64,000 nucleotides of DNA. Origin: Protoeuglena noctilucae (lineage: Eukaryota). The translations under genes were made by a program, and so were the position numbers. The notes beneath the pieces were generated by a model. That model saw nothing but the letters and a program-made list of their open reading frames with translations. It did no database searches and had not been told where the DNA came from. Positions 1 to 64,000 of this stretch are shown in pieces. Position 1 is the first letter of the stretch, and every line of letters begins with the position of its first letter. The stretch lies in assembly GCA_958009085.1 (NCBI GenBank), contig OY253672.1, positions 124,001 to 188,000 on the forward strand, given 5' to 3'.

Positions 1-182
1 CGGTGGCTGCCCTCGCATGACGCCGGGTCCGCCTGTTCCCCCGAAGCGCCGATCGCACCGTCGCCAGGCACGCAGAGGTTTTGGCTGGCGCGACCAGAAA
101 AGGGTCCGCGGGCGGGGCTGGGCATCGGCAGCGCCGCGCGGGGCGAGCCGTCTTGGTCAGGGGTTGCGCTGGTGGCTGAGCC

Positions 183-1913
183 ATGGGGCGGTCGTGGCGC
201 TACCTGGTCGCGCTCCTCGCGCTGGGTGCGGGCCTGCGCTGCGCGCGTTCCTTTCACGTGACGATCGCCGCGTCGGCCGAGGGCAGATGAGCGACTCTGC
301 GACATTTGTTCCCCCCTGACCCGCCGCAGTGTCGTGCGCCGGCTGGGCTCTGGGGTGCGTGCCACACGGGGGTCCGGGTTCGCCACGCGAATGCGCCGCC
401 CGGCGGCACCCGATGGTCGCCCGCGCCGGCCCTCCGGCTGATGGCGCGAGGCGTGTCATGCTGGCTAGGATTCTGCGCCATTGCCTCCCTCCGCTCCGCG
501 GCCTCGCAGGCGTACATTCTATGACATTCTGGAAGTGTCGCGGTCGGCCGACGAGGCCCAGATCAAGCGGGCGTTCCGGAAGCTGGCGATGCAATATCAT
601 CCGGACAGAAACCCTGGTGAGCGCGGGGCCGGTTTCCCGGCCCCGGAGGCCCTGGATGCCCCGGTAAAGGCGGCCTGCGTGCCTTCCGCCCTTCAGGGGA
701 CGAGAGCGCGGCGAAGAAATTTGCCGAGATAAACGAGGCGTACGAGGTGCTGTCTGACCGGGAGACGCGCGCGATCTACGACCAGCACGGGGAGGAGGGG
801 GTGCGGCGCCACCGGGCGGGCGCGGGGCAGCAGCAGCAGGGCTTCCCGGGGGGCGTGCAGTTCGATTTCGGGGGCTTTTCTTTCAGCTTCGGGGACGACG
901 CGGCACAGAAGGAGGTCAAGGGCGACGACGTGGTGGTGGAGCTGTCCGTGACGCTCGAGGACCTGTACAACGGGCAGGAGTTCGCCCTGCACCGGGAGAA
1001 GGCCGTGTTCGTGGAAACGTCGGGCTTCAGGCGAGGGAGGGCCGGGCTGGCGGGCCCTCGGCTTGCCGAGCGAGCGCTTTCGCATGCGCCCATGTGCGGC
1101 CGCGCGCCCCTCGCAGGCAGTGCAACTGCCAGCAGAAGATGGTGACGCGCCAGCTGGGCCCGGGGATGTTCCAGCAGTACACGACGACGGAGTGCGAGCG
1201 GTGCCCCAATGTCAAGGCCGAGACGCGGGGGGAGGTGCTCGAGGTCCACGTCGAGCCCGGGATGCGCGAGGGCCAGGAGATCCGGTGCGGCGCTCGCGGC
1301 GCGGCATGATCGGAGTCCTCCGGCGCTGCCTGCCCGCCGTTCCCGAGACGACGCGTGGGGCTCTGCGCCCGCCGCAGGTTGCGCGAGGAGGGCGAGCCAC
1401 ACCCGGACGGGGAGGCTGGGGACCTGCGCTTCAGGCTTCGGCAGGAGCCGCACCCGCGCTTCCGCCGCGAGGACGATGACCTGCACTTCGACTTGCCGAT
1501 CACGCTGACCGAGGCGCTCGTGGGCTTCTCCAAGGCCATCCGGCACCTCGACGGCCACTGGGTCGAGGTCACAGAGTCCGGTGAGCGCGCAGGGTGTCGA
1601 GGAACCCCGCTCTCCAGCCGGGCTGCGGCTGCCACGAGCTCGGCCGCACGCCACGGGCAGGCGTCGCGTCGCGCAGCCACTCCTGGCACCGGGTGCGACC
1701 CCACAACCAACGAACGCGGAACCCTGACCCCCCGCGCCCGTCGCAGGCGTGACGAGGCACGGCGAGGAGCGCGTCGTGGCGGGCGAAGGTATGCCCATTC
1801 ATGACTCCTGGGGCAACTTCGGCGACCTCCACATCCACTTCCAGGTGGCGTTCCCCTCGGAGCTGACGCCGGCGCAGAAGGCGCAAGTGAGAAAGCTCGG
1901 GTTCACATACTGA
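183..1913 (+). CDS. ERDJ3: ER-luminal DnaJ co-chaperone (ERdj3/DNAJB11-like), multi-exon
   Basis: Spliced model gives a signal peptide ([23 protein letters not shown]) and a J-domain ([38 protein letters not shown] motif). It continues with a G/F region, CNC...QLGPGMFQQ...CERCPNVK, and a C-terminal domain ending [25 protein letters not shown]...LGFTY*. Confidence 0.93.
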
Positions 1914-1938
1914 CAAAAGCGCGATGCCGGGCGCTCAA

Positions 1939-2912
1939 TCACGACTCAAGGATGGTTTTAGAGACATCGTCAAGCATTTTTTTTATGCCCGTAAGTGATC
2001 TGTATGGCCAGCGCTTAATGGCATGTTTCCGGCAGATGCGCTTGAGCACCGTTTGGCCAACATTAAGCTCCTTTGCAGCCTCTTGGATTGGAAGGTGAAA
2101 AACTCTTCGCAAGTCGCCGAGGGCAATTTTTGTCGAGCCTTCCTGCACAACAACAGGCACAATGGCCAGTTAGGTTTTGTCACACCGCTGATCATGTTTC
2201 ACGTATTCTCTGCGCACCTTGTCAATGCCGTGCGACCGTGTCCCACTGCCGAAAAGTGGCACCAATGCCGTTGCTTGCACCTCCACGGTCTGCAAGATGA
2301 GAAGAAGGCCTGAGCAACCTGCAATAAAAGCAACAGACGCTGTAATACAAACACACACGAAAATGCAGAGCTTACCTTTCGCGCTACAAGGCTGAATCCT
2401 TCCATTGATTTTTCCGCCACAACTTTATCGAGAGTGCTGTCCAGATTCACTGTGTCGACGTTTCCAAGGCTGCCCATAGACATTTCCTTCCATGTCTGTT
2501 TGGAAAAGTAAGCGGACAATTTTGTTATTACAGATAGCCGCTGATGATGACAGCGACACGCTGATACGCAGGTTCCTAGAATTACCTGGCATCCTTCCCC
2601 GGCCTTTCTGCAGAGCACTTTGCAGTTCACTTCCCCTGATGGCTCGGTGACAAGCTCCACTTAAATAGATGTAGTTCCTGCAAAGAGATGGCGAATTAGG
2701 GTGTAATGGTAGGTTGTGATCACGTGAAAGCACACAAAGGATGGAAGGATGAAAACAATTTGAGTTGAAGTCTTCTAGCTGTCTGTTAATACATGTGTGC
2801 GTGGGTAAGCACCAGAAGACAGTTATAAGCCACAGAGAGGCATACCTCGAATCATTTCGAGGGACGCACACGGGTGCCCTGTGGGTGCGCCGCACTCGCT
2901 TGTGTGTTGCAT
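1939..2912 (-). CDS. Small RWP-RK transcription factor with C-terminal RWP-RK domain (MID-like architecture); possible in-frame stop
   Basis: Last exon 2142-1939 encodes LGDLRRVFHLPIQEAAKELNVGQTVLKRICRKHAIKRWPYRSL. Upstream GT-AG exons join in phase: MQHTSECG...EMIR / ...VELVTEPSGEVNCKVLCRKAGEGCQ / TWKEM...GFSLVARK / TVEV...GIDK. Total about 180 aa. Start codon and exon 2 acceptor are uncertain. Confidence 0.85.
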
Positions 2913-3581
2913 CCCTCGCCTCGGCTTTGCTCTACTTCCGCTAAATGAAAACAACTGTTTAAAGAAATACTGCGGCATTTCTTTACAATCAACAAGCCGC
3001 AAAGCCTTCGTTAAACGAAGGCTTCTTGCCAGAGCCTTCGTTGCCACGCCGCACGCATTAGACGCGCTGCGGGGGCCGCTGTCTCGCCACATTCACACAA
3101 GTGAAAGGCAGTAGAGCTGCATTGTTGCTTTCGAGGAAAGGGAGCAGTGGACCAGGAAGGCTGGCCTGGGCTGGCTTGAAAGGCACGGGAAGCACCTGAA
3201 GGCTCGGAAAGCAGATTGCAACGATGCATTCTGTGATAGGTGATACCGAAAGACGCCCCTGCTGGATCGACAGGCTGCACATTTATTGCAGTGCCAAGTG
3301 GCATTGCGCAAATGGGCTCTGATTGCTGATATATGAGCCAAAAGTAATATATATTGTGTTAAGCAACGTGGCGTTTCGCCCACGGCACGTGTTAACTTCT
3401 GAAGTGTCATGACGGCTGCATGTACGCTCATCGCCACTTGGCAGTGTCTGCCTTTGTATAACTCGCATTCTTTGCTGGCGACAACACTTTTCAGATACCC
3501 CTCTGTACTTAGTGAAAGATGTGATGACATAGTTGGTGTACAATGCTGCGTCGCAACTGAAATTAATATTCATGCATGCAG

Positions 3582-5035
3582 AAACCAAGGCGACGCCACG
3601 GAGCCAAGAATTGATGTCATTGGCCTCTGACATCGTCTGCATTACCCAGTCGGAAAGCAAGGTTTGTCAGTACAATTAATGTCTTTGAGCACTGAAAGTG
3701 CGATGTAGTTGAGCCTGTCTTCTCCGTTGCTTTGCAGGCCAAAAGTAAGGCTGGATCTACTGAAAAGTATAACAAGCGTGTTGGAAGTGATGATGCTGAA
3801 CAGCTAGACGGACACCCGGTGCGAGCCTTTATCTGATTTTCAGGATTACATTATAAATAATGTTTGTTGTAAAAAAAGAGCAATGTATCCCTCGCCTTGT
3901 CCGCAGACCATGACGTCCATCGCTACATGCTTTGACATGCCAATTGAGGAGGCGGCAAAGAAGCTTGGCGTCGGAGTAACTGTCTTAAAAAAGCACTGCA
4001 GGAAGCTTCAGATCGAGCGATGGCCATACAGGTGGTGGCACACTACTACGGACAACTTTGTTTGCAGATATCAACCGAGAACGTTATCTATATTTCTACA
4101 TGCAGAAAGCGAGTTGGTGTGAGAAAGACAATCAAGCAAATCACCAGTGAGGTTGACAAAATGGGAAAATCATGCCTTCCAAGTCCTTTGGCTCTGCAGC
4201 TTCAATGGCAAGTTCTGTTGACGCAACATCTAGCACAATTGATATCCTGCGGTTTTTTAAACAATCCTCACCCTCTTTTTAACCCCTTTTGTAACCTTGT
4301 GACCGCAGGGTCTCTGAGAGGACTAACACCACCTCGTCTTCGCAACAGAAGGACAGGTACCTTATTCTGCACGTCAATGCAGCAAGCTAATTGTATCGCT
4401 TAATAATTTATAAAGAAGGAAATTTTAGTTTCCCCCCCTTGTCTATGCAGTGAAAATAAAAACGATTTAGGCACGCTAAACGCCTCGGACCATGAAGTCT
4501 TGTCCTCACCAAGTAAGTTTTCATGCCCTTTAAGCTGAAATCTGACACATATCTCTGGGTAAATAATGTTATGGTTAATTTTACCTTGGGTCCTTGTTCT
4601 CGTCAGAATTACTTCAAGAGGAAAATGAAGAAACGACATCGGGCCTTCTACTTCCATTTATTCCGCCACACTGTGATACACCCTTTTCTCGTCAGCTGGC
4701 AAACCTTGAGGGACAGATGTCAAACAGTCCTGCCCAGCTCCCAGGAACGGAGGTCGTAGCAGCAGATTTTCTTTTTGCTGAAAATCTCTTCAACATCCAG
4801 TGAGTGGTGCTCTCGACCGTAATCAAACAATATATTTCCGCTTTCCACAAATGTACCACTATAATATATCAATACATCTCATTTGCAGGTTGGGAATCGA
4901 CCATCAAGATATACAATTTGACACCCTGCCTAAGTGCGACGAGAATTTTGCGCAAGAAGGTGAATAAGCAAGACAATTTGTTATCATGCAGACCAAACAA
5001 TTTTAAAGCATTTAATTGCAGTTATTGCAACATGA
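3582..5035 (+). CDS. Second RWP-RK transcription factor (central RWP-RK domain, multi-exon; true start probably further upstream)
   Basis: [40 protein letters not shown], then an intron (~4032-4105), then KRVGVRK, completing RWPYRK. In-phase exons can be chained upstream ([14 protein letters not shown]...) and downstream to TGA at 5033-5035. Confidence 0.8.
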
Positions 5036-5176
5036 ATATCACTTTGTGCATCAGCCACTCCACGCACCAGTTCAAGTGACTGCAGCCTGTGCCCGCTGCC
5101 GATCTGATCCCGCTTCGATTCAAACGTGACGTCCATTGACAGTTTCCATTTTCATTCCTAGCTGGCTAGCTGCCTC

Positions 5177-6454
5177 GTCACGCCGGCCCCCGCAAGTGCA
5201 CGCCGCTGCCACCCGTCGGCCCCGCGCCGGGGTGCCACGTTGAAAGCAGCCATGCCTCCCTCGAGGACCGAGACGCGTCGTGCTCGATCGGGCCGCCCGC
5301 CGTCGACCTCCCTGCGCGTCAGCCAGCGCGACGCCTCAGTCACGCCGCAAACGCATGCCGGGCGGCCCGTCTCGGCGTCCGCCCGCCCCGCACCTGCCCG
5401 CGCCAGCGATTCGATCTTCTGCAGGACCTTCTTGCCCAGCCTCACTCGGCTCTCGGGGGACGACACGAGCACCGGCGCGCCGCCGCCGGCCTTGGCCCCG
5501 GCCACGTCGGCTGCCCATGGGGACTCGGCGGGGGGGGGCGCTGCGAGCGGGGGCAGGGTGGGTCAGGGGCCGCCGCTCGCAGCATGGAGCCGCGGGCCAC
5601 CGCCCGTGGTGCCCCTGGACCGGCGCTCACCTGCGCAGGACACGCTCCCGGGACGACAGCGGGCGCGACTTGAGCGGGTACCCCCCCGGCGGCGTGCGGG
5701 CGCTCCGGGGAGCCGGGGCCGGGTGCGGGGCGGCGGCCGGCGGCTGCGGCCGCGGGGGTGCCCCCCCCGGCGGCGCTGCCCTGCCCGCCCCGCCGTCGGC
5801 GTGGGTCGCCCCCCCTCCCCCCAGTGCCAGCATGCGGCGCACCTCGCTGGAGCGCGGCTGGTTGATGACGGCCTTGACCGCCGGGGACAGGTCGCCCGCG
5901 CGGTAGTGGGCGGGGATGTGGGAGTGCGTGCTGTAGGCGCTGANNNNNNNNNNNNNNNNNNNNNNNNNNNNNNNNNNNNNNNNNNNNNNNNNNNNNNNNN
6001 NNNNNNNNNNNNNNNNNNNNNNNNNNNNNNNNNNNNNNNNNNNNNNNNNNNNNNNNNNNNNNNNNNNNNNNNNNNNNNNNNNNNNNNNNNNNNNNNNNNN
6101 NNNNNNNNNNNNNNNNNNNNNNNNNNNNNNNNNNNNNNNNNNNCACCGTGAAGATGCGCCCGTCCGCCTCGGGCGTGGGCGGCGCCACAATGCCCCTTGC
6201 GTTGCGCGTGCGCTTGAGCTGCCTCACGAACCGCCGCACCGCTGCGTCGGGGGGCGGGCGGGCCCCGTCGGCCACGGCGCCCCCCGGGGACCCCGGCTGC
6301 TTCTCCGCGTCGAGCTTGCGCGCGTGCAGCTGCGACGAGGACACGAGCGAGAAGGGGAAGAGGAACTTGGACGTGTAGGACGTGAAGGCGCTGAAGCTGG
6401 CCCTGCAAGCGGGAGAGGAGGCGTGGTCGCTGGGCCCTCACCCACATCACCCAC
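5177..6454 (-). other. 3' exons of an unidentified GC-rich protein-coding gene (gene X), 5'-truncated at the DnaJ duplication and interrupted by an assembly gap
   Basis: Minus-strand exon-like frames ASFSAFTSYTSKFLFPFSLVSSSQLHARKLD..., ...HSHIPAHYRAGDLSPAVKAVINQPRSSEVRRMLALG... and ...SPESRVRLGKKVLQKIESLARA are bounded by GT-AG sites. No family recognised, and continuity across the gap is unproven. Confidence 0.5.
5944..6143. other. Assembly gap (200 N)
   Basis: Run of N; same length as the second gap, so probably a placeholder size. Confidence 0.99.
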
Positions 6455-9400
6455 CTGTACAACGGGCAGGAGTTCGCCCTGCACCGGGAGAAGGCCGTGT
6501 TCGTGGAAACGTCGGGCTTCAGGCGAGGGAGGGCCGGGCTGGCGGGCCCTCGGCTTGCCGAGCGAGCGCTTTCGCATGCGCCCATGTGCGGCCGCGCGCC
6601 CCTCGCAGGCAGTGCAACTGCCAGCAGAAGATGGTGACGCGCCAGCTGGGCCCGGGGATGTTCCAGCAGTACACGACGACGGAGTGCGAGCGGTGCCCCA
6701 ATGTCAAGGCCGAGACGCGGGGGGAGGTGCTCGAGGTCCACGTCGAGCCCGGGATGCGCGAGGGCCAGGAGATCCGGTGCGGCGCTCGCGGCGCGGCATG
6801 ATCGGAGTCCTCCGGCGCTGCCTGCCCGCCGTTCCCGAGACGACGCGTGGGGCTCTGCGCCCGCCGCAGGTTGCGCGAGGAGGGCGAGCCACACCCGGAC
6901 GGGGAGGCTGGGGACCTGCGCTTCAGGCTTCGGCAGGAGCCGCACCCGCGCTTCCGCCGCGAGGACGATGACCTGCACTTCGACTTGCCGATCACGCTGA
7001 CCGAGGCGCTCGTGGGCTTCTCCAAGGCCATCCGGCACCTCGACGGCCACTGGGTCGAGGTCACAGAGTCCGGTGAGCGCGCAGGGTGTCGAGGAACCCC
7101 GCTCTCCAGCCGGGCTGCGGCTGCCACGAGCTCGGCCGCACGCCACGGGCAGGCGTCGCGTCGCGCAGCCACTCCCACAAGTGGGAGATTCACCGCGTGC
7201 CGGGACCTCGATTTTCGCGTACCGCCAGAACAGGGCCACAACAAGCCCGGTACGCGGTCGGTACGCGGTTTCCGGGGCCGCGGCCGCGTACCGCGGGTAC
7301 AGAGTCGTCACCGCCCTGGTACGCTCCTTTGGCGGTTTCAGCGCTCCAGCGGCGCCTCTCGCCCCGCGCATGCGCTCGCTCGTGGGTTTGAATACTAATG
7401 ATGCCGGCGCGCGAAGCGGGGCGGTCGCCGGGCGGCTCTGGAGACGGCGACTCTGGTTGCAAGGACGTGCGCGTTCCCGACGGCGACGCCGGCATCCGCA
7501 GGGACTGCGGGGGGTTCCTGAATATGAGGAGGTACCGCCGGTGGTTCCGGCGCCCTCTCGCCATCACTTTTCAGTCGACGCCACGGGTTTCCTGCGCTCT
7601 TGGAGGCGCTGCTCTGGCGAGGGGCGCGCGGGGACCGATATGGTCCAGCACACTGCGGGTCGTGTCGGCGGTTGATGGAGCGCGGCGTGTTTCCCGAGCC
7701 CATGAGCCCGGTCGAGGGCGCAGCGACGGCGGGGGCGGTGCATAGCGGATGGCATCCGACAGGCGCGTCTTGCGCGGGTTGCGCGCCGAGCCTGTGACTG
7801 CGCTGGAAGCTGGAAGCGTAACGGCATGCATCCACATACCCATGACTCGGGCAAACCCAGCCGCGCGCTCGGAGGGGGACGGCTGCACGGAGACGTGGAT
7901 CGCAGGCGGGCCCGAGGGACGCGCAGACGGACGGCTGCAGCACCTGACGAGTGCTATGGGCTTAGAGAATGTATCGCGATGTCGTAGCAAAGGCATGGAA
8001 GGGTACTGAGCGCTGCGGGCCCGCTCATCTGGGGGCAAGCTGATGCGAGACGCGACGCGGCGCTCGAGTCGCGCCGGCGCTAGCCAGTGGCCCCCGTGTG
8101 TTATTGAAGGATCCATGAGTTGCAGAAACACCGTAGTTTTGCCCGTCATTTGCCCGAGAGGCGCGGGGACGCGCTTGCAACTCCAATCAAATAACGGCAC
8201 CGAGGGTGCCGCGATGGAGATCCTGATGGTGGGAGATTGGTATGTGGCGTGTAAGCAACTCGTTGGGTGAAGGGCTAGATCACCAGCGCTTTCCGCAACC
8301 CCTCCGCAACCTGGGAGCAGGCTGGCGTTCCCTGACGCCCGTGTCGGGCGCCAGCTCGCGGCGTTTTCGGCGCGCAAAGGCCCAGCCGCACCTGCAGACG
8401 ATGCACAACCTACTTCTGCAGGTGTGGCTCGAGCGCCATGTAGGTCACAGCGTTTCCCGCCCTCTCGGGCGGGCGGCGTGTTCAAACGCAGCTCGAGTCT
8501 CCCGGCCCCGGGCGTGTGAGACGAGGGGATCCGGCCGCGTCGGGCTGTTTAGGCAGGGTGCCCACAAGGAGCCTTCCGGGGGCCGTTCTCGGCGTGCGCG
8601 AGGTATCTTGCCGCCTCCAAGCTACTGATGAGTTCAATCCCGTGCAAACTGCGTCGTCCGCGAGGTCCCGGAGCTGACGGTGAGCCACATCGCCGGCTCT
8701 GGACATCGGCCTGCCGGGGCCGCGATGGCCGCTCTCGCCCCTCCGAATGGACCTCAAGTGCTTTGTAGTAATGCTCTGCGCTGGATCCCTGCAGAATCCG
8801 CCGCTATCTCGCAGCGACTGGCGGGGCTGGCCTGGCTCGCAGCATACCCTGGCGATTGCGGCTACGATGCACTCAGGGCCCGCGCCGCACCCGCAGGAGA
8901 CGGTGGCTTACGTTCAGTCAATGCTGTGTCGCCGGTAGAGAGCCTCAGGTGAGGCCGCCTGTGTTGGCGTGTGGCCGATGCCAGGACGCAGTGGCTGAAG
9001 TGGCGTTTTCGTGCCGTCGTGGCGCATGCTGTGTGTGCTCTGGTGGCACGCGATGGGCCTCGCGTCATGGGCCTCCGTCAGCCGGCCGGCTCATGATCAG
9101 CCCAGCACCGTGCCGGTCAAATGTCGGTCACGCGATCTGCGCTGGACGCAGGACACCTGTCATGCTGTGAGCTCCATTCTCAGAGGCCGTGTCCTTGCTC
9201 GTTGCATCCAGGGTTGAGCAGAGGTGGCGGCACATGTGTTGCCGACCTGCTCTGTGCAGGCCTCAGAGCAGGTCGGCGTGCGAGAGGTGAGTCTGGTGCC
9301 TGCAGCTGTTCGCATAGGCAACCTTTGCCCCTTCTTCTGCAGTGCATGTCGATAAATGACAGACGCTGCCATTTGCGCTTGACGTGTGTGGCACGCCTAC

Positions 9401-11357
9401 TGTCGTGCGCCTGTGCAGCTGCGCCATGGCAGGTAGCGGAAGGGAGACGCTGACATGTTGCGTGACGGTGCACCCTTTGCTTGCGGATTCATGGGTTGCG
9501 GCTGCCTTTCACATGCTCCTGGTCTTCCCTCGCGGCGCACGGCCGTGGTGACCGCCCCTGGTGCATGGTGCAACTGCAGGCCGGCAGTTGTCGGAGGCCG
9601 AGCCTTGGCTGCGTGTCATCTCGGCTGTCTTCATTTCGCACCCTTCCAGACCATGCTTACTCGGTGAGCGTGGCCCACGCGCCTGCGCTGGCGTGTCGCT
9701 CAGCTGGGCCAGATGCATGCGAGGTCAGGAGGCTGCTCCAGTGGTGTGTGGCAGCGGCCGTTGGCAAGCGTGGTCCTGCATGCTCTTTCAGAGTAGCTGC
9801 CTTCAGCACGCATCCGTGTGTGCCCGGCCGTGCCTTGCGATGCAGTGTTGGTGGCTTGGGCGCTGACGCCACTATGATGCACTGGCAGACCTGCTGGCAA
9901 CATGGTCCGCAGTTATGCTGCTCACGCTTCATGCCCGCAGAGCATTGGGCAGGCTTTCACCTGGCGGTGGGCTGCGAGGTGAGTGCATGTTGTGAGCGGC
10001 ACGTCGCTGTAGGAGCTATAACTGCAGGGGAGGGCGCTCAACTTCTTGTCATCACTGCGCTGCTTTGCACCACACCTCTTGCCTCGCAAGAGTTCGGTCT
10101 GCAAGCTTCATGCTGGGTGTAGTACGCGCGGCTGCTGCTGCTGCCTGACGTGTGCGAGGTGTGCTGATGGGTGGGCGTTTGTGGGCTGAACTGGGCTTGG
10201 CATTGGAGATGGGCTGGTGGGCATGTTGAGTGTGTTGTCGCCAGCAGGGCCAAAGCCTAAGACGGTCCCCGTGTTCGTGCGCACAGCAACTGGGAGCCCA
10301 GGTTGTGAGCGGGGGACGGACGTGGCGTCGAGTGGCCCGAGCATTCGCGTGGGCGGTCAGACGAGGGCTGCCCGGGAGGTGTACGAGTGCTGCTGCAGTG
10401 CGTGCAGGTGGGCGGGTGCGAAGGCCTAAGACCAGCGCCATGGGGGCCTCCCGGCTGCCAATGCGCTTGCCTGCGCTGTCTGTATGTTATGTTATTATGT
10501 TATGTGGTATGTAGGATATGATCCTTGCGGCTGCCTTGCTGCCAGGCTTGTCTTGGTTGCTCGTGGCAGTGCAGCGGTGCAAAGTCGTGGGGCCGCCAGT
10601 TGCGGTGTGGCCGGGCCCGGTGGCCGATGCGCTGGCCTGCGCCGTTTGTGTGTGATGCCGAGGTGCTGCCCTGCTGCCTGTGTCTTGTTGTTACTTTGGC
10701 GTGCAGCGTTGCCGTGCTAAGTCGTGGGGCGCGTGGCGCGGGCGGCCTGTGCGCCTGCTGCGCGTGCCGCGCCTGCCTGCGCGCCTGCCGTCGTGGTGGC
10801 CATCTGCGGCCATTTATGAGTTCCTGGCCCTCCTGGCCCTGGTCACGTACTGACACTGGTTGAAGAGCAGTACCTACAGCGCATCCGCGGCCCGCAGCAG
10901 CCGAAACGTTCCACCAGCGTTCCAGAACCGCGTACTCGCGTTGTTCCGCCCGTGTTCCGCCCGAGTTCCCACCGCCTTGTACGGCCTGCGTATGCCTGCG
11001 TACGGCCGATGTACCGCCGCTGTACCGCCGTTGTTCCCTCCGCAGGCGTAAAAGTCGTGTACCGCGCCGGTACGCGGCGAATCTCCCACTAGTGCCTGGC
11101 ACCGGGTGCGACCCCACAACCAACGAACGCGGAACCCTGACCCCCCGCGCCTGTCGCAGGCGTGACGAGGCACGGCGAGGAGCGCGTCGTGGCGGGCGAA
11201 GGTATGCCCATTCATGACTCCTGGGGCAACTTCGGCGACCTCCACATCCACTTCCAGGTGGCGTTCCCCTCGGAGCTGACGCCGGCGCAGAAGGCGCAAG
11301 TGAGAAAGCTCGGGTTCACATACTGACAAAAGCGCGATGCCGGGCGCTCAATCACGA
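6453..11357 (+). pseudogene. 5'-truncated duplicate of the DnaJ gene (copy of 961-1944), split by a transposon
   Basis: 6453-7175 matches 961-1683 and 11095-11357 matches 1682-1944, including introns; one SNP seen (1739 C vs 11152 T). It lacks the signal peptide and J-domain exons. Confidence 0.95.
7176..11094. mobile_element. Non-autonomous CACTA/EnSpm-type DNA transposon, 3,919 bp, 2-bp TSD (CC)
   Basis: Left end CACAAGTGGGAGATTCACCGCGTGCCGG; reverse complement of right end CACTAGTGGGAGATTCGCCGCGTACCGG (28-bp imperfect TIR). Dense GTAC-centred subterminal repeats at both ends. The empty site GCCACT-CC-TGGCACC at 1676-1690 shows CC duplicated at 7174-7175 and 11095-11096. No transposase recognised. 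Confidence 0.9.
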
Positions 11358-11835
11358 GTCAGCATGGCCTGACTTTGACCTTAACCAAGTGCCCTACCCA
11401 AAAATGAAGCTAATTGTATCGCTATTCGCCAGAAGAAGAGTTGATTTGGAAAAGTCTGTGCGTCTGCAAACAACTTTCCGAAGCATTTTAGCTTAAGCGA
11501 AGAGAGAAAAGTAAGTTCAAGCTTGCGCTGCGGACACAAGGGCGACCGCGCCTCATCCCATGAGCCTTGCAGAGCCTGCTTTGGTGAGCAACGCGGTCTG
11601 AAACCTTCTCATCTGGAGTTATACGTGCAACACGAAATGTTGACGCGGAAGACGAATGGCCCACATCAACCGTTCGTCTTCCTCAATCCTGCTACGAGAT
11701 TGGCTTCGCGAAAGCTGCACTTATTGCTTCTGCAAGCTTTTTGCGTTGTGCACGAAGTTTAAAATAGACATTGGAACGTTGAGGCTCATATTCTACCCTA
11801 ATATGAATTTTTTTTTTCCTTTTCAGGTCAAGGCC

Positions 11836-14800
11836 ATGAAGCCTACAGCCATGTTATTAATACTACTCGTGGGACTGGTGCTGTCCCTTGCCACAATTTG
11901 CTCGTGCGGTGGCCAGGTTAGTTTGTAGAGCAGGGGAACTGTCGTCCGGATAAAAGCTATTTGCAGAAATTCAGGCGCTGACAATGCTGGTTAAAATGTT
12001 TGTCTTGTCTCACTTCTGACTTCGCAGACTTCTGGAACCTTGACTTATAATGTGAATTTCTGCCAGCAAAAGTCATTGTCTGTGGCTGCAGGCACAGGTA
12101 AGCAATTAATGCGAGTGTAGCTTATGCACGTATGGATATCATGTCGAGACCAGACAAAACTAAATAAAGACGTTGATGCTCTGCTCGCAGTGCAGGGCAC
12201 CGAAGTAGATTTGTCCTTATCTTTTAACACCAACAGCCTTACAAACGTCTCTTTGGGCCGCATGCTGCCCGTTGCATTCAACATTACATACACGTCGCAG
12301 ACAACGTCTTTGCTGGCTGGGCAAAGGAACGCAAGTCGAGCTCGGATGTTCATCCAGGCAAGCCCAAGGATGCCCAGAACAGAACTTCAAAACATAAATC
12401 GCATTTGACATTAAGTTCTTGTTCTTATTACACGCAGATTCTCAATGATGCAACTGGCGGCGTCGTCTCGGAAGAGCAGCAGTTTGTTTCGTGGATCGCG
12501 AACGCAGATGGAACTGTTCTTACTGTGTCTTGGCTCATTACTCCGATTGACAGCGTCAACGAGCAAAATTTGCTCATTGGTGAGTAAATAATGTAAGAAA
12601 ATTTTATGTGTGGTACTTGTGTGTTTGTAATATTGGACCCCTTATTTGATGTTGCAGCGGTGTCCAGTCTGCAGCAAGACGACCCCAAGTTGGTTCCTGG
12701 AGGTTGGCCTTCATGCAACGTCGACGTTACCAATGGAACGCTGTTGTCCGCATCTCCTCAAGTTGCATATCAAGGACTATATGCACTTTACAACAACTCA
12801 CCGTGCTGCATATGGAGCAAAGCATGGAATGCATGCGTTGATGCTAGTATATTCCCGGAGCTTCATTTGTCATACACATTGGTGAGATCTGCTATCTTAA
12901 TCGTGGCAATTTTGCATCCTAGAATCATATGAACTCAACGACGCTCTCTGCTCTCCATTGCAGGAGGTATCGTCCAATCCTGCATCAGCAAGCAAACTAA
13001 GTATCTTTGGCGGGTACGTGGGAGGAACTAACAGTGCCAGAATAATGGAAGCAAACTTTTTTATGGAGGACGCTCACAATGTTCAATGTTCACTTCTCAC
13101 ACAAAATCAAGACCAAGGATCAACTTCGGCGATATACATCGTTCTTGATAAGCCAAGTCTTCCCACATCATGTCAAGACGCATCTGTCCAGTACGAGCTT
13201 TACTTGCCTTCTCTGACGGTAAGAGGCCTACGGACCCGGGCTACAAATCGTATTCACTTATATCTCAATAGAAAACTAAATCTGGTCTTATATGTAGTTC
13301 TTTGCAGGTTGATATGGGCATCAATTATAATGATGATCTGGTGTACGGCTGGCCTTCGGACACCGTCCAAGCGGACTACATTTTCCGCAGAGGTGCAGCC
13401 TTTACCTGGAATTTATTGCATCAAACAAGCTTGTTTCCTTACGATATGCGGTCAAGCACAAGCGCCTTAACAAATAGCGGTTACTTCCATGTCACTGTCA
13501 CGGCGGACTTTTCGCAGTGGACAGGAATTCCGTCGTCGACAGCGGCTGCTTCGGCAGAGCTGGACACATGGAGCACAGGTGACACAGCGTCGTCGATATT
13601 GCAGCGTGGTATCCTGATCTACACTGTTTTGATGAGATAACTAATGCGGTATATTGTCTTTCTTTTAACTGCAGTTTTTGCAACTTACATGTCCCAAGAA
13701 GGAGGGTCGGCTTTGCAGAAACCGGCTGTCGAGATTTTGTCAGCCGTAGTCACATACCCAAACTGGCCCTCTACACTAGCGGGCGGCCCAATGATCTTTA
13801 AGTTTCAGGTGAGGTATATGGTGCGTAAGTTGGTACCTTGGTTACCTTATGGTTGCGATAGCCGCCGTTATAATTGTGAAAACGTTTTATAATTGTTTGC
13901 AGGGGCAATATAACTTGGCAGCAAACATTGACGCAAAAGAGCTGAGTTGGGCTGCAACAAATTACCTATTATATCATGCCAACGACTGTCTACTGCCGTC
14001 GTGGTCTTTGTTCCAAAACCGACTGTGGAACATTGTTGACGTCAGTCAAGTCAATGGTGTCTTTTCTGCAACAATATATTTTCTTCCTGAGGGTATGACA
14101 AGTGAGTTTTAATCACAAGAGCAAAACCACATACATGTCGACTTCCAGCACTAACAAAATTTGTTTAGTTGTCGCAGGTTTCCAAGTGAATGATGCTTTG
14201 CACTACATTTTCACATCAACGGACCAAAGTTTTGACGTCTTTTCTCAGGTGACGTTGACAAACGCAGATAGCTTCCAGTTTTTGGAGCTTCCAAAGCAGC
14301 CCTCAGCGTATGGGCAAATCATGTTTGCCGTTATTGGCGACACAGTGGCAGATGTGACGCTGACAGATGCCACTGCGAAAAATTTTGTCGCATCCATCTC
14401 CTATCCTCTCACCGGCGTGCTGCTCGCGGTTTCAGCTCCTCTTCTTAATGCTGAAAACAAATGGGAGACAATAATTACACTTGATTATGCTAGCCTTGAT
14501 AGCTATGATATATTGTCAGCGCAAAATATGAGGAATGATGTACTTATGCCACTGGCTTTCCAATATTTCTTTCAAAACCAGACATTGTCATTAGATCCAT
14601 GCAAAGACAACGGGAGCTTAGTGTCAATACTTTCTTGGCCAGCTGTAGTATCCCTGCCACTGTCATCGAACCCTGCCTTGCATGTGACCGGCGAATTTGT
14701 ATGGCAAAGTCAATCCGACCCTGTTTTGATAGAGAAGCAACTGCAAAGCAGTGTCAGCAATCTTCTTGCTAGCTGTACGTCACTAACATTGGCGGAGGCC

Positions 14801-17800
14801 ACGTGGCGTGTGACTGTTGGACTTAGCCCATTCTTTTCGTTTCCTGGCCGTACCAGTGTTTTTATTGACGTCGTCGCATTGCCAGACGCCTCAAGCGCGC
14901 AGGCATTGCAAACTAAGCTGACTGAAAGCAGTTTCCTAAAGAGTTTCGAGGGCACCACAAACGGCATCTTAGATATCAAAGACGTCCAAATATCTGGATT
15001 TGACACGTTTGCACAAAAAGCGGGCGTGACCTCACAGCCCATTTTAAAATGTTCCCTCCTACTTTCAAACGGCAACGCAATACCATTTGGGTCTTTGTCA
15101 TCTCTTTTCATTCGCAATTCCATATCGACCTCTCTTTCCCTCCCTATGACAAATGTTGTAATAACTGAAGCCCTTGCTTCTAATCAAGACTTGTATGTAA
15201 GCGTAGAAATAAGTGCTCCAGATTACATATCTACTCAAGAGATATATTTTGCTTTATTAACTGTGGACTCTTCCTCATGGATAATGTCTTGGACAGACCA
15301 GTACCCGTGGGTGCCCTACACGGAGGTTGCCATTTCGGGCACACCCTCTTTTTACTGGTATGGAATGGAAGACAACGATATCTTATTTATTAAGGGCTCA
15401 TCTGTGAGTTGTGTGGTTGCAGAGCCATATTGCCAGGTTCAGGTGTTAAAAGCCCTGATGGGCCATGCTAGCACAACGGCAAGAATTCAGCTCGAGCAAA
15501 TAGACGGTGAATTTACATTTTCAGGCCAAATAAAGTATCTTCATAGCACTGCCCAGGCAAATGACGTCATAAAATCAGTGCTGCAGGCTGACAACAGCGA
15601 GTTTGCAGTCCTTTCTTCAAGCATATCGAAAAATTACACCTCTTTTCAGCCACCAAACGAGCCTTACTTCGCTGTGTCCATAACTGTCGAAACTAGCGGA
15701 AGTGTGCTGCTGTCGGATAGCAGGGAAAACGAAGAAGAAATAAAAAAGGCTTTACAAGTTGTTATCCCTTTTGTGTCGCTGAGTGAAATGGAAGTCCTTA
15801 CTGCTCCTTGCTCATCCTTGATGTGTTCCCGTGTGTCGATTGGAACTCTGCCAGACGTCACTGGTGCTGTTAATGTTGCCCAAATTCTTGGATCTTCATT
15901 CCAGGCTGTCCACGACAGCTGCATGTCTGTCATTGCTGGGCATCTAGAGTATGTAAATTTTATAGGAATGCAAGTTATTTACGATTCTTGGGTATCGCCC
16001 GTGATTTCAACTTCTGCATCTGCTACTTTGCTACATAATGCTACCCCCGCTCTGCTAAGCGACGTTTATTCTATTTGCAAAAAACTGTTCTCCGTTGTCC
16101 TTCCCGACTACCAGTTGTGGAGAGTAAGTGTTAATGATCTGAGTTACACAGAGAGTCACGCAACATTCTCATGTAGTCTGGCTCAGATCCCTGCTGCTGT
16201 TTGGGACTCATCCATCTTGGACACGACCACTGCCGCAATTTTGTTTGCCTCGAAGCAGATTCCGTCTTATGGGCTTGTGTCTCTCTCAGATGTCCAAGTA
16301 CAGGGTTGTAATGTTGACAAAACGACCATGCCAAACGGTGACCATATATACGACGTCTGGAACAGTCCCACTGCGTCTTTCCAGCTTGCACTAAATCGTG
16401 CCACTTTCAATGGCTCATTTGCATTTTCCATTGCTGAGCAGAACCAAATCCTTCTAGCCTTGTCAACGCACCTTGGCTTGCCTTTGCCATCTCTGGGAGT
16501 TACTAGAATACAAATGCATATACCTGACGAGCAGCTGTTTTCTGACTCGGCCTCATGGGTCGTCGATAATTCTTCCTCGACATCAACGTATCTGGTAGAT
16601 GAAGTTGTAAGTGCTGGCTCGGAGATGTATTGGAGCGAGTTTCATGATGTGGCTGCACATGTCACTCAGGCACTAAAAATGTTACCTGCGGACATATTCA
16701 ACAATTACTGGGAAGGAATTGAGGTCTCGTTTGTCTCCCCTGTCAGTATTGGTTTTCCTTCTCGAGAAAGCTACATTGAGCTGGCTTTGTCGCTGGAGGT
16801 GTGCGGAAGCAACTTGGAACAGCAAAGTGCTTGTCAGGACATAATGCCGCTAGTTTGTCCCCCTTCTTTGCCTGTGAAGTGCTTCCCATTTCAGGTTTCT
16901 TGCAACATATCAAGTGTAAATGGCAATTGTGCAACTATGGATACAACTGTAAAGTTCATTAACAACCCCGTTGAGGCCGCTACGTTTTCAACTGATATTC
17001 AGATATATCTTTACAAGCTCATGTCTGTCAAACCGGTTGCAATTTCTGACTTTTCGTCTGTGAGGGTCATTACATGGCCAATTGCCTTTCCGTTCTTAGA
17101 AATAAGCGGCTCAGTCACTTGCGTTACAGATGTCACAAGTGATATGTTTTGGCTCAATCGGTATATATCAAATTCAAACATGGCGATGTCAATAGCAGCC
17201 TACCAAGGAGAGCAAATTGGGTCTGACACAACAAGTGTTACGTTAAGATTCCATCCGCAGCACAACTTAGGTGAATACCAGGAAGAAGTGCAGCAATTTT
17301 ATTCTGTAATGGCTAGTTTGGCAGCATACATGGAATCTTTCCATGTTTGCTCCCTGCAGTTAATACAGCCTGCAATAATTGTCGATCCCAACCGGCCTTC
17401 TAAACCATCTGTGTCTTTCCTGTCCAATAATGTGAAATCGAATGATTCAGTGATTGAGTTACTCACAGCGCATGGGTTGCCGCACGTTCAGAAATCACAG
17501 ACGAACATCTTACCATATAATACAACGTCCACACTGGTGTCCATTGCAAGTGTGGGTAGTTGGTCAACAATATACAGCATTAAGCAAGCATTCGCAAGCA
17601 CTGCAAACATATATGATGTTGCAACAAGTCCGCCATTCGTTTCTTGGCCCATCGGGTACAAGCCTACGCCTACCTTGTGTAGGACATCTGTCACCATGTC
17701 TGGATTCCCCATTCTTCCTTGGACAACAACTTCCGACGTCATGCTTGGAGATGCTCTGTCTACATTCGGTGAAGCGGCTGTTGTAAAAGTCAATGTTTTG

Positions 17801-20800
17801 TCCAGTGTTTTGGCTGGGGATGATAAAGACGAAATTGAGGCAACCGTTATATTTCAAAAGACGCCTGGCGTTTCCTTTATCTCAGACATGGACAATATCT
17901 ACACATCATGCAATCAGCTGCTCCAAATGTTGCAAAGTAGCACTAGCGTGTACAGCAAGAGCCTTCCCAGCTATGTTGTTTCTGCTGAAACTCAAGTTAC
18001 TGTTTGGCCAGGCGTGGATCGATCGTATGACAGCCTTGATTTTCAGTACGGTTTCATTGATTTTTCAGGCTACATCAGACAAAATGGGACTCAAGTTAAT
18101 GAAGTCGTAGAACTTGTTAAAAAATACAACTTGGTCGCCATGTACAACACCAGAATCGACACATTTTCTGATTCATTGAGATTGTCTCTTTTTGATTTTC
18201 AAAGCGAAAGTGATTCAGATTATGCTGTCTCTCAAGTCTGGCAGGCACTGTCTCTAACCAATTTCAGTGCCATCTCAGGCCTTTCTTTCTTAAAAATGTC
18301 CTCGAGCCTTCAGTCCTGTAGTGCAACATTGTTGGAGGCAAGCACGTCTGTTAAATTGTACATGAATGTTGGTGCTGACAGAGATGCTTTTGTTGAAGGA
18401 AGTAATGTCTTAGAATACCTGGCAAATACGATTGCCGGTAGTTATAAAACGTCTTCTCGTGTAACAAACGTCACGTCTGACACTGACGGGATTCTCTACT
18501 CTATCCGTGTCTGTAACATTGACGCATCAGATGCAATCACAATCAAAAATCAACTCGGGAACGCGACAAGTGCTTTAAAAAATGATGCCACGGTAAGATG
18601 TGCATCACGCTTTCACAAGGTCATTACTTTGTCACTTTTTTGCAAAACAGTTTTCAACCTTCCATTTCCGCAGGCTCTGCAAACATTGACACAGTTCACA
18701 CGTGATACGCTAGTACAGAGACTGGAGGTAAGAACGTACAGCACAGTGGTCTTGCCGGAGACGCAGGAGACATCATATCTCTACTCCTTCACAGCATATG
18801 TACAGAGGGACACCGATGATTGGTGGAGTATCCTGGATGTGGCAAGCTTTGTTACATGGAATGTTCTTAGCCAAGACACCTATTTTGTCAGCATGGTAGA
18901 GCAATGGCAGATTTATGGCGTGGTCAGCAGTGTTAGCAGCAAATGGATGCAGAATGCATCTGGGACAAGCTCATTTGTGACAGCGGTAACCGTTAATGTG
19001 CAACTTAGTGGAAGCTCGCCAACACCGGAGTACATCACCTTAAGCCATGAGCAACTCTGCAATTTGCAAGAGTACCTGCATAACTCATTGTACGCTGCCA
19101 GCCTTGCAGACCTTGCCATTGTCGACGCAGTTGTATGTAACGTCGAGTTCACTTCCACGTCCCAGGCCCCATATGTGTCTTTTACAGCGTCGCTTTACAG
19201 TGCCGACCTTAGTTCTCCGACAGACACCGAGGTTCAATGTATCCAGGAAGCGATGGCATGGGGCATGGGTGCCGGGACTGGAGTGTTTGACATAAGCATA
19301 ACAGTGCTTACAACGTCGCCTGGGTGGATCTATGTCAGCGTAAATATCAGGCTTGCAAGGCTGGACCCTTTCGATGCAGCATCGCAAGCATTGGATCTTT
19401 TGACTCATAATAACGTCTTGACCCTTTTCCCGTCAGCGAAGTTGATTAATATTGTTGATTTCCCACTCCCAAGCCCGCTTCCAGAAGCGTTTTACTCTGC
19501 TACCTATGTCTCAACCTCTAACGTTGACGCTTTTGTACTAATAAACAAAATAACTGACACTTATCCCAACAGCCTGATCTTCTCATACATGACATATGAA
19601 CAAAACACGACGGTCCAGCTTATGCTGTTACCTGCAGACATGCATATGTTGGCTGATGAAGGTGATGGCATTGGAATGGAATTAAATTCATTAGTTTTGT
19701 ATGACACCGTTATCAATGACGACAAGTTTCAATACATGGGCAGCGTTAACGTGAATTCTACTTATAATGAGTCTGTGTCCTCCTTTATAATTATTCGAAA
19801 TGCGCTGGCAATTTTGCTGAATATTCCCCAGAAACTACTTGTTGTCAGTGTAGATGCTTCAACAGTCACATACCAGATGATGGAAGGTTCGTTTTTAGAC
19901 CCTTTGACGGCAATCTCATCGTGGAAAAGTTTGCAGTTGGGAGACGTTCTTTGGAGCTCTATCCCTTTGTGCTCAGGGAGCTGTCACGACATTGTTTCTC
20001 TTACGCCCGCGTTCCCTTTTTCTTTTCCTGCATCGTGCATGGGCAGCAGCACAGCTGCAAATATGAACACAGCAGCAATTTCATGTGCTGGGCAGGCATC
20101 TGTGTCTGTAGTAGTGAAGATAGCATGTATGGACCAACAATGAAGCATTCTTGACGTGCAAAACTTCGTAATTCAGATGAAGACGACCCTTGCGAACATA
20201 ACTCAGGCAAATGTACCAGAAAAAAATGTGTTTGTGAAAATCCAAGTTTTGCCTGAGCAGCAGGAAACTATTGAGGACTGCACCAGCCTTTGTAGTCTCG
20301 GCATTCATGTGATTGATTTAACATTTCTTGAGTCTGCATGGGAAGTGTCAAGCGCAATGTCCAAAACTTTGCAAGTTCTCAACTCCGAGACTGGCGCACG
20401 CTTCACAGCAACTGTGGAGGGCCTGACGTACTAACCCAGCATAACTTTCGATCAAGCCTCTCAAGTGATTGGCTCAATCAGCTTGGTAAGGATGCATCGA
20501 GCAATAGCGTGCTTTAGCTTTACACCAAAAATTTTGCGCTTGTAATTTCTGTCTCTCTGAAAATTTGGTTGCAGGTTTCCAGGTCTGCTTGGGCGGACAG
20601 TAACACAAGTGATATCGTCGTTGATTTGCAGCAGACATTGGCCAAGCAACTGGGGTTAAATTCAAGTTTAGTCGCGTTATATCCAACAATTGCTCAAAGA
20701 TCTCTTCTGAGATCTTCTTTGGTTTTTAATGTACGTATTACGTGCACAAGTGACGAGGTTGCTCTGCAAGTGTGCAACAAACTAAGCACAGAGGCAGATC

Positions 20801-21186
20801 TTTTAGTATCAAAAATGACTTCGAAGTACATTGACTTACAAGATGCAACTGTTTCATGTTCGTTAAGGTAAGCGTTAAGTCTGCTTTCAAGTTGTATCTC
20901 ATAACTTTCTTCAATTTTTAACAATAACAATAACCATTCTCTATGCAGGACCGATGCATTTATCCCAACTCCAAATTTGAAAAGTTCGTGGTCGTCCCTA
21001 CTCATCCTCCCATGCATAATTATGGCGACCTTTGGAACGCTTTCGGTCTTCATTGCCATCACCCAGCGTTTCTGCGTCAGAGCAAATGCGGAGGTGAAAA
21101 ATGTTTCCTCTAGCTCTGTTGGATACTATACATTCGCTCCACGCCCAAGTTCAGGACCACGAGAAAGCGATTTGGGGACAGAATAG
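11836..21186 (+). CDS. Giant type I single-pass membrane protein (~2,770 codons, ~13 exons) with repeated SEA-like/alpha-beta extracellular modules; two in-frame stops
   Basis: Signal peptide MKPTAMLLILLVGLVLSLATICSCGG. About 12 short introns chain in phase around a 6-kb open segment (14102-20143). C-terminal hydrophobic helix LLILPCIIMATFGTLSVFIAIT precedes a ~40-aa tail. In-frame TGA at 20141-20143 and TAA at 20432-20434. Confidence 0.8.
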
Positions 21187-21212
21187 AGAGTCTGGTCGGA
21201 TGGCTCCTCTCC

Positions 21213-23304
21213 GTGCGGGGCAGCAATGGCACCATCACCTTCGCACGAGTACTCGCCAGTGCCATGAGTACCGAGAACCTGGACTTCCTCCTCAATCTCC
21301 TGCACACGGCCGACCGGGTCAACGACCTGGCTGTGACGGTCGCCGAGGACTCGACGCCGTTGCTCAGCTACATCATCAACCACCTGGAGCCCAGCCACGG
21401 AGTGCAGGTCCTTCGCGGTGAGTCGACATCGGCTACGATGATCGCTCTTGATGTTGGCATCAGTAGTCTATCAGGTGCATTTCTGCAAGATGCGCTCACC
21501 GGAACTGAACAGCTAAGCTCTCTCCCCCTGCACACAGCGGTGTTGGTGCGCCTGTGTGAGCTGAGGAGCCCTGCCCACGCGAAGGACATCGCTGCTCTCT
21601 TGACGGCCCCGGATGCTCAGTGGAACACACCGTTTCACCACGCTGTCATGGCGGGTAGCCCCGAGATCCTCCGCATGCTGCAGAGCTGCCTCATGTTCTG
21701 CGTGCACGCCTACGGGGTCGCGTGCAATCCATACGTCATGCAGAACTCCCAGGACAGAGTGCCGGCGGACATGGCGGGCACCATTGACTGGGAAGGAGAC
21801 TCGGGGTTCGCTCAGGTGTGGAGCAGCATAGGAAGTGTCAAGTCGCCCTGCAGTCGCCCTCTCCAGAGCACGCGCACGCGAGTCGGCATTTGCTGCTCAC
21901 AACTTGAGGACCACCGACCAGCCTATCAAACAGTGTGCAAGCCCTGCTTGCAGAGACAGATACAATCGCGTGCTCTGGCGACCTTCTTCGGCTTGGTGGG
22001 AAGCCTCGACGCGCAGCAGCAAGGTGCGCACCATGGCACGTTGCGGATCGTGTGTGCCACTTGGTTCTGGAGGGATGTGGCTGTGTTGTCTTCCTGTAGA
22101 TGTGCAGGATCCCTGCTGAGGCAAGACCGCAGCTAAGCTAACCAACTCCTTCCATCGACCCAGTGCGCGCAGAGCCGGGGCACGCACCAGGTGACGTGGC
22201 GCTTCAGATGGCCAACATGGTCCCTGACGACGACTTCGCGACAGTCTGCAACTGCGGGCTGTGGATCGAGCAGCTGGCGATGCATGGAACGGACATGGGC
22301 GCGGCCGGTGAAGCCAATTTCGTCCGCGCCTTGGTCATCCCAGCCATGCAGGCGGTGAGTCGTGAAAGCCACCAAGCGCTTCCCTCATATTGCGGTGTCG
22401 TATGCATCAACCGGGTCAGATCAAATTGCAAGTCACCCCGTCGTGTGCCCCACGCAGCTGCCGGAGCTTGGAATGCTGACGTCGTCGTCCCGCATGACCT
22501 GGGCGCACGTCGCCGCGTCGCTCCAGAACGATTACGTGGGAGCAGAGCTCGTCACGGCTGCCGCTGCGGGCCAGTGTCCCATGGACCTTCTGGTGCCTGA
22601 AACCGGCGTCACCGCTCTTCACCTCGCATGCCGTGCAGGCCATGCTGAGACAGGTCGGTGTCTAGTGACTGCGTCGGAGCGTACACCCTGCATCCTTACC
22701 AATTTCAAGCGGCTGAACGTTTCTGGTTTCCCTGGCGAGGCGTGCTTCCATCGCGACGACCCATCGGCTGCACATGCACCCGGCATTGCGCTTTGAGGGC
22801 CGTGTGACTAGCAACGGTCCAGCGAACACTCCTCGCAGTTTCGGCACTCCTCCAATCCGGTGCGAGCCCCACGGTCCTCAGTGCTGCCGGCATGGCACCC
22901 ATCCACGACGTGTGCTGCAACGCCCTCTTCATACCCAATGCCGTCGAAGTCGTGGGCCGGCTCCTGCAGCATGGAACCCCCCCGCTGCCACAGCGCAGCT
23001 GCTGTCGAGGACGCCCGCGTTCTTGCCATCCTGCGCCACACTGAGGGGAGCCGAGCGTCGTATGCCCATGGCCTTTGTCCTGCAGAGTGTCCTGCGCAGT
23101 GCGGTGAGGGCCATCTTCGCATCAAAGCATGTTACCTTCCTAAAGAATCCGTTGTGATTCTGTAGCCCCGTCTCCTTCACAGGCCCAGGGACCCAAATGG
23201 GGCCAGCACGGATGGCAGCACACCGTGACTGAGCTGGTGCAAGCGCTGGGACACAAGAACCCCAAGGCGACGATCCGAACCCTGCTGCCCGGGGTGGATT
23301 TCTG
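21213..23304 (+). pseudogene. Ankyrin-repeat protein gene, apparently frameshifted and possibly 5'-truncated
   Basis: Ankyrin motifs DAQWNTPFHHAVMAGSPEILRML, ETGVTALHLACRAGHAET/VSALLQSGASP and GMAPIHDVCC...VVGRLLQHG lie in spliced exons. The ankyrin-like frame appears to shift at the C7 run near 22977-22983 and near 23224. Confidence 0.65.
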
Positions 23305-23449
23305 ATGATATGGTGGAAGAGACGTGCTGCGACGGTGGCGAATGCATGCGTTGTGTGTGGCGTCGGAGCCCAGGCAGCATAGTGCAAGGCAGCTCTTGTG
23401 AATCCAACAAGCTGAGAAGCATATCAGTCAATGTCACAAAGGACTTTGG

Positions 23450-24392
23450 CACGCTGGTGGAGAGGAGGTTCTTGGGGGCTGCAGCCTCCCATCGGTGTGC
23501 AAGGGACAGGGGCCCCAGGGCGCGCTGCTGCAGCAGACCCGGGGCACCTCGCAGGGGCTCGCCGCCCAGCCGCAGCGGCTGCGACGCGCCCCTGCCTCTG
23601 GTCGCCGCACCGACGCCGTTGGGCCCAAACTGAGCCCCAGCAGCCTGCCCTTGTGCCACACCCAGCACCCCCCGACTCCCCCGGGCGCCCGGCCCTGCTG
23701 CCGTCACACTCCCCCAGCCACTGCCGTCCCCAAAGTCTCCGAACGATCCCCACGCCTCGTCGTCCGCCTCCCCTACCAGCGACGCATGCAGGTCTTTCCC
23801 CGCTGGGCCCTTCCGTGCCCCCTGGCTTGCAGGCGTGGGTATGGGCGCCTTGGGAGCGATCCCAGACGCTTCCCTGCGCCTGCCTCCCTCGTCGCTCTCG
23901 CGGCTCGCCGGGCCCGCGGCAGCAGCCAGCGGCGACCTGCCTGCCGCCCCCGGCCCCAGACCCAGCGCCCCAATGTGCTGAGACAGGGGTGCGCCTGCTG
24001 AGTCCAGTGCTCCCGTGGCCTGTCCTGGCCTGGGCCCCGCCTGCCCACTCCCAGCAGCCCCGCCAGCCTGCCCACCCGCGCTCCCCGCGCTCGCGGCCCC
24101 AAGCATTGGCATAGGTTCCGGCACTCGCCCGCCGGGCTGGGCTGGCCCGACAGGCCCCACCTTCTCCTCGGGTGCTGTGGCGGCGTCCATGGTCCTGGCG
24201 TTGGCCTCCAGCGCCGCCGCCAGAGCCGCGTCACGCCCTGGTCTGCGTCGATGGCGGCATTGGCAGCGGCGGGCATGACGCGCTGGGCGAGCTCGCCGGG
24301 GGAGTAGAACTCCAGGGTGGCGGCGAGGGCGCGGAGGGACGCTGGGAGGGGACGCGGGAGGCCACGTCACGCAGCACACGAGGAGGTGAGCC
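23450..24392 (-). pseudogene. Duplicated 3' fragment of SCYL1 (last exon plus part of preceding intron)
   Basis: 23503-24392 aligns with 44290-45200, with an 18-bp deletion, a 4-bp frameshifting deletion near 24232 and scattered SNPs. Diverged homology continues to ~23450. Confidence 0.93.
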
Positions 24393-24466
24393 ATGGGCAT
24401 GGGTCACACCGACTGGCGTGTTCATCCGTTCTTCCTTCTTCAACACCTAACCTATGCGTGACCCCA

Positions 24467-26749
24467 TCACACGGTGGGCAGGCCGTGGCCCTGGCCGGAG
24501 GGCTTTGGCGGCTCGTACCCGCCGTACCCGGGCTGTGCGGGGGCGCTGGCTCCCTCCGCTCCCTCGGGGCGGTACGCATACTGGCTGTGGGGCTGGGCCG
24601 CAGCGTGAGGGAGCTGCGGCGTGCCATAGACGGGTGCTCCGTACCCGGGAGCGACGGGGCTGCCGTACATGATGGGGCCAGGCTGCGTGGCGCGCACGGG
24701 CGCCACGGGCTGCGGGGGCGAGGCCGGGACGGTCGCGGCGGCGGCGGCATCGCTGCGGCGGGGCGACCCTGCTCCCCCTGCCGCACCTGCGCCACGAAGA
24801 TGCCGGGGTTCTTGGCGAAGACGTCGTGGACCTCTGCGTTGGAGACCTGGCTGGTGTCGCGGTCGATGGCGTAGCAGAGGAAGACGGCGTCGAGGCAGTT
24901 GAGGAGGACGCGGCCGAGGCCGTCCATGATGGCGAGGGTGAGGAGGAAGCAGACGAGGGCGACGGCGAAGATGGGCCCGCCGGGGCTGGAGCGGCGGTGC
25001 CAGGAGAACCAGGCGATGGCGGCGCAGACGCATGCCCAGCAGAGGGAGAGGACGAGGGAGAGCATGGAGACGACCACGCCGGGCAGCCACCAGACGGTGA
25101 AGGCGTCGAGGGCGTTGCGCTTGAGGAGCTCGATGGCCGACCGGCCGGCCTCGACGAAGCGCTCACCGGAGATGGCCGACATGAGCGTGGCGAACTTGGT
25201 CAGGTACCTGCGGGCGAGGCGGCGGGGCGGGTGCGGGTGCGGGTGCGGGTGCGGGCGGGGCGAGCCGGCACGCGCGCGGTCGGCGGGCGGCTCACTCGAT
25301 GAGGTCGGCCATGCAGGAGAGGATGCAGGCAGCGAGGAAGCCGCAGATGCCGTTGTTGCGCTGCCGCCGCGCGGCCTGGCGCAGCTGCTGCACGACGACC
25401 ATGATGGCGCCGCCCATGCAGATGGAGCCGAACTGGGGCCCGAGGGCGTGCCCGAGCGACCGCATCAGGTTGCCGCGTAAGTCGGTCTGCTCGGCCGGGG
25501 CGAAGTACCACTGCGGGGAGGGAGGCGGCGGGTGAGGCGGGCGATGGTGGGCGGGCGGGTGAGGGGCTGCCGGCGGCACGTGCCTGCGCGATGGTGCCTC
25601 CGATGGTGAAGATGCGGATCTGGTAGAAGTTCATGACGGTCCAGAGGAAGGCGAGGGATGCGAAGAAGAAGTAGACGCTGGCGGCCGAGGAGGGCTGCCA
25701 GGCGCAGCAGTCGACCTGGGCCCCGCTGGCGTCGACGCAGCGGCCCAGCTGCACCGAGACGCCCGACGCGCGGACGACCTGACCGTTCTGGGCCGCGCCG
25801 TAGAGGAGGGCGATGAGGGGGACGAGGAAGGCGGCGAGGGCCACGTTGAGGGCCACGGCGAAGGGCACGATGGCCCAGTTGGCGCGGAGGCCCTTGCTCG
25901 ACACCGTGAGCAGCTGGCCCACTGCGGGGAGGGGGCGGGGACGGGGTCGGGGAGGGCGGGGGCGCGCGTGGGGGTGTTCGGCTGGCTGCGGCGCCCCTTA
26001 CCGTACGCGAGGCGCTCTCGGATGCACCAGAAGAGCCCCGCGATGGCGAGGCCGACGATGAGGAGGAAGACGCCGGACCCCACGGGGCCCGTGATGAGGA
26101 AGAGGACGCCCAGGGCGATGGGGAGGGCCACTTTGATGCCGATGGCGATGCGGGTCATGCGGACGCCGTCCCGCGAGTAGCCGACGATGACCAGCCACCC
26201 CACGGCCAGGCCCACGGCCAGCGAGGCCGCCAGGAGGCCCGCGGCCAGGCGGAAGAAGTCGTCCGGCGTCACCTCGGCCTTGGCGGCCGCCAACGAGCGA
26301 CGACCGCCCGCGGGGCAGCTTGCGGGGCTCTGGGCGAAGGAGCTGTCGTTTATGAGCCGCGCGTAGTCGGGGTTGCGGCGGGCTGCCAGCGCCACGCCCC
26401 ACACAAACGTCAGCAGCAGGAGCAGGGCCCAGCCCACCGTCCACGCCACGTCAGTGCGCTGGCGCCGGACGCGGCGATAGGGGCCTGGGGGCGGGGTGAC
26501 CGGTAGCGGGGTCCAGCGAGGGGCGAGTAGTCCCGACGCCAGCGCGAGCGTCGCACGCTTCTCACCTGGACCAAGCTCGGAGCCGCCCTGAGGCCCGGGT
26601 TGACCCCCAGGCATGCCCGACGTGCCGGGCATGGCGCTGCAGGGGGCGGAGGGAGGGAGCGCGTGGGAAGGCGTGCCGGGCAGCCCGCAGGGTCGCCCCG
26701 CGCGCAACTCCCGACGTGCTCCTCGCCACAACTGGAAGAACGTCACCAT
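24467..26749 (-). CDS. Choline transporter-like (CTL/SLC44/PNS1 family) membrane protein
   Basis: RQRTDVAWTVGWALLLL, multiple TM helices, IAQWYF...RSLGHALGPQFGSICMGGAI, MSAISGERFVEAGRSAIELLKRN, LNCLDAVFLCYAIDRD, and a Pro/Tyr-rich tail. Confidence 0.9.
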
Positions 26750-27640
26750 TTCCGATCCACGACTTCACGCAGCGAGGCCTGCCCCGGCTCCGCGGGCCCA
26801 ACCTAACCTCAACGTTCCCAGGTGCGCCATGCACCTGCCCCACGCCTTCGACATGTCGTCGGGGACGCGCCTCCCTCGACCAGTCACGTCCACGCCTCCC
26901 GAAAAGAGCCCTGCGTCCCGACAGAGGAAGCTAAAGCTCGGGCCGCGGGGACTGGGGGGTCGACGCCCCGTGCTCACGCGCCAGCCACGCCGCGGTTGCA
27001 AACAGCGCACGCAAACAGCGACGCAGAACGACAACGGCTGACCTGCCGCGCGGGCTGCGCTGTGTTGGCTTGCAGACGTGAGCTCGCCGATGCCGACAGC
27101 GCTCTCTCCGAATCACACGCAAGATGTCGCGATCGCGGGGCGACGGTGCTGTTTTCGAACCTTTCCTCGGTGCCAGTCATCCGTGCCTGAAACAAATGGC
27201 GGGGCATCTCGGCGCGCGACGTCCGCCGGCCCGCCCATGGACGCCCGACTTGTCGCCGGGAGCCTGCGATGCGGATTCTTTCGGGCGCGAGTAGGCAGGC
27301 GGAGGGGCCGCTGTGAAAGAGCGCTGACGCGCATCCGGGCGTCCGGCGAGGGCGCGACTGCTGTGGAGGACTATATACTGCCGCTGGGACAGGCGAGCTC
27401 CCCTGTGCGGCCACGGGATGCGCGCGGGCGAGGCCTGGTCGAAATCTGACTTTGTAGCCGCGCGCGAGGACCGACGGGTCGCGCTCCGGTGTCCCCCGTG
27501 GCTCGGTGCTGATATCGTTTCGATCGCGACCTCGGCCGGCACCTTTCCCGCCGCGGTGGTGGCGGGGACGCGAAACTTAGGGCACCCTGGCGGAGCGCGC
27601 GGGGACGGGCGCCCCGGGACCGCTCCCCGTCAGCGGCAGC

Positions 27641-30360
27641 ATGAGATTCGGCACACGCGACCGGGCGGAGGGCCCTCGGGATTTCCCGCGTTCGCCCGGG
27701 GGGGATGCCCGCGTCGCGCCCTGGGGGACGTGGCGCCCGGGTTCTAGCGGGGCGGGGTGCCCTAATTCGACGCAACGCACCGTGTCTGTGGTGGCGGACC
27801 TCGCGCGCGCGATCCCACGGCCCCGTTTGGAGCGGGTTGTCATCCCTGGCGCTTGCTCCGCCCTCGCCCGGCCAACCGCCCCCCGCACCCCCCGAGCGTG
27901 TCCTTTGCTGACGGATATAGCGTCCGAGACGCCTCCGCGAGACGGCCCCGCCCCTGTCCCGTTGCCTGCGCAGGACCCGCTCCGGAGCGCAGTTCCCGGG
28001 CGTCCACGCGAGGAGCCGATGCCCGTCATCATGGCGCAGGTCCGCGGTCGCGAGCGTGCGCACGAGACGTCAACATCCCAGCGCTCGATGCCGGACGCGC
28101 CCGCGCCCCTACGCCCACGCAGGAGGCCCTGGGCCCGCAGCTGTCGTCGTCCGGATCCACGCAGCTCTTCGCGCCCGGCCACGAGGACCTGGCGGCGACC
28201 AAGCGCGGCCAGGGCACGTCCGTCTCGAGTGCCATGGTCGACGACGGCGCGCCCGGGGACGCCACGATCCGCAGCGCCGGGGTGCGTCGCAGCCCGGGGG
28301 GGGGGGGGGTGGGTGAGTGGGAGTGGTCACGGCGCCGCAGCCGCCGCAACGCCATGGCCCGCGCTGTCTCACCGACGCAGGACATGAGCGCGAGGCTGTC
28401 GGAGCCCCAGGCCGCAGCGCAGCCGCTGCGCCCGGCCCCGGCCCCGGCCCCCACCCCCTTCCTGGCCACGTCCCATTCCGGAGCTGCCCCCGAGGCCCCT
28501 CCCCACGCCCGGTCGTCGGTCGTGCCCGTGCAAGACGTGTCTGGCGCTGCGCCCCTCGGCGCGTCCCCCCTGGGCGCATCCCCACCACACTCTGCACCGG
28601 CGCCACGCTTCGCCCCCGCCCCCCCGCCCGCCGTCCTCCCGCCCCCGAGCGCGACGGCCGCAGTCAGGCTAGGGCCTGGTCTGAGCAACGGCCTAGGTAT
28701 GGTGGCAGCAGCTGGCGCGGGGGCTCACCCCGCGCTCCGCGTCCCACCCGGGCGGTCCCTGGGTCCCAGGTGTGTTTGGGGGGCCAGCCCGGGACCCATG
28801 CAGCCGTCGCCGAGGCCCCTCGCGACCGCGACGCACCCCGCGCGCAGGTCCGCGGAGGGCAAGGGTCCGGCGTCAATGGGCATGGCGGGTCCGACCGCGC
28901 TGGGTGCCGCAGCCCCGGGGCCGGGCCCCCGCCCGCCGGGCCAGGCAGAGGGGCCCCGTGCGCAGGCGCCCCCCTTCCTGGCCGGGATGGGCATGCTGGG
29001 CATGCACCCGTTGCTGCAGATGGCGTGGGGGCCCTTCAGCGCCCACCTGGGCCCCCACCGCGCCGCCCAGCTCCAGCGCTACCGCTACAAGCGCATGCTG
29101 CGCCTCCAGGCCCTGGCGCGCGGGGAGCGCAAGATCCGCTACCAGTGCCGCAAGCAGCTGGCCGACGCGAGGCCACGGGTCAAGGGGCGCTTTGCCAAGA
29201 TCCACGGGCCGGACGGCCTGCTGGCCAAGCAGGCGGCGGGGGGGGAGGAGGAGGGCGCGCCGGGGCCGGTGAGGGGCGGAAACGTGGCGGCCGGTCGCCG
29301 ATCGCCCCCCAGGCCGGCCCTCTCCCGCCACCCGTCCCTCTGCCCCCCCGCGCAGGTGGGGGCGGCTGTTCACGAGGCGGGCCCCCCGGCAATGGAGGCC
29401 AAGTCGACGTCGTCCGGCAGCGCCAAGAGCACGTCCGCGGAGAGGGGGACGGGCGGGGCGGAGATCTCCGGGGCGGGGCCGGGGAGCCCGGGGAAGGGGA
29501 TGCGTCGGTCGCGGAGCAAAGTGGGGCTGAACAAGGGCCTGGAGGTGCCCTCGCTGGTGAAGGGTCCCAAGGTGAGGGGCCAGGTGGGCGGGACGATGGG
29601 GCGTCGTGTCAGGGGCGTCTTGCCGCAACGTTCCTGTGTCTCCGCACACCGCAGCTGGCCCAGAAGGTGGCGGTGCGCCGGCCCCCCCGCGGGGGCGCCG
29701 TGGCCAAGCCGGGGCACGAGAGCGCCTTCCTGCGCGCCGCGGGTGGCATGGGCGCCATGAGCCGCGTCATGTCTGAGATGGACCTCAGCCAGCTGGACCA
29801 GCAGGGTGGGTGCTGCTGGCATGCGGGGAGCGGTGCGCATCCCCGGTGCATGGGCTGCGCAGACGCCCACACGCCGTCTCGCTGTGGCACCCGCAGCGGA
29901 GAGCGCCCTGGACGACATTGGTCTCGGAAACTGGTCGGGCGAGGGACTGGAGGACCAGGGGCTGGCGTTCCCGGGGGCGGGGGTGGTGGGCGATGCGGAC
30001 GATTACCTGGGCACGCTGAGGTGAGGGGCAGGGAGCAGGATGGATGATCTGGGCACGCTGAGGTGAGGGGCAGGGAGCAGGATGGATGACCTAGGCACGC
30101 TGAGGTGAGGGCCAGGCTCTCTTCTGAGCGTTGGCTGGGGTGGGATGGCGGCTCCTTGGGGTCTTTACCCCGTGACACCCACGCCTTCCCCCCGCAGCAA
30201 ACGCGAGGCGCACGTGCTGCTGCGGGAGGTGGCGGCGGCGGACATGCGCCGATCCTTCTCTGACACCAACCTCCTGACGCTCGACACGTCCCGCCTCGAC
30301 TTCGAGAGCACCCTCGACCCGCTGCACGAGGACGACGAGTTCGCGCTCCCCTGGCGATGA
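27641..30360 (+). CDS. CCT-motif protein (CONSTANS/TOC1 C-terminal motif); start uncertain
   Basis: RAAQLQRYRYKRMLRLQ...RKIRYQCRKQLADARPRVKGRFAK at ~29059-29200; spliced exons run to ...DDEFALPWR*. No B-box or receiver domain seen. Confidence 0.85.
30007..30110 (+). repeat. 42-bp tandem repeat (~2.5 copies) spanning an exon/intron donor
   Basis: Unit CTGGGCACGCTGAG|GTGAGGGGCAGGGAGCAGGATGGATGA(T/C). Confidence 0.9.
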
Positions 30361-30605
30361 GGGGCCGCGCAGCATCAGATCCATCGGTTCCCCTGATCAC
30401 ATCCTTTTTCCTTTTTGCTCCCGGGGCCCCGCACCCACGCGTCTGCCTTTGCGGCCCCCTTACCACTGACGCCCCGCGCCCATCCACGGCCCGCGCATCT
30501 AATCTCCACAGCCCGCCACTTGAAGGCTCCACTTCAAGCACGCAAGCGCAGGCGCAGCTTGCCACGACACAGCGTGCGGCCAGCCCCGCGCCGCGCCTGC
30601 CTCCC

Positions 30606-33600
30606 TCACGCGGCCTTCTTGGCAATGAGGACGATGGAGGAGAAGGGCGCGACGGAGAAGGCGGCCTCGACGCCCCGGTTGCCACCCACGGTGAAGTCGC
30701 GGGGGCTGGGGAGGTTGGTGTCCACCACGCGGCACCACTTGGTGCCCGGGGGGGGCGGGGGCAGCGGGGCCTGGACGTGGAAGCCGTGGCTGTTGAGGGC
30801 CACGTAAAGGTCGCCCTCCCCGGACCTGGGGCGAGGGCGCGGCGCAGCGCGTGGGTGCAGCAGGCGAGGCAGCGGGGTGGGCGGAGAGCGGGGCAGTGCG
30901 GGACTCGCCCGTGCAGCGTGAAGGCGAGGAAGCGCGACTCGGCGTTGCTCCAGTCGTCCTCGTGCCACGTGACCTCCCCGTGCCCGGCGAAGCGGTCCAC
31001 GCCCAGCAGGGGGTGGCTGCGGCGGAAGGCAATCAGCTCCGACACAAAGCGGAAGAAGGCGGCGCCGCGTGGTTGGTTGAGGGCGTCCCAGTCGAACCAC
31101 GTCAGGTCTGCGGGAGAGGGGCAGGGAGGAGTGACCCACGTCATGTCTGCGGGAGACGGGCAGCGGGACACGCGGCGTGTCGGGCCCCACCACGCCTGCC
31201 GGTGCTGCTGCCCCTCCTGCGCAATCCCGTTGCTCTCATGCATGCACCCGCCCATCACCGAGTCATGCCCGCACCATTCCCTGTTCCCGTGCACCATGCC
31301 CTCACCGAGTCATGCATGCACCATGCCTTCACCCTATGCCCCCGCCCCTCACCCGAGTCGTGCCCGTACCAGTTGTTGTTCCCCCTCCTGGTGTGCAGGG
31401 CCTCGTCCCCCGACAGCAGCATGGGCGTCCCCCGCGACAGCAGCAGCAGCACCATGGCGTTGCGTGCCTGGCGCTCCCGCAGCGACACCACCCCCGCGTC
31501 GCCCGTCTCGCCCTCCGCGCCGCAGTTCCACGAGAAGTTGTCGTTGGTGCCGTCGCGGCCGCCCTCCCCGTTCGCCTCGTTGCGCTTGGTCGAGTACGAC
31601 ACCAGGTCCCAGAGGGAGAAGCCGTCGTGCGCCGTCACGAAGTTGATGCTGTGGCAGGGGCGCCGAGCGTTCACCTGCGGGCCAGTGCCCGGCCTCCCGT
31701 GTCCGTGTCACCTGCCAAGGGTGCTGCACCTCTCACCGACTGCCCCACGCTTGCGTCGCCCTCGCCTGGTACAGGTCCGCGCTCCCGCACAGCCGCGTGG
31801 CCAGCGCCGCCTTCACCCCCGCGTCCCCTCGCAGGAAGCGCCGCACGTCGTCGCGGTATCGCCCGTTCCACTCCGCCCACACGTCCCAGTTGGGGAAGGA
31901 GCCCACCTGGTATGCGCCTAAGAGGGGCAGGGGGTGGGGTGCGAGGGGTGGATGACAGGGCAGGAGGAGCATGCTGTGGGTTTGGAAGCGATGGCATGGC
32001 TCAGGGGGCGCATTGCGTGGCTGGCGATCCTTCCCACTTCCGCGTCCGCACCAATGTCCCATGGCTCCGCGATGAGCTTGACCTGGCTGAGGACGGGGTC
32101 CTTGGCGATGGCGCGGATGAGGGGCGGTGCTGGCAGCAGGTGCCCCCGGGCGTCGCGGCACAGCGCCGTGGCGAGGTCGAATCGGAATCCGTCGACGTGG
32201 TACTCCGTCACCCACTGGCGCAGGGAGTCGAGGATGAGGCGGGTGACGGCGGGGTGGTTGGCGTTGACGGTGTTGCCACAGCCAGAGTAGTTGAGGAGCT
32301 GCGTGTAGGCGTCTAAGGGGGGAAGGAGGGGCTCGCTGGGTCTCGCATGCACCGTCCCTGCTTACCCAGGTCTCGCATGCCGTGACCTGCTCATCTAAGT
32401 CTCGGATGCTGTGTCTCACATGCAGTGTCCCTGCTCACCCGTGTCTCGCATGTAGTATCCCTGCTCACCTGGGTCTCGCATGTAGTATCCCTGCTCACCT
32501 GGGTCTCGCATGTAGTAGACCTCGTTATCGATGCCGCAGAAGGAGATGAGGTAGGGGGCGTCGTCGCCACCCTCGGCCGTATGGTTGAACACCACGTCCA
32601 AAATGACACCGATGCCCTCGCCGTGGAGGGTCCTGAGAGAACAGGGGACGCTTCGCCTCACGTCTCCGCCACCTGTCCATGCCTACCCATGCCTCACTGC
32701 TCCTTCAACCCACCCCCACTCACCGCACCATCTCCTTCACCGCTCCCCACCCCACCCCCACTCACTGCGCCATATCCTCACCGCTCCCCACTCCACCCAC
32801 GCTCACCGCACCATCTCCTTGAACTCCCTCGCCGCCTCCGCCGCCCCCCGTCCCCCCGACCCCAGTCGCGACATGGGCGCCATGAAGCTGACATGGGAAT
32901 AACCCCACACGTTCATCATGTGCTCCCGGGGGTTGCAAGGCAGCCGCTTGAACTCCATCTCGTCCCACTCCAACACCGGCAGCAGCTCCACCGCCGTCAC
33001 ACTGCGCGACACGCGGGGCACGCCACGTGGCAGATCCCCCAGCCCCTCTCACCAAGGCAGCCCCTCCTCCCCAGCCCTGCCCCTTACCCGAGCTTCTTCA
33101 GGTGCCCCGCCTTGGCCGCCAGCCCCTGAAAGGTCCCCCGCTGGTCCTCCGGGAGCCCCGAGGAGGGCCCCGCCGTGAAGGGCCTCACGCCCACCTCGTA
33201 GATGACCAGGTCATCCCAGGGCAGCTCGGGTCGCTGGTACCCCTCACCCCAGTCGAAAGCGGGGCTGTCCAGGTCCATGGTACCCAGGAACACGCTCCCA
33301 CGCACCGGCTCAAAGCCCTCCACGTCGTCACGCACGCCGAAGCGGCGACGGCCGGACACCAGGGGGGCGTAGGGGTCCAGCAGCACCGCCTTGGGGTCCC
33401 ATCGCCCACCTGCGCAGGGCGCGGGGAGGCTCTCGTGAGGCGGGGGAACGCGTGCATCACCCATGCATCACCCATGCAAACAGGGCACGAGGCGAGAGCC
33501 CTGGCACTGGTGCTCCCTCACCCGTCTCCCAGCCGCCTTTCCCCTCCACGCGGTATCCGTACGTCAGTCCTGACCCAGGCAGGCCGTCCAGGTGCACGTG

Positions 33601-34133
33601 CCAGTGCGAGTCCGTGCGGTGGCAGGGCACCTCCGCCAGGGGCTGGTGCTCGCCATCGAAGATGCACAGGGTCACGCGGGTGGCGTGCTCGGAAAAAAGC
33701 GAAAAGTTGACGCCCGAAGGAGTCTTGGAGGGGCCTGTGGCGCGAGGAGGCCGGGCTCAGGGGGCAGCTGGAGCGCTGGGCCATCGCGGATCGCCCGGGC
33801 GGATCCGCAGCAAACGAAAGAAAGACACCGACTTTTCGTGACTAAAGGCGTCGACTGCCGCGAGCCGCGGACTGGCTCACCCAGCGGTTCGGGAGCGCCG
33901 GGAGATGTTGACGTGAAGGGCGCCTCGCTTGAGGAGAGCTCCACATCGCGGGCCTCCAGAGACCTCGCGCGCGGAGCGATGGTATCGCGGGGTCGGACGT
34001 GACCGGTACGGGCTGGATGAGGTGCAGGCGAAGGCGGGGCAACGCGCCAAGTTCCCAACCAAGTTCTGAGTTGCGAGGTGGCCCTCCCGCCTGCCGGGCA
34101 GGCAGCCGGCGCGCGCGTCGGAATCGCAAGCAT
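30606..34133 (-). CDS. ISA3: Isoamylase 3-type starch debranching enzyme (GH13), plastid transit peptide
   Basis: [96 protein letters not shown] and [10 protein letters not shown]. Confidence 0.93.
32340..32517 (-). repeat. 30-bp decaying tandem repeat of an exon end plus 5' splice site inside ISA3
   Basis: Minus-strand unit TACTACATGCGAGACCCAG|GTGAGCAGGGA, three good copies then degenerate ones. Confidence 0.88.
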
Positions 34134-34361
34134 CGATCTGGGTTCACGGCTGTGGGGATCCGCCGTCTGGGTCAGGGCGAGCGAGTTTCAATGCACGAAG
34201 GTGTCAGCCCTCTCTGCCCGGGCAAGCGGCGTCCGGATCCGCTGACCAAGTGCGCACGAAAGTTGACGATGATCCAAGTGTCCGCCAAGCAGCCGTCCCG
34301 ACCCACTTGGTGGGTTCATGAGAACGGCGAGACCTCTGGCACCGACACATGCGTTGAGTGC

Positions 34362-35694
34362 TCACTCTAGCGTGAAGAACTTGGCTCGCTTCCTGCGCCA
34401 GCAGAGACGAACGTCGCTTCAGAAACGGTCAGCAACGCCCCCCTCCGCTGCCGCTCCCCGCAATGCTCACCCGCTGGGTGCCTTTGGCCGCTTCCTCGCC
34501 ACCCACGGCCGCTCACTCCCGCTCTCCTCGGCTCCCCCGACCCTCGGCAGCTCTCTCGCGCTGAACGTCCTCTCCTGCGGTCCTGCCTTGGAGAGGAAGG
34601 CCGCCAGCACCGCGTCCATCTCCCCGCCACCGCCACGCCCCCGCCGCTTCCCACGCCCACGCCCGCTGGCCTTCGCCCCGCCCCCACCGTCCCCCATCAA
34701 CGCCTCCAAGCCCAGATGCCGCGCCCATGCCTCGTGGCCACCCTCCCCAGAGGACACCGACTGGGAATCTGACTCAGCAGACTCTTTGCTTCCTGCATGA
34801 GCTGGCTGGGCAGGGGCTCTCGATGCCATTGCCGCCTTCCCCGGCAGCTCCCAGTCCCCGGCTTCTATCTCCCTCTCCCGCTCCCGCCGCGCCACCCCGC
34901 GAATCGCCTCCACGACGTGGGCGGGAGGCGCCCCGGCCAGCGCCACGCGCCGCCGCTCCCGAGCCAGGAACACCGCCTCGTCGAAGGAGGACGCGTCGCT
35001 GTCAGCGCCGCCGTCGCCATCGCTGTCGCCGTCGCTGTCACCGGCCAGACCTGCATTGCCGGGCCCGTCTCCCCGGGGAAGGAAGCGCTCCACGGCGACG
35101 GGGGACCCGGAGCGCACGGCCGGGCGGAGCGCGGGCCTTGCGGCCGCGCGTCCTGTTGCCGTCGGCGCCGCGTCGCGCTTCTCTGCCGCTTGCTGCAGTT
35201 CGTCGGCGCGTATCTCCTCCTGCACCCGACGCAGGAAGCAGGGCCGGGCGGGGGCCACGCGCAGCATGTGGCCGCGCCACTTGGCGTGGTTGTAGCTTGC
35301 CAGGCACCGGGCCATCGCCTGGGAAGGGAGCCGGCAGGGGATGCATGGGCAACAGAGACGGCCTGCAACCATCACGGGACTCGGGGTGCCTCCCAATCAG
35401 GGGCACGTTGGTACATTGACTTGCCTTGTCATCCGCAGGTTCCAAGTCCAGGAAGGCGAAGCCGCGGCAGCGGGACCCGGCCCCGTTGGGCTCCTTCTCT
35501 GGCCGGACGTCCACCTGCGCTCACCACAGCCCGCCGCAGTTTGCCCGGCGGGCACTTGAGCCCCTCCGTCATCGGACGCGCCCCCCCGGCCTCACCGATA
35601 GCACTTTCCCGAACGGCCGGAAGCGTGCGACCAGGTCTGCGGCTGTGATGTCCGCGGGCAGGCCGCCCACGAACAGGCGCGTCGTTGCTGCCAT
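34362..35694 (-). CDS. NOL8: Nucleolar protein 8-like RRM protein
   Basis: MAATTRLFVGGLPADITAADLVARFRPFGKV...CRGFAFLDL...RCLASYNHAKWRGHMLRVAPARPCFLRRVQEE, an N-terminal RRM of NOL8/Nop8 type. 3' end approximate. Confidence 0.75.
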
Positions 35695-36021
35695 GGCTCG
35701 GCTTTGTTTCTGACCCGTGTGGTACCCCAGGGTCTCTGAAAGCCGGCGAATCGGGCGTCAGAGGCTCGTGTCGCTCCACGTCAGGACCTGGCGGCTGGAA
35801 ACTCAAATGCGGCTGTAGCACGCCGGCGATCTTCTGTGCAGGTCCCTTAGATGTTCCCGCCGCCGCGCCGCAGCCTCACTCGCCACGTGTCCCCCAACAC
35901 GCGTCTGCCCCACCGAGACCAAGCGAGCTTGGCGATATATCTGGCCTTGGAAGGAAGATTACGTGACTAGTTGCTTCTCTCAGTGCACATACTGTGCGGG
36001 GACCGGGGAGGGACGCTCGCG

Positions 36022-37535
36022 ATGGCGGCTGCCGTGCAGGTGTGCGTGTGTAGCCGTTTCGCTCGCCAATCCTCCGCCCTGCGCTGTCACGCCAGCGCGT
36101 GCGCGCGTTACGACACACGCTCCTCGTCCCTCGCACGCAGGGCCGCGTGGCGCATGCGCCCGCCGCGCTGGCGCCGCGCTCGCGCCCCCGCACTGCCACG
36201 CGTGCCGTTTCTCAGGGCGGGGACCGCGTGCGGCCGCTGGACAAGGCCACGCCGGTCATCCACGATAGCGAGCTGGTGTCGCGCGTGTTGTCGGCGCCCC
36301 CGGCGCGCGACTGCCCCGCGGCCTTCTTCTCCACGGAGCTCCGCGGCATCGTGACGCACCCGGCGTTCATGCTCGTCCACGTCGACGACCACATGGTGCA
36401 CCGGGGCCACGCCGTCTTCGAGACCTGCGTCGTCGTCGACGGCCACGTCTACCAACTCGAGGCCCACCTCGACCGCTTCTTCGCCTCGTGCGAGGCCGCC
36501 CGCGTCGATTCGCCCCTCTCGCGCGAGGACGTCCGTCGCGTCGTTCTGCACACCGCCGCGGCCGCGCGCGCCCTCGACGGCCACATCCGCCTCTGGGCCT
36601 CGGCGGGTCGCGGCACGTTCGGCGTGTCGCCCCGGGGGTGTGCCCGCGGCACGCTCTACTGGTGCGCGTGCGCATGTGCTGGGCAGCTCCAGAGCCGCTG
36701 CAAGTGCCGCGCGTCCGTCGCCCTGCTCACGCAGCTGGGCATGTTCCGCACCCTTCTGCCCGCAGTGTGGCCATCCCCGGGCAGCGCCCCCCCCGGGACA
36801 TGGAGGAGGGGTGGCGGGTGGTGACGGCGACCGTGCGCCTGCCCGTGAGCCCCACGGTCAAGTCCACGAACTACCTGCAGAACGCCCTGGCCCAGATGGA
36901 GGCGGAGGACCAAGAGTGCGACACGGCCGTGTTTGTGGATGCCGAGGGGTACGTGACGGAGGGGCCCACGATGAACGTGGCGGTGCTGACGGAGGAGGGG
37001 GATCTGCTGTTCCCGCCCTTCGACCGGACACTCCCGGGCATCACGGCCAAGGCAAGGGGGGTGGGGGGGAGTTGGTGGTGGTGTCATGTGTCCTGGCTCT
37101 GAGGTGCCAGGCTGACCTTGAGTTAAGTGGTCTCCGCAGCGCGTGATGGAGCTGGCGAAGGAGCACGTGGGGGAGGGCGCCCCGCAGGCGCTGTCCGGGG
37201 TGCGGTCGGTGCAGCAGCGCCCCTTCACTTTGGCGGAGGCCAAGCGCGCCCGGGAGGTCATGTGCCTGGGGACCACGACGTGGGTGACGCCCGTGCACGC
37301 GTGGGATGGGAAGCCCATTGCGGACGGCACCACGGGCCTCGTCACCATGGCGCTGCGGTGAGGCGTGCGGCGGAAGGGGCGGGGCGCAGTTGAGGGAAGG
37401 CAGGGCGGCAGTGTCATGACGGCAGAGCCCCTCTGCGTGGCCCGCAGAGCTTTGTTGGAGAGGGACGCCGAGGAAGTGGGGCCGCTGCACACCGAGGTGC
37501 CCTATGGATACCTCACCAACATGCGGGGGCTGTGA
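36022..37535 (+). CDS. Class IV PLP aminotransferase (D-amino-acid transaminase / aminodeoxychorismate lyase-like)
   Basis: VHVDDHMVHRGHAVFET...YQLEAHLDRF, VKSTNYLQNALAQMEAE, VTEGPTMNV, TLPGITAKR, and PVHAWDGKPIADG. Confidence 0.92.
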
Positions 37536-37737
37536 GACGGTCGACGGAGCGCACAGGGATGGCCCTAGGAGTGGCTGAAGTAACGCGCGATGGGGAGCAT
37601 GTGACGAGCATTCAATGCCGTGTCACGGATTTGAAAGGTGGAAAGTGGGTTTGACGCGACCTCCAGAAGCCACACTGCTCCAGGGCACAGCTGCTGTCTG
37701 TTCCCCCAAAACCGACTTGTGGGTTCACTCTCTGTCC

Positions 37738-40700
37738 TCAATCGGTGAAGGACTGGCCGAGGTTGAGGGGCTCCCCCCGTGCCACCTGGTCCAGCACAGC
37801 CGCGGCCATCGCGTCCACATCCAGACCCGGCCGCCCATGCGCCGCGGCCATCTGCTTCAGCAGCACGCGGAGGTGCTCGGCCGACAGCGCCGGGCCCGGG
37901 GCGAGAGCCGCGCGGGTCCCCCCCGGGTGCAGGAAGGGGTGGTCAAGGAGCTCGGCGATGGTGGCGCGTGCCTTGGGGCTGCGGTCCAGGCACCGCCGCA
38001 TGGCATCCACGCAGTCGGGGTCGCCGCAGTCGGGGAAGGGGATGGCGTGAGCAGTGTCGGTGATGGCGTGCATCTTCTGCGGCCAGGCCAGCCACGGCAG
38101 ACACTCAGTGGCACTCTTGACGCATGCCCACTGCTGACAACTGGGCGCCCAGCCCCTGCTCGCTTGCCTGGATGAAGGCGAGGTGCGCGAAGGGCGTGTG
38201 GCCGTTCACCATCTGGTACAGGATGCACCCCAGGGACCACACGTCGCTGGGGCGGCCCTCCCGGTAGCCGTCGCGCCCCCCTCCCACGACCGCCTCGGGG
38301 GACATGTAGTTGAGCGTGCCCACCTGGAAAAGAGGAAGCGCAAGGGAGGTCAGCGGTGACGCCTGCGCGGCGCAGGCACGTGCCAGGTGTTGGGGGAGGC
38401 AACCACAGCGGGGCAGCGATGACGGTGGAGGTGCGGCACACACAGGCGCCACTGGGCTCCCTCCTCGGCCCACCTGGCTCTGCCTCACGACGGAGGTGGT
38501 GTCCTGATGGATGGCCTTGGCGATGCCGAAGTCGATGAGCTTGAGCTGCCCCTCCACGACGAGGAAGTTGGCCGGCTTGAGGTCGGCGTGGACGATCCGC
38601 GCCTCGTGGATGGCACGCACGGCCTGGAGCATCTGCTCCCAGTACAACCTGGGGCGGGCGGAGGCACGGGCGGTGGAGCGCGCGGGGCATCTCTCATACT
38701 GCCCCTCCCCATCCCCGCCAACCCCCGCACCTGACGAAGTTCTCGTCCCACCCCCGCTCGCCCCTCTCCTGCCGCGCCTTCTCGCGCTTGGCCAGCAGGC
38801 GCGCCAGGTCCGTCTCCCCGAACTCCAGCAGCACGTAGATGAGGCCGGCGCGCGGCAGCACCTCGTGATCCACGATCTGGATGATGTGGGGGACGCCCCT
38901 GCGCGAGGCACCCCAGGCGGTCATTGCAAACGGACCAGGCAAGCCTGGGACCCTGCCATAAGTACCTGAGCGCCCCTCGCCTCGCTGCGTCTCGCTACTC
39001 TGTCGCCCATACCATGCTCAGCGCCCCTCCCCACCTGAGCTTCTCCAGCAGCGTGATCTCGTCCAGGAACCCCTGCGCGGCCTCCCGGTCCTTGCCCTCC
39101 AGCTTGATGCGCTTGAGTGCCAGGATGCGAGCGGAAGGCGCCAGCACCTTGTACACCTTGCAGCTGCCCCCGCGACCCACGCACTCGAGCACCCGGTAAC
39201 GCGTCCCCTTGACCACCACGCTCGCCTCGCCCCGCTGGGCCCCCGTCGCCTCCGCCTGCCCCTCCCCCGCCTTGCCGGCCTCCCGGGCGTCCTGGGTCGC
39301 GCCTCCGGTCGCCGGTGCCGCGTTGGTGCGCGGGGCGAGCGGGGCTCGGGGCGGCTGCGTGACCCCCCGCGTCGGCACCACCGACTCATTGCCCACCGTC
39401 GACGACGCCACGGCTGCCGAGGGCGTCGCGAGGGCATGGACCGAGTCACCGCCTTTGGGGCGCTGCGCAGGGTGCGACGGCACCGTGGCCGCTGGGGGCG
39501 CTCCTGGGGCTGCCGGCGGTGGGGCAGGACGCGGCGCAGCGGGCGGCGGGACCTGGGGGAGAGAGCGCGGGGAGATAACATGAGGCCTCAAAGCGTCACA
39601 TCACACTCGGTGCATCGCCATTACCGACCGTGGTCGGTGCACGCACCTGTGCCACAGGGCCTTGAGGCTCCAGGTCGGCACGAGTCTTGTCGACCCCTGA
39701 CCTCGCCCCGTCTTGCCCCGGCAAGAGGCCCCCGCCCTCTTGGCCCCACCCTGCACGCCCCTCCCTCGCTTCCGGCCCTTCCTCTCTTTGCCAGGACGTC
39801 TCTCGGACGCCGCCCCCCTCCCCCTGCCCCTCCTCCGCTTGTCGCCCTGCCCTCCCCTCCGCCTCCACGCCCCGCTCCCCTGCCTCGCCCTCGGCCTCGC
39901 CCGCGGGTGGCGTGACGCGGCGTGCCGGCGCCCCTCCGAACCCCAGGCGCACTGGCCCCCGCCGCGCGGCGAAGGGCGGGGCTGCGGGACCCCCGGCCCC
40001 GTCCGCGTCGCCATGGGCAGGGGTGGCACCCGGGCCCGGGCCGCCGTCGCGCGCGCGTGCCCCCCGCCCGCTGCCGAACTCGCTGACGGGTCTCCCGGCG
40101 CTCGTCGAGACGGAGGCGGCGCTGGAGGTGGAGGCGCTGAGGGACCTGCACGACGCCGCGCTGCACGAGCCGGCGCCTTCCGTCGTGGTGGGGGGGCAAG
40201 CGGGGGTGGGGCCCGCGGCGGGGCCCAACGCGCCACGCAGGGGCACGGGCGTGTGGACGGGGAAGGCCGAGGTCCCCAGGCGGCGGCGCAGGGGCTGTGG
40301 GTGGCGGGGCACAGCAGGCGGTCTCGCCTCGTGGGGTGCGCCAGGCACTAGCGCGTGCTGTCGTCATCACCAAAGCACTGACCATGCGCAGCCTTCCACG
40401 GCACTCACCAGGGTGTGGGTGCTCTCCTCTGCGTTCCCTGGCACCGCGGGCGTGTGGCCCCCCAGTGGTGTCACCCCCACCCGCACGGGGCCGGCCCCTG
40501 CGGGAGTCTCCGGCGCTGCGCCGGGCGCCACCGCGAAGCGACCATGTGGAGCCGCCCCGTCCCTGGGCTCCGAAGCACCGACGTCCTCCCCCAGCTTGGC
40601 CGCCAGCGCCTCCAGGGTCCCCCGGGGCTCGGCCCCCGCCGCCAGCCCCTTGCGCACCACCTCGAGGGCGGCCCCAGCGCCGGCCCATCCGCGCTCCATC

Positions 40701-41329
40701 GCCGCCCACGCCGTGTACATCTCCGCGGCGCCGTCTCCGAGCCGCTGCCGCCGCATGGTCTTGAAGAGGTCCCGGGCGTCGTCCTGGCACCGCACTCCCA
40801 GGTGCCGCGCGTACAGCAGCCACAGCTGCAGGGACTCCCCGCCGCTCGGTGGGGGCTTCGGCGTCAACTGCACTGCCGTGCTCAGAGCTGATAGCAGCGT
40901 CGCCTCGGGAGGCAGGCCGCTATCCGAGGCCGACGGGCGCGCATCCTCGAAGGCGCAGAGAGCGAGCCACGCCGACGTGCTGGCGGGGCTCAGCAGCACC
41001 GCATTCACCAGCTGCACGCGCTCCGACGCTTCGGCGGCCGTGCACTGCGGGAAGGGGCGCAGGAACGACGTCGCTGTGTCGAGTGCGGGCTCGGGCCGCC
41101 CTGTGGATGCCATCGGGTTGCTGCGGACCTTGGCATTGCGGACGCGCGCGAAAAGCTTCAGGGACGACTCCCACCCGGGCGGGCCCCCCGCGGAGAGGCC
41201 CCGCGGGGCCTCCTGCGGGCGACAGATGCGGGTGACAAGTCAAACACAGGGGCGCCTGTGGGCCCCGAGAGACGGAACGGGCGCGGCAGCGGCGTCCTGA
41301 CGATCGACACAACAGCCGGCACGCACCAT
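37738..41329 (-). CDS. MPS1: MPS1/TTK spindle-checkpoint kinase with N-terminal TPR-like domain; start approximate
   Basis: [73 protein letters not shown] and [18 protein letters not shown]-terminal LWLLYARH...DARDLFK...WAAME. Confidence 0.93.
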
Positions 41330-41662
41330 GTCGGGGCGGGGTTGCTTAGAGATTGCCGGATGCCCAGGCAGTGGGTCGTGCGGTGGAGCCGATGCCCATT
41401 CGTCCCGGGACCCGCACTGTCGTGGGTTCAGATGCCATCAGCGCATGCAGACTGCTGGAGGATGGCGCGTGGGAGCTGAAAATCGTCTGCCAGTCTCAGG
41501 CACTGGCAAATGCGCGCCAGGCATCCACGAGACCCCGGTGGTCGCGCCAACGCGCCAGTTCGCGTACTCTGCGATCGCCGTGCTCCGCAGGGACCCTTTG
41601 TTCTCTTGTGCTGATTTGTATTTTGGTGCCCGCGCTGGCCGAAGGCTCCGAGTGATTCCGCG

Positions 41663-44145
41663 ATGAACGCTCCGCCGGGGGTGCTAGTCGTGAATGCGAA
41701 CACGAAGCGGGAGACGGGGAAGAAGGCTCAGTATGGGAATATCGCGGCAGCCAAGGCAAGGCGGGGGCCCGACGTGCGGGATCACAATCTCAGCTGAACG
41801 CTTTGTGTTTATGCGGGGTCTGGACAGCGCGGCGAAGGCGGTGGTCCGCGGACCTGCGCCCGCGCCCTGCCCCTTCGCTGGTTATGTTTGGAGGGCTCTC
41901 TGGGCGGGTCCTGAGGCTCGACGGAGCATAGCAAGGCAATATTCGGTTTATGAAAAATTGGCGGGTGCATTTTGAGGGGCGCCGTCGATCCCCATACGCC
42001 GCGCTGGGCTCGCACGGGTTGCGCCCGCTGTGTCTAGATCTCCCGGCCCTCCCGGCCCGACTTTCCGCGCGATCCCCACGCCGTCGATGTGTTACGTCGA
42101 CACGACGTCCATCACCGACTGCGCGTCGCCCCTCTCCCCTCCACGAGCGCGCCAGGCCTCAGCGTGTCTGCCCCTCCCTGTTGCCCCCCGCAGGCGGTGG
42201 CGGACATCATCCGCACGACGCTGGGCCCGCGGTCGATGCTGAAGATGATTTTGGACGCGCAGGGGGGCATCGTGCTCACGAACGACGGCAACGCCATCCT
42301 GCGGGAGATCGACGTGTCGCACCCGGCGGCCAAGTCGGTGATCGAGCTGTCGCGGACGCAGGACGAGGAGGTGGGGGACGGCACCACGTCCGTCATCATC
42401 CTGGCCGGGGAGCTCCTGGCCGAGGCCGAGCCCCTCCTGGCCCGCAACCTGCACCCGACGGTGGTGTGCCAGGGGTACGCCCGGGCCCTGGAGGCGGCGC
42501 TGCGGGTGGTGGAGGCGGCGTCCTTCCCCGTGGACGTCAACGACGACGAGCAGATGCTCAAGATCGTCATGTCCTCCATCGGCACCAAGTTCACCCACCG
42601 CTTCGGGGACCTCATGGGCCGCCTGGCCCTGGACGCCGTGCGCAAGGTGTGAGGAAGGGAGGGCTTGGTGTCGGAGCAGATCAGAGGCACTGCGCCGCGC
42701 TGCGCCGTGTGTGTCGCTGAGCGCCCCGCCCCCCCCCTTGGTCGGCAGGTGACGGTGGAGCACCCCGGGGGCCACCGTGAGATCGACGTGAAGAAGTACG
42801 CCAAGGTGGAGAAGATCCCCGGCGGCGCCATTGAGGACTCTCGCGTGCTGGACGGGGTCATGTTCGCCAAGGACGTGGTGCTCCCCAGCCGCATGCGCCG
42901 CCGCATTGAGCGCCCGCGCGTGGTGCTGCTGGACTGCCCGCTCGAGTACAAGAAGGGCGAGAGCCAGACGAGCGTGGAGATGACGCGGGAGGAGGACTGG
43001 GCGGCGCTGCTCAAGATGGAGGAGGAGTGGACCAGGCGCACGTGCGACGAGATCCTCAAGCACAAGGCGAGGGGCAGGGGATGGCGGGGTGGGTGGGTGC
43101 GGGGCTGTCGTGGATGCGCGGGGTTGAAAAGTGCGCCATTCCTCTGCCGCAGCCGGACGTGGTGATCACGGAGAAGGGCCTATCGGACCTGGCGGCGCAC
43201 TTCCTGGTCAAGGCGGGCGTGTCGGCCATCCGCCGCATTCGCAAGACCGACAACAACCGCGTGGCGCGCGCGTGCGGGGCCACCATCCTGCACCGCCCCG
43301 AGGAGATCCGGGAGCAGGACGTGGGCGTCAAGGCGGGGCTGTTCGAGGTGCTGAAGATCGGGGACGAGTTCTTCACCTTCCTGGTCGACTGCGACGACCC
43401 CAAGGCCTGCACCGGTGAGGGGTGCCTGCACGCGCCTGCTGGCCATCCCATGCCCCGCCCTCCCCTGCTTGTCAACCGATCTCCCGACCCCGCCCCAGTC
43501 GTCCTCCGGGGCGCTTCCAAGGACATCCTGAACGAGGTGGAGCGCAACCTGACCGACGCCATTGGGGTGGCGCGCAACGTGTGCCTGGAGCCCAAGCTGG
43601 TGCCGGGGGGCGGGGCCGTGGAGATGGCCGTGACGCGCGCCCTCAACGAGCACGCCGCCACGCTCGCGGGGGCGGACCAGTGGGCCTTCAAGGCGAGTCG
43701 CGGGGAGTGGGGGTGGCACGGCACGGGGCGGCGTTGTGAAGACCCACGCACCCACGCCCCGCTTCACGCCCCGCTCCCGCAGGCCATGGCCCACGCACTG
43801 GAGGTCATCCCCCGCACGCTGTGCCAGAACTGCGGGGCGAACGTCATTCGCACGCTGACCAAGCTGCGGGCGCGCCACGCGTCGCCGGACGGCGCCACGT
43901 TCGGGATCGACGGGCACTCGGGAGAGATGGCGGACATGCGCGCGCTGGGGGTGCGGGAGCCCTTCGCCGTGAAGGCCCAGACGCTCAAGACGGCCACGGA
44001 GGCGGCGTGCATGCTCCTGCGCATTGACGACATCGTGTCCGGGCTGTCCAAGAAGCAGCGGGGCGGGGGGGGCGCGCCGGCCAAGCCCAAGATGGAGGCG
44101 GACGGCGGGGACAACGTCGACTCGGAGCAGATGCTGGCCGAGTGA
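41663..44145 (+). CDS. CCT3: T-complex protein 1 subunit gamma
   Basis: NANTKRETGKKAQYGNIAAAK/AVADIIRTTLGPRSMLKM, GDGTTSV, EIDVKKYAKVEKIPGG, LEYKKGESQT and LLRIDDIVSG. Confidence 0.97.
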
Positions 44146-44229
44146 GGGGCGGGCGTGGCGTGGCATGTGCATGCGGTCAGGCCATTGAACCAGGTGTCAG
44201 GGCCAGCACAGCACATCACAGCACGCGCG

Positions 44230-47200
44230 CTACATGGAAAGCAGGTCCCCGGGAACAGCGGCGCTTGTTCTCTGCCCCTTCTGCCCCAAGGACAGGGGCC
44301 CCCGGGCGCGCTGCTGCGGCAGACCCGGGGCACCTCGCTGGGGCTCGCCGCCCAGCCGCAGCGGCTGCGACGCGCCCCTGCCCCCGTTTGCCGCACCGAC
44401 GCCGTTGGGCCCAAACTGAGCCCCAGCAGCCTGCCCTTGTGCCACACCCAGCACCCCCCGACTCCCCCGGGCGCCCGGCCCTGCTGCCGTCACACTCCCC
44501 CAGCCACTGCCGTCCCCAAAGTCTCCGAACGATCCCCACGCCTCGTCGTCCGCCTCCCCTACCAGCGACGCATGCAGGTCTTTCCCCGCTGGGCCCTTCC
44601 GTGCCCCCTGGCTTGCAGGCGTGGGTATGGGCGCCTTGGGAGCGATCCCAGACGCTTCCCTGCGCCTGCCTCCCTCGTCGCTCTCGCGGCTCGCCGGGCC
44701 CGCGGCAGCAGCCAGCGGCGACCTGCCTGCCGCCCCCGGCCCCAGACCCAGCGCCCCAATGTGCTGAGACAGGGGTGCGCCTGCTGAGTCCAGTGCTCCC
44801 GTGGCCTGTCCTGGCCTGGGCCCCACCTGCCCACTCCCAGCAGCCCCGCCAGCCTGCCCACCCGCGCTCCCCGCGCTCGCGGCCCCAAGCATTGGCATAG
44901 GTTCCGGCACTCGCCCGCCGGGCTGGGCTGGCCCGACAGGCCCCACCTTCTCCTCGGGTGCTGTGGCGGCGTCCATGGTCCTGGCGTTGGCCTCCAGCGC
45001 CGCCAGGGCCGCCCGCGCCGCCGCCAGAGCCGCGTCCCTCACGCCCCGGTCGGCGTCGATGGCAGCACTGGCAGCGGCGGGCATGACGCGCTGGGCGAGC
45101 TCGCCGGGGGAGTAGTACTCCAGGGTGGCGGCGAGGGCGCGGAGGGACGCTGGGAGGGGACGCGGGAGGCCACGTCACGCAGCACACGAGGAGGTGAGCC
45201 GAAGCCGTGGGAGGCGTCGCTGCACTCACCGGAGCGGGAGGGCGGGAAGGGGTCCCTCAGCGACTTCGAGAATGCGTCCAGAAGGACCTTGCGACACGTG
45301 TCAGGTCCCAGGTGCTTGGCAATGTTCCCCAGGAGGATGGCGGTGTTGGCGCGGATGCCGGGCTCGGGGTCGCTCTGGAGGGCGGCGAGGTGCTTGAGCA
45401 ATTGGGAGGAGAGGGTGCTGCAGGGAGAGGGCAGGTTGCGGGCTTGAAGAAAACACGGGCGTCGGATGCGTGTACGGCACAGCGGACGTGCCCAAGCCCC
45501 TCGTACCGGGCCTCTATCTTGGGCGCCAGCACGACCATGCTTTTCAGCGTCAGCTCCCGGATGTACGGGGCCTGGTCTTGGAACCCCGAGAGGATGGCGG
45601 GGAAGACCTTGGCCTGCGCCACGTCGTTGGGGAGGAGGGGGCCGAAGGAGGGCATCTGCGGCACAGGAGACGGCGTGAGTGGGCGGCGCTCGTGCTGCCA
45701 CACGCACAGTGTGCCATCCCACCCCACCGCCCCCCCAGCCTCGCCCGCTCCAGCAGCTCTCGTCGGAGGTTGCGGTCCGTGGAGGCAAAGAGGCGCGTGA
45801 CGACGGGGAGGACCTTGGCGAGGAAGTCCGCGGGGCTGAGGCGCTCCCCGATCTGCAGACGTGGTTGGCGACGCGAAGTGAGGCAGCAGGAGAAACAGGC
45901 AGGCATCGGCAGGGAGGTGCACTGCCTTTGTTATGCCCCTCGGCCACCCCGTCCCTCACCTTCAGCACCACCCCCAGTGCCTGGGGCGGCGCCCCGTGCT
46001 TCTCCAGCGCCTCCCCGATCAGCCGCAGGAGCTTGCCGTGGCGCACGGGGCTCGGAATGACGTTGGCCTCTGCTATGGCGGAAGTGACAGTGGGAGTGGG
46101 GAGAACAGGCCTGCTGGCAGCACCCTAGCCCTACCAGTGGCATCGCTCAACCGCAACCACCTCACCGAGCATGGCCGGCAGTGTCTCGAAGAAGCGCGCC
46201 TTCTCGGCGTCGTCTCGGATGGCGATCTGCTCCAGGAAGGCCACGATTTCGGCGGTCTGGGACTTGAGGAAGGGGCACTGAGCCAGGGCCTCGGAGGGGT
46301 GCAAGCGGCTGGTGGGGTGGGAGGACAGGAGGCGCTGGTAGGTGGGGAGGAGGGAGGTGGGGATGTGGGGCGTGGAGCGAAGGGACTCGGGAGAGGAGAG
46401 ACGCGCGCCGGAGAAGACCTGCGGAGGGGCAGGGGCGGGGCGGGCGATATGTGGGCAGGGAGAGGCGCAGAGGCGGGCACACGCCCCTGTGCGACCTCAC
46501 CTCCTGAATCAAGCAGCCCAGGCCCCAGGCGTCGACCGCATGTGGAGGCGCCTCCGCGACCGCGGCCCAGTCCCCCCTCGCCACCTCGGGCGCCCGGCAG
46601 ACGGGCGGAGCGGTGCGGTCCCCATGGCGGAGCGGGGCCCCCGGGTCGCCCCGCGCCTGCTGCTCCGTGGCTGCGTCCATCAGCCCCAGCTTCCAGTCCC
46701 ACTCGGGCGTCACGAACACGGCCCCCGCGCTCACGGCGCCGTGCACCATGCGGCAGTCCCCCACCAGGAACCCCGACGCCGCAAACACCGACCGCAGGCC
46801 CATGGCCGCGTACTCCTCGAGCTCGAGACCGGCCAGCGACAGGGAACCCAGAGCGGCCAGGAGAGGCTGCACCGGCTCCGTCGCCATCCACACGACGTGA
46901 ATGTGCCCTCCCATGCCGCGCTCCTCCGCCTCCCCCGACTCCCGGAAGGCCACCAGCGCCGGGTGACGCAGCGTCTTGGCCCGATGAACTGCTCCCCGCG
47001 CCACCTGCAGCGCCGGGTCGTCACGGGAGGGGGCCTCCACTCGCCACAGCGTCGCCGCGGACCCGTCCTCGCGGCGCGTCGCAGCATGCAGGCGCCACAC
47101 GCCGATGTGCGGGCCGTCGGCCTCGAACTGCGAGGTGCAGGGAACGAGCGCTTCTCACACAACGCGGAGGGGGTCCCGCGGCGTCGGAGCGCCCTGCAGG

Positions 47201-47309
47201 GACCCTTATGGGTCCGCATCCGATGTGCTTGCGTGCTTGCCTTGTATGGAAAGCTTGCGGTGACGGAGGACACCAGCGACGTGACGGACTGCGTGAATTT
47301 GGCGAACAT
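44230..47309 (-). CDS. SCYL1: SCY1-like pseudokinase with HEAT repeats
   Basis: MFAKFTQSVTSL..., RAKTLRHPALV, WMATEPVQPL, MVHGAVSAGAVFVTPEWDWKLG, DAWGLGCLIQE, VVTRLFASTDRNLR, RELTLKSMVVLAPK and DPEPGIRANTAILLGNIA. Confidence 0.92.
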
Positions 47310-47604
47310 GGCGGTGGCCTTTGCGCAGGGAAGCTGGAAACAGCGCTGGTAATGCGTTGAGAAGCTACAGGATGCAGCTGCTGACCCAATCCTTCTATAG
47401 ATGACACATTTAACCGCGCACTCAGTTGGTCTTCGTTTCACTGCGCTGCTCTGCGATTTATCAGGCCGCGTCGGGTGGAATCTGCGACGCTACAGCCTGA
47501 CCGCAGTGTGCCGGAAAAGTGCCGCGGTTTCATGGGTCATTCGTTCCTCAAAGCAGCGCCTAAGGAATCAGTTCAGAATGTGAGAGTCTAGCAAAGCCGC
47601 GGAT

Positions 47605-48297
47605 ATGGCCGAACTGCCCCAAGACGCGCCGAGGAAGGAGCTTGCGAAGCACGTCGAGAACGCGGTAGGCCGCTGCGCCTGGGCGACCTGCGATGGGGTC
47701 TCTGGGCTATGCAGTTGCTAACTAGTTGATCAAAGTTCCATGTAGCCGCTACTGCGCGCCGCGAGACGCTCCGATCGATCCCGCTGGGCCGCAGATTAAT
47801 CGGCTTGCCTATGCGGAGCACTTGCTGGCGCGCCTCACGCCAGAGGGGCGCAAGGAGCTGGAGGAGGAGATGCGTTTGTTTGATGCCGACCTAATAGCGA
47901 TGCATGCGGCTGCCGGCAACGTCGGGGACGCGAAGGCAAGTGGTTCCACGGCGCTGACCCTGCTGCAAGGCTCGGCCGCGGCTTTGCAGACCCAGCGACG
48001 GTGCTCCCTGCGCAGGTGCCGATCAAGCTAATCGAACACGTTGACGGGGGCCGGTCTACACACAGCTTTGCGCGCGCCTGGGTCGTGGAGGCACAGGCGC
48101 GCAACCAGGAGGCAGCGGGTCGAGCGCGGGCTCTGGAGGGTTTTCAGGGGTGCCTGGTGCGAGCAGCGGCGGCGTCCGCGCCGGACGTGCTGGAGCGATA
48201 CATGCAGGTTGACTCGGCGCGGGCGCATGCTACGGGGCCACTGACGCAGCGGGTGGCAGGGGCGGAGGCGGCCGACGCATTTCAAAAGCCTCGTTGA
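47605..48297 (+). CDS. MED10: Mediator subunit 10-like
   Basis: VPIKLIEHVDGGRSTHSFARAWVVEAQARNQEAAGRARALEGFQGCL...APDVLERY matches the MED10 pattern (VP...ID.GRNP...NQ..KG...L..F). Confidence 0.75.
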
Positions 48298-48378
48298 CGT
48301 CTAGCGCAGAACAGGGAGGGTCTCATGAGGAGCGGCCAAACACGCAGCCACCCGCCGCTTCCCGCGCCGCCGCCCCGC

Positions 48379-49679
48379 TCATCGGGGGCGCTGCATGTCT
48401 CGGTTGGACCAGTCCACGCTGAGCACCAGGTGGTCGTAGCCGTACCCATTGAGCTTGTCGATGGCCGCCTGGGCCTGCGACTTGGTGGCGAACGTGACGA
48501 ACCCGAAGCCCCGAGACTCGCCCGTGTTCTGCGGGACAGGGCGGCGAGGGTGTGGATGTGGGCAATCGCTTGCCCGCAGGCGACTGGGCACGGCCCGGCG
48601 CCCGCCACCGCGCCCCCGCTCGCCTTGTCCGTGGCGATGTGCGCCCGCAGCACGGTCCCGAACGGCCGGCACAGCTCCTTGAGGTCGTCCACGTCCGTCT
48701 CCTCGGACAGGTTGGTGATGCGGATGCCGCACTCGTCCCGCTGGCGCTTGAGCTCCAGGTCCAGCTGCGCCGCGGACTTGCCGCCGCGCATGTGCGGCGG
48801 CACGAACTTGGTGCCCCCTGGGCCCATCATCGGGCCCGGCGAGTCCTCCTCCGGTGGCAGCTCGGGCATGAGCGCCCCTGCGCACGCAACCCGTCCGTTC
48901 ATGAGGTCCCGCGCGCCGTTCGCCGCCCCGCCGCCTCCCCGCGCACTGCCACGCACTCACCCGACGCCTGCAGCAGCTGCCTCTCCATCCTCCGCCGCGC
49001 GAGCATCTCCTTGAGGTTCGTCACCACCTCCTTCTTGCTCGACACGGCATTCAGCTTCTGCTGGATGTCCTCCACCTGCTCCTCCGCCTCCGTCTTCTGC
49101 TGCACGTTCGTACGCTCAAAGGGAATGTCCTCCTTGGACTGCACCGTGAACATGTCGGCGTCCGTCTCGCGCGCCGCCTCCCCGAAGCGCGGCAGCTTCC
49201 GCCGCTCCACCACCGACTGCGCGGGCGAGATTGGCACGCGGGAGAATGCCGATCAGTTAACAAAGCCGGTCCGCCGCGGGGCCGCGCGTGCGGAGGCCCA
49301 GGGCGGCGGGGCGCGCCACGGCCGTGCCCAGTGCCGGGTCGCGGCAACTGCGGTGCCGGGAGGTCTCCGAGGACCCCCCGCGCTATCACCCGGTGCCGCG
49401 ACGCGCATGAGAGAGCGAAGGGTGGGCTTCCCCGCGCCAACGCCATCGCGTGGGGCGTGCGAGCGGGCGTTTCTTAAGGCGGCCTACCTGGTAGATCCGC
49501 TTCTCCTCCTTGACCATCCGGACGCGCGTGGTGGTCTTCACCACATCCCCCCTCTCGTTCTTGTGGAACTCCACGACCGTCCGGTTGCCATCCTCGTCCG
49601 GGCCGAACTCCTGGCGGGGCGGGAGCCCCTCGTCGTCGGAGTCCTCGTCACCCCACCTCTTCCGAATGCGCTCCGCCAT
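48379..49679 (-). CDS. EIF3G: Translation initiation factor eIF3 subunit g
   Basis: RWGDEDSDDEGLPP..GPDEDGNRTVVEF, KFVPPHMRGG, and RRM IRITNLSEETD...TGESRGFGFVTF...KLNGYGYDHLVLSVDW. Confidence 0.96.
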
Positions 49680-49941
49680 GCTCAATGCAAGTGTCACAGG
49701 CTGGGGGACTGGGGCCAGCGGGGGGCTCGCGATGCGCCCTTGGGCGCGCGACACGCCGTGACTGGCGCACGAGTCAGGGCAGACAAGCGACGTCTGCCCC
49801 CAACGAGGGCGCCTTCGAACCGCTTTCATCGCCGCAGACCCGGCCACGGCGACACATCGCACTAATTGTCCCAGCGCTGCTCACACACGGGCCGCTTGCA
49901 TTGACACACTAGCCAGCCCTTGGAGCGCATCTTCGGGGCAG

Positions 49942-51877
49942 ATGCGGCTCGCATTGGCAACGGCACTGCTCCTCTTGGCGGGGGCGTGCTGTGCCTGGGC
50001 CAAGGCCGTGCTGAGCGATGCGGAGCTGCGCGATGTACTTGCCGAAGCGGATGCGATGGAGGATTGGCTTGTCGGCATCCGCCGAGAGCTGCATCGGCGA
50101 CCGGAGACCATGTTCGAGGAGCACGAGACCAGCGCGGTGCGGCCTTGATTGTTTAGGGAGAGAATGCGCTCGTCTCACCGCGCACGCTCTCACGCTCTCA
50201 TCTCATGCTCTCACCATCATCACACTTCCCCCGATGCAGTTCATCCGTGGCGTCCTCGACGACCTCGGGATCCCCTACGAGTACCCCGTGGCCCGCACGT
50301 GAGGCTCCTCTTGGGAACAGCTGAGGGGAGGATGTGGGTATGGGCTGAAGCAAGCCCAGCTCGTGTACCTTCGCCTGCAGGGGCGTGGTGGGCACGATTG
50401 GCTCGGGTGCGCCGGTGGTGGCTCTGCGGACGGACATTGACGCGCTGCCGGTGCTGGAGCGGACGGGCCTGGAGTTCGCGTCGGAGCGGGAGGGCAAGAT
50501 GCACGCGTGCGGGCACGACGCGCACATGACGATGCTCCTGGGGGGTGCGCGGCTCCTGCAGCGCCGGGCACAGGCGGGGACGCTGCGTGGCACCGTGCGG
50601 CTCCTGTTCCAGCCGGCAGAGGAGGGCGGCGCGGGGGGCGACCTCATGGTGCAGGAGGGGGCGCTGGAGGACGTGGGCGCTGCCTTCGCGTTCCACGTGT
50701 GGCCCGCCATCCCGACCGGGCAGGTCGCCACCATGCCCTGCACCATCATGGCTGCGGCGGGGCAGTTCCGCGTGACGGGTTAGAGAGGGAGGGCAGCGTG
50801 GTGTGGACAGGGGCGCGCCGTGCCCCCGCCTGCAGCCCCGCCCTCGTCCCCCGCAGTGACGGGCAAGGGCGGCCACGCGGCCATGCCCCAGACGGTGGTG
50901 GACCCGATCGTGGCTGCCGCGGGCATCGTGGGCGCCGTACAGACCATCGTGTCCCGGGAGACGGATCCCCTGGGGTCGTCGGTGATCTCCGTCACTCGCA
51001 TCCACGCCGGTGAGGGGCAGCTGATGGCCCAGCGGGGGCAGTGGCACGGGAGCGCGAGCTCCTGCCCCTCAGTTACTCACGGGACGACCATTTGCAGGGG
51101 ATGCGTACAACGTCATCCCGGACGAGGTGGAGTTCGGTGGCACGCTGCGGGCCAGGGACGAGGCGACCATGGCGCGGCTGCGGGAGCGCTTCCAGGAGGT
51201 GGTGGAGCTGGAGGCGCGGGTGCACGGGTGCACGGCGACGGTGGACTGGATGGAGGACGTGATGCCGTACTACCCACCCACGGTCAACGATGCGCGCATG
51301 GCTGCCCTCGTGCAGTCGGTGGCGCAGGTGGGTGGCCGTGGTGCCGGGCCAGCGCGGGCCCTGCCACCCCGTCCGACACACGCCTGCCCTCCCCACCCCC
51401 GCAGCGTATGCTGGGGGCGGGGCGGGTGGAGGACGCCGCCCCGTCCATGGCGGGCGAGGATTTTGGCTTTATTACGCGGGTTCTGCCTGCCGCGTACACC
51501 TTCCTGGGGATCCGGAACGAGGACCTTGGGTCCGTCTGGCCGCTACACTCGCCTCGGTGCGTCGCTGAGGCTGCACGGCTGGCTGGCCTGCTATGGCCCC
51601 TCGATGCAGCTTCGCACGCGCTGCTGGCTGGCTTGTCATGGCCCCTCGATGCAGCTTCGCACGCGCTGCTGGCTGGCTTGTCATGGCCCCTCGATGCAGC
51701 TTCGCACGCGCTGCTGGCTGGCTTGTCATGGCCCCTCGATGCAGCTTCGCACGCGCTGCTGTTCTGACCCGCAGGTTCATGCTGGACGAGCGCGTGCTGC
51801 CGCTGGGCGCGGCACTGCACACCGCGCTGACGCTGGAGTGGCTGGGCAGTGCGGGCGCCGTGCACGCGGAGCTTTGA
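49942..51877 (+). CDS. M20D amidohydrolase (IAA-amino-acid hydrolase ILR1/IAR3-like) with signal peptide and C-terminal HAEL
   Basis: [64 protein letters not shown] and LHSP. Confidence 0.93.
51581..51760 (+). repeat. Intronic minisatellite, 45 bp x 4
   Basis: Unit GGCTGGCTTGTCATGGCCCCTCGATGCAGCTTCGCACGCGCTGCT; TCGATGCAGC recurs at 51601, 51646, 51691 and 51736. Confidence 0.95.
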
Positions 51878-52092
51878 CCTGCTTCGGTTGCATTCAATCT
51901 GGGCAAAGCACCGTCATGCCACATGGCCCTTGAAACGATACGCACCACTGGAGGGGCGGGTCACAGCCAGCACTGCGGGCGGAGACACAGCGGCAGGTCA
52001 AGATCGAGGAATCGGGCGCGGGCGCGGGAGAAGGGCGCATGGGATGGTCGCACGCACCTTAAGACTCCGTCATGGGCGGGGAAGCTCGCAAG

Positions 52093-52514
52093 CTAATGAT
52101 GACCGTGCGCCTTGCCGCCCCCGTGTGCCTGTCCGTGCCCGTGGCCATCTCCATGCCCGTGCCCGTGCCCGTGTCCGTGCCCGCCCCCTCTCAAGCTCAG
52201 CAGCTGATCAATGATGATGTACGCCCCCGCAATCCCTGCGGCCGTCCAGAGGGGCTCGTCACGCCGGGGATCGTCACCAGCAACCAGGCGATCTGACTCC
52301 GCGCCCCGCGCTGAGCGAGACGACGCGTCGGAGTGACTGCGGTCTGCCGCCTAAGGACGGACAGGGCGCGGGCGGCCGGGACAGCGGGGACAAGCGGGTG
52401 CGCGATGTCGCTCCCACCTATGCCGATGGTGAAGCCCCGGAACAGCATGGACGGCGTCCCTTGCAGGTTTGGGTCCCTCCTCCAAACATCGTACTTCCTC
52501 CAGTTGAACGCCAT
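52093..52514 (-). CDS. NDUFB3: Mitochondrial complex I subunit B12 (NDUFB3-like), two exons, Gly-His tail
   Basis: MAFNWRKYDVWRRDPNLQGTPSMLFRGFTIGI/GIAGAYIIIDQLL...GHGHGHGHGDGHGHG...HH*. Confidence 0.78.
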
Positions 52515-52785
52515 GTCCCCCGGCCGCGAGCCCGCCCCCCAAAGACCCTCAGTGCGCTCTCTCGCCTCGAAAAGCCGCGCGCCGACGAGACTCTCTTCAC
52601 GTGCCGGATTCCGTCATCTGCTGCCGGCCAGCGGCGTGTCCCGGGGGAGGAGAGCGCACTGGCGCTAGAAAACGCGATTTCGCCCGCCGCGCGCCACGCG
52701 AGCCGGCCAGGGCCTTCCCGTGGCCATTGCGGATCTGGAAGCGTCTCGCGTTGAACCCCACGTGCTGCATAGGAGGGGCGTCGAG

Positions 52786-53960
52786 ATGCTAGGCTGGTTG
52801 AGAGGGGGGAAGAAGGCGGGCGGCGACGTTGCCGCGGGGCAGGCGCTGTCGCCGAGCTCTGGTGATGACTTCGGGCATCCGTCTCCCTCGACGGTGGGTC
52901 CCCGCGCGCGCTCGCGGCGCGTCAGGGGACGCAGGCCGCACGCGGCTCCGGGTTGCCGATGTGCCGCTCCACGTGGCCGCCCGCGCCGCGCCATGGCGTC
53001 CTCGTGACACCCTTTGACTGGGACGGTGCTGCTCGTCGTAAGCCGCGCTGCCGATCTCCCTCGACACCGCGACGCCCGCCCTCGTCCCGTGGTGCGCAGA
53101 GCGAGGCCGCTCCGCTGCCGTCCGCGTCCCAGATGGCGAACCAGTCCCGCCTTTACAATCCTTACGACGGCCTGAGCATGCGCATGGATCGGGTGCGTGC
53201 TGCGCAAGCGTCTTGGGGCCCACGCTTCAGAGCAGCGGGGGGCCGAAGCCCCGAGACGCCGTCCGCCCCTATCCGCGCCCGCAGCTCGCCGTGGACAAGC
53301 TGTATCAGATGCCCACCACCGCCGAGTATGTGTTCACGGAGGAAGCCACGCGGAGGCGCCGCACGTGGTCCGACAACATGTGAGGCCGCAGCCCGAGGCG
53401 GCGTGCGAGTCAACCACGCCCGGTGATTGAAGCGACGCGCATCCGCACCCCCGCGCTCTCAGGGCCTTCTACACGGCGTGCGGTTGGGTGGGCGGGGGCT
53501 TCGCGGGCGGGCTGTACGGGGTCCTGGAGGGGTCGCGGGTGCCGGCGGACCTTCGCCTGGACACGACGCGGCTGCGGCTCAACCGCTACATCAACTGCGT
53601 GTCGCAGGCGAGGGGCAGAGGGGCTGGGCGAGGGCGGTGCGGCGCTCGCTTCCTGTGCCACGGTGGCACATTGCGTGACCCTGCGTCCCCCGCTGGCTGC
53701 AGAGGGGCCGGGCGGCTGCGAACGCGATTGGCGTGCTGGGGATGATGTTCGGTCTGGGCGAGTCGCTGGTGAAGGAGTTCGGGGAGAGCTACGTGCGGGT
53801 GGACTACCCCGGGGCGCTCGACACGATGCTGGCGGGCGCGGCCACGGGGGCGCTGTTCCGGTCGCCGAGGGGGCCGCGGCAGATGACGGTGGCGGCGGGG
53901 CTGGGGGCAGCCATGGGCGCGACGCTCTGCGGGGTGCGCTCGTTCGCCAGCTGGGCGTGA
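52786..53960 (+). CDS. TIM23: Mitochondrial inner-membrane translocase Tim23
   Basis: RLYNPYDGL, EYVFTEEATRRRRTWSDNM, TRLRLNRYIN, RGRAAANAIGVLG and AGAATGALFRSPRGPR. Confidence 0.9.
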
Positions 53961-54099
53961 GGGACAACCGCTTCGGATGTCTCGCCTGTGGGGTGCCTTG
54001 CTGCCGCGTCTGCCGACCAAATCCGCCGCTGCGGAGTATCTTAGCGCTGCATGTGCGGCCCAGTTTCAAGCACGAGTGTCCAACGGTACCAAGCGTGGT

Positions 54100-55672
54100 T
54101 CACGACGAGCCCAGCGCCGCGCTCTTCCTGCACTGCGCCCCCTCCTCCTCCGCCCGCACCAGCGCCGCCTCTGCCGCGCAGCACACGCGGTCGCACAGCG
54201 CGCGCCCGGGGGAGCCCTCGGCGTAGCCGCGTGCGAGGAGCGCGCCACTGCGGTGGGGGGACGACCGGGGCCAAGGTCGTGGGATGCGCCTCTGCCACCA
54301 TGCACGCAGCCACCCGCCTCCCGCGCCTCACCGGACATCCGCCACGAGGTCCCAGTCCACGGCGTACTCCATGGAGCGCAGGTGCCGCGACGAGGGCCCC
54401 TCGATGGCCGGCAGGAGCACCTCAGCCGCCGCCTCCACGCGGCCCTTCGCCGCGTAGGCCCTCGCCACGGCGCAGGCGTGGGTGCCCGCGTCGGGGGAAT
54501 CTGGCCCCGCGCCCGCGGCCGGCCCGCGCTCGAGCCAGGCGGGGAGGCGCGCGTGGGGGGCCGCGCTCAGCGCCGAGGCCGCCGCCCGCGCCGCCAGCGT
54601 CACCTGCCCCGCCCGGGGGCCCCACTCGCCCAGCGCCGCTGCCAGGAGCGACCAGGCCTCGGCAGCGGTCGGCACGTCCGACCCCGCTGCCGCAGGGGGG
54701 GCGGCGTGCTGCGCCACCGCCTGGTCTGCGACGGCCAGGGAAGCCCCGTCGTCCACACGCGGGCGCTTGGAGGGACGCGCGCGGCCCCCCTCGCGCGCGC
54801 CGTCCCCGTCGCCGTCGCCGGCATCCGCCAGCCTCGCCGCGTGCGCTGCCAACGCCGCGACCAGCGCCCCTGCGCGCTTCGGGAGGGCCGGGGCGAGCGG
54901 GGGGTTGCCCGAGGGGTGCAGTGCCCGGAGGAGCTTGGCAGCCGACTTGAAGAGCCCCGCCGCCAGGAGGGTCTGTGGGAGCGGCAGAGAGCGGCGGTGC
55001 TTGGAAGGTGCCCTGTGCATGTGCCAGGCTCTGAAGCCTGGCGCTGTCCTCTGCTCTGTTCGTGACCACGCTCACCCGGAATGCGGCGCTCTCTTCGGTC
55101 TCTCCGTCCCCCACCATCACCGCCACGCCCACTGCCGTCGCGCGCGCCCGCGCCCGCGCCACCGCCAGACGCACCCGCAGCTCCTCCAGCCCCACCGCCG
55201 CCGCCGGTGCCCCGCCCTCGGTGGGCGCCCAGACCCACCGCTGAGTGGCCGGCAGCGCGGCCAGGCACCCCACCGCCCCTGCCAGCGCTCGCCCAGCCGC
55301 CGCCTCGTCCCAGCCCCCGCCCCTCCCCGTGCCCCCGCCCCCCACCGCCGCGTGCAGCTGCATCGCCGCCTCCGCCGCGCCATGCCAGTCCCCCTGGCAC
55401 ACGCACAGGTCCCACAGCACGTGGAGAGGATGGGGGTCCGCGTGGGGAGAGGCCGCCGCAGCCGCGCGACGCAGCACCGTCTGCGAGCGAGGGCGGGGGA
55501 GCGGGTGTGGTGGCATCGCGAGCACCGCTGCATTCCGCCACAACGGCACCACTCAACAAACTCCCCCTCCCCAGTCATCCACCCCCGTCCGCCTCACCCG
55601 GACCTCGGCCGCCAGCACCACGGCGCCCTCCCCGCCCGCCGACCCCACGGCCCCCGACGCCGCGCGCACCCC
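54100..55672 (-). CDS. NUP160: Nucleoporin NUP160 C-terminal part (5' portion lost in gap)
   Basis: LWDLCVCQGDWHGAAEAAMQL...AVGCLAALPATQRWV...VGLEELRVRLAVARAR, TLLAAGLFKSAAKL, AWSLL...LPAWL...VARAYAAKGRVEAAAEVL follow the recalled Nup160 C-terminal motif order. Confidence 0.7.
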
Positions 55673-55872
55673 NNNNNNNNNNNNNNNNNNNNNNNNNNNN
55701 NNNNNNNNNNNNNNNNNNNNNNNNNNNNNNNNNNNNNNNNNNNNNNNNNNNNNNNNNNNNNNNNNNNNNNNNNNNNNNNNNNNNNNNNNNNNNNNNNNNN
55801 NNNNNNNNNNNNNNNNNNNNNNNNNNNNNNNNNNNNNNNNNNNNNNNNNNNNNNNNNNNNNNNNNNNNNNNN
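55673..55872. other. Assembly gap (200 N)
   Basis: Run of N. Confidence 0.99.
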
Positions 55873-58800
55873 GCCCCGACCGCGGCCCCGGCCCCGCCCC
55901 TGGGCTCGTCGTCGTAGGTGAGGCCGACGCGCACCCCCAGAGCGGCCGCCCGGGCCTCGTCCAGCGGCCGCAGCACGCAAGCCTCCACGCCCGGGTCCCC
56001 CAGCGCACGAGGCGGCAGCGCCCGCCCCCGCTCGTCGTACGGCTCCCCCCCCGCCGACTGCGGCGCGCGGTTCTCCGCCTCGGGATCCAGGGCTCCCGCG
56101 CCTGGGGAGCTGGGGCTGCCCCCGCCTGTGCTCGGCCCGGCGCCCGCACTCCCCGCTGCTGCCAGCACCGGCGCATTCTCCTTGTCCTCCGAGATTGGCG
56201 GGGCGGGCGTCGCCTGCGGCCGCGTCCCTTGGCCCGCCCCCGCCGCGGCAGCCGGGCCGTCCGTTCGGATGAAGCAGGTGTCCTCGCGGATGTCAAGCGA
56301 AAAGTCCCTGCGAAGGGGCGGGACTCGCAGCAAGGTTTGGATGGCGCCAAAGCCAGAGCAGGCGCGGCGGCACCCAACGCGCGCGCATGCGCAGGCCCGC
56401 ACCCGGCGTCTCCCTCCGCCCTTGCTCCCTGCCGGAACACCGTGTCCTCGTACAGCCCCAGCTCCTCTGCCTGGGCTGGCCCCCCGGTACCCATGGCTCC
56501 CAACGCAGGGCTCGGAGGCGCAGACCCGGCGCAGGCGGAGGGGGAGGCCCGCGCGCCGCTTGGGCCCCCGAACGCGCCATCGATGAGTGCCATGGCAGCC
56601 CTGGTGTTGACCGTCACGTCCCCCATCGCCGCCGCAGCACCCCCACCACCAAACGCCCCGTCGATCAGCGCCATCGCGGCCCTGGTGTTGACCGTCACGT
56701 CTCCCACAGCCGCAGCCACCGCGTCCGCCTCAGCGCCCCCCTCGGACGCCATACTCACGTCCGCCGCGCCCTCGCCCGACCCCCGCGCCTCCCCTCGCCA
56801 GGCCGCCCCGCTCCCCTCGCGCGGGACCGCACCCCTCCGCGCCATCCACGCTGCCAGCCGCGCCTCCTCGAAGCACCGCTCCGCGCCTGTCCCAGGCTCC
56901 ACCAGCAGCGACGGGTCGTAGCCGCGGAGGGCGTCCGCTGCCTTCACAGGCCCGGCCCTGGGAGAGATGGGAGCCGCGGGCGCTGCCCCTTCGGCCGGTG
57001 CCGCGCCGGGGGAGCTGGGCCCAGCCCGGCCCGGCGACGGCGGCGGGGGCTCGTGGAAGAACCGCAGAGGGTCCTTCTGGAGCTCCTCGAACGCCGCAGC
57101 CGATGCATCGAGCCTGCATAGGAAAGAGGAAGTGGCGTCATTTAGACAAATGCTTAAAAGGCCCTTCGCTACCCGCCACAGCACGCGCGGCCCTCGCCTC
57201 TGCCGCAGCGTGGCCCCCATCGGCCGCCGCGTGGCTCCGTCCGACTCCGCCGGCCCTCTGCTTGCGCCAGGCAGGTCATCGTCCATGTAGACGTCCAGCG
57301 CCGGGGCAGGGCCCACGGCGGCGCCGGGGAGGGGCGCGGGCAGCGCCTGCCCCGACCACTGCGCAGGTCGGAAGGGCGGCGGTTGTGCTCATGGCTGCTC
57401 CCCTGCCCCCGCCTCAGCCTTCCGCACCGTACGCTGGCTACCATAGCCACCCGTGCTACAAGGCACCCCTCCCAGCCTCGCCTGCGTCGCCCGCCGGGTG
57501 TTCTCCTTGGACCCCTCCGCCGCCGTCGGCAGCCGTGCCGGGAAGGCCCCCGCCCCCGCGCGCGGCAGGGGCGCAGGGCCCCTTGCGCCACCCCCACCTC
57601 CCGCAAACTCGTCGTCCATGAAGACCTCCAGGTGCTGCTGCCCGCTCCCGGCCGCCGCCGCCACGGCTGCTGCCGCCGCTGAGGCCCCCGGCCCCCCCGC
57701 GAGCCCCGTGGCCGTCCCAGCAACCCCGCTGCCGGGCCCCCGCTCTCCCAGCGCCCCCGCCCCGATGCCCCGCAGGCGCATGGCGCGTGCCTGGATCTCC
57801 AAGAGCGCAAACCGCACCGGCTCCGGTTCCGGCGGCGCCCCCGCCTCAGCCTGCCGCAGCCGTCGCCGCTCCATGCGCTGCTCGAACTCATCGCGGCGCT
57901 TGCGCAGGCGGGCGAGGGGCTGGGCCCGACGCCGGATGCCCTCGTCGTACACCTGAGGGCGGGATGGTGGCGGTGGGCGCGTTGGGGCGGGGCGTGAAGG
58001 CTGGGGTGTGTTAGGCAGAGCAGGGCTGCGGCCAAGGGTCTCACCTCCCGCGCGCGGGTGTGGGCCCCCTGGCGCTCCAGAAAGGCGGAGAAGGCCTCAA
58101 AGAAGAGGGCGTGGTCCTGGCCAATGTCACGGTCGCGGAGGAAGAGGAAGACTGCAGAGGGCAAGCGAGGGCTCGGCTTCGTCAGGGGGCGTAATCCGAG
58201 CAGCCAAGCCCCGGTGCCGACTGAGTGTTTAAGAGAGGCCCGTGCCAGGGGAAGGGGAGCCAGGGCCCACCGCCGCCCACCGGGTGCCCGCCTCACCGTC
58301 CAAAGGGTCGCGGAGGAAGTTGGCGTACTGCACCCACACGCGCAGGTACCGCACGTCCCGGGCGTACCGTGGGTGGCTGGCCAGCTCCCGGGTGCACCAC
58401 TCGAGCACTGGCAGCGCGGCGCGGTCGGCGCCGGAGGGGTAGGAGGCCAGCACCCACGCGATGTACTGCTGCCAGGGCACGATGGGGTCATCGCCCTGTG
58501 TCGGCAACGGGATCGGGCGCGGGTTTCCAGGGGCCACAGGGGCCCAAGGGGGCCAGTGGCGTCTGAGGGCCATGCGGCCCCCAAGCAAGGTGGGAGCGTT
58601 GGCAGTCGGAGGCGACATGCGAAACCCATGCACCAGGCGGCAACTGCGACTCCAGCACCCAAGACCCCCGCGCCGGGCATGTCCTCTCGCCTTGTACTGC
58701 TCGATGGCCTGGATGTGCCGCTGGCGCTCCAGCTCGAGAGCCGGCTCCGATCCGTCCTTGCTGTTGAGCGGCCGTGCATTCTGCGGGGCGGGGAGGCGGC

Positions 58801-59413
58801 GAGCGTGCTCCACGGCCGTGGGCGAGGCGCGGGACGGGTCAGCGCAGCGAAACGGGCGCTAAGCTCGATTCTGAGCATGGGGGCCATGATATCCGCTGGC
58901 GGGCGCTCTGCCAAGAGGACAATGTTTCCAAAACAACAACGGGAGGCGACATCAAGAAGCAGACCCCGGCAATGCGCCGCGATTCCAGCGGGATCCAGGA
59001 GCGCGTGCGCACGGATGGCAGCATGCTACGCGCAGCGGGGGGTGGGCTGGGGACTGCAAGTGGCCCGTCAAGATGCGGAAAGAATGAAGCTATTGGAAGG
59101 CACCCCCTGCCCGGCTTGCACAGGCCCCCGCGCCGGGGAAGGGCCGGGGAAAGGGAGGCCAGTTCAAACGGGAGCCCGAGCGACGCCGCGGAGGCCCGCG
59201 GAGGAGTCGCGGCGCACCACGCGCACCGAGGTTGCAATGAAAAGCGCGCTGGCATTGGCGCACACGAGGAATCGGGCGCCGCGGCGACGGCACCGCGCCG
59301 GCAGCGTTCCGCACCCTTCCCGCGCTGCCCCCGGGACTCGCCTCCATGGCCTTGGGGTCCCTGCCCTGCCTTAAAGGCTGGAAGTTCTCCTTGCTCGCGT
59401 CCCACACGTCCAT
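55873..59413 (-). CDS. BUB1: BUB1/MAD3 (MadBub) spindle-checkpoint protein, 3' end lost in gap
   Basis: MDVWDASKENFQPLRQGR (KEN1), TPR region GDDPIVPWQQYIAW...RYARDVRYLRVWVQYA...IGQDHALFFEAF, ABBA-like LEVFMDDEF and LDVYMDDD, second KEN, GLEBS-like ERCFEEAR, and CD1-like TVNTRAAMALIDGAF. Confidence 0.92.
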
Positions 59414-60460
59414 GGAGCCCCGCGTTCGCTCCCCGAGGGGTCCCCGACACTCGAGAGCTCTGCGCGACGCGGCTGACCGCCGTGCGTCCCGCCCACGGTA
59501 CTCGCGACCTCTAAATCGAACGATGAGCGCGGAAAGCGAGACGTGGGGAGCGCTGATCCAGCCGGCGCGACGGGGTCGGGTCTCGCAGCCAGGAGCTTCA
59601 ACGCCTCGCGCAGCCCGGACAGCGCGCGCCGAACAAAGCAGGGGCGGCTCGCGGTTTTTCGCACGATCGATGAACGCGGCGGCGAGGTCTGTGCCTTGAA
59701 CGAAGCCCTGTCTCGGACGTTTGAGCGGCTCGATCTGTTGTCAGCTGATAGACGGAAGTCAAATTCCCAGGGCGGGAAAAGTGCCAGTGGCTTCGCCAGG
59801 GGTCGTCTATGCCGGGCACCGTCTTATTTACGACAATTATTACCAACCAGTTGCGTCCGCCTTGTTCAGTTGCCGCGACGGGCGCCAGCCTGTAGTTCAT
59901 GTCCCTGGCCAGGACCGGGGTCGCGTCTACTCTGTGCTTCTCGCCGCGCCAAAGCTTTGGACGCCTTCTGCTGTGCCTGCGTGCCCTCAAGACGCGCGGC
60001 GCCATCGCCGGAGGCTTGCAACACGTGCCAGTGCTCTCCGCGCCCCTCCCTGCGCCCCAGGTGCGCGCCGACACCGCTGTGGCCCTGTATCTGTGCGGTG
60101 CGTAACTACCGCGGTGCGCTGGCAAACACATCGCGAAGCCCCCTGCCGCCGCGTGCACAGCAGGCACGTCGGGGGCCGCGCACACTCTTTATGCGCTTAC
60201 CCCTCGGTGCCGGGAACCCCTTGGCGCCCTCCCACGTGCGCACCACTTCTGCGAAGCAGCTGGCGAAGCCCATTTGGGCGCCCACGCCCAGTTCAGCATC
60301 GCTCGATCGGTGAGCGCTGCGCGACCCGAGCAGTCGAGTCAGCGCGGCTTATTTGCCATTCAGCGTTCGGAAGACTCGCTATATCCAGCTTGAGAGGCGC
60401 GGTTCAGATGCGACTCGCGGCTTGGCGGCGTCCAGGCGGGGATATCACGAGCGCGGTCAA

Positions 60461-63400
60461 ATGGACCTCGGCCTTTGTTTGTTCAGCGCCCTCCGATGCC
60501 CCGCAGCTGCCCCACCCCCCCGCGAGCGCAGAGGACGCTTGGAGCGCACGATGACCGGCAAGCAGCGGACGCTGGCGGCCGTGTGGGGCGGCTCGCGGGG
60601 TGCGGTCACATCGCCGGGCGGTGGGGCCGGGTCCCCCGCCGACAGCGCCCCGAGCCGCAAGCGGGACCGCGACGAGGTGATGGCAGAGTCGGCTGTGTGC
60701 CAGCCAGCGCAGAGCCTGCCATGCTGGACGATTGATTTGCGGCTCATTGTTGCGGGTGGGGCGGTGCTTTGCGCCTGACGACAGCTCCTCACCCACCCCG
60801 CAGTCAGCCGAAGCGGGGGCGGCTGGCCCTAGCCCCCCCAAGCGGCTGCGGAGGGCTGACGGTGACCAGGCGGGGGTGCAGGCACCCAGCCCAGCTGGGG
60901 CAGCCAGCACAGCTGGGGCCGCTGGCCTCGAGGACGACGTGGAGGAGGAGGGCGGCAAGGGAGTTGAGGCACGGGGCGACGCTGGGGGGAGGCAGAGGGC
61001 GGTCCCGGCGACTGCAAGGCATGGCCGGGGCAAGATGGGCGACGTGGGTGAGCGCCCGTTGCTCCTGCCCGCGCGCCGCTCCCAGGCGACCGCCGGCGCC
61101 ATGGCAAGGCGCTGCCGTCTCCGTCCTGCAGGGGACGAGGACAGCGAGGATGCCGGGGGGTACGGGGACGACAGCGGAGACGAGGCGGAGAGTGACGCTG
61201 AGGAGGCAGAGGGGGCCAAGGGCCGGGCCAAGGGTGGTTCGGGAAGGCGCGCAACGGGGGCGGAAGCAGGGGGTGGGCGCGGTGGGGCGCAGACGCTGGT
61301 GCTGGCGCGAGAGTACGCGTCCTGCGACGTGGACGCGGCCGTGACGTGGACGCGCGGGCAGCCCATCCCTTACGAGGTGTGCGGTGGTGCCGGTCAGTGT
61401 CATACCCTCACCTGGGCAGAGGTGGCCCACGGTGACCACCGCCATGTTGGCTCAACCACCTGCATCTCTCCCGTCTGCAGTACCTCGCGGACGTGCTGGA
61501 GGAGGTGGCCGAGATGTCGTCCCAGGGGCGCCTGGCCAAGACGGGCGTCCTCACGCGCACCTTCCGCGCTGTGCTCAAGGCTGCCCCCGAGGAACTCCTC
61601 CCCATGGGTGCGGTGCAGGAGGGCCCTGGCTGCTCGGCTGCGCCCGTCACGCCAGCACGACAGCCGTCACCCACCCATGCCCACGCAGTCTATCTCTGCG
61701 CCAACCGCGTGGCCCCGGCACACGAGGGCATCGAGCTGGGCATAGGGGACGCCACGCTCATCAAGGCGCTGGCCGGCGCCACGGGGAGGAGCGAGGTGGG
61801 GCGGGGTTGGGTGGGGCGATGGCGTGTTACGCAACATGGCTGCCCCTGCGATGCCTGCGTCCCCTCTGCGCCGCAGAAGCAAGTGAAGCAGGACTATGCG
61901 GAGAAGGGCGACCTGGGCACCCTGGCCGTGGCGAGCAGGAACACCCAGAAGACGCTGGTGAGGGGGTGGGCAGGGCAGGGATGGCGATGCGTGACACACG
62001 CGACATGCGCCTGTTGCCCCGTCCCTCACGTGTTCAGGTGTGACAAGCACCCCACTTGCCCCTTTCCCCGCAGTTCAAGCAGAAGCGCCTGACTGTGCAG
62101 GGGGTCTTCAAGGCCTTCCGCGACATCGCCACCACGCAGGGGCAGGGGTCGCAGACGCGCAAGCAGGGCGCCATCGCCAAGCTGCTATCGGCCAGCCAGG
62201 CGAGCACAGCGAGCGAAGAGAGGGTCCGCAGCTGCATGGCGGACTGGACCTGTGACGCGAATGCTGCAGTCTACCCTCCCTCCTCAATGCAGGGCAACGA
62301 GGCGGGGTACATCATGCGGTCGCTGCAAGGCAAACTCCGGATCGGTCTGGCGGACCAGACGCTGCTGGCGGCGCTGGCCCACGCGGCCCTTCTGCACCAC
62401 ATGGAGAAGCGGGGGGAGGCACTGCGGGGGGAGCAGCTGGCCGAGGTGGGCAGCGTGGCAGGGGTACGTGCGCAGACGTGTGACGGTGTGGCTGTGGACG
62501 CCCTGCTCGCCTTCTCTACGCAGCGCATGGTCCGCGCCGAGGGCATTGTGAAGAAGGCCTACAGCGACCTCCCCAGCTTCGACCTGGTGGTGCCTCCGCT
62601 GGCGGAGTACGGGCCCGACGCCCTCCCGGAGCACTGCACCTTCCGACCAGGCTTGCCGGGTGAGCGTGGGGGCAGAGCATCACTGGGCATGTTGACCGCC
62701 GGGTGATGTATGGAACAGAGCGCCCCCCCTGGCCTCGCAACCTCATCCCACATCGCCCCTTCCATGCCCCCCCGCAGTCAAGCCCATGCTGGCCAAGGCC
62801 ACGACGGCGGTGCAGGAGGTGCTGGACAAGTTCGAGGGGCGAGAGTTCACGTGCGAGTACAAGTACGACGGGGAGAGGGCGCAGGTGGGGTTATGGGATG
62901 GATCGGATGGCAGGGGTGTCGCTGCCAGGGCTGGCACGCACATGCTTAGCACCCCGTCTGCCCCTTCTAACCCAGGTGCACGTGATGGATCACGGGCGCG
63001 CCGTCAAGATCTACTCCCGCAACCTCGAGGACATGACGGGCAAGTACCCGGACATCGTGGCGAGGGTGCCGCGGGCCCTGGCCGAGGGGACCGAGAGCGT
63101 CGTCCTGGACTGCGAGGCCGTGGCGTGGGACGCGGCGGCGGGGAAGATCCTGCCCTTCCAGGCGAGTGGGCGCGGAGTCGGGTCGTCTCACTTGTGTGTG
63201 GCAGACCCCGGTCTCAGGTCTGCCCTCTTGCTCATCACCACGTCGTCTCCCTCGGCAGGTGCTCTCCAAGCGCGCCCGCAAGGACGTGACGGTGGAGAGC
63301 ATCAAGGTGCAGGTCATCCTCTACGCCTTCGACTGCCTCTACCGCAACGGGGAGCCGCTCCTGGACCGACCACTCACGGAGGTGAGCCCAGGGCAGGGAC

Positions 63401-64000
63401 ATATGTTACAAATCAAACCGCTTCCTCCCCGCATGCCCTGCCGTCGCTGCACCTGCCACCCTGCCTGCCCTGCATGCCCTGCCAATGCCACACTCCCCCA
63501 CGCCCCACCCCGCAGCGCCGCGCCGCCCTGTACTCGTCCGTGCGCCCCGTCCCCGGGGAGGTGGCCTTCGCCGAGGCGCGCACCTCGAACGACCTGGAGG
63601 AGCTGACGCGCTTCCTGGACGACGCCGTGGTGGCATCCACGGAGGGCCTGATCGTCAAGACGCTGAGCGACCCCTACGAGCCCTCCAAGCGGTCGCTCAA
63701 CTGGCTTAAGCTCAAGAAGGACTACCTGAACACCGTGGGGGACACCATCGACGCCGTGCCCATCGGGTGAGAGAGTGGGGTTGCATGGCACGGTGGGGCA
63801 CGTGGCGTTGCATACACAGCTGCGGGCGCATGCTCCGCGTATGCGAGGTACAGACACTGGGACGCCTCGTGCTCCGCAGAGCGTGGTACGGCCGCGGCAA
63901 GCGCACGGGCGTGTACGGTTCCTTCCTGCTTGCCATCTACGACCCCGAGAGCGAAGAGTACCAGGCGAGGGAGCACATGCAGGCAGGGATGTTCAATGAC
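60461..64000 (+). CDS. LIG1: DNA ligase I (runs off window end)
   Basis: VYLCANRVAPAHEGIELGIGD, RSLQGKLRIGLADQT, catalytic CEYKYDGERAQ, KIYSRNLE, VLDCEAV, YAFDCLY, EGLIVKTL and WLKLKKDY. Confidence 0.97.

Follow-up and report, generated by a model that had tools for sequence, protein, structure and literature searches.

A candidate mating-type-like region of Protoeuglena noctilucae with two GC-poor cassettes at a DnaJ gene, possibly arranged in tandem

Two cassettes of abruptly low GC content, here named A and B, were found in a 64,000 nt stretch of the assembly of the marine green alga Protoeuglena noctilucae (GCA_958009085.1, OY253672.1:124001-188000; the window), each behind a copy of the 3' end of the same DnaJ gene. 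Cassette A carries two RWP-RK genes and cassette B a giant gene for a predicted surface protein. We interpret them as a compact mating-type-like region in which A and B probably lie in tandem on one chromosome, and put the probability of this reading at about one half. As the window belongs to a metagenome assembly with a marine metagenome as its source, it was compared with read-derived contigs from four runs: X2 of the metagenome, X3 and X4 of cultures (samples S3 and S4) and X9 of RNA.

The full-length DnaJ gene (183-1913, plus strand; start codon picked by eye) is of type I/II with a signal-peptide-like start, and includes a J domain (Pfam DnaJ, E 7.6e-15), DnaJ_C (E 2e-14) and a short last intron (approximately 1580-1745). 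The second copy begins mid-exon at 6453. Self-BLAST and a repeat search of the window both revealed a direct repeat of 723 nt, 961-1683 and 6453-7175 (both plus strand), which is 100% identical and begins mid-exon. The remainder of the second copy (11095-11367, plus strand), which runs from the end of the last intron through the final exon to 31 nt of 3' flank, is 98.5% identical to 1682-1955 over 274 columns in self-BLAST. The DnaJ stop codon is the TGA at 1911-1913, and unbroken identity stops 31 nt downstream of it, at 1944 and 11357. An initial annotation of this DNA had described both the duplicated DnaJ 3' end and the loss of identity 31 bp past the stop, and in both respects it was correct. 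The two pieces of the second copy are split by 3919 nt that are absent from the first. This segment, Z (7176-11094, plus strand; 64.8% GC), lies within the last DnaJ intron and matches no Pfam family. Aligned RNA contigs show GT..AG joints in it but leave it again as loose ends, and it therefore probably contains pieces of genes with complete copies elsewhere; no open frame was obtained in segment Z after joining exons at the RNA-supported introns. An exact 40-nt DnaJ pattern had no match among JGI metagenome contigs.

Cassette A (1945-5081) is included in a 3224 nt contig (1915-5138) in X2, X3 and X4, and its right limit is set by position 5082, where a second context of the adjoining gene, gene X, starts as a loose end. 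It carries a divergent pair of genes with RWP-RK domains (PF02042, cut-off 29.3 bits), one on the minus strand at 1942-2169 (82.0 bits, E 2.9e-23) and one on the plus strand at 3808-4119 (70.1 bits, E 1.5e-19). On domain scores above the Pfam gathering cut-off, both are RWP-RK transcription factor genes, as had been proposed. The first (1939-2483, minus strand) is small, approximately 127 aa in a three-exon model made by eye, and in that model its C-terminal domain stops 16 aa short of the protein end. It is convergent with DnaJ, with 25 nt between the stops, and its last two codons and stop (1939-1944) are within the flank shared with the second DnaJ copy. The second (3808-4400, plus strand; 5' exons not defined) has a domain exon that ends in RWPYR, and an intron of approximately 84 nt restores RWPYRK; introns in both cassettes were assigned by eye only. 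Of the words in 1700-5400, fractions of 0.36, 0.25, 0.17 and 0.17 occur in the RNA runs, which gives no evidence of RWP-RK gene expression.

MID, the RWP-RK protein of the volvocine minus type, is approximately 150 aa long with a C-terminal domain, and one of the cassette A genes had been called MID-like. In size and topology, as modelled by eye, the first gene resembles MID, and it is a candidate relative of MID at most. A word-based search with this gene returned nothing, HMMER returned 3409 matches with E values up to 0.001, and the 10 small relatives that were looked up had no informative names. The nearest RWP-RK relatives are unnamed environmental proteins (40-57% identity). In another prasinophyte, RWP-RK domains are reported to be too divergent to assign (PMC13213038).

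Cassette B (11368-23499) is included without a single difference in a 12,256 nt contig (11328-23583) in X2, X3 and X4. Its giant gene (11836-21186, plus strand; approximately 9.3 kb) consists of a putative signal-peptide exon at approximately 11836-11906, several short exons and a 6042 nt main exon (14099-20140) that is open for 2014 codons and includes 17 N-X-S/T sites; the stop is at 21184-21186. An in-frame TGA at 20141-20143, before the predicted membrane span, is avoided if 20109-20177 is a 69 nt intron. Hydropathy peaks at 2.63 near 11851, which is signal-peptide-like, and at 2.37 near 20998, within the one predicted span (20989-21060). The single-pass surface protein of the initial annotation thus stands as a prediction. 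Its likening to FUS1, the plus-gamete adhesion-fusion membrane protein with Ig-like repeats, holds for size and predicted topology and fails for sequence and domains, as the giant protein matched no Pfam family and has no detectable Ig-like domain. Only the protein itself was found among 8000 scored candidates in a word-based search of 5.8 billion proteins, the best ESM Atlas match (0.81, below 0.9) was at chance level, and BLASTP detected no internal repeats. AlphaFold2 without an alignment gave no confident fold for 400 residues (pLDDT 32.7). The RNA contigs of X9 give zero cover over 11937-20607 and little over 20608-23275, and are uninformative on expression.

Downstream of the giant gene is an ankyrin-repeat gene (21240-22793, plus strand), also as initially annotated, with repeats that extend over 21114-22793. 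Pfam Ank matches to two ORFs were below the cut-off, and PDB ankyrin matches reached E 4.3e-8. One minus-strand RNA joint (21380-21497) within this gene suggests antisense transcription.

The abrupt fall in GC content reported for both cassettes was confirmed: the boundaries are sharp, and GC is 46.5% in A (1956-5157) and 44.7% over 11368-21100 in B, rising to 60.6% over 21101-23499, while the flanks are at 70-78% and the genome is at roughly 70%. GC3 is 0.45 in the giant exon versus 0.93 in the DnaJ exon and in the CCT-gamma gene. These differences in GC and GC3 fit a long-standing absence of recombination/GC-biased conversion, and it is from them that we infer suppressed recombination. Low GC as a sign of missing recombination is argued for green-algal mating-type regions in PMC8557840. 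No named green plant has a CCT-gamma protein more than 61% identical to the one encoded here. Pseudoscourfieldia marina is ruled out as the source by its GC content of 57% (PMC13213038), and Prasinoderma coloniale agrees in GC (69.8%), but a search for an identical or nearly identical named protein gave none. An Rfam search of 1-26000 gave no match.

To the right, B is followed by a 3' fragment of a HEAT-repeat gene (23500-24392, minus strand), comprising the last exon and part of an intron. The source, the intact 3' end of the gene, is in the window from 44287 onwards (44287-45200, minus strand), and the two are 96.1% identical over 915 columns in self-BLAST. Deletions of 18 and 4 nt have shifted the frame of the fragment. 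The initial annotation had closed B with a diverged SCYL1 3' fragment, and the diverged fragment is there, but the name SCYL1 was not confirmed: the gene gave one weak HEAT match, three ORFs had no PDB relative, and Atlas matches were below 0.9, to alpha-solenoid proteins. At 24392|24393 the fragment is joined to the 3' UTR of a choline-transporter-like gene (24393-26764, minus strand; stop at approximately 24468-24470; Pfam Choline_transpo, E 1.6e-21), which is the first ordinary GC-rich gene to the right of B. In all three DNA runs, 839 nt contigs end at 24392, 85 nt beyond the last difference between the fragment and the full copy, and there must therefore be a second exit at this position in each. 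As both the fragment and the contig end were found in every DNA run, including that of the culture in which A is minor, the proposal that the right stub arose as a by-product of copying B into the A chromosome was not borne out.

A and B share the DnaJ gene as their left flank. Their right flanks differ, A being followed by gene X and B by the HEAT fragment and the choline-transporter-like gene, and an A-only genome was not seen in the three DNA runs. Of the earlier view that A and B are opposite alleles at one flanking gene, the common left anchor survives, and we regard A and B as putative former alternative idiomorphs. Contigs carrying DnaJ with A and DnaJ with B are intact in all three DNA runs, and both start in the DnaJ end. 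The depth comparison that the initial annotation had called for gave parity in X2 (A 17.8, B 17.2) and in X3, and a ratio of about one fifth at equal GC in X4 (A 24.7, B 121.5); contig depth is not copy number, and ratios of 1:1 and 1:5 are weak evidence. In X4, a 3027 nt contig crosses 6453 unbroken, from the 5' part of DnaJ into the B-linked copy, and both DnaJ intron forms are present (joint from 7173 to 11095, depth 34.5). Because of this contig and the low depth of A, we conclude that a form with B behind a whole DnaJ gene and little or no A exists and is the major form in culture S4, which bears out the predicted presence/absence polymorphism.

The sole junction peculiar to the tandem is 6452|6453, where gene X (5082-6452, minus strand; 3' part only, RNA introns 5310-5393 and 5540-5631, no Pfam family) is truncated and meets the mid-exon start of the second DnaJ copy. 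The truncation had been missed by the initial annotation. Gene X has neither its start codon nor its upstream exons in the window, and the run of 200 Ns at 5944-6143 replaces 1018 real bases of it. This gap, across which the initial annotation had recommended mapping long reads, is bridged in all four runs. The principal alternative to a tandem, a serious one that we hold to be less probable, is that A and B are haplotypes of different cells or homologues of a diploid that were falsely joined at 6452|6453 during assembly. Under this explanation DnaJ would be whole in both haplotypes, no cell would contain the tandem or the truncated DnaJ copy, and the idea of two idiomorph-like alleles would survive. 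A metagenome source with A and B at equal depth speaks for it, and a 1:1 ratio also fits a heterozygous diploid. The loss of the start of gene X exactly at the join also favours it, and a 723 nt repeat at 100% identity is what one collapsed allele would give. Gene X contigs in X3 and X4 depart from the window path after 6422, one continuing for 7.2 kb; two loose-end 30-mers are absent from the window. With the X4 contig that reaches 6453 from the 5' part of DnaJ, these departures point the same way, as do window errors close to the gap (X2, X3 and some X4 contigs disagree with the window at 5504, 5530 and 5549). A joint from 24227 to 5589 in X3 and X4, with 26 letters between, was dismissed as chained GC-rich matches. 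The low GC of both islands is best explained by strict allelism, and is harder to explain if B is present in every genome.

Re-examination of the two joins, also recommended earlier, gave exact contig ends at both and, among the contigs listed, none that spans either 6452|6453 or 24392|24393 with 31 letters to each side. The contig ends nevertheless argue against a false join. The DnaJ piece common to both copies is a 723 nt contig with exact ends at 6453 and 7175 in X2 and X3, and the 30 letters that precede 6453 on the other contig belong to the DnaJ 5' exon in all four runs. An end at 6453 thus calls for a second, different entry there, and the gene X intron in the window supplies one. A chimeric join would require a graph node at 6453, yet independent contigs of X2 and X3 also end at exactly this position, which only a second real context explains when the same DnaJ exon is upstream in all runs. 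Moreover, 6453 is mid-exon, and the gene X intron and DnaJ have no sequence in common there. The depth of the gene X 3' end in X2, X3 and X4 is similar in its two contexts, with 17.8, 89.3 and 24.7 for the A-linked context and 14.9, 82.6 and 35.6 for the other, but the other context accounts for 27.2 of an RNA depth of 31 at 5108. This 7:1 excess fits an A-linked copy that lacks a promoter. The 1:5 ratio in culture is also ill-suited to a diploid. Finally, binned depths in X2, which reproduced bin 4600-5266 (20.8 computed, 20.9 given), leave approximately 3270 depth units unexplained in bin 5934-6600. The expectation is 2900-3400 units with a crossing contig and 2065-3070 without, which only leans towards a contig crossing 6452|6453. 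It is because the exact ends at 6453 and 24392 imply second contexts that we lean to a real tandem.

If the tandem is real, the chromosome in the metagenome and culture S3 would carry, in order, a whole DnaJ gene, A, truncated gene X, truncated DnaJ, segment Z, B and the frameshifted HEAT fragment. Judged by divergence, the join at 6452|6453 is young and that of the HEAT fragment is old, as the copies of the DnaJ repeat are still 100% identical, whereas identity has fallen to 96% in the HEAT fragment and its frame is shifted. The junction at 6452|6453 would be a recent non-homologous one that placed A between perfect direct repeats of 723 bp. The major form in S4 would have a whole DnaJ gene with Z in its last intron, followed by B, and no A. 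It could be the parental B haplotype or the product of A having looped out between the repeats, an event that would be expected to yield this form. We entertain, as an improbable extension, that this is a green-algal counterpart of the unidirectional switching of fungi, in which A loops out, DnaJ is restored and an A+B genome becomes B-only. The A+B genome would then be self-compatible or determined by its RWP-RK genes, the repeats would stem from a recent fusion of idiomorphs, and clonal cultures would become mixtures of two types, comparable to culture S4 with its fivefold excess of B over A. The X4 pattern of an unbroken contig, both intron forms and a 1:5 ratio would look alike in a mixed culture.

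A mating-type function, in which the RWP-RK genes may set mating type as MID does and the giant protein may act at the gamete surface, competes with a second and rather unlikely explanation, namely that the cassettes are lineage-specific, fast-evolving or foreign accessory DNA and that presence or absence of A is neutral variation. The locus would in that case be a duplication-prone spot. This accords with an organism without documented sex, with B in all three DNA runs, with nearest RWP-RK relatives that are unnamed environmental proteins, with the gene fragments that surround B (gene X, DnaJ, segment Z and the HEAT gene), and with a giant protein that has no relative in the protein databases searched or among JGI metagenome and viral contigs. 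However, the same search found no viral relative of the giant protein, the low-GC genes have canonical GT..AG introns like those of the flanks, and RWP-RK and surface-protein cassettes with low GC, low GC3 and presence/absence form the pattern by which green-algal mating-type loci have been nominated (PMC8557840; see also PMC6123790). In Mamiellales, the candidate minus type is marked by RWP-RK genes (PMC8557840).

To our knowledge, most marine picoplanktonic green algae have never been observed to have sex, and we know of detailed mating-type loci only in volvocine algae and of candidate regions of hundreds of kb in Mamiellales. Cassettes of 3 and 12 kb at one gene would, if the reading holds, form a smaller region of this kind than any proposed in green algae so far, and would provide simple PCR markers for mating type, ploidy and tracking sex in the sea. 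If tandem and loop-out are both real, the region would be the first case outside fungi of a repeat-mediated architecture for switching or homothallism, and a direct view of two idiomorphs fusing. If the tandem is an artefact, it is a useful warning that a population's two mating-type haplotypes can be placed one after the other by metagenome assembly.

As in the Chlamydomonas mating-type locus and those of other volvocine algae, one cassette has a small RWP-RK gene and the other a gene for a predicted type-I membrane protein, and reduced GC, gene fragments and rearrangement are shared. Here, however, the cassettes are 3 and 12 kb rather than hundreds of kb, there are two RWP-RK genes, both cassettes appear on one molecule, and the GC drop is approximately 25 points, compared with 4-10% in volvocine loci according to PMC8557840. 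The giant protein is approximately three times the size of FUS1 and has no detectable homology to it. FUS1 is confined to the haplotype that lacks MID, whereas B is present in X2, X3 and X4, A being at parity with it in two of them, a contrast that depends on a real tandem. PMC8557840 describes the Mamiellales (Ostreococcus, Micromonas) as marine picoplanktonic green algae in which sex has never been seen, their locus having been nominated by low GC, by a pair of divergent haplotypes and by an RWP-RK gene in only one of these. Those regions cover 450-650 kb of an outlier chromosome and include many gametologs, whereas the two islands found here are small and set in ordinary GC-rich DNA. By its CCT-gamma protein, moreover, the present alga is none of the named mamiellophytes. 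Homothallic Volvox africanus, as outlined in PMC8166075, combines a genome of one ancestral sex type with the RWP-RK determinant MID, which is reminiscent of a B-type chromosome that also carries A, but its MID is a multicopy array elsewhere in the genome and its sex-determining-like region is approximately 1 Mb.

An architectural parallel in the arrangement of repeats is fungal. In the unidirectional mating-type switching of Chromocrea spinulosa, as summarized in PMC5608430, a gene is split, its truncated ends are bordered by direct repeats with a second mating-type gene and extra sequence between them, and after an intramolecular loop-out a single strain contains two genome types in unequal amounts. 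There the repeats are 115 bp and it is a MAT gene that is split, while here a chaperone gene is split, and both loop-out and a mating role are proposed. If the tandem is real, the case resembles C. spinulosa, and also Ceratocystis, in that 723-bp repeats in a split DnaJ gene (961-1683 and 6453-7175) bracket the RWP-RK cassette, together with the gene X fragment, and the A:B ratio near 1:5 in one culture is comparable to the unequal genome types of that fungus.

The GC content of the window is approximately 70%, and two GC-poor islands in it have sharp edges. One, cassette A (1945–5081; 46.5% GC), contains two RWP-RK genes and the other, cassette B (11368–23499), contains a giant surface-protein gene and an ankyrin gene. 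The giant exon has a GC3 of 0.45 and the RWP-RK and ankyrin exons one of 0.52–0.72, against 0.93 for both a DnaJ exon and the CCT-gamma gene. Self-comparison of the window revealed that 961–1683 and 6453–7175 are identical (723 nt, 100%), while 1682–1955 is 98.5% identical to 11095–11367 and 23500–24392 is 96% identical to 44287–45200. This bears out the duplication of the DnaJ 3′ end reported in the initial annotation; unbroken identity stops 31 nt past the DnaJ stop codon in both copies. The DnaJ gene that includes copy 1 is whole, with both the J domain and DnaJ_C. Copy 2 begins mid-exon at 6453, and its last intron includes an additional 3919 nt (7176–11094), here called segment Z. The self-comparison also detected 45-nt units, approximately 97% identical, repeated in tandem over a short stretch (51578–51761).

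The gene content (RWP-RK, CCT motif, isoamylase) suits a green alga. The CCT-gamma ORF shares 82% identity with a JGI protein, and at most 61% with any named green alga or plant. GC content rules out Pseudoscourfieldia marina (57%; PMC13213038) as the source; that of Prasinoderma coloniale (69.8%) would fit, but this species yielded no matching protein. Two minus-strand genes (38108–41239 and 58232–58858) include Mad3/BUB1 homology region 1, and the first also encodes a kinase domain; the pair are BUB1-like and MAD3-like paralogues.

Logan contigs from a metagenome DNA run (X2), two culture DNA runs (X3 and X4) and an RNA run (X9) were mapped to 4600–24599; contig depth is no measure of copy number, and contigs hide variants. 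The two RWP-RK domains of cassette A are on opposite strands. Gene 1 (minus strand), modelled by eye, has approximately 127 codons in three exons and a C-terminal domain, and its stop and final two codons fall inside the flank shared with DnaJ copy 2. The cassette edge lies two codons ahead of that stop (1911–1944). Gene 1 and DnaJ are convergent with just 25 nt between their stops, which makes antisense overlap of the two 3′ UTRs unavoidable. In gene 2 (plus strand), the RWPYRK motif is restored only with an intron of approximately 84 nt.

Cassette A and DnaJ copy 2 are separated by the 3′ portion of gene X (5082–6452), which is spliced and on the minus strand, and for which no start codon or upstream exons were found within the window. 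In each of the four runs, 1018 nt of gene X sequence take the place of the 200 Ns at 5944–6143, and the window assembly is poor in the approximately 80% GC stretch around this gap. Next to it, at 5504, 5530 and 5549, two bases and one 1-nt indel differ from the window in every X2 and X3 contig, and likewise in some X4 contigs. The gene X 3′ UTR has four differences within 152 nt (5141–5292) in X4.

The giant gene in cassette B spans approximately 9.3 kb and is predicted to open with a signal-peptide-like exon 1, followed by short exons and one of 2014 codons; the encoded protein would cross the membrane once and finish in a short tail. The otherwise continuous reading frame is broken by a TGA at 20141–20143, which lies ahead of the membrane span, with 2014 codons before it and 96 after. 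As the 12,256 nt contig covering B (11328–23583) has no differences among the metagenome and two cultures, this TGA is no sequencing error, and diversity within B must be very low. The TGA could lie in a 69-nt intron (20109–20177, GTAGTA..TTCAG), be a true truncation with loss of the membrane anchor, or be read through. The ankyrin gene (plus strand, 60% GC) is behind the giant gene. One RNA contig has a CT..AC joint at 21380–21497 inside it, on the minus strand, which may represent an antisense transcript. Segment Z has five GT..AG joints and short exons (36–84 nt) in aligned RNA contigs, which end loose at 9578, 9663 and 10745, and a branch point at 8533 is shared by the DNA contigs of the three runs. 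No open frame was found in the joined exons, and segment Z looks like fragments of one or more genes that are whole elsewhere in the genome.

On the right, B terminates in a piece of a minus-strand HEAT-repeat gene, consisting of its final exon and some of an intron; the full copy of this gene is found from 44287 onwards. It had been named SCYL1, but that name was not confirmed, as only a weak HEAT repeat was detected. Deletions of 18 nt and 4 nt relative to the full copy put the fragment out of frame. The fragment is mosaic among runs, with full-copy letters at 23597–23603 in X2 and X3 and at 24039 in X2; X4 matches the window at these positions. The 22 additional bases of the full copy are absent from the fragment in all runs. 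The mosaic may reflect gene conversion between copies or bubble-popping in contigs.

All sampled words of A were present in marine metagenome runs, from which the window may derive, and 96–98% in culture runs. The A contig (3224 nt, 1915–5138) and the B contig were each found in all three DNA runs, and as each begins in the DnaJ end, the DnaJ–A and DnaJ–B arrangements are both real. Two forms of the last DnaJ intron (joint 7173 to 11095) were also found in all three. That A and B lie in tandem on one chromosome is, in our estimate, an even bet. Among the records listed, no contig spans either the left join (6452|6453) or the right join (24392|24393), and a serious though less likely alternative is that the assembler joined two haplotypes and the tandem was never real. 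The metagenomic source, the equal depth of A and B in the metagenome, the truncation of gene X without a start codon and the 100% identity of the DnaJ repeat would all suit such a co-assembly artefact. However, in X2 and X3 the DnaJ repeat piece forms its own contig, 723 nt long to the base, and a start at precisely 6453 in two independent data sets demands that a second sequence enters there. The neighbouring contig upstream has DnaJ 5′ exon letters in all four runs, and in X4 a single 3027 nt contig extends from DnaJ 5′ sequence past 6453 to 7175. The known entry does not vary among runs, being one DnaJ exon throughout, and 6453 is mid-exon; the window offers the gene X intron as the missing entry. 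From 5082, the gene X 3′ end has two contexts, A or a GC-normal sequence absent from the window; after 6422, those contigs of X3 and X4 that carry gene X depart from the window path, and one continues for 7.2 kb with letters absent from the window. The non-A context accounts for 27.2 of 31 depth in RNA at 5108, which also argues against an artefact, as a promoterless fragment linked to A would be expected to leave such an excess. A weaker pointer comes from X2 bin arithmetic, in which one bin matched within 0.1 and approximately 3270 depth units remain in bin 5934–6600. The estimate is 2900–3400 with a junction-crossing contig and 2065–3070 without one, so the figure only leans towards the former.

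At the right join, each of the three DNA runs has an 839-nt contig that stops at 24392, and the loose end behind continues into the full HEAT-gene copy. As this stopping point lies 85 nt past the last difference between fragment and full copy, there must be a second exit there in every run, including X4, the culture in which A is minor. Hence the fragment with its shifted frame, joined to the choline-transporter gene, is part of the B-bearing chromosome itself, and not, as had been proposed, a trace of copying into the A chromosome. The tandem has just one join of its own, the left one, which accounts for the left repeat being perfect (young) and the right 4% diverged and broken (old).

A role of this region in mating type is, in our estimate, slightly less likely than not, and would rest on the pattern that follows. 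An RWP-RK cassette adjoins a surface-protein cassette, and is present in some genomes and absent from others. The volvocine gene MID is a precedent for an RWP-RK mating-type gene. The Mamiellales, where RWP-RK genes are described in PMC8557840 as restricted to the candidate minus type, provide another. A and B are both 25 GC points under the genome, with GC3 halved. Where the rest of the genome is pushed towards high GC, such low values fit a long absence of recombination, as argued in the same paper (PMC8557840). B is present in all three DNA runs, which is a misfit for a gene restricted to the plus type, except if the tandem arose by recent fusion or is an artefact. That A and B are instead an unrelated accessory island appears improbable, though the giant protein is an orphan (no relatives in protein, ESM Atlas, JGI metagenome or viral contig searches) and the RWP-RK domains, among the matches listed, have only environmental relatives (40–57% identity). 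A long history of A and B as alternative idiomorphs, with fusion only recently, would best explain why both islands are low in GC, and agrees with the perfect 723-nt repeat. Of the initial proposal that B, an opposite mating-type allele, was copied into the A chromosome with stubs of both flanks, the mating-type-like pattern is retained, and the right stub as a by-product of that copying is not. The locus would then be a green-algal mating-type-like region with an unusual architecture.

In X4, depth at equal GC was 24.7 for the A contig vs 121.5 for the B contig, and the DnaJ 5′ part is continuous with the B-linked copy, indicating that most genomes there are DnaJ(whole)–Z–B and lack A. If the two 723-bp repeats of the tandem recombined with each other, exactly this form would result, with approximately 6.3 kb that comprises A and the gene X fragment looped out. 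Alternatively, the A-less form is the parental B haplotype, or culture X4 is mixed. For a loop-out, the fungus Chromocrea spinulosa offers a close precedent in architecture: as described in PMC5608430, a split gene has direct repeats at its truncated ends that enclose a second mating-type cassette, and one of two genome types outnumbers the other. In the tandem, it would be the RWP-RK cassette that is flanked by direct repeats, at a split DnaJ.

Follow-up and report, generated by a model that had tools for sequence, protein, structure and literature searches.

In volvocine algae, Closterium and land plants, it is small RWP-RK factors that determine the fate of gametes or the mating type, and the excerpted sections of PMC10629530 describe RWP-RK control of such fates across green lineages, with a common ancestral switch for these lineages treated as an open question. 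The volvocacean MID proteins (163–167 aa) are encoded by genes with five exons and four introns and carry the RWP-RK domain at their C-terminus (PMC5493378, in excerpt), and "moderate %GC" is given as a common feature of MID (PMC3655996, in excerpt). Geng et al. (2023) found that the N domain of MID binds the dimerisation domain of VSR1, with no self-interaction of MID in the yeast two-hybrid system, while the land-plant RKD proteins govern egg-cell and gamete differentiation (both from the excerpted part of PMC10629530).

Small Mid-like proteins of prasinophytes and cryptophytes were noted in 2014 (PMC4086717). The candidate MT− regions of Ostreococcus and Micromonas are marked by RWP-RK genes (PMC8557840, in excerpt), and together with a gene of Ulva these genes are proposed mating-type determinants whose orthology to MID is described as unproven in the excerpts of PMC5601483 and PMC8557840. 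The excerpted text on Ulva judges the MID-length RWP-RK gene of the mt− locus to be non-orthologous to MID (PMC5601483), and the excerpts dealing with Chloropicon and Pseudoscourfieldia report nine RWP-RK genes each and no recognisable MID (PMC6731263, PMC13213038). Sex in cosmopolitan marine picoalgae has, according to the excerpt of PMC8557840, not been observed directly.

The gene described here, RWP1, is located on the minus strand (1939–2912) of a 64,000-nt stretch of DNA, hereafter the window. The initial annotation proposed it as a candidate for a MID-like sex-determining gene. The features of the region are as follows:

1682–1948, plus strand: 3′ end of a DnaJ gene (last exon 1746–1913, stop codon 1911–1913), convergent with RWP1
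1939–2142, minus strand: RWP1 exon 5, which includes the stop codon; RWP-RK domain at approx. 1990–2127
2218–2289, minus strand: predicted RWP1 exon 4, from the rebuilt model and the frame score
2376–2495, minus strand: predicted RWP1 exon 3, 40 aa, without a Pfam family
2586–2659, minus strand: predicted RWP1 exon 2, acceptor TTTAAG, donor GTAATT
2846–2912, minus strand: predicted RWP1 exon 1, ATG at 2912, donor GTATGC, proposed frame the best of three
1949–5104, no strand assigned: AT-rich island 1 (3156 nt, 46.5% GC), which contains RWP1 and RWP2
2913–3571, no strand assigned: spacer between the divergent starts of RWP1 and RWP2 (659 nt, 49.8% GC)
3572–4967, plus strand: RWP2, a second RWP-RK gene, head-to-head with RWP1 (tentative seven-exon model, 300 aa)
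11361–21100, plus strand: AT-rich island 2 (9740 nt, 44.7% GC), with a giant gene
14099–20143, plus strand: giant intronless ORF of 2014 codons, flanked by ORF pieces

Rebuilding of RWP1 from the sequence yielded five exons separated by four introns (186, 90, 86 and 75 nt, all of them GT..AG), which end at a TGA codon (1939–1941) and encode a product of 178 aa. The initial annotation had described a short (approx. 180 aa), five-exon, low-GC gene, and the rebuilt model agrees with this: its coding sequence has 52.5% GC (GC3 57.5%) compared with 70% in the flanks, and all of the peptides quoted earlier are present in its translation. The position of the start is uncertain, since the frame is open upstream as far as 3092 and contains additional in-frame ATGs at 3092 and 2978. 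The acceptor of exon 2 (TTTAAG) is weak; a stronger alternative located upstream (2679/2678) was rejected, as it leads into a stop codon.

Within exon 5 the domain is not preceded by an in-frame ATG, and therefore a working gene requires upstream exons. Exons 1–4 are a prediction made from the sequence. The continuity of their open frame does not exceed chance, because an open GT..AG chain of at least 111 codons leading into exon 5 could likewise be built in 169 of 200 sequences obtained by dinucleotide shuffling of the 958 nt upstream. The GC content of exons 1–4 is higher than that of the introns by 0.113, a difference that was reached in 8 of 769 cases when the mask was shifted circularly, and in a scoring of codon usage (trained on the neighbouring 2014-codon ORF of island 2), the proposed frame was the best of the three in all five exons. 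The GC contrast and the frame score provide modest independent support for the exon model.

Exon 5 matched the Pfam RWP-RK family (PF02042) with an E-value of 1.9e-23 and a score of 82.5 bits (cut-off 29.3), the match covering residues 6–51 of the 67 encoded by this exon and positions 2–47 of the 49 in the profile. The C-terminal RWP-RK domain reported in the initial annotation is thus present: it occupies approx. residues 117–162 of the 178 in RWP1 and is followed by 16 residues. The four N-terminal exon pieces matched no Pfam family at E-values up to 10, which bears out the statement that the protein is without GAF or PB1 domains. These features (a short protein, the domain towards the C-terminus, no GAF-like or PB1 match) are those of the RKD-type, i.e. 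domain-only, RWP-RK proteins, and not those of the NLP (NIN-like) proteins, there being no GAF-like or PB1 Pfam match and only 16 residues beyond the domain. The signature motif of RWP1 reads RWPYRS, with serine at the last position of RWPxRK. Among 310 instances of the motif from 260 relatives, this position is K in 230, Q in 41, R in 11 and S in 4, which reveals that it varies within the RWP-RK family.

A HMMER search with exon 5 against 1.84 billion representatives revealed 3409 proteins at E-values up to 0.001, including 66 at up to 1e-10 and two at up to 1e-30. Among the best 150 of these 3409, the sole match with 100% identity was a 73-aa ORF fragment from the window itself (P0001), and the other relatives were similar in the domain only (roughly 31–57% identity). 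The N-terminal 111 aa of RWP1 gave a best phmmer E-value of 0.16 and a best blastp E-value of 0.20 against the 150 nearest RWP-RK proteins, and no similarity to this part was found among the 262 RWP-RK proteins collected. A profile built from 30 small RWP-RK relatives produced 817 matches, and the best 120 of the 817 were nearly all land-plant RKD1–4; among these listed matches, RKD1–4 appear to be the closest named relatives of the RWP1-type domain. When names were sought for ten small relatives, a single taxon was obtained (a Pyramimonas transcript in the P0040 cluster).

A word-index homologue search with exon 5, restricted to longer proteins, returned 18 candidates, none of them significant. 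A scan of metagenome contigs for related loci gave seven loci with matches of merely 16–27 residues (48–65% identity), none of which represents a relative. No relative of RWP1 was detected in 2.9 million viral contigs by a scan that detects close relatives only, and a sequence search of the PDB with exon 5 yielded no matches.

The sequence was found in marine metagenomes and in four genome runs of a cultured organism; metatranscriptomes contain parts of it. Contigs from four runs were mapped over positions 1700–21400: DNA run X7, culture run X3 and the ocean metatranscriptomes X9 and X10. The DnaJ message is spliced from 1579 to 1746 (the joint was seen from the identical copy at 7071), and the joined RNA continues unspliced from 1746 to 2433 (X10) or 2811 (X9). 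It spans RWP1 exons 5–2 together with introns 4, 3 and 2, and ends before exon 1; no splice joint was found within 1939–2912 in the RNA contigs of X9 and X10. The stop codons of DnaJ (1911–1913) and RWP1 (1939–1941) are arranged tail-to-tail on opposite strands, 25 nt apart, and for this reason the RNA over RWP1 is best interpreted as readthrough from the 3′ end of DnaJ, in antisense orientation to RWP1. In the two runs, this unspliced continuation of the spliced DnaJ transcript is the only RNA over RWP1.

The DnaJ-joined RNA contigs pass the DnaJ stop codon by 500–900 nt, running antisense to RWP1 exons 5–2, and the RNA at 1746–2811 may represent a natural antisense transcript. RNA depth was 58–117 on 1700–2356 and zero over 3014–4327 and 10898–20752 in both RNA runs. 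Traces were present in X9 in two edge bins (0.39 in 4328–4984, and 3.83 in 20753–21400, which straddles the island edge), and in X10 the depth over RWP2 was zero throughout. The near-zero RNA depth over approx. 13 kb of island argues against appreciable carry-over of DNA in the RNA libraries. RWP2 and island 2 are essentially silent in the two ocean metatranscriptome runs covered, it being a property of RNA contigs that they are blind to low-level or stage-specific transcripts.

The second gene of island 1, RWP2, encodes an RWP-RK domain in the exon at 3907–4031 (Pfam E-value 1.8e-20, obtained on 3907–4032). In the tentative model the domain is placed near the N-terminus and the C-terminal third is acidic, with a net charge of −15 over the last 120 aa. 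A maximal-ORF splice model of this gene was rejected, as it was over-fitted and cut the domain; the hand-checked model was used instead. RWP1 and RWP2 resemble each other in the domain alone, where 50 aa align at 50% identity, and differ in intron position, which indicates that the two genes are not recent duplicates. The spacer between their divergent starts is a putative shared promoter, as judged from this arrangement.

DNA contigs of X7 cross both borders of island 1 (1757–2745 and 4750–5503), and in culture run X3 the segment 1915–5104 is contained in one contig with no differences (3190 nt). Island 1 is therefore not an assembly chimera. It was present in four of four genome runs under the same organism label (two samples), with a word share of 1.00, and neither terminal inverted repeats nor target-site duplications were found for it. 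At 5141–5549, X3 contains a variant contig only. The only X3 contig over 5082–5585 differs from the window by seven letters and two gaps (504 nt) and extends for approx. 880 nt unlike the window on the island side, and the neighbouring islands show no differences.

The GC content of the window is approx. 70% (over 1–1948 and 21101–64000), and at all island borders it changes in steps within approx. 100 nt. The giant ORF of island 2 encodes a product with many Ser, Leu, Val and Thr residues. On visual inspection, the ORF pieces that flank it contain a signal-peptide-like start (approx. 11840) and a hydrophobic helix at the end (approx. 20990–21080); the giant gene is predicted to encode a membrane protein. 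No relative of the giant ORF was found in Pfam, in the PDB (by sequence) or in viral contigs, and its best score in the ESM Atlas (0.81) was under the meaningful level. Islands 1 and 2 have no similarity to each other, the protein level included. An X3 contig at 17706–18017 skips 310 nt (not a multiple of three) within the giant ORF at a depth of 43.5 compared with approx. 100 for the surrounding contigs, which suggests a deletion variant in the culture.

The 3′ end of the DnaJ gene (1682–1948) is repeated at 11095–11360 (approx. 99% identity), directly before island 2, and the homology of the two copies ends inside the last three codons of RWP1. Both islands begin 36 nt after a DnaJ stop codon, behind copies of the same 267-nt DnaJ 3′ end. 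The second copy of DnaJ is partial: its other piece (6453–7175, 100% identical to 961–1683) is separated from the one at 11095–11360 by a 3.9-kb insert carrying its own spliced and expressed gene. Both islands are contained in X3 at similar depth (139 vs 107–160). The contig depths in this run (islands 107–160, GC-rich neighbours 136–277, the 723-nt repeat 696) are too uneven for conclusions on ploidy. In X3 the 723-nt DnaJ piece reaches a contig depth approx. five times that of the islands.

Several other features were observed in the window. A direct repeat of 0.9 kb (23500–24392 and 44287–45200, 96% identity, 20.8 kb apart) carries similar minus-strand ORFs, and a GC-rich tandem array with a 45-nt unit (approx. 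five overlapping 90-nt copies) is located at 51528–51797, beside an M20 peptidase gene. The window includes 400 N, of which 200 are at 5944–6143 and 200 end at 55872; the former gap is bridged by an RNA contig with 1018 letters. Rfam and tRNA scans of the window revealed nothing.

The other ORFs of the window represent ordinary green-lineage genes, among them DnaJ, a CCT-motif protein, isoamylase-like pieces, the CCT-gamma chaperonin and DNA ligase I. The environmental transcript P0266 is nearly identical to the CCT-gamma exons of the window, with departures only at intron read-through, and served as a proxy in a quick CCT-gamma tree (41 rows picked by name among the 120 matches listed). In this tree the proxy grouped with two environmental sequences (support 100) within a chlorophyte clade (SH-aLRT 96) and belonged to neither Chlorophyceae nor Trebouxiophyceae; its loose neighbours were Stichococcus-labelled and Acetabularia transcripts. 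The isoamylase piece matched only bacterial GlgX-like clusters in the ESM Atlas and was uninformative on taxonomy. The suggestion of a possibly non-volvocine lineage is thus upheld, and the host is, on these comparisons, a marine, non-volvocine chlorophyte.

The gene at the RWP1 locus looks intact, and its small DNA-binding product falls into the domain-only RWP-RK class, to which the land-plant RKDs and the algal MID-like proteins belong. We consider it somewhat probable that RWP1 is a conditionally expressed, partner-dependent RKD/MID-like factor, paired with RWP2 in a silent AT-rich island. RWP1 would be a conditionally expressed transcription factor, silent in cells that are growing. It has no recognisable activation region and is thus likely to depend on a partner, for which the co-located RWP2 would be the obvious candidate. 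Together, RWP1 and RWP2 would redirect the transcription programme at a step of the life cycle or of gamete differentiation, in the manner of small RWP-RK factors elsewhere among the green lineages. By analogy, a life-cycle role, rather than one in e.g. nitrogen signalling, seems reasonable but is unproven, and RWP1 would putatively work like a MID/RKD-type factor, not as a demonstrated MID orthologue. The lack of a spliced RWP1 transcript, the chance-level continuity of the open frame through exons 1–4, the N-terminal 111 aa without a relative and the motif RWPYRS count against this explanation.

The GC steps within approx. 100 nt at every island border and the start of both islands after copies of the same 267-nt DnaJ 3′ end are also compatible with recently acquired or mobile DNA, in which the RWP-RK genes would be cargo with a function unrelated to sex (e.g. 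nitrogen response or defence-linked regulation). The products of the islands are orphans, and the islands are identical in the metagenome-derived window and in the culture, while the flank contig differs by seven letters and two gaps in 504 nt, which again favours acquisition. However, the island genes contain spliceosomal introns of host-like size, the ORFs scanned include no integrase or transposase family, and the search for terminal inverted repeats and target-site duplications came out negative. Nor do the islands show mutual similarity or relatives among the 2.9 million viral contigs (in a scan that detects close relatives only), and we regard such an origin as unlikely, though not negligible. 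Slightly less likely still, in our judgement, is that only the RWP-RK exon is real, as a decaying or never-expressed relic to which over-fitted exons 1–4 have been added. An equally long open splice chain in 169 of 200 shuffles, RNA without a splice joint in RWP1, an N-terminus without a homologue, the weak exon 2 acceptor (TTTAAG) and the replaced lysine of the motif all speak for a relic; against it stand an intact domain exon (82.5 bits) that depends on upstream coding sequence, an exon–intron GC contrast matched by just 8 of 769 shifts, the correct frame scoring best in all five exons, and the identity of island 1 in the window and culture run X3 (no differences in 3190 nt).

A further alternative is a true orthology between RWP1 and volvocine MID. 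RWP1 would then be the dominant determinant of one mating type, located in a mating-type-specific haplotype, with an N-domain that would bind a VSR1-like partner. The position of RWP1 in a sharply bounded AT-rich island, beside a longer RWP-RK gene whose product ends in an acidic region, and the lack of sense-strand spliced RWP1 RNA in vegetative ocean populations are in keeping with this proposal. Nevertheless, we consider it highly improbable: the N-terminus of RWP1 has no detectable similarity among the RWP-RK proteins collected (the 150 nearest; 262 in all), the nearest named domain relatives among the matches listed are plant RKDs, and Ulva, Chloropicon and Pseudoscourfieldia yielded MID-length or MID-like RWP-RK genes and, in the excerpts of PMC5601483, PMC6731263 and PMC13213038, no MID orthologue. 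Moreover, X3 contains both islands at similar contig depth (139 vs 107–160), and island 1 occurs in all four genome runs (two samples), with no strain without the island among them. A reading that takes in both islands, and which we consider improbable, is a compact mating-type-like locus of the size of a fungal MAT idiomorph, composed of the RWP1/RWP2 pair and a giant gamete-surface membrane protein. RWP1 would then be the small MID-like factor and RWP2 its longer partner with an activating region, and the islands would represent alternative haplotypes that were joined in the scaffold, or else a tandem pair active only in gametes. If true, a non-volvocine marine chlorophyte would possess a two-factor switch of the MID/VSR1 style together with a linked recognition protein.

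In its preferred interpretation as a conditionally expressed RKD/MID-like factor, RWP1 draws its interest from its context more than from the MID label, and the compact two-island arrangement is the part most worth following up. A silent AT-rich island with two RWP-RK genes in a cultured marine chlorophyte offers a concrete and cheap target for tests.

Compared with MID as published, RWP1 is of similar length (178 vs 163–167 aa), has the same number of exons and introns (five and four) and carries its domain at the C-terminus; its 178 aa in the minimal model agree with the small size of the MID orthogroup (about 150–170 aa, with a C-terminal domain), and it would be longer if an upstream ATG were used. 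Its GC content is below the genome level, as is reminiscent of the moderate GC of MID (PMC3655996, in excerpt). In contrast, MID is volvocine and the host of RWP1 is not. The MID outline lacks specificity, being found also in plant RKDs and in many small RWP-RK proteins of algae. The resemblance to MID put forward in the initial annotation consequently holds for size, exon count, domain position and lower GC; outside the domain, RWP1 showed no similarity to the 150 nearest RWP-RK proteins (best phmmer E-value 0.16). The "N-terminal dimerisation domain" that it ascribed to MID is mistaken, since the excerpted results of PMC10629530 give no self-interaction of MID in the yeast two-hybrid system.

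RKD1–4, MpRKD and RWP1 are all domain-only proteins that lack GAF and PB1 and carry the domain towards the C-terminus, and the RKD-named alignments (P0089, P0162 and P0095) show approx. 42–50% identity to RWP1 in the domain only. The RKDs are mostly 200–300 aa in length, compared with 178 aa for RWP1, and have no N-terminal sequence in common with it. RWP2 (approx. 300 aa, domain near the N-terminus) can be likened to VSR1 by description, not by sequence: both would be longer RWP-RK proteins with a likely activating acidic region (PMC10629530, in excerpt), and RWP2 adjoins the small RWP1, which has no such region.

The prediction that a MID-type gene would extend the ancestry of this sex-determination system is not borne out on present evidence, RWP1 being MID-like in outline only; it joins the prasinophyte, Ulva and Mamiellales genes as one more MID-like candidate, and the ancestry of MID is not extended thereby. 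The gene described here is comparable to RWP1 of Ulva partita and the MT− genes of Ostreococcus and Micromonas in that a small RWP-RK gene is situated, in a non-volvocine green alga, within a region of low GC or without recombination (PMC5601483 and PMC8557840, both in excerpt). The Ulva and Mamiellales regions extend over 0.45–1.5 Mb and were defined from two mating types, whereas island 1 comprises 3.2 kb and is represented by one haplotype.
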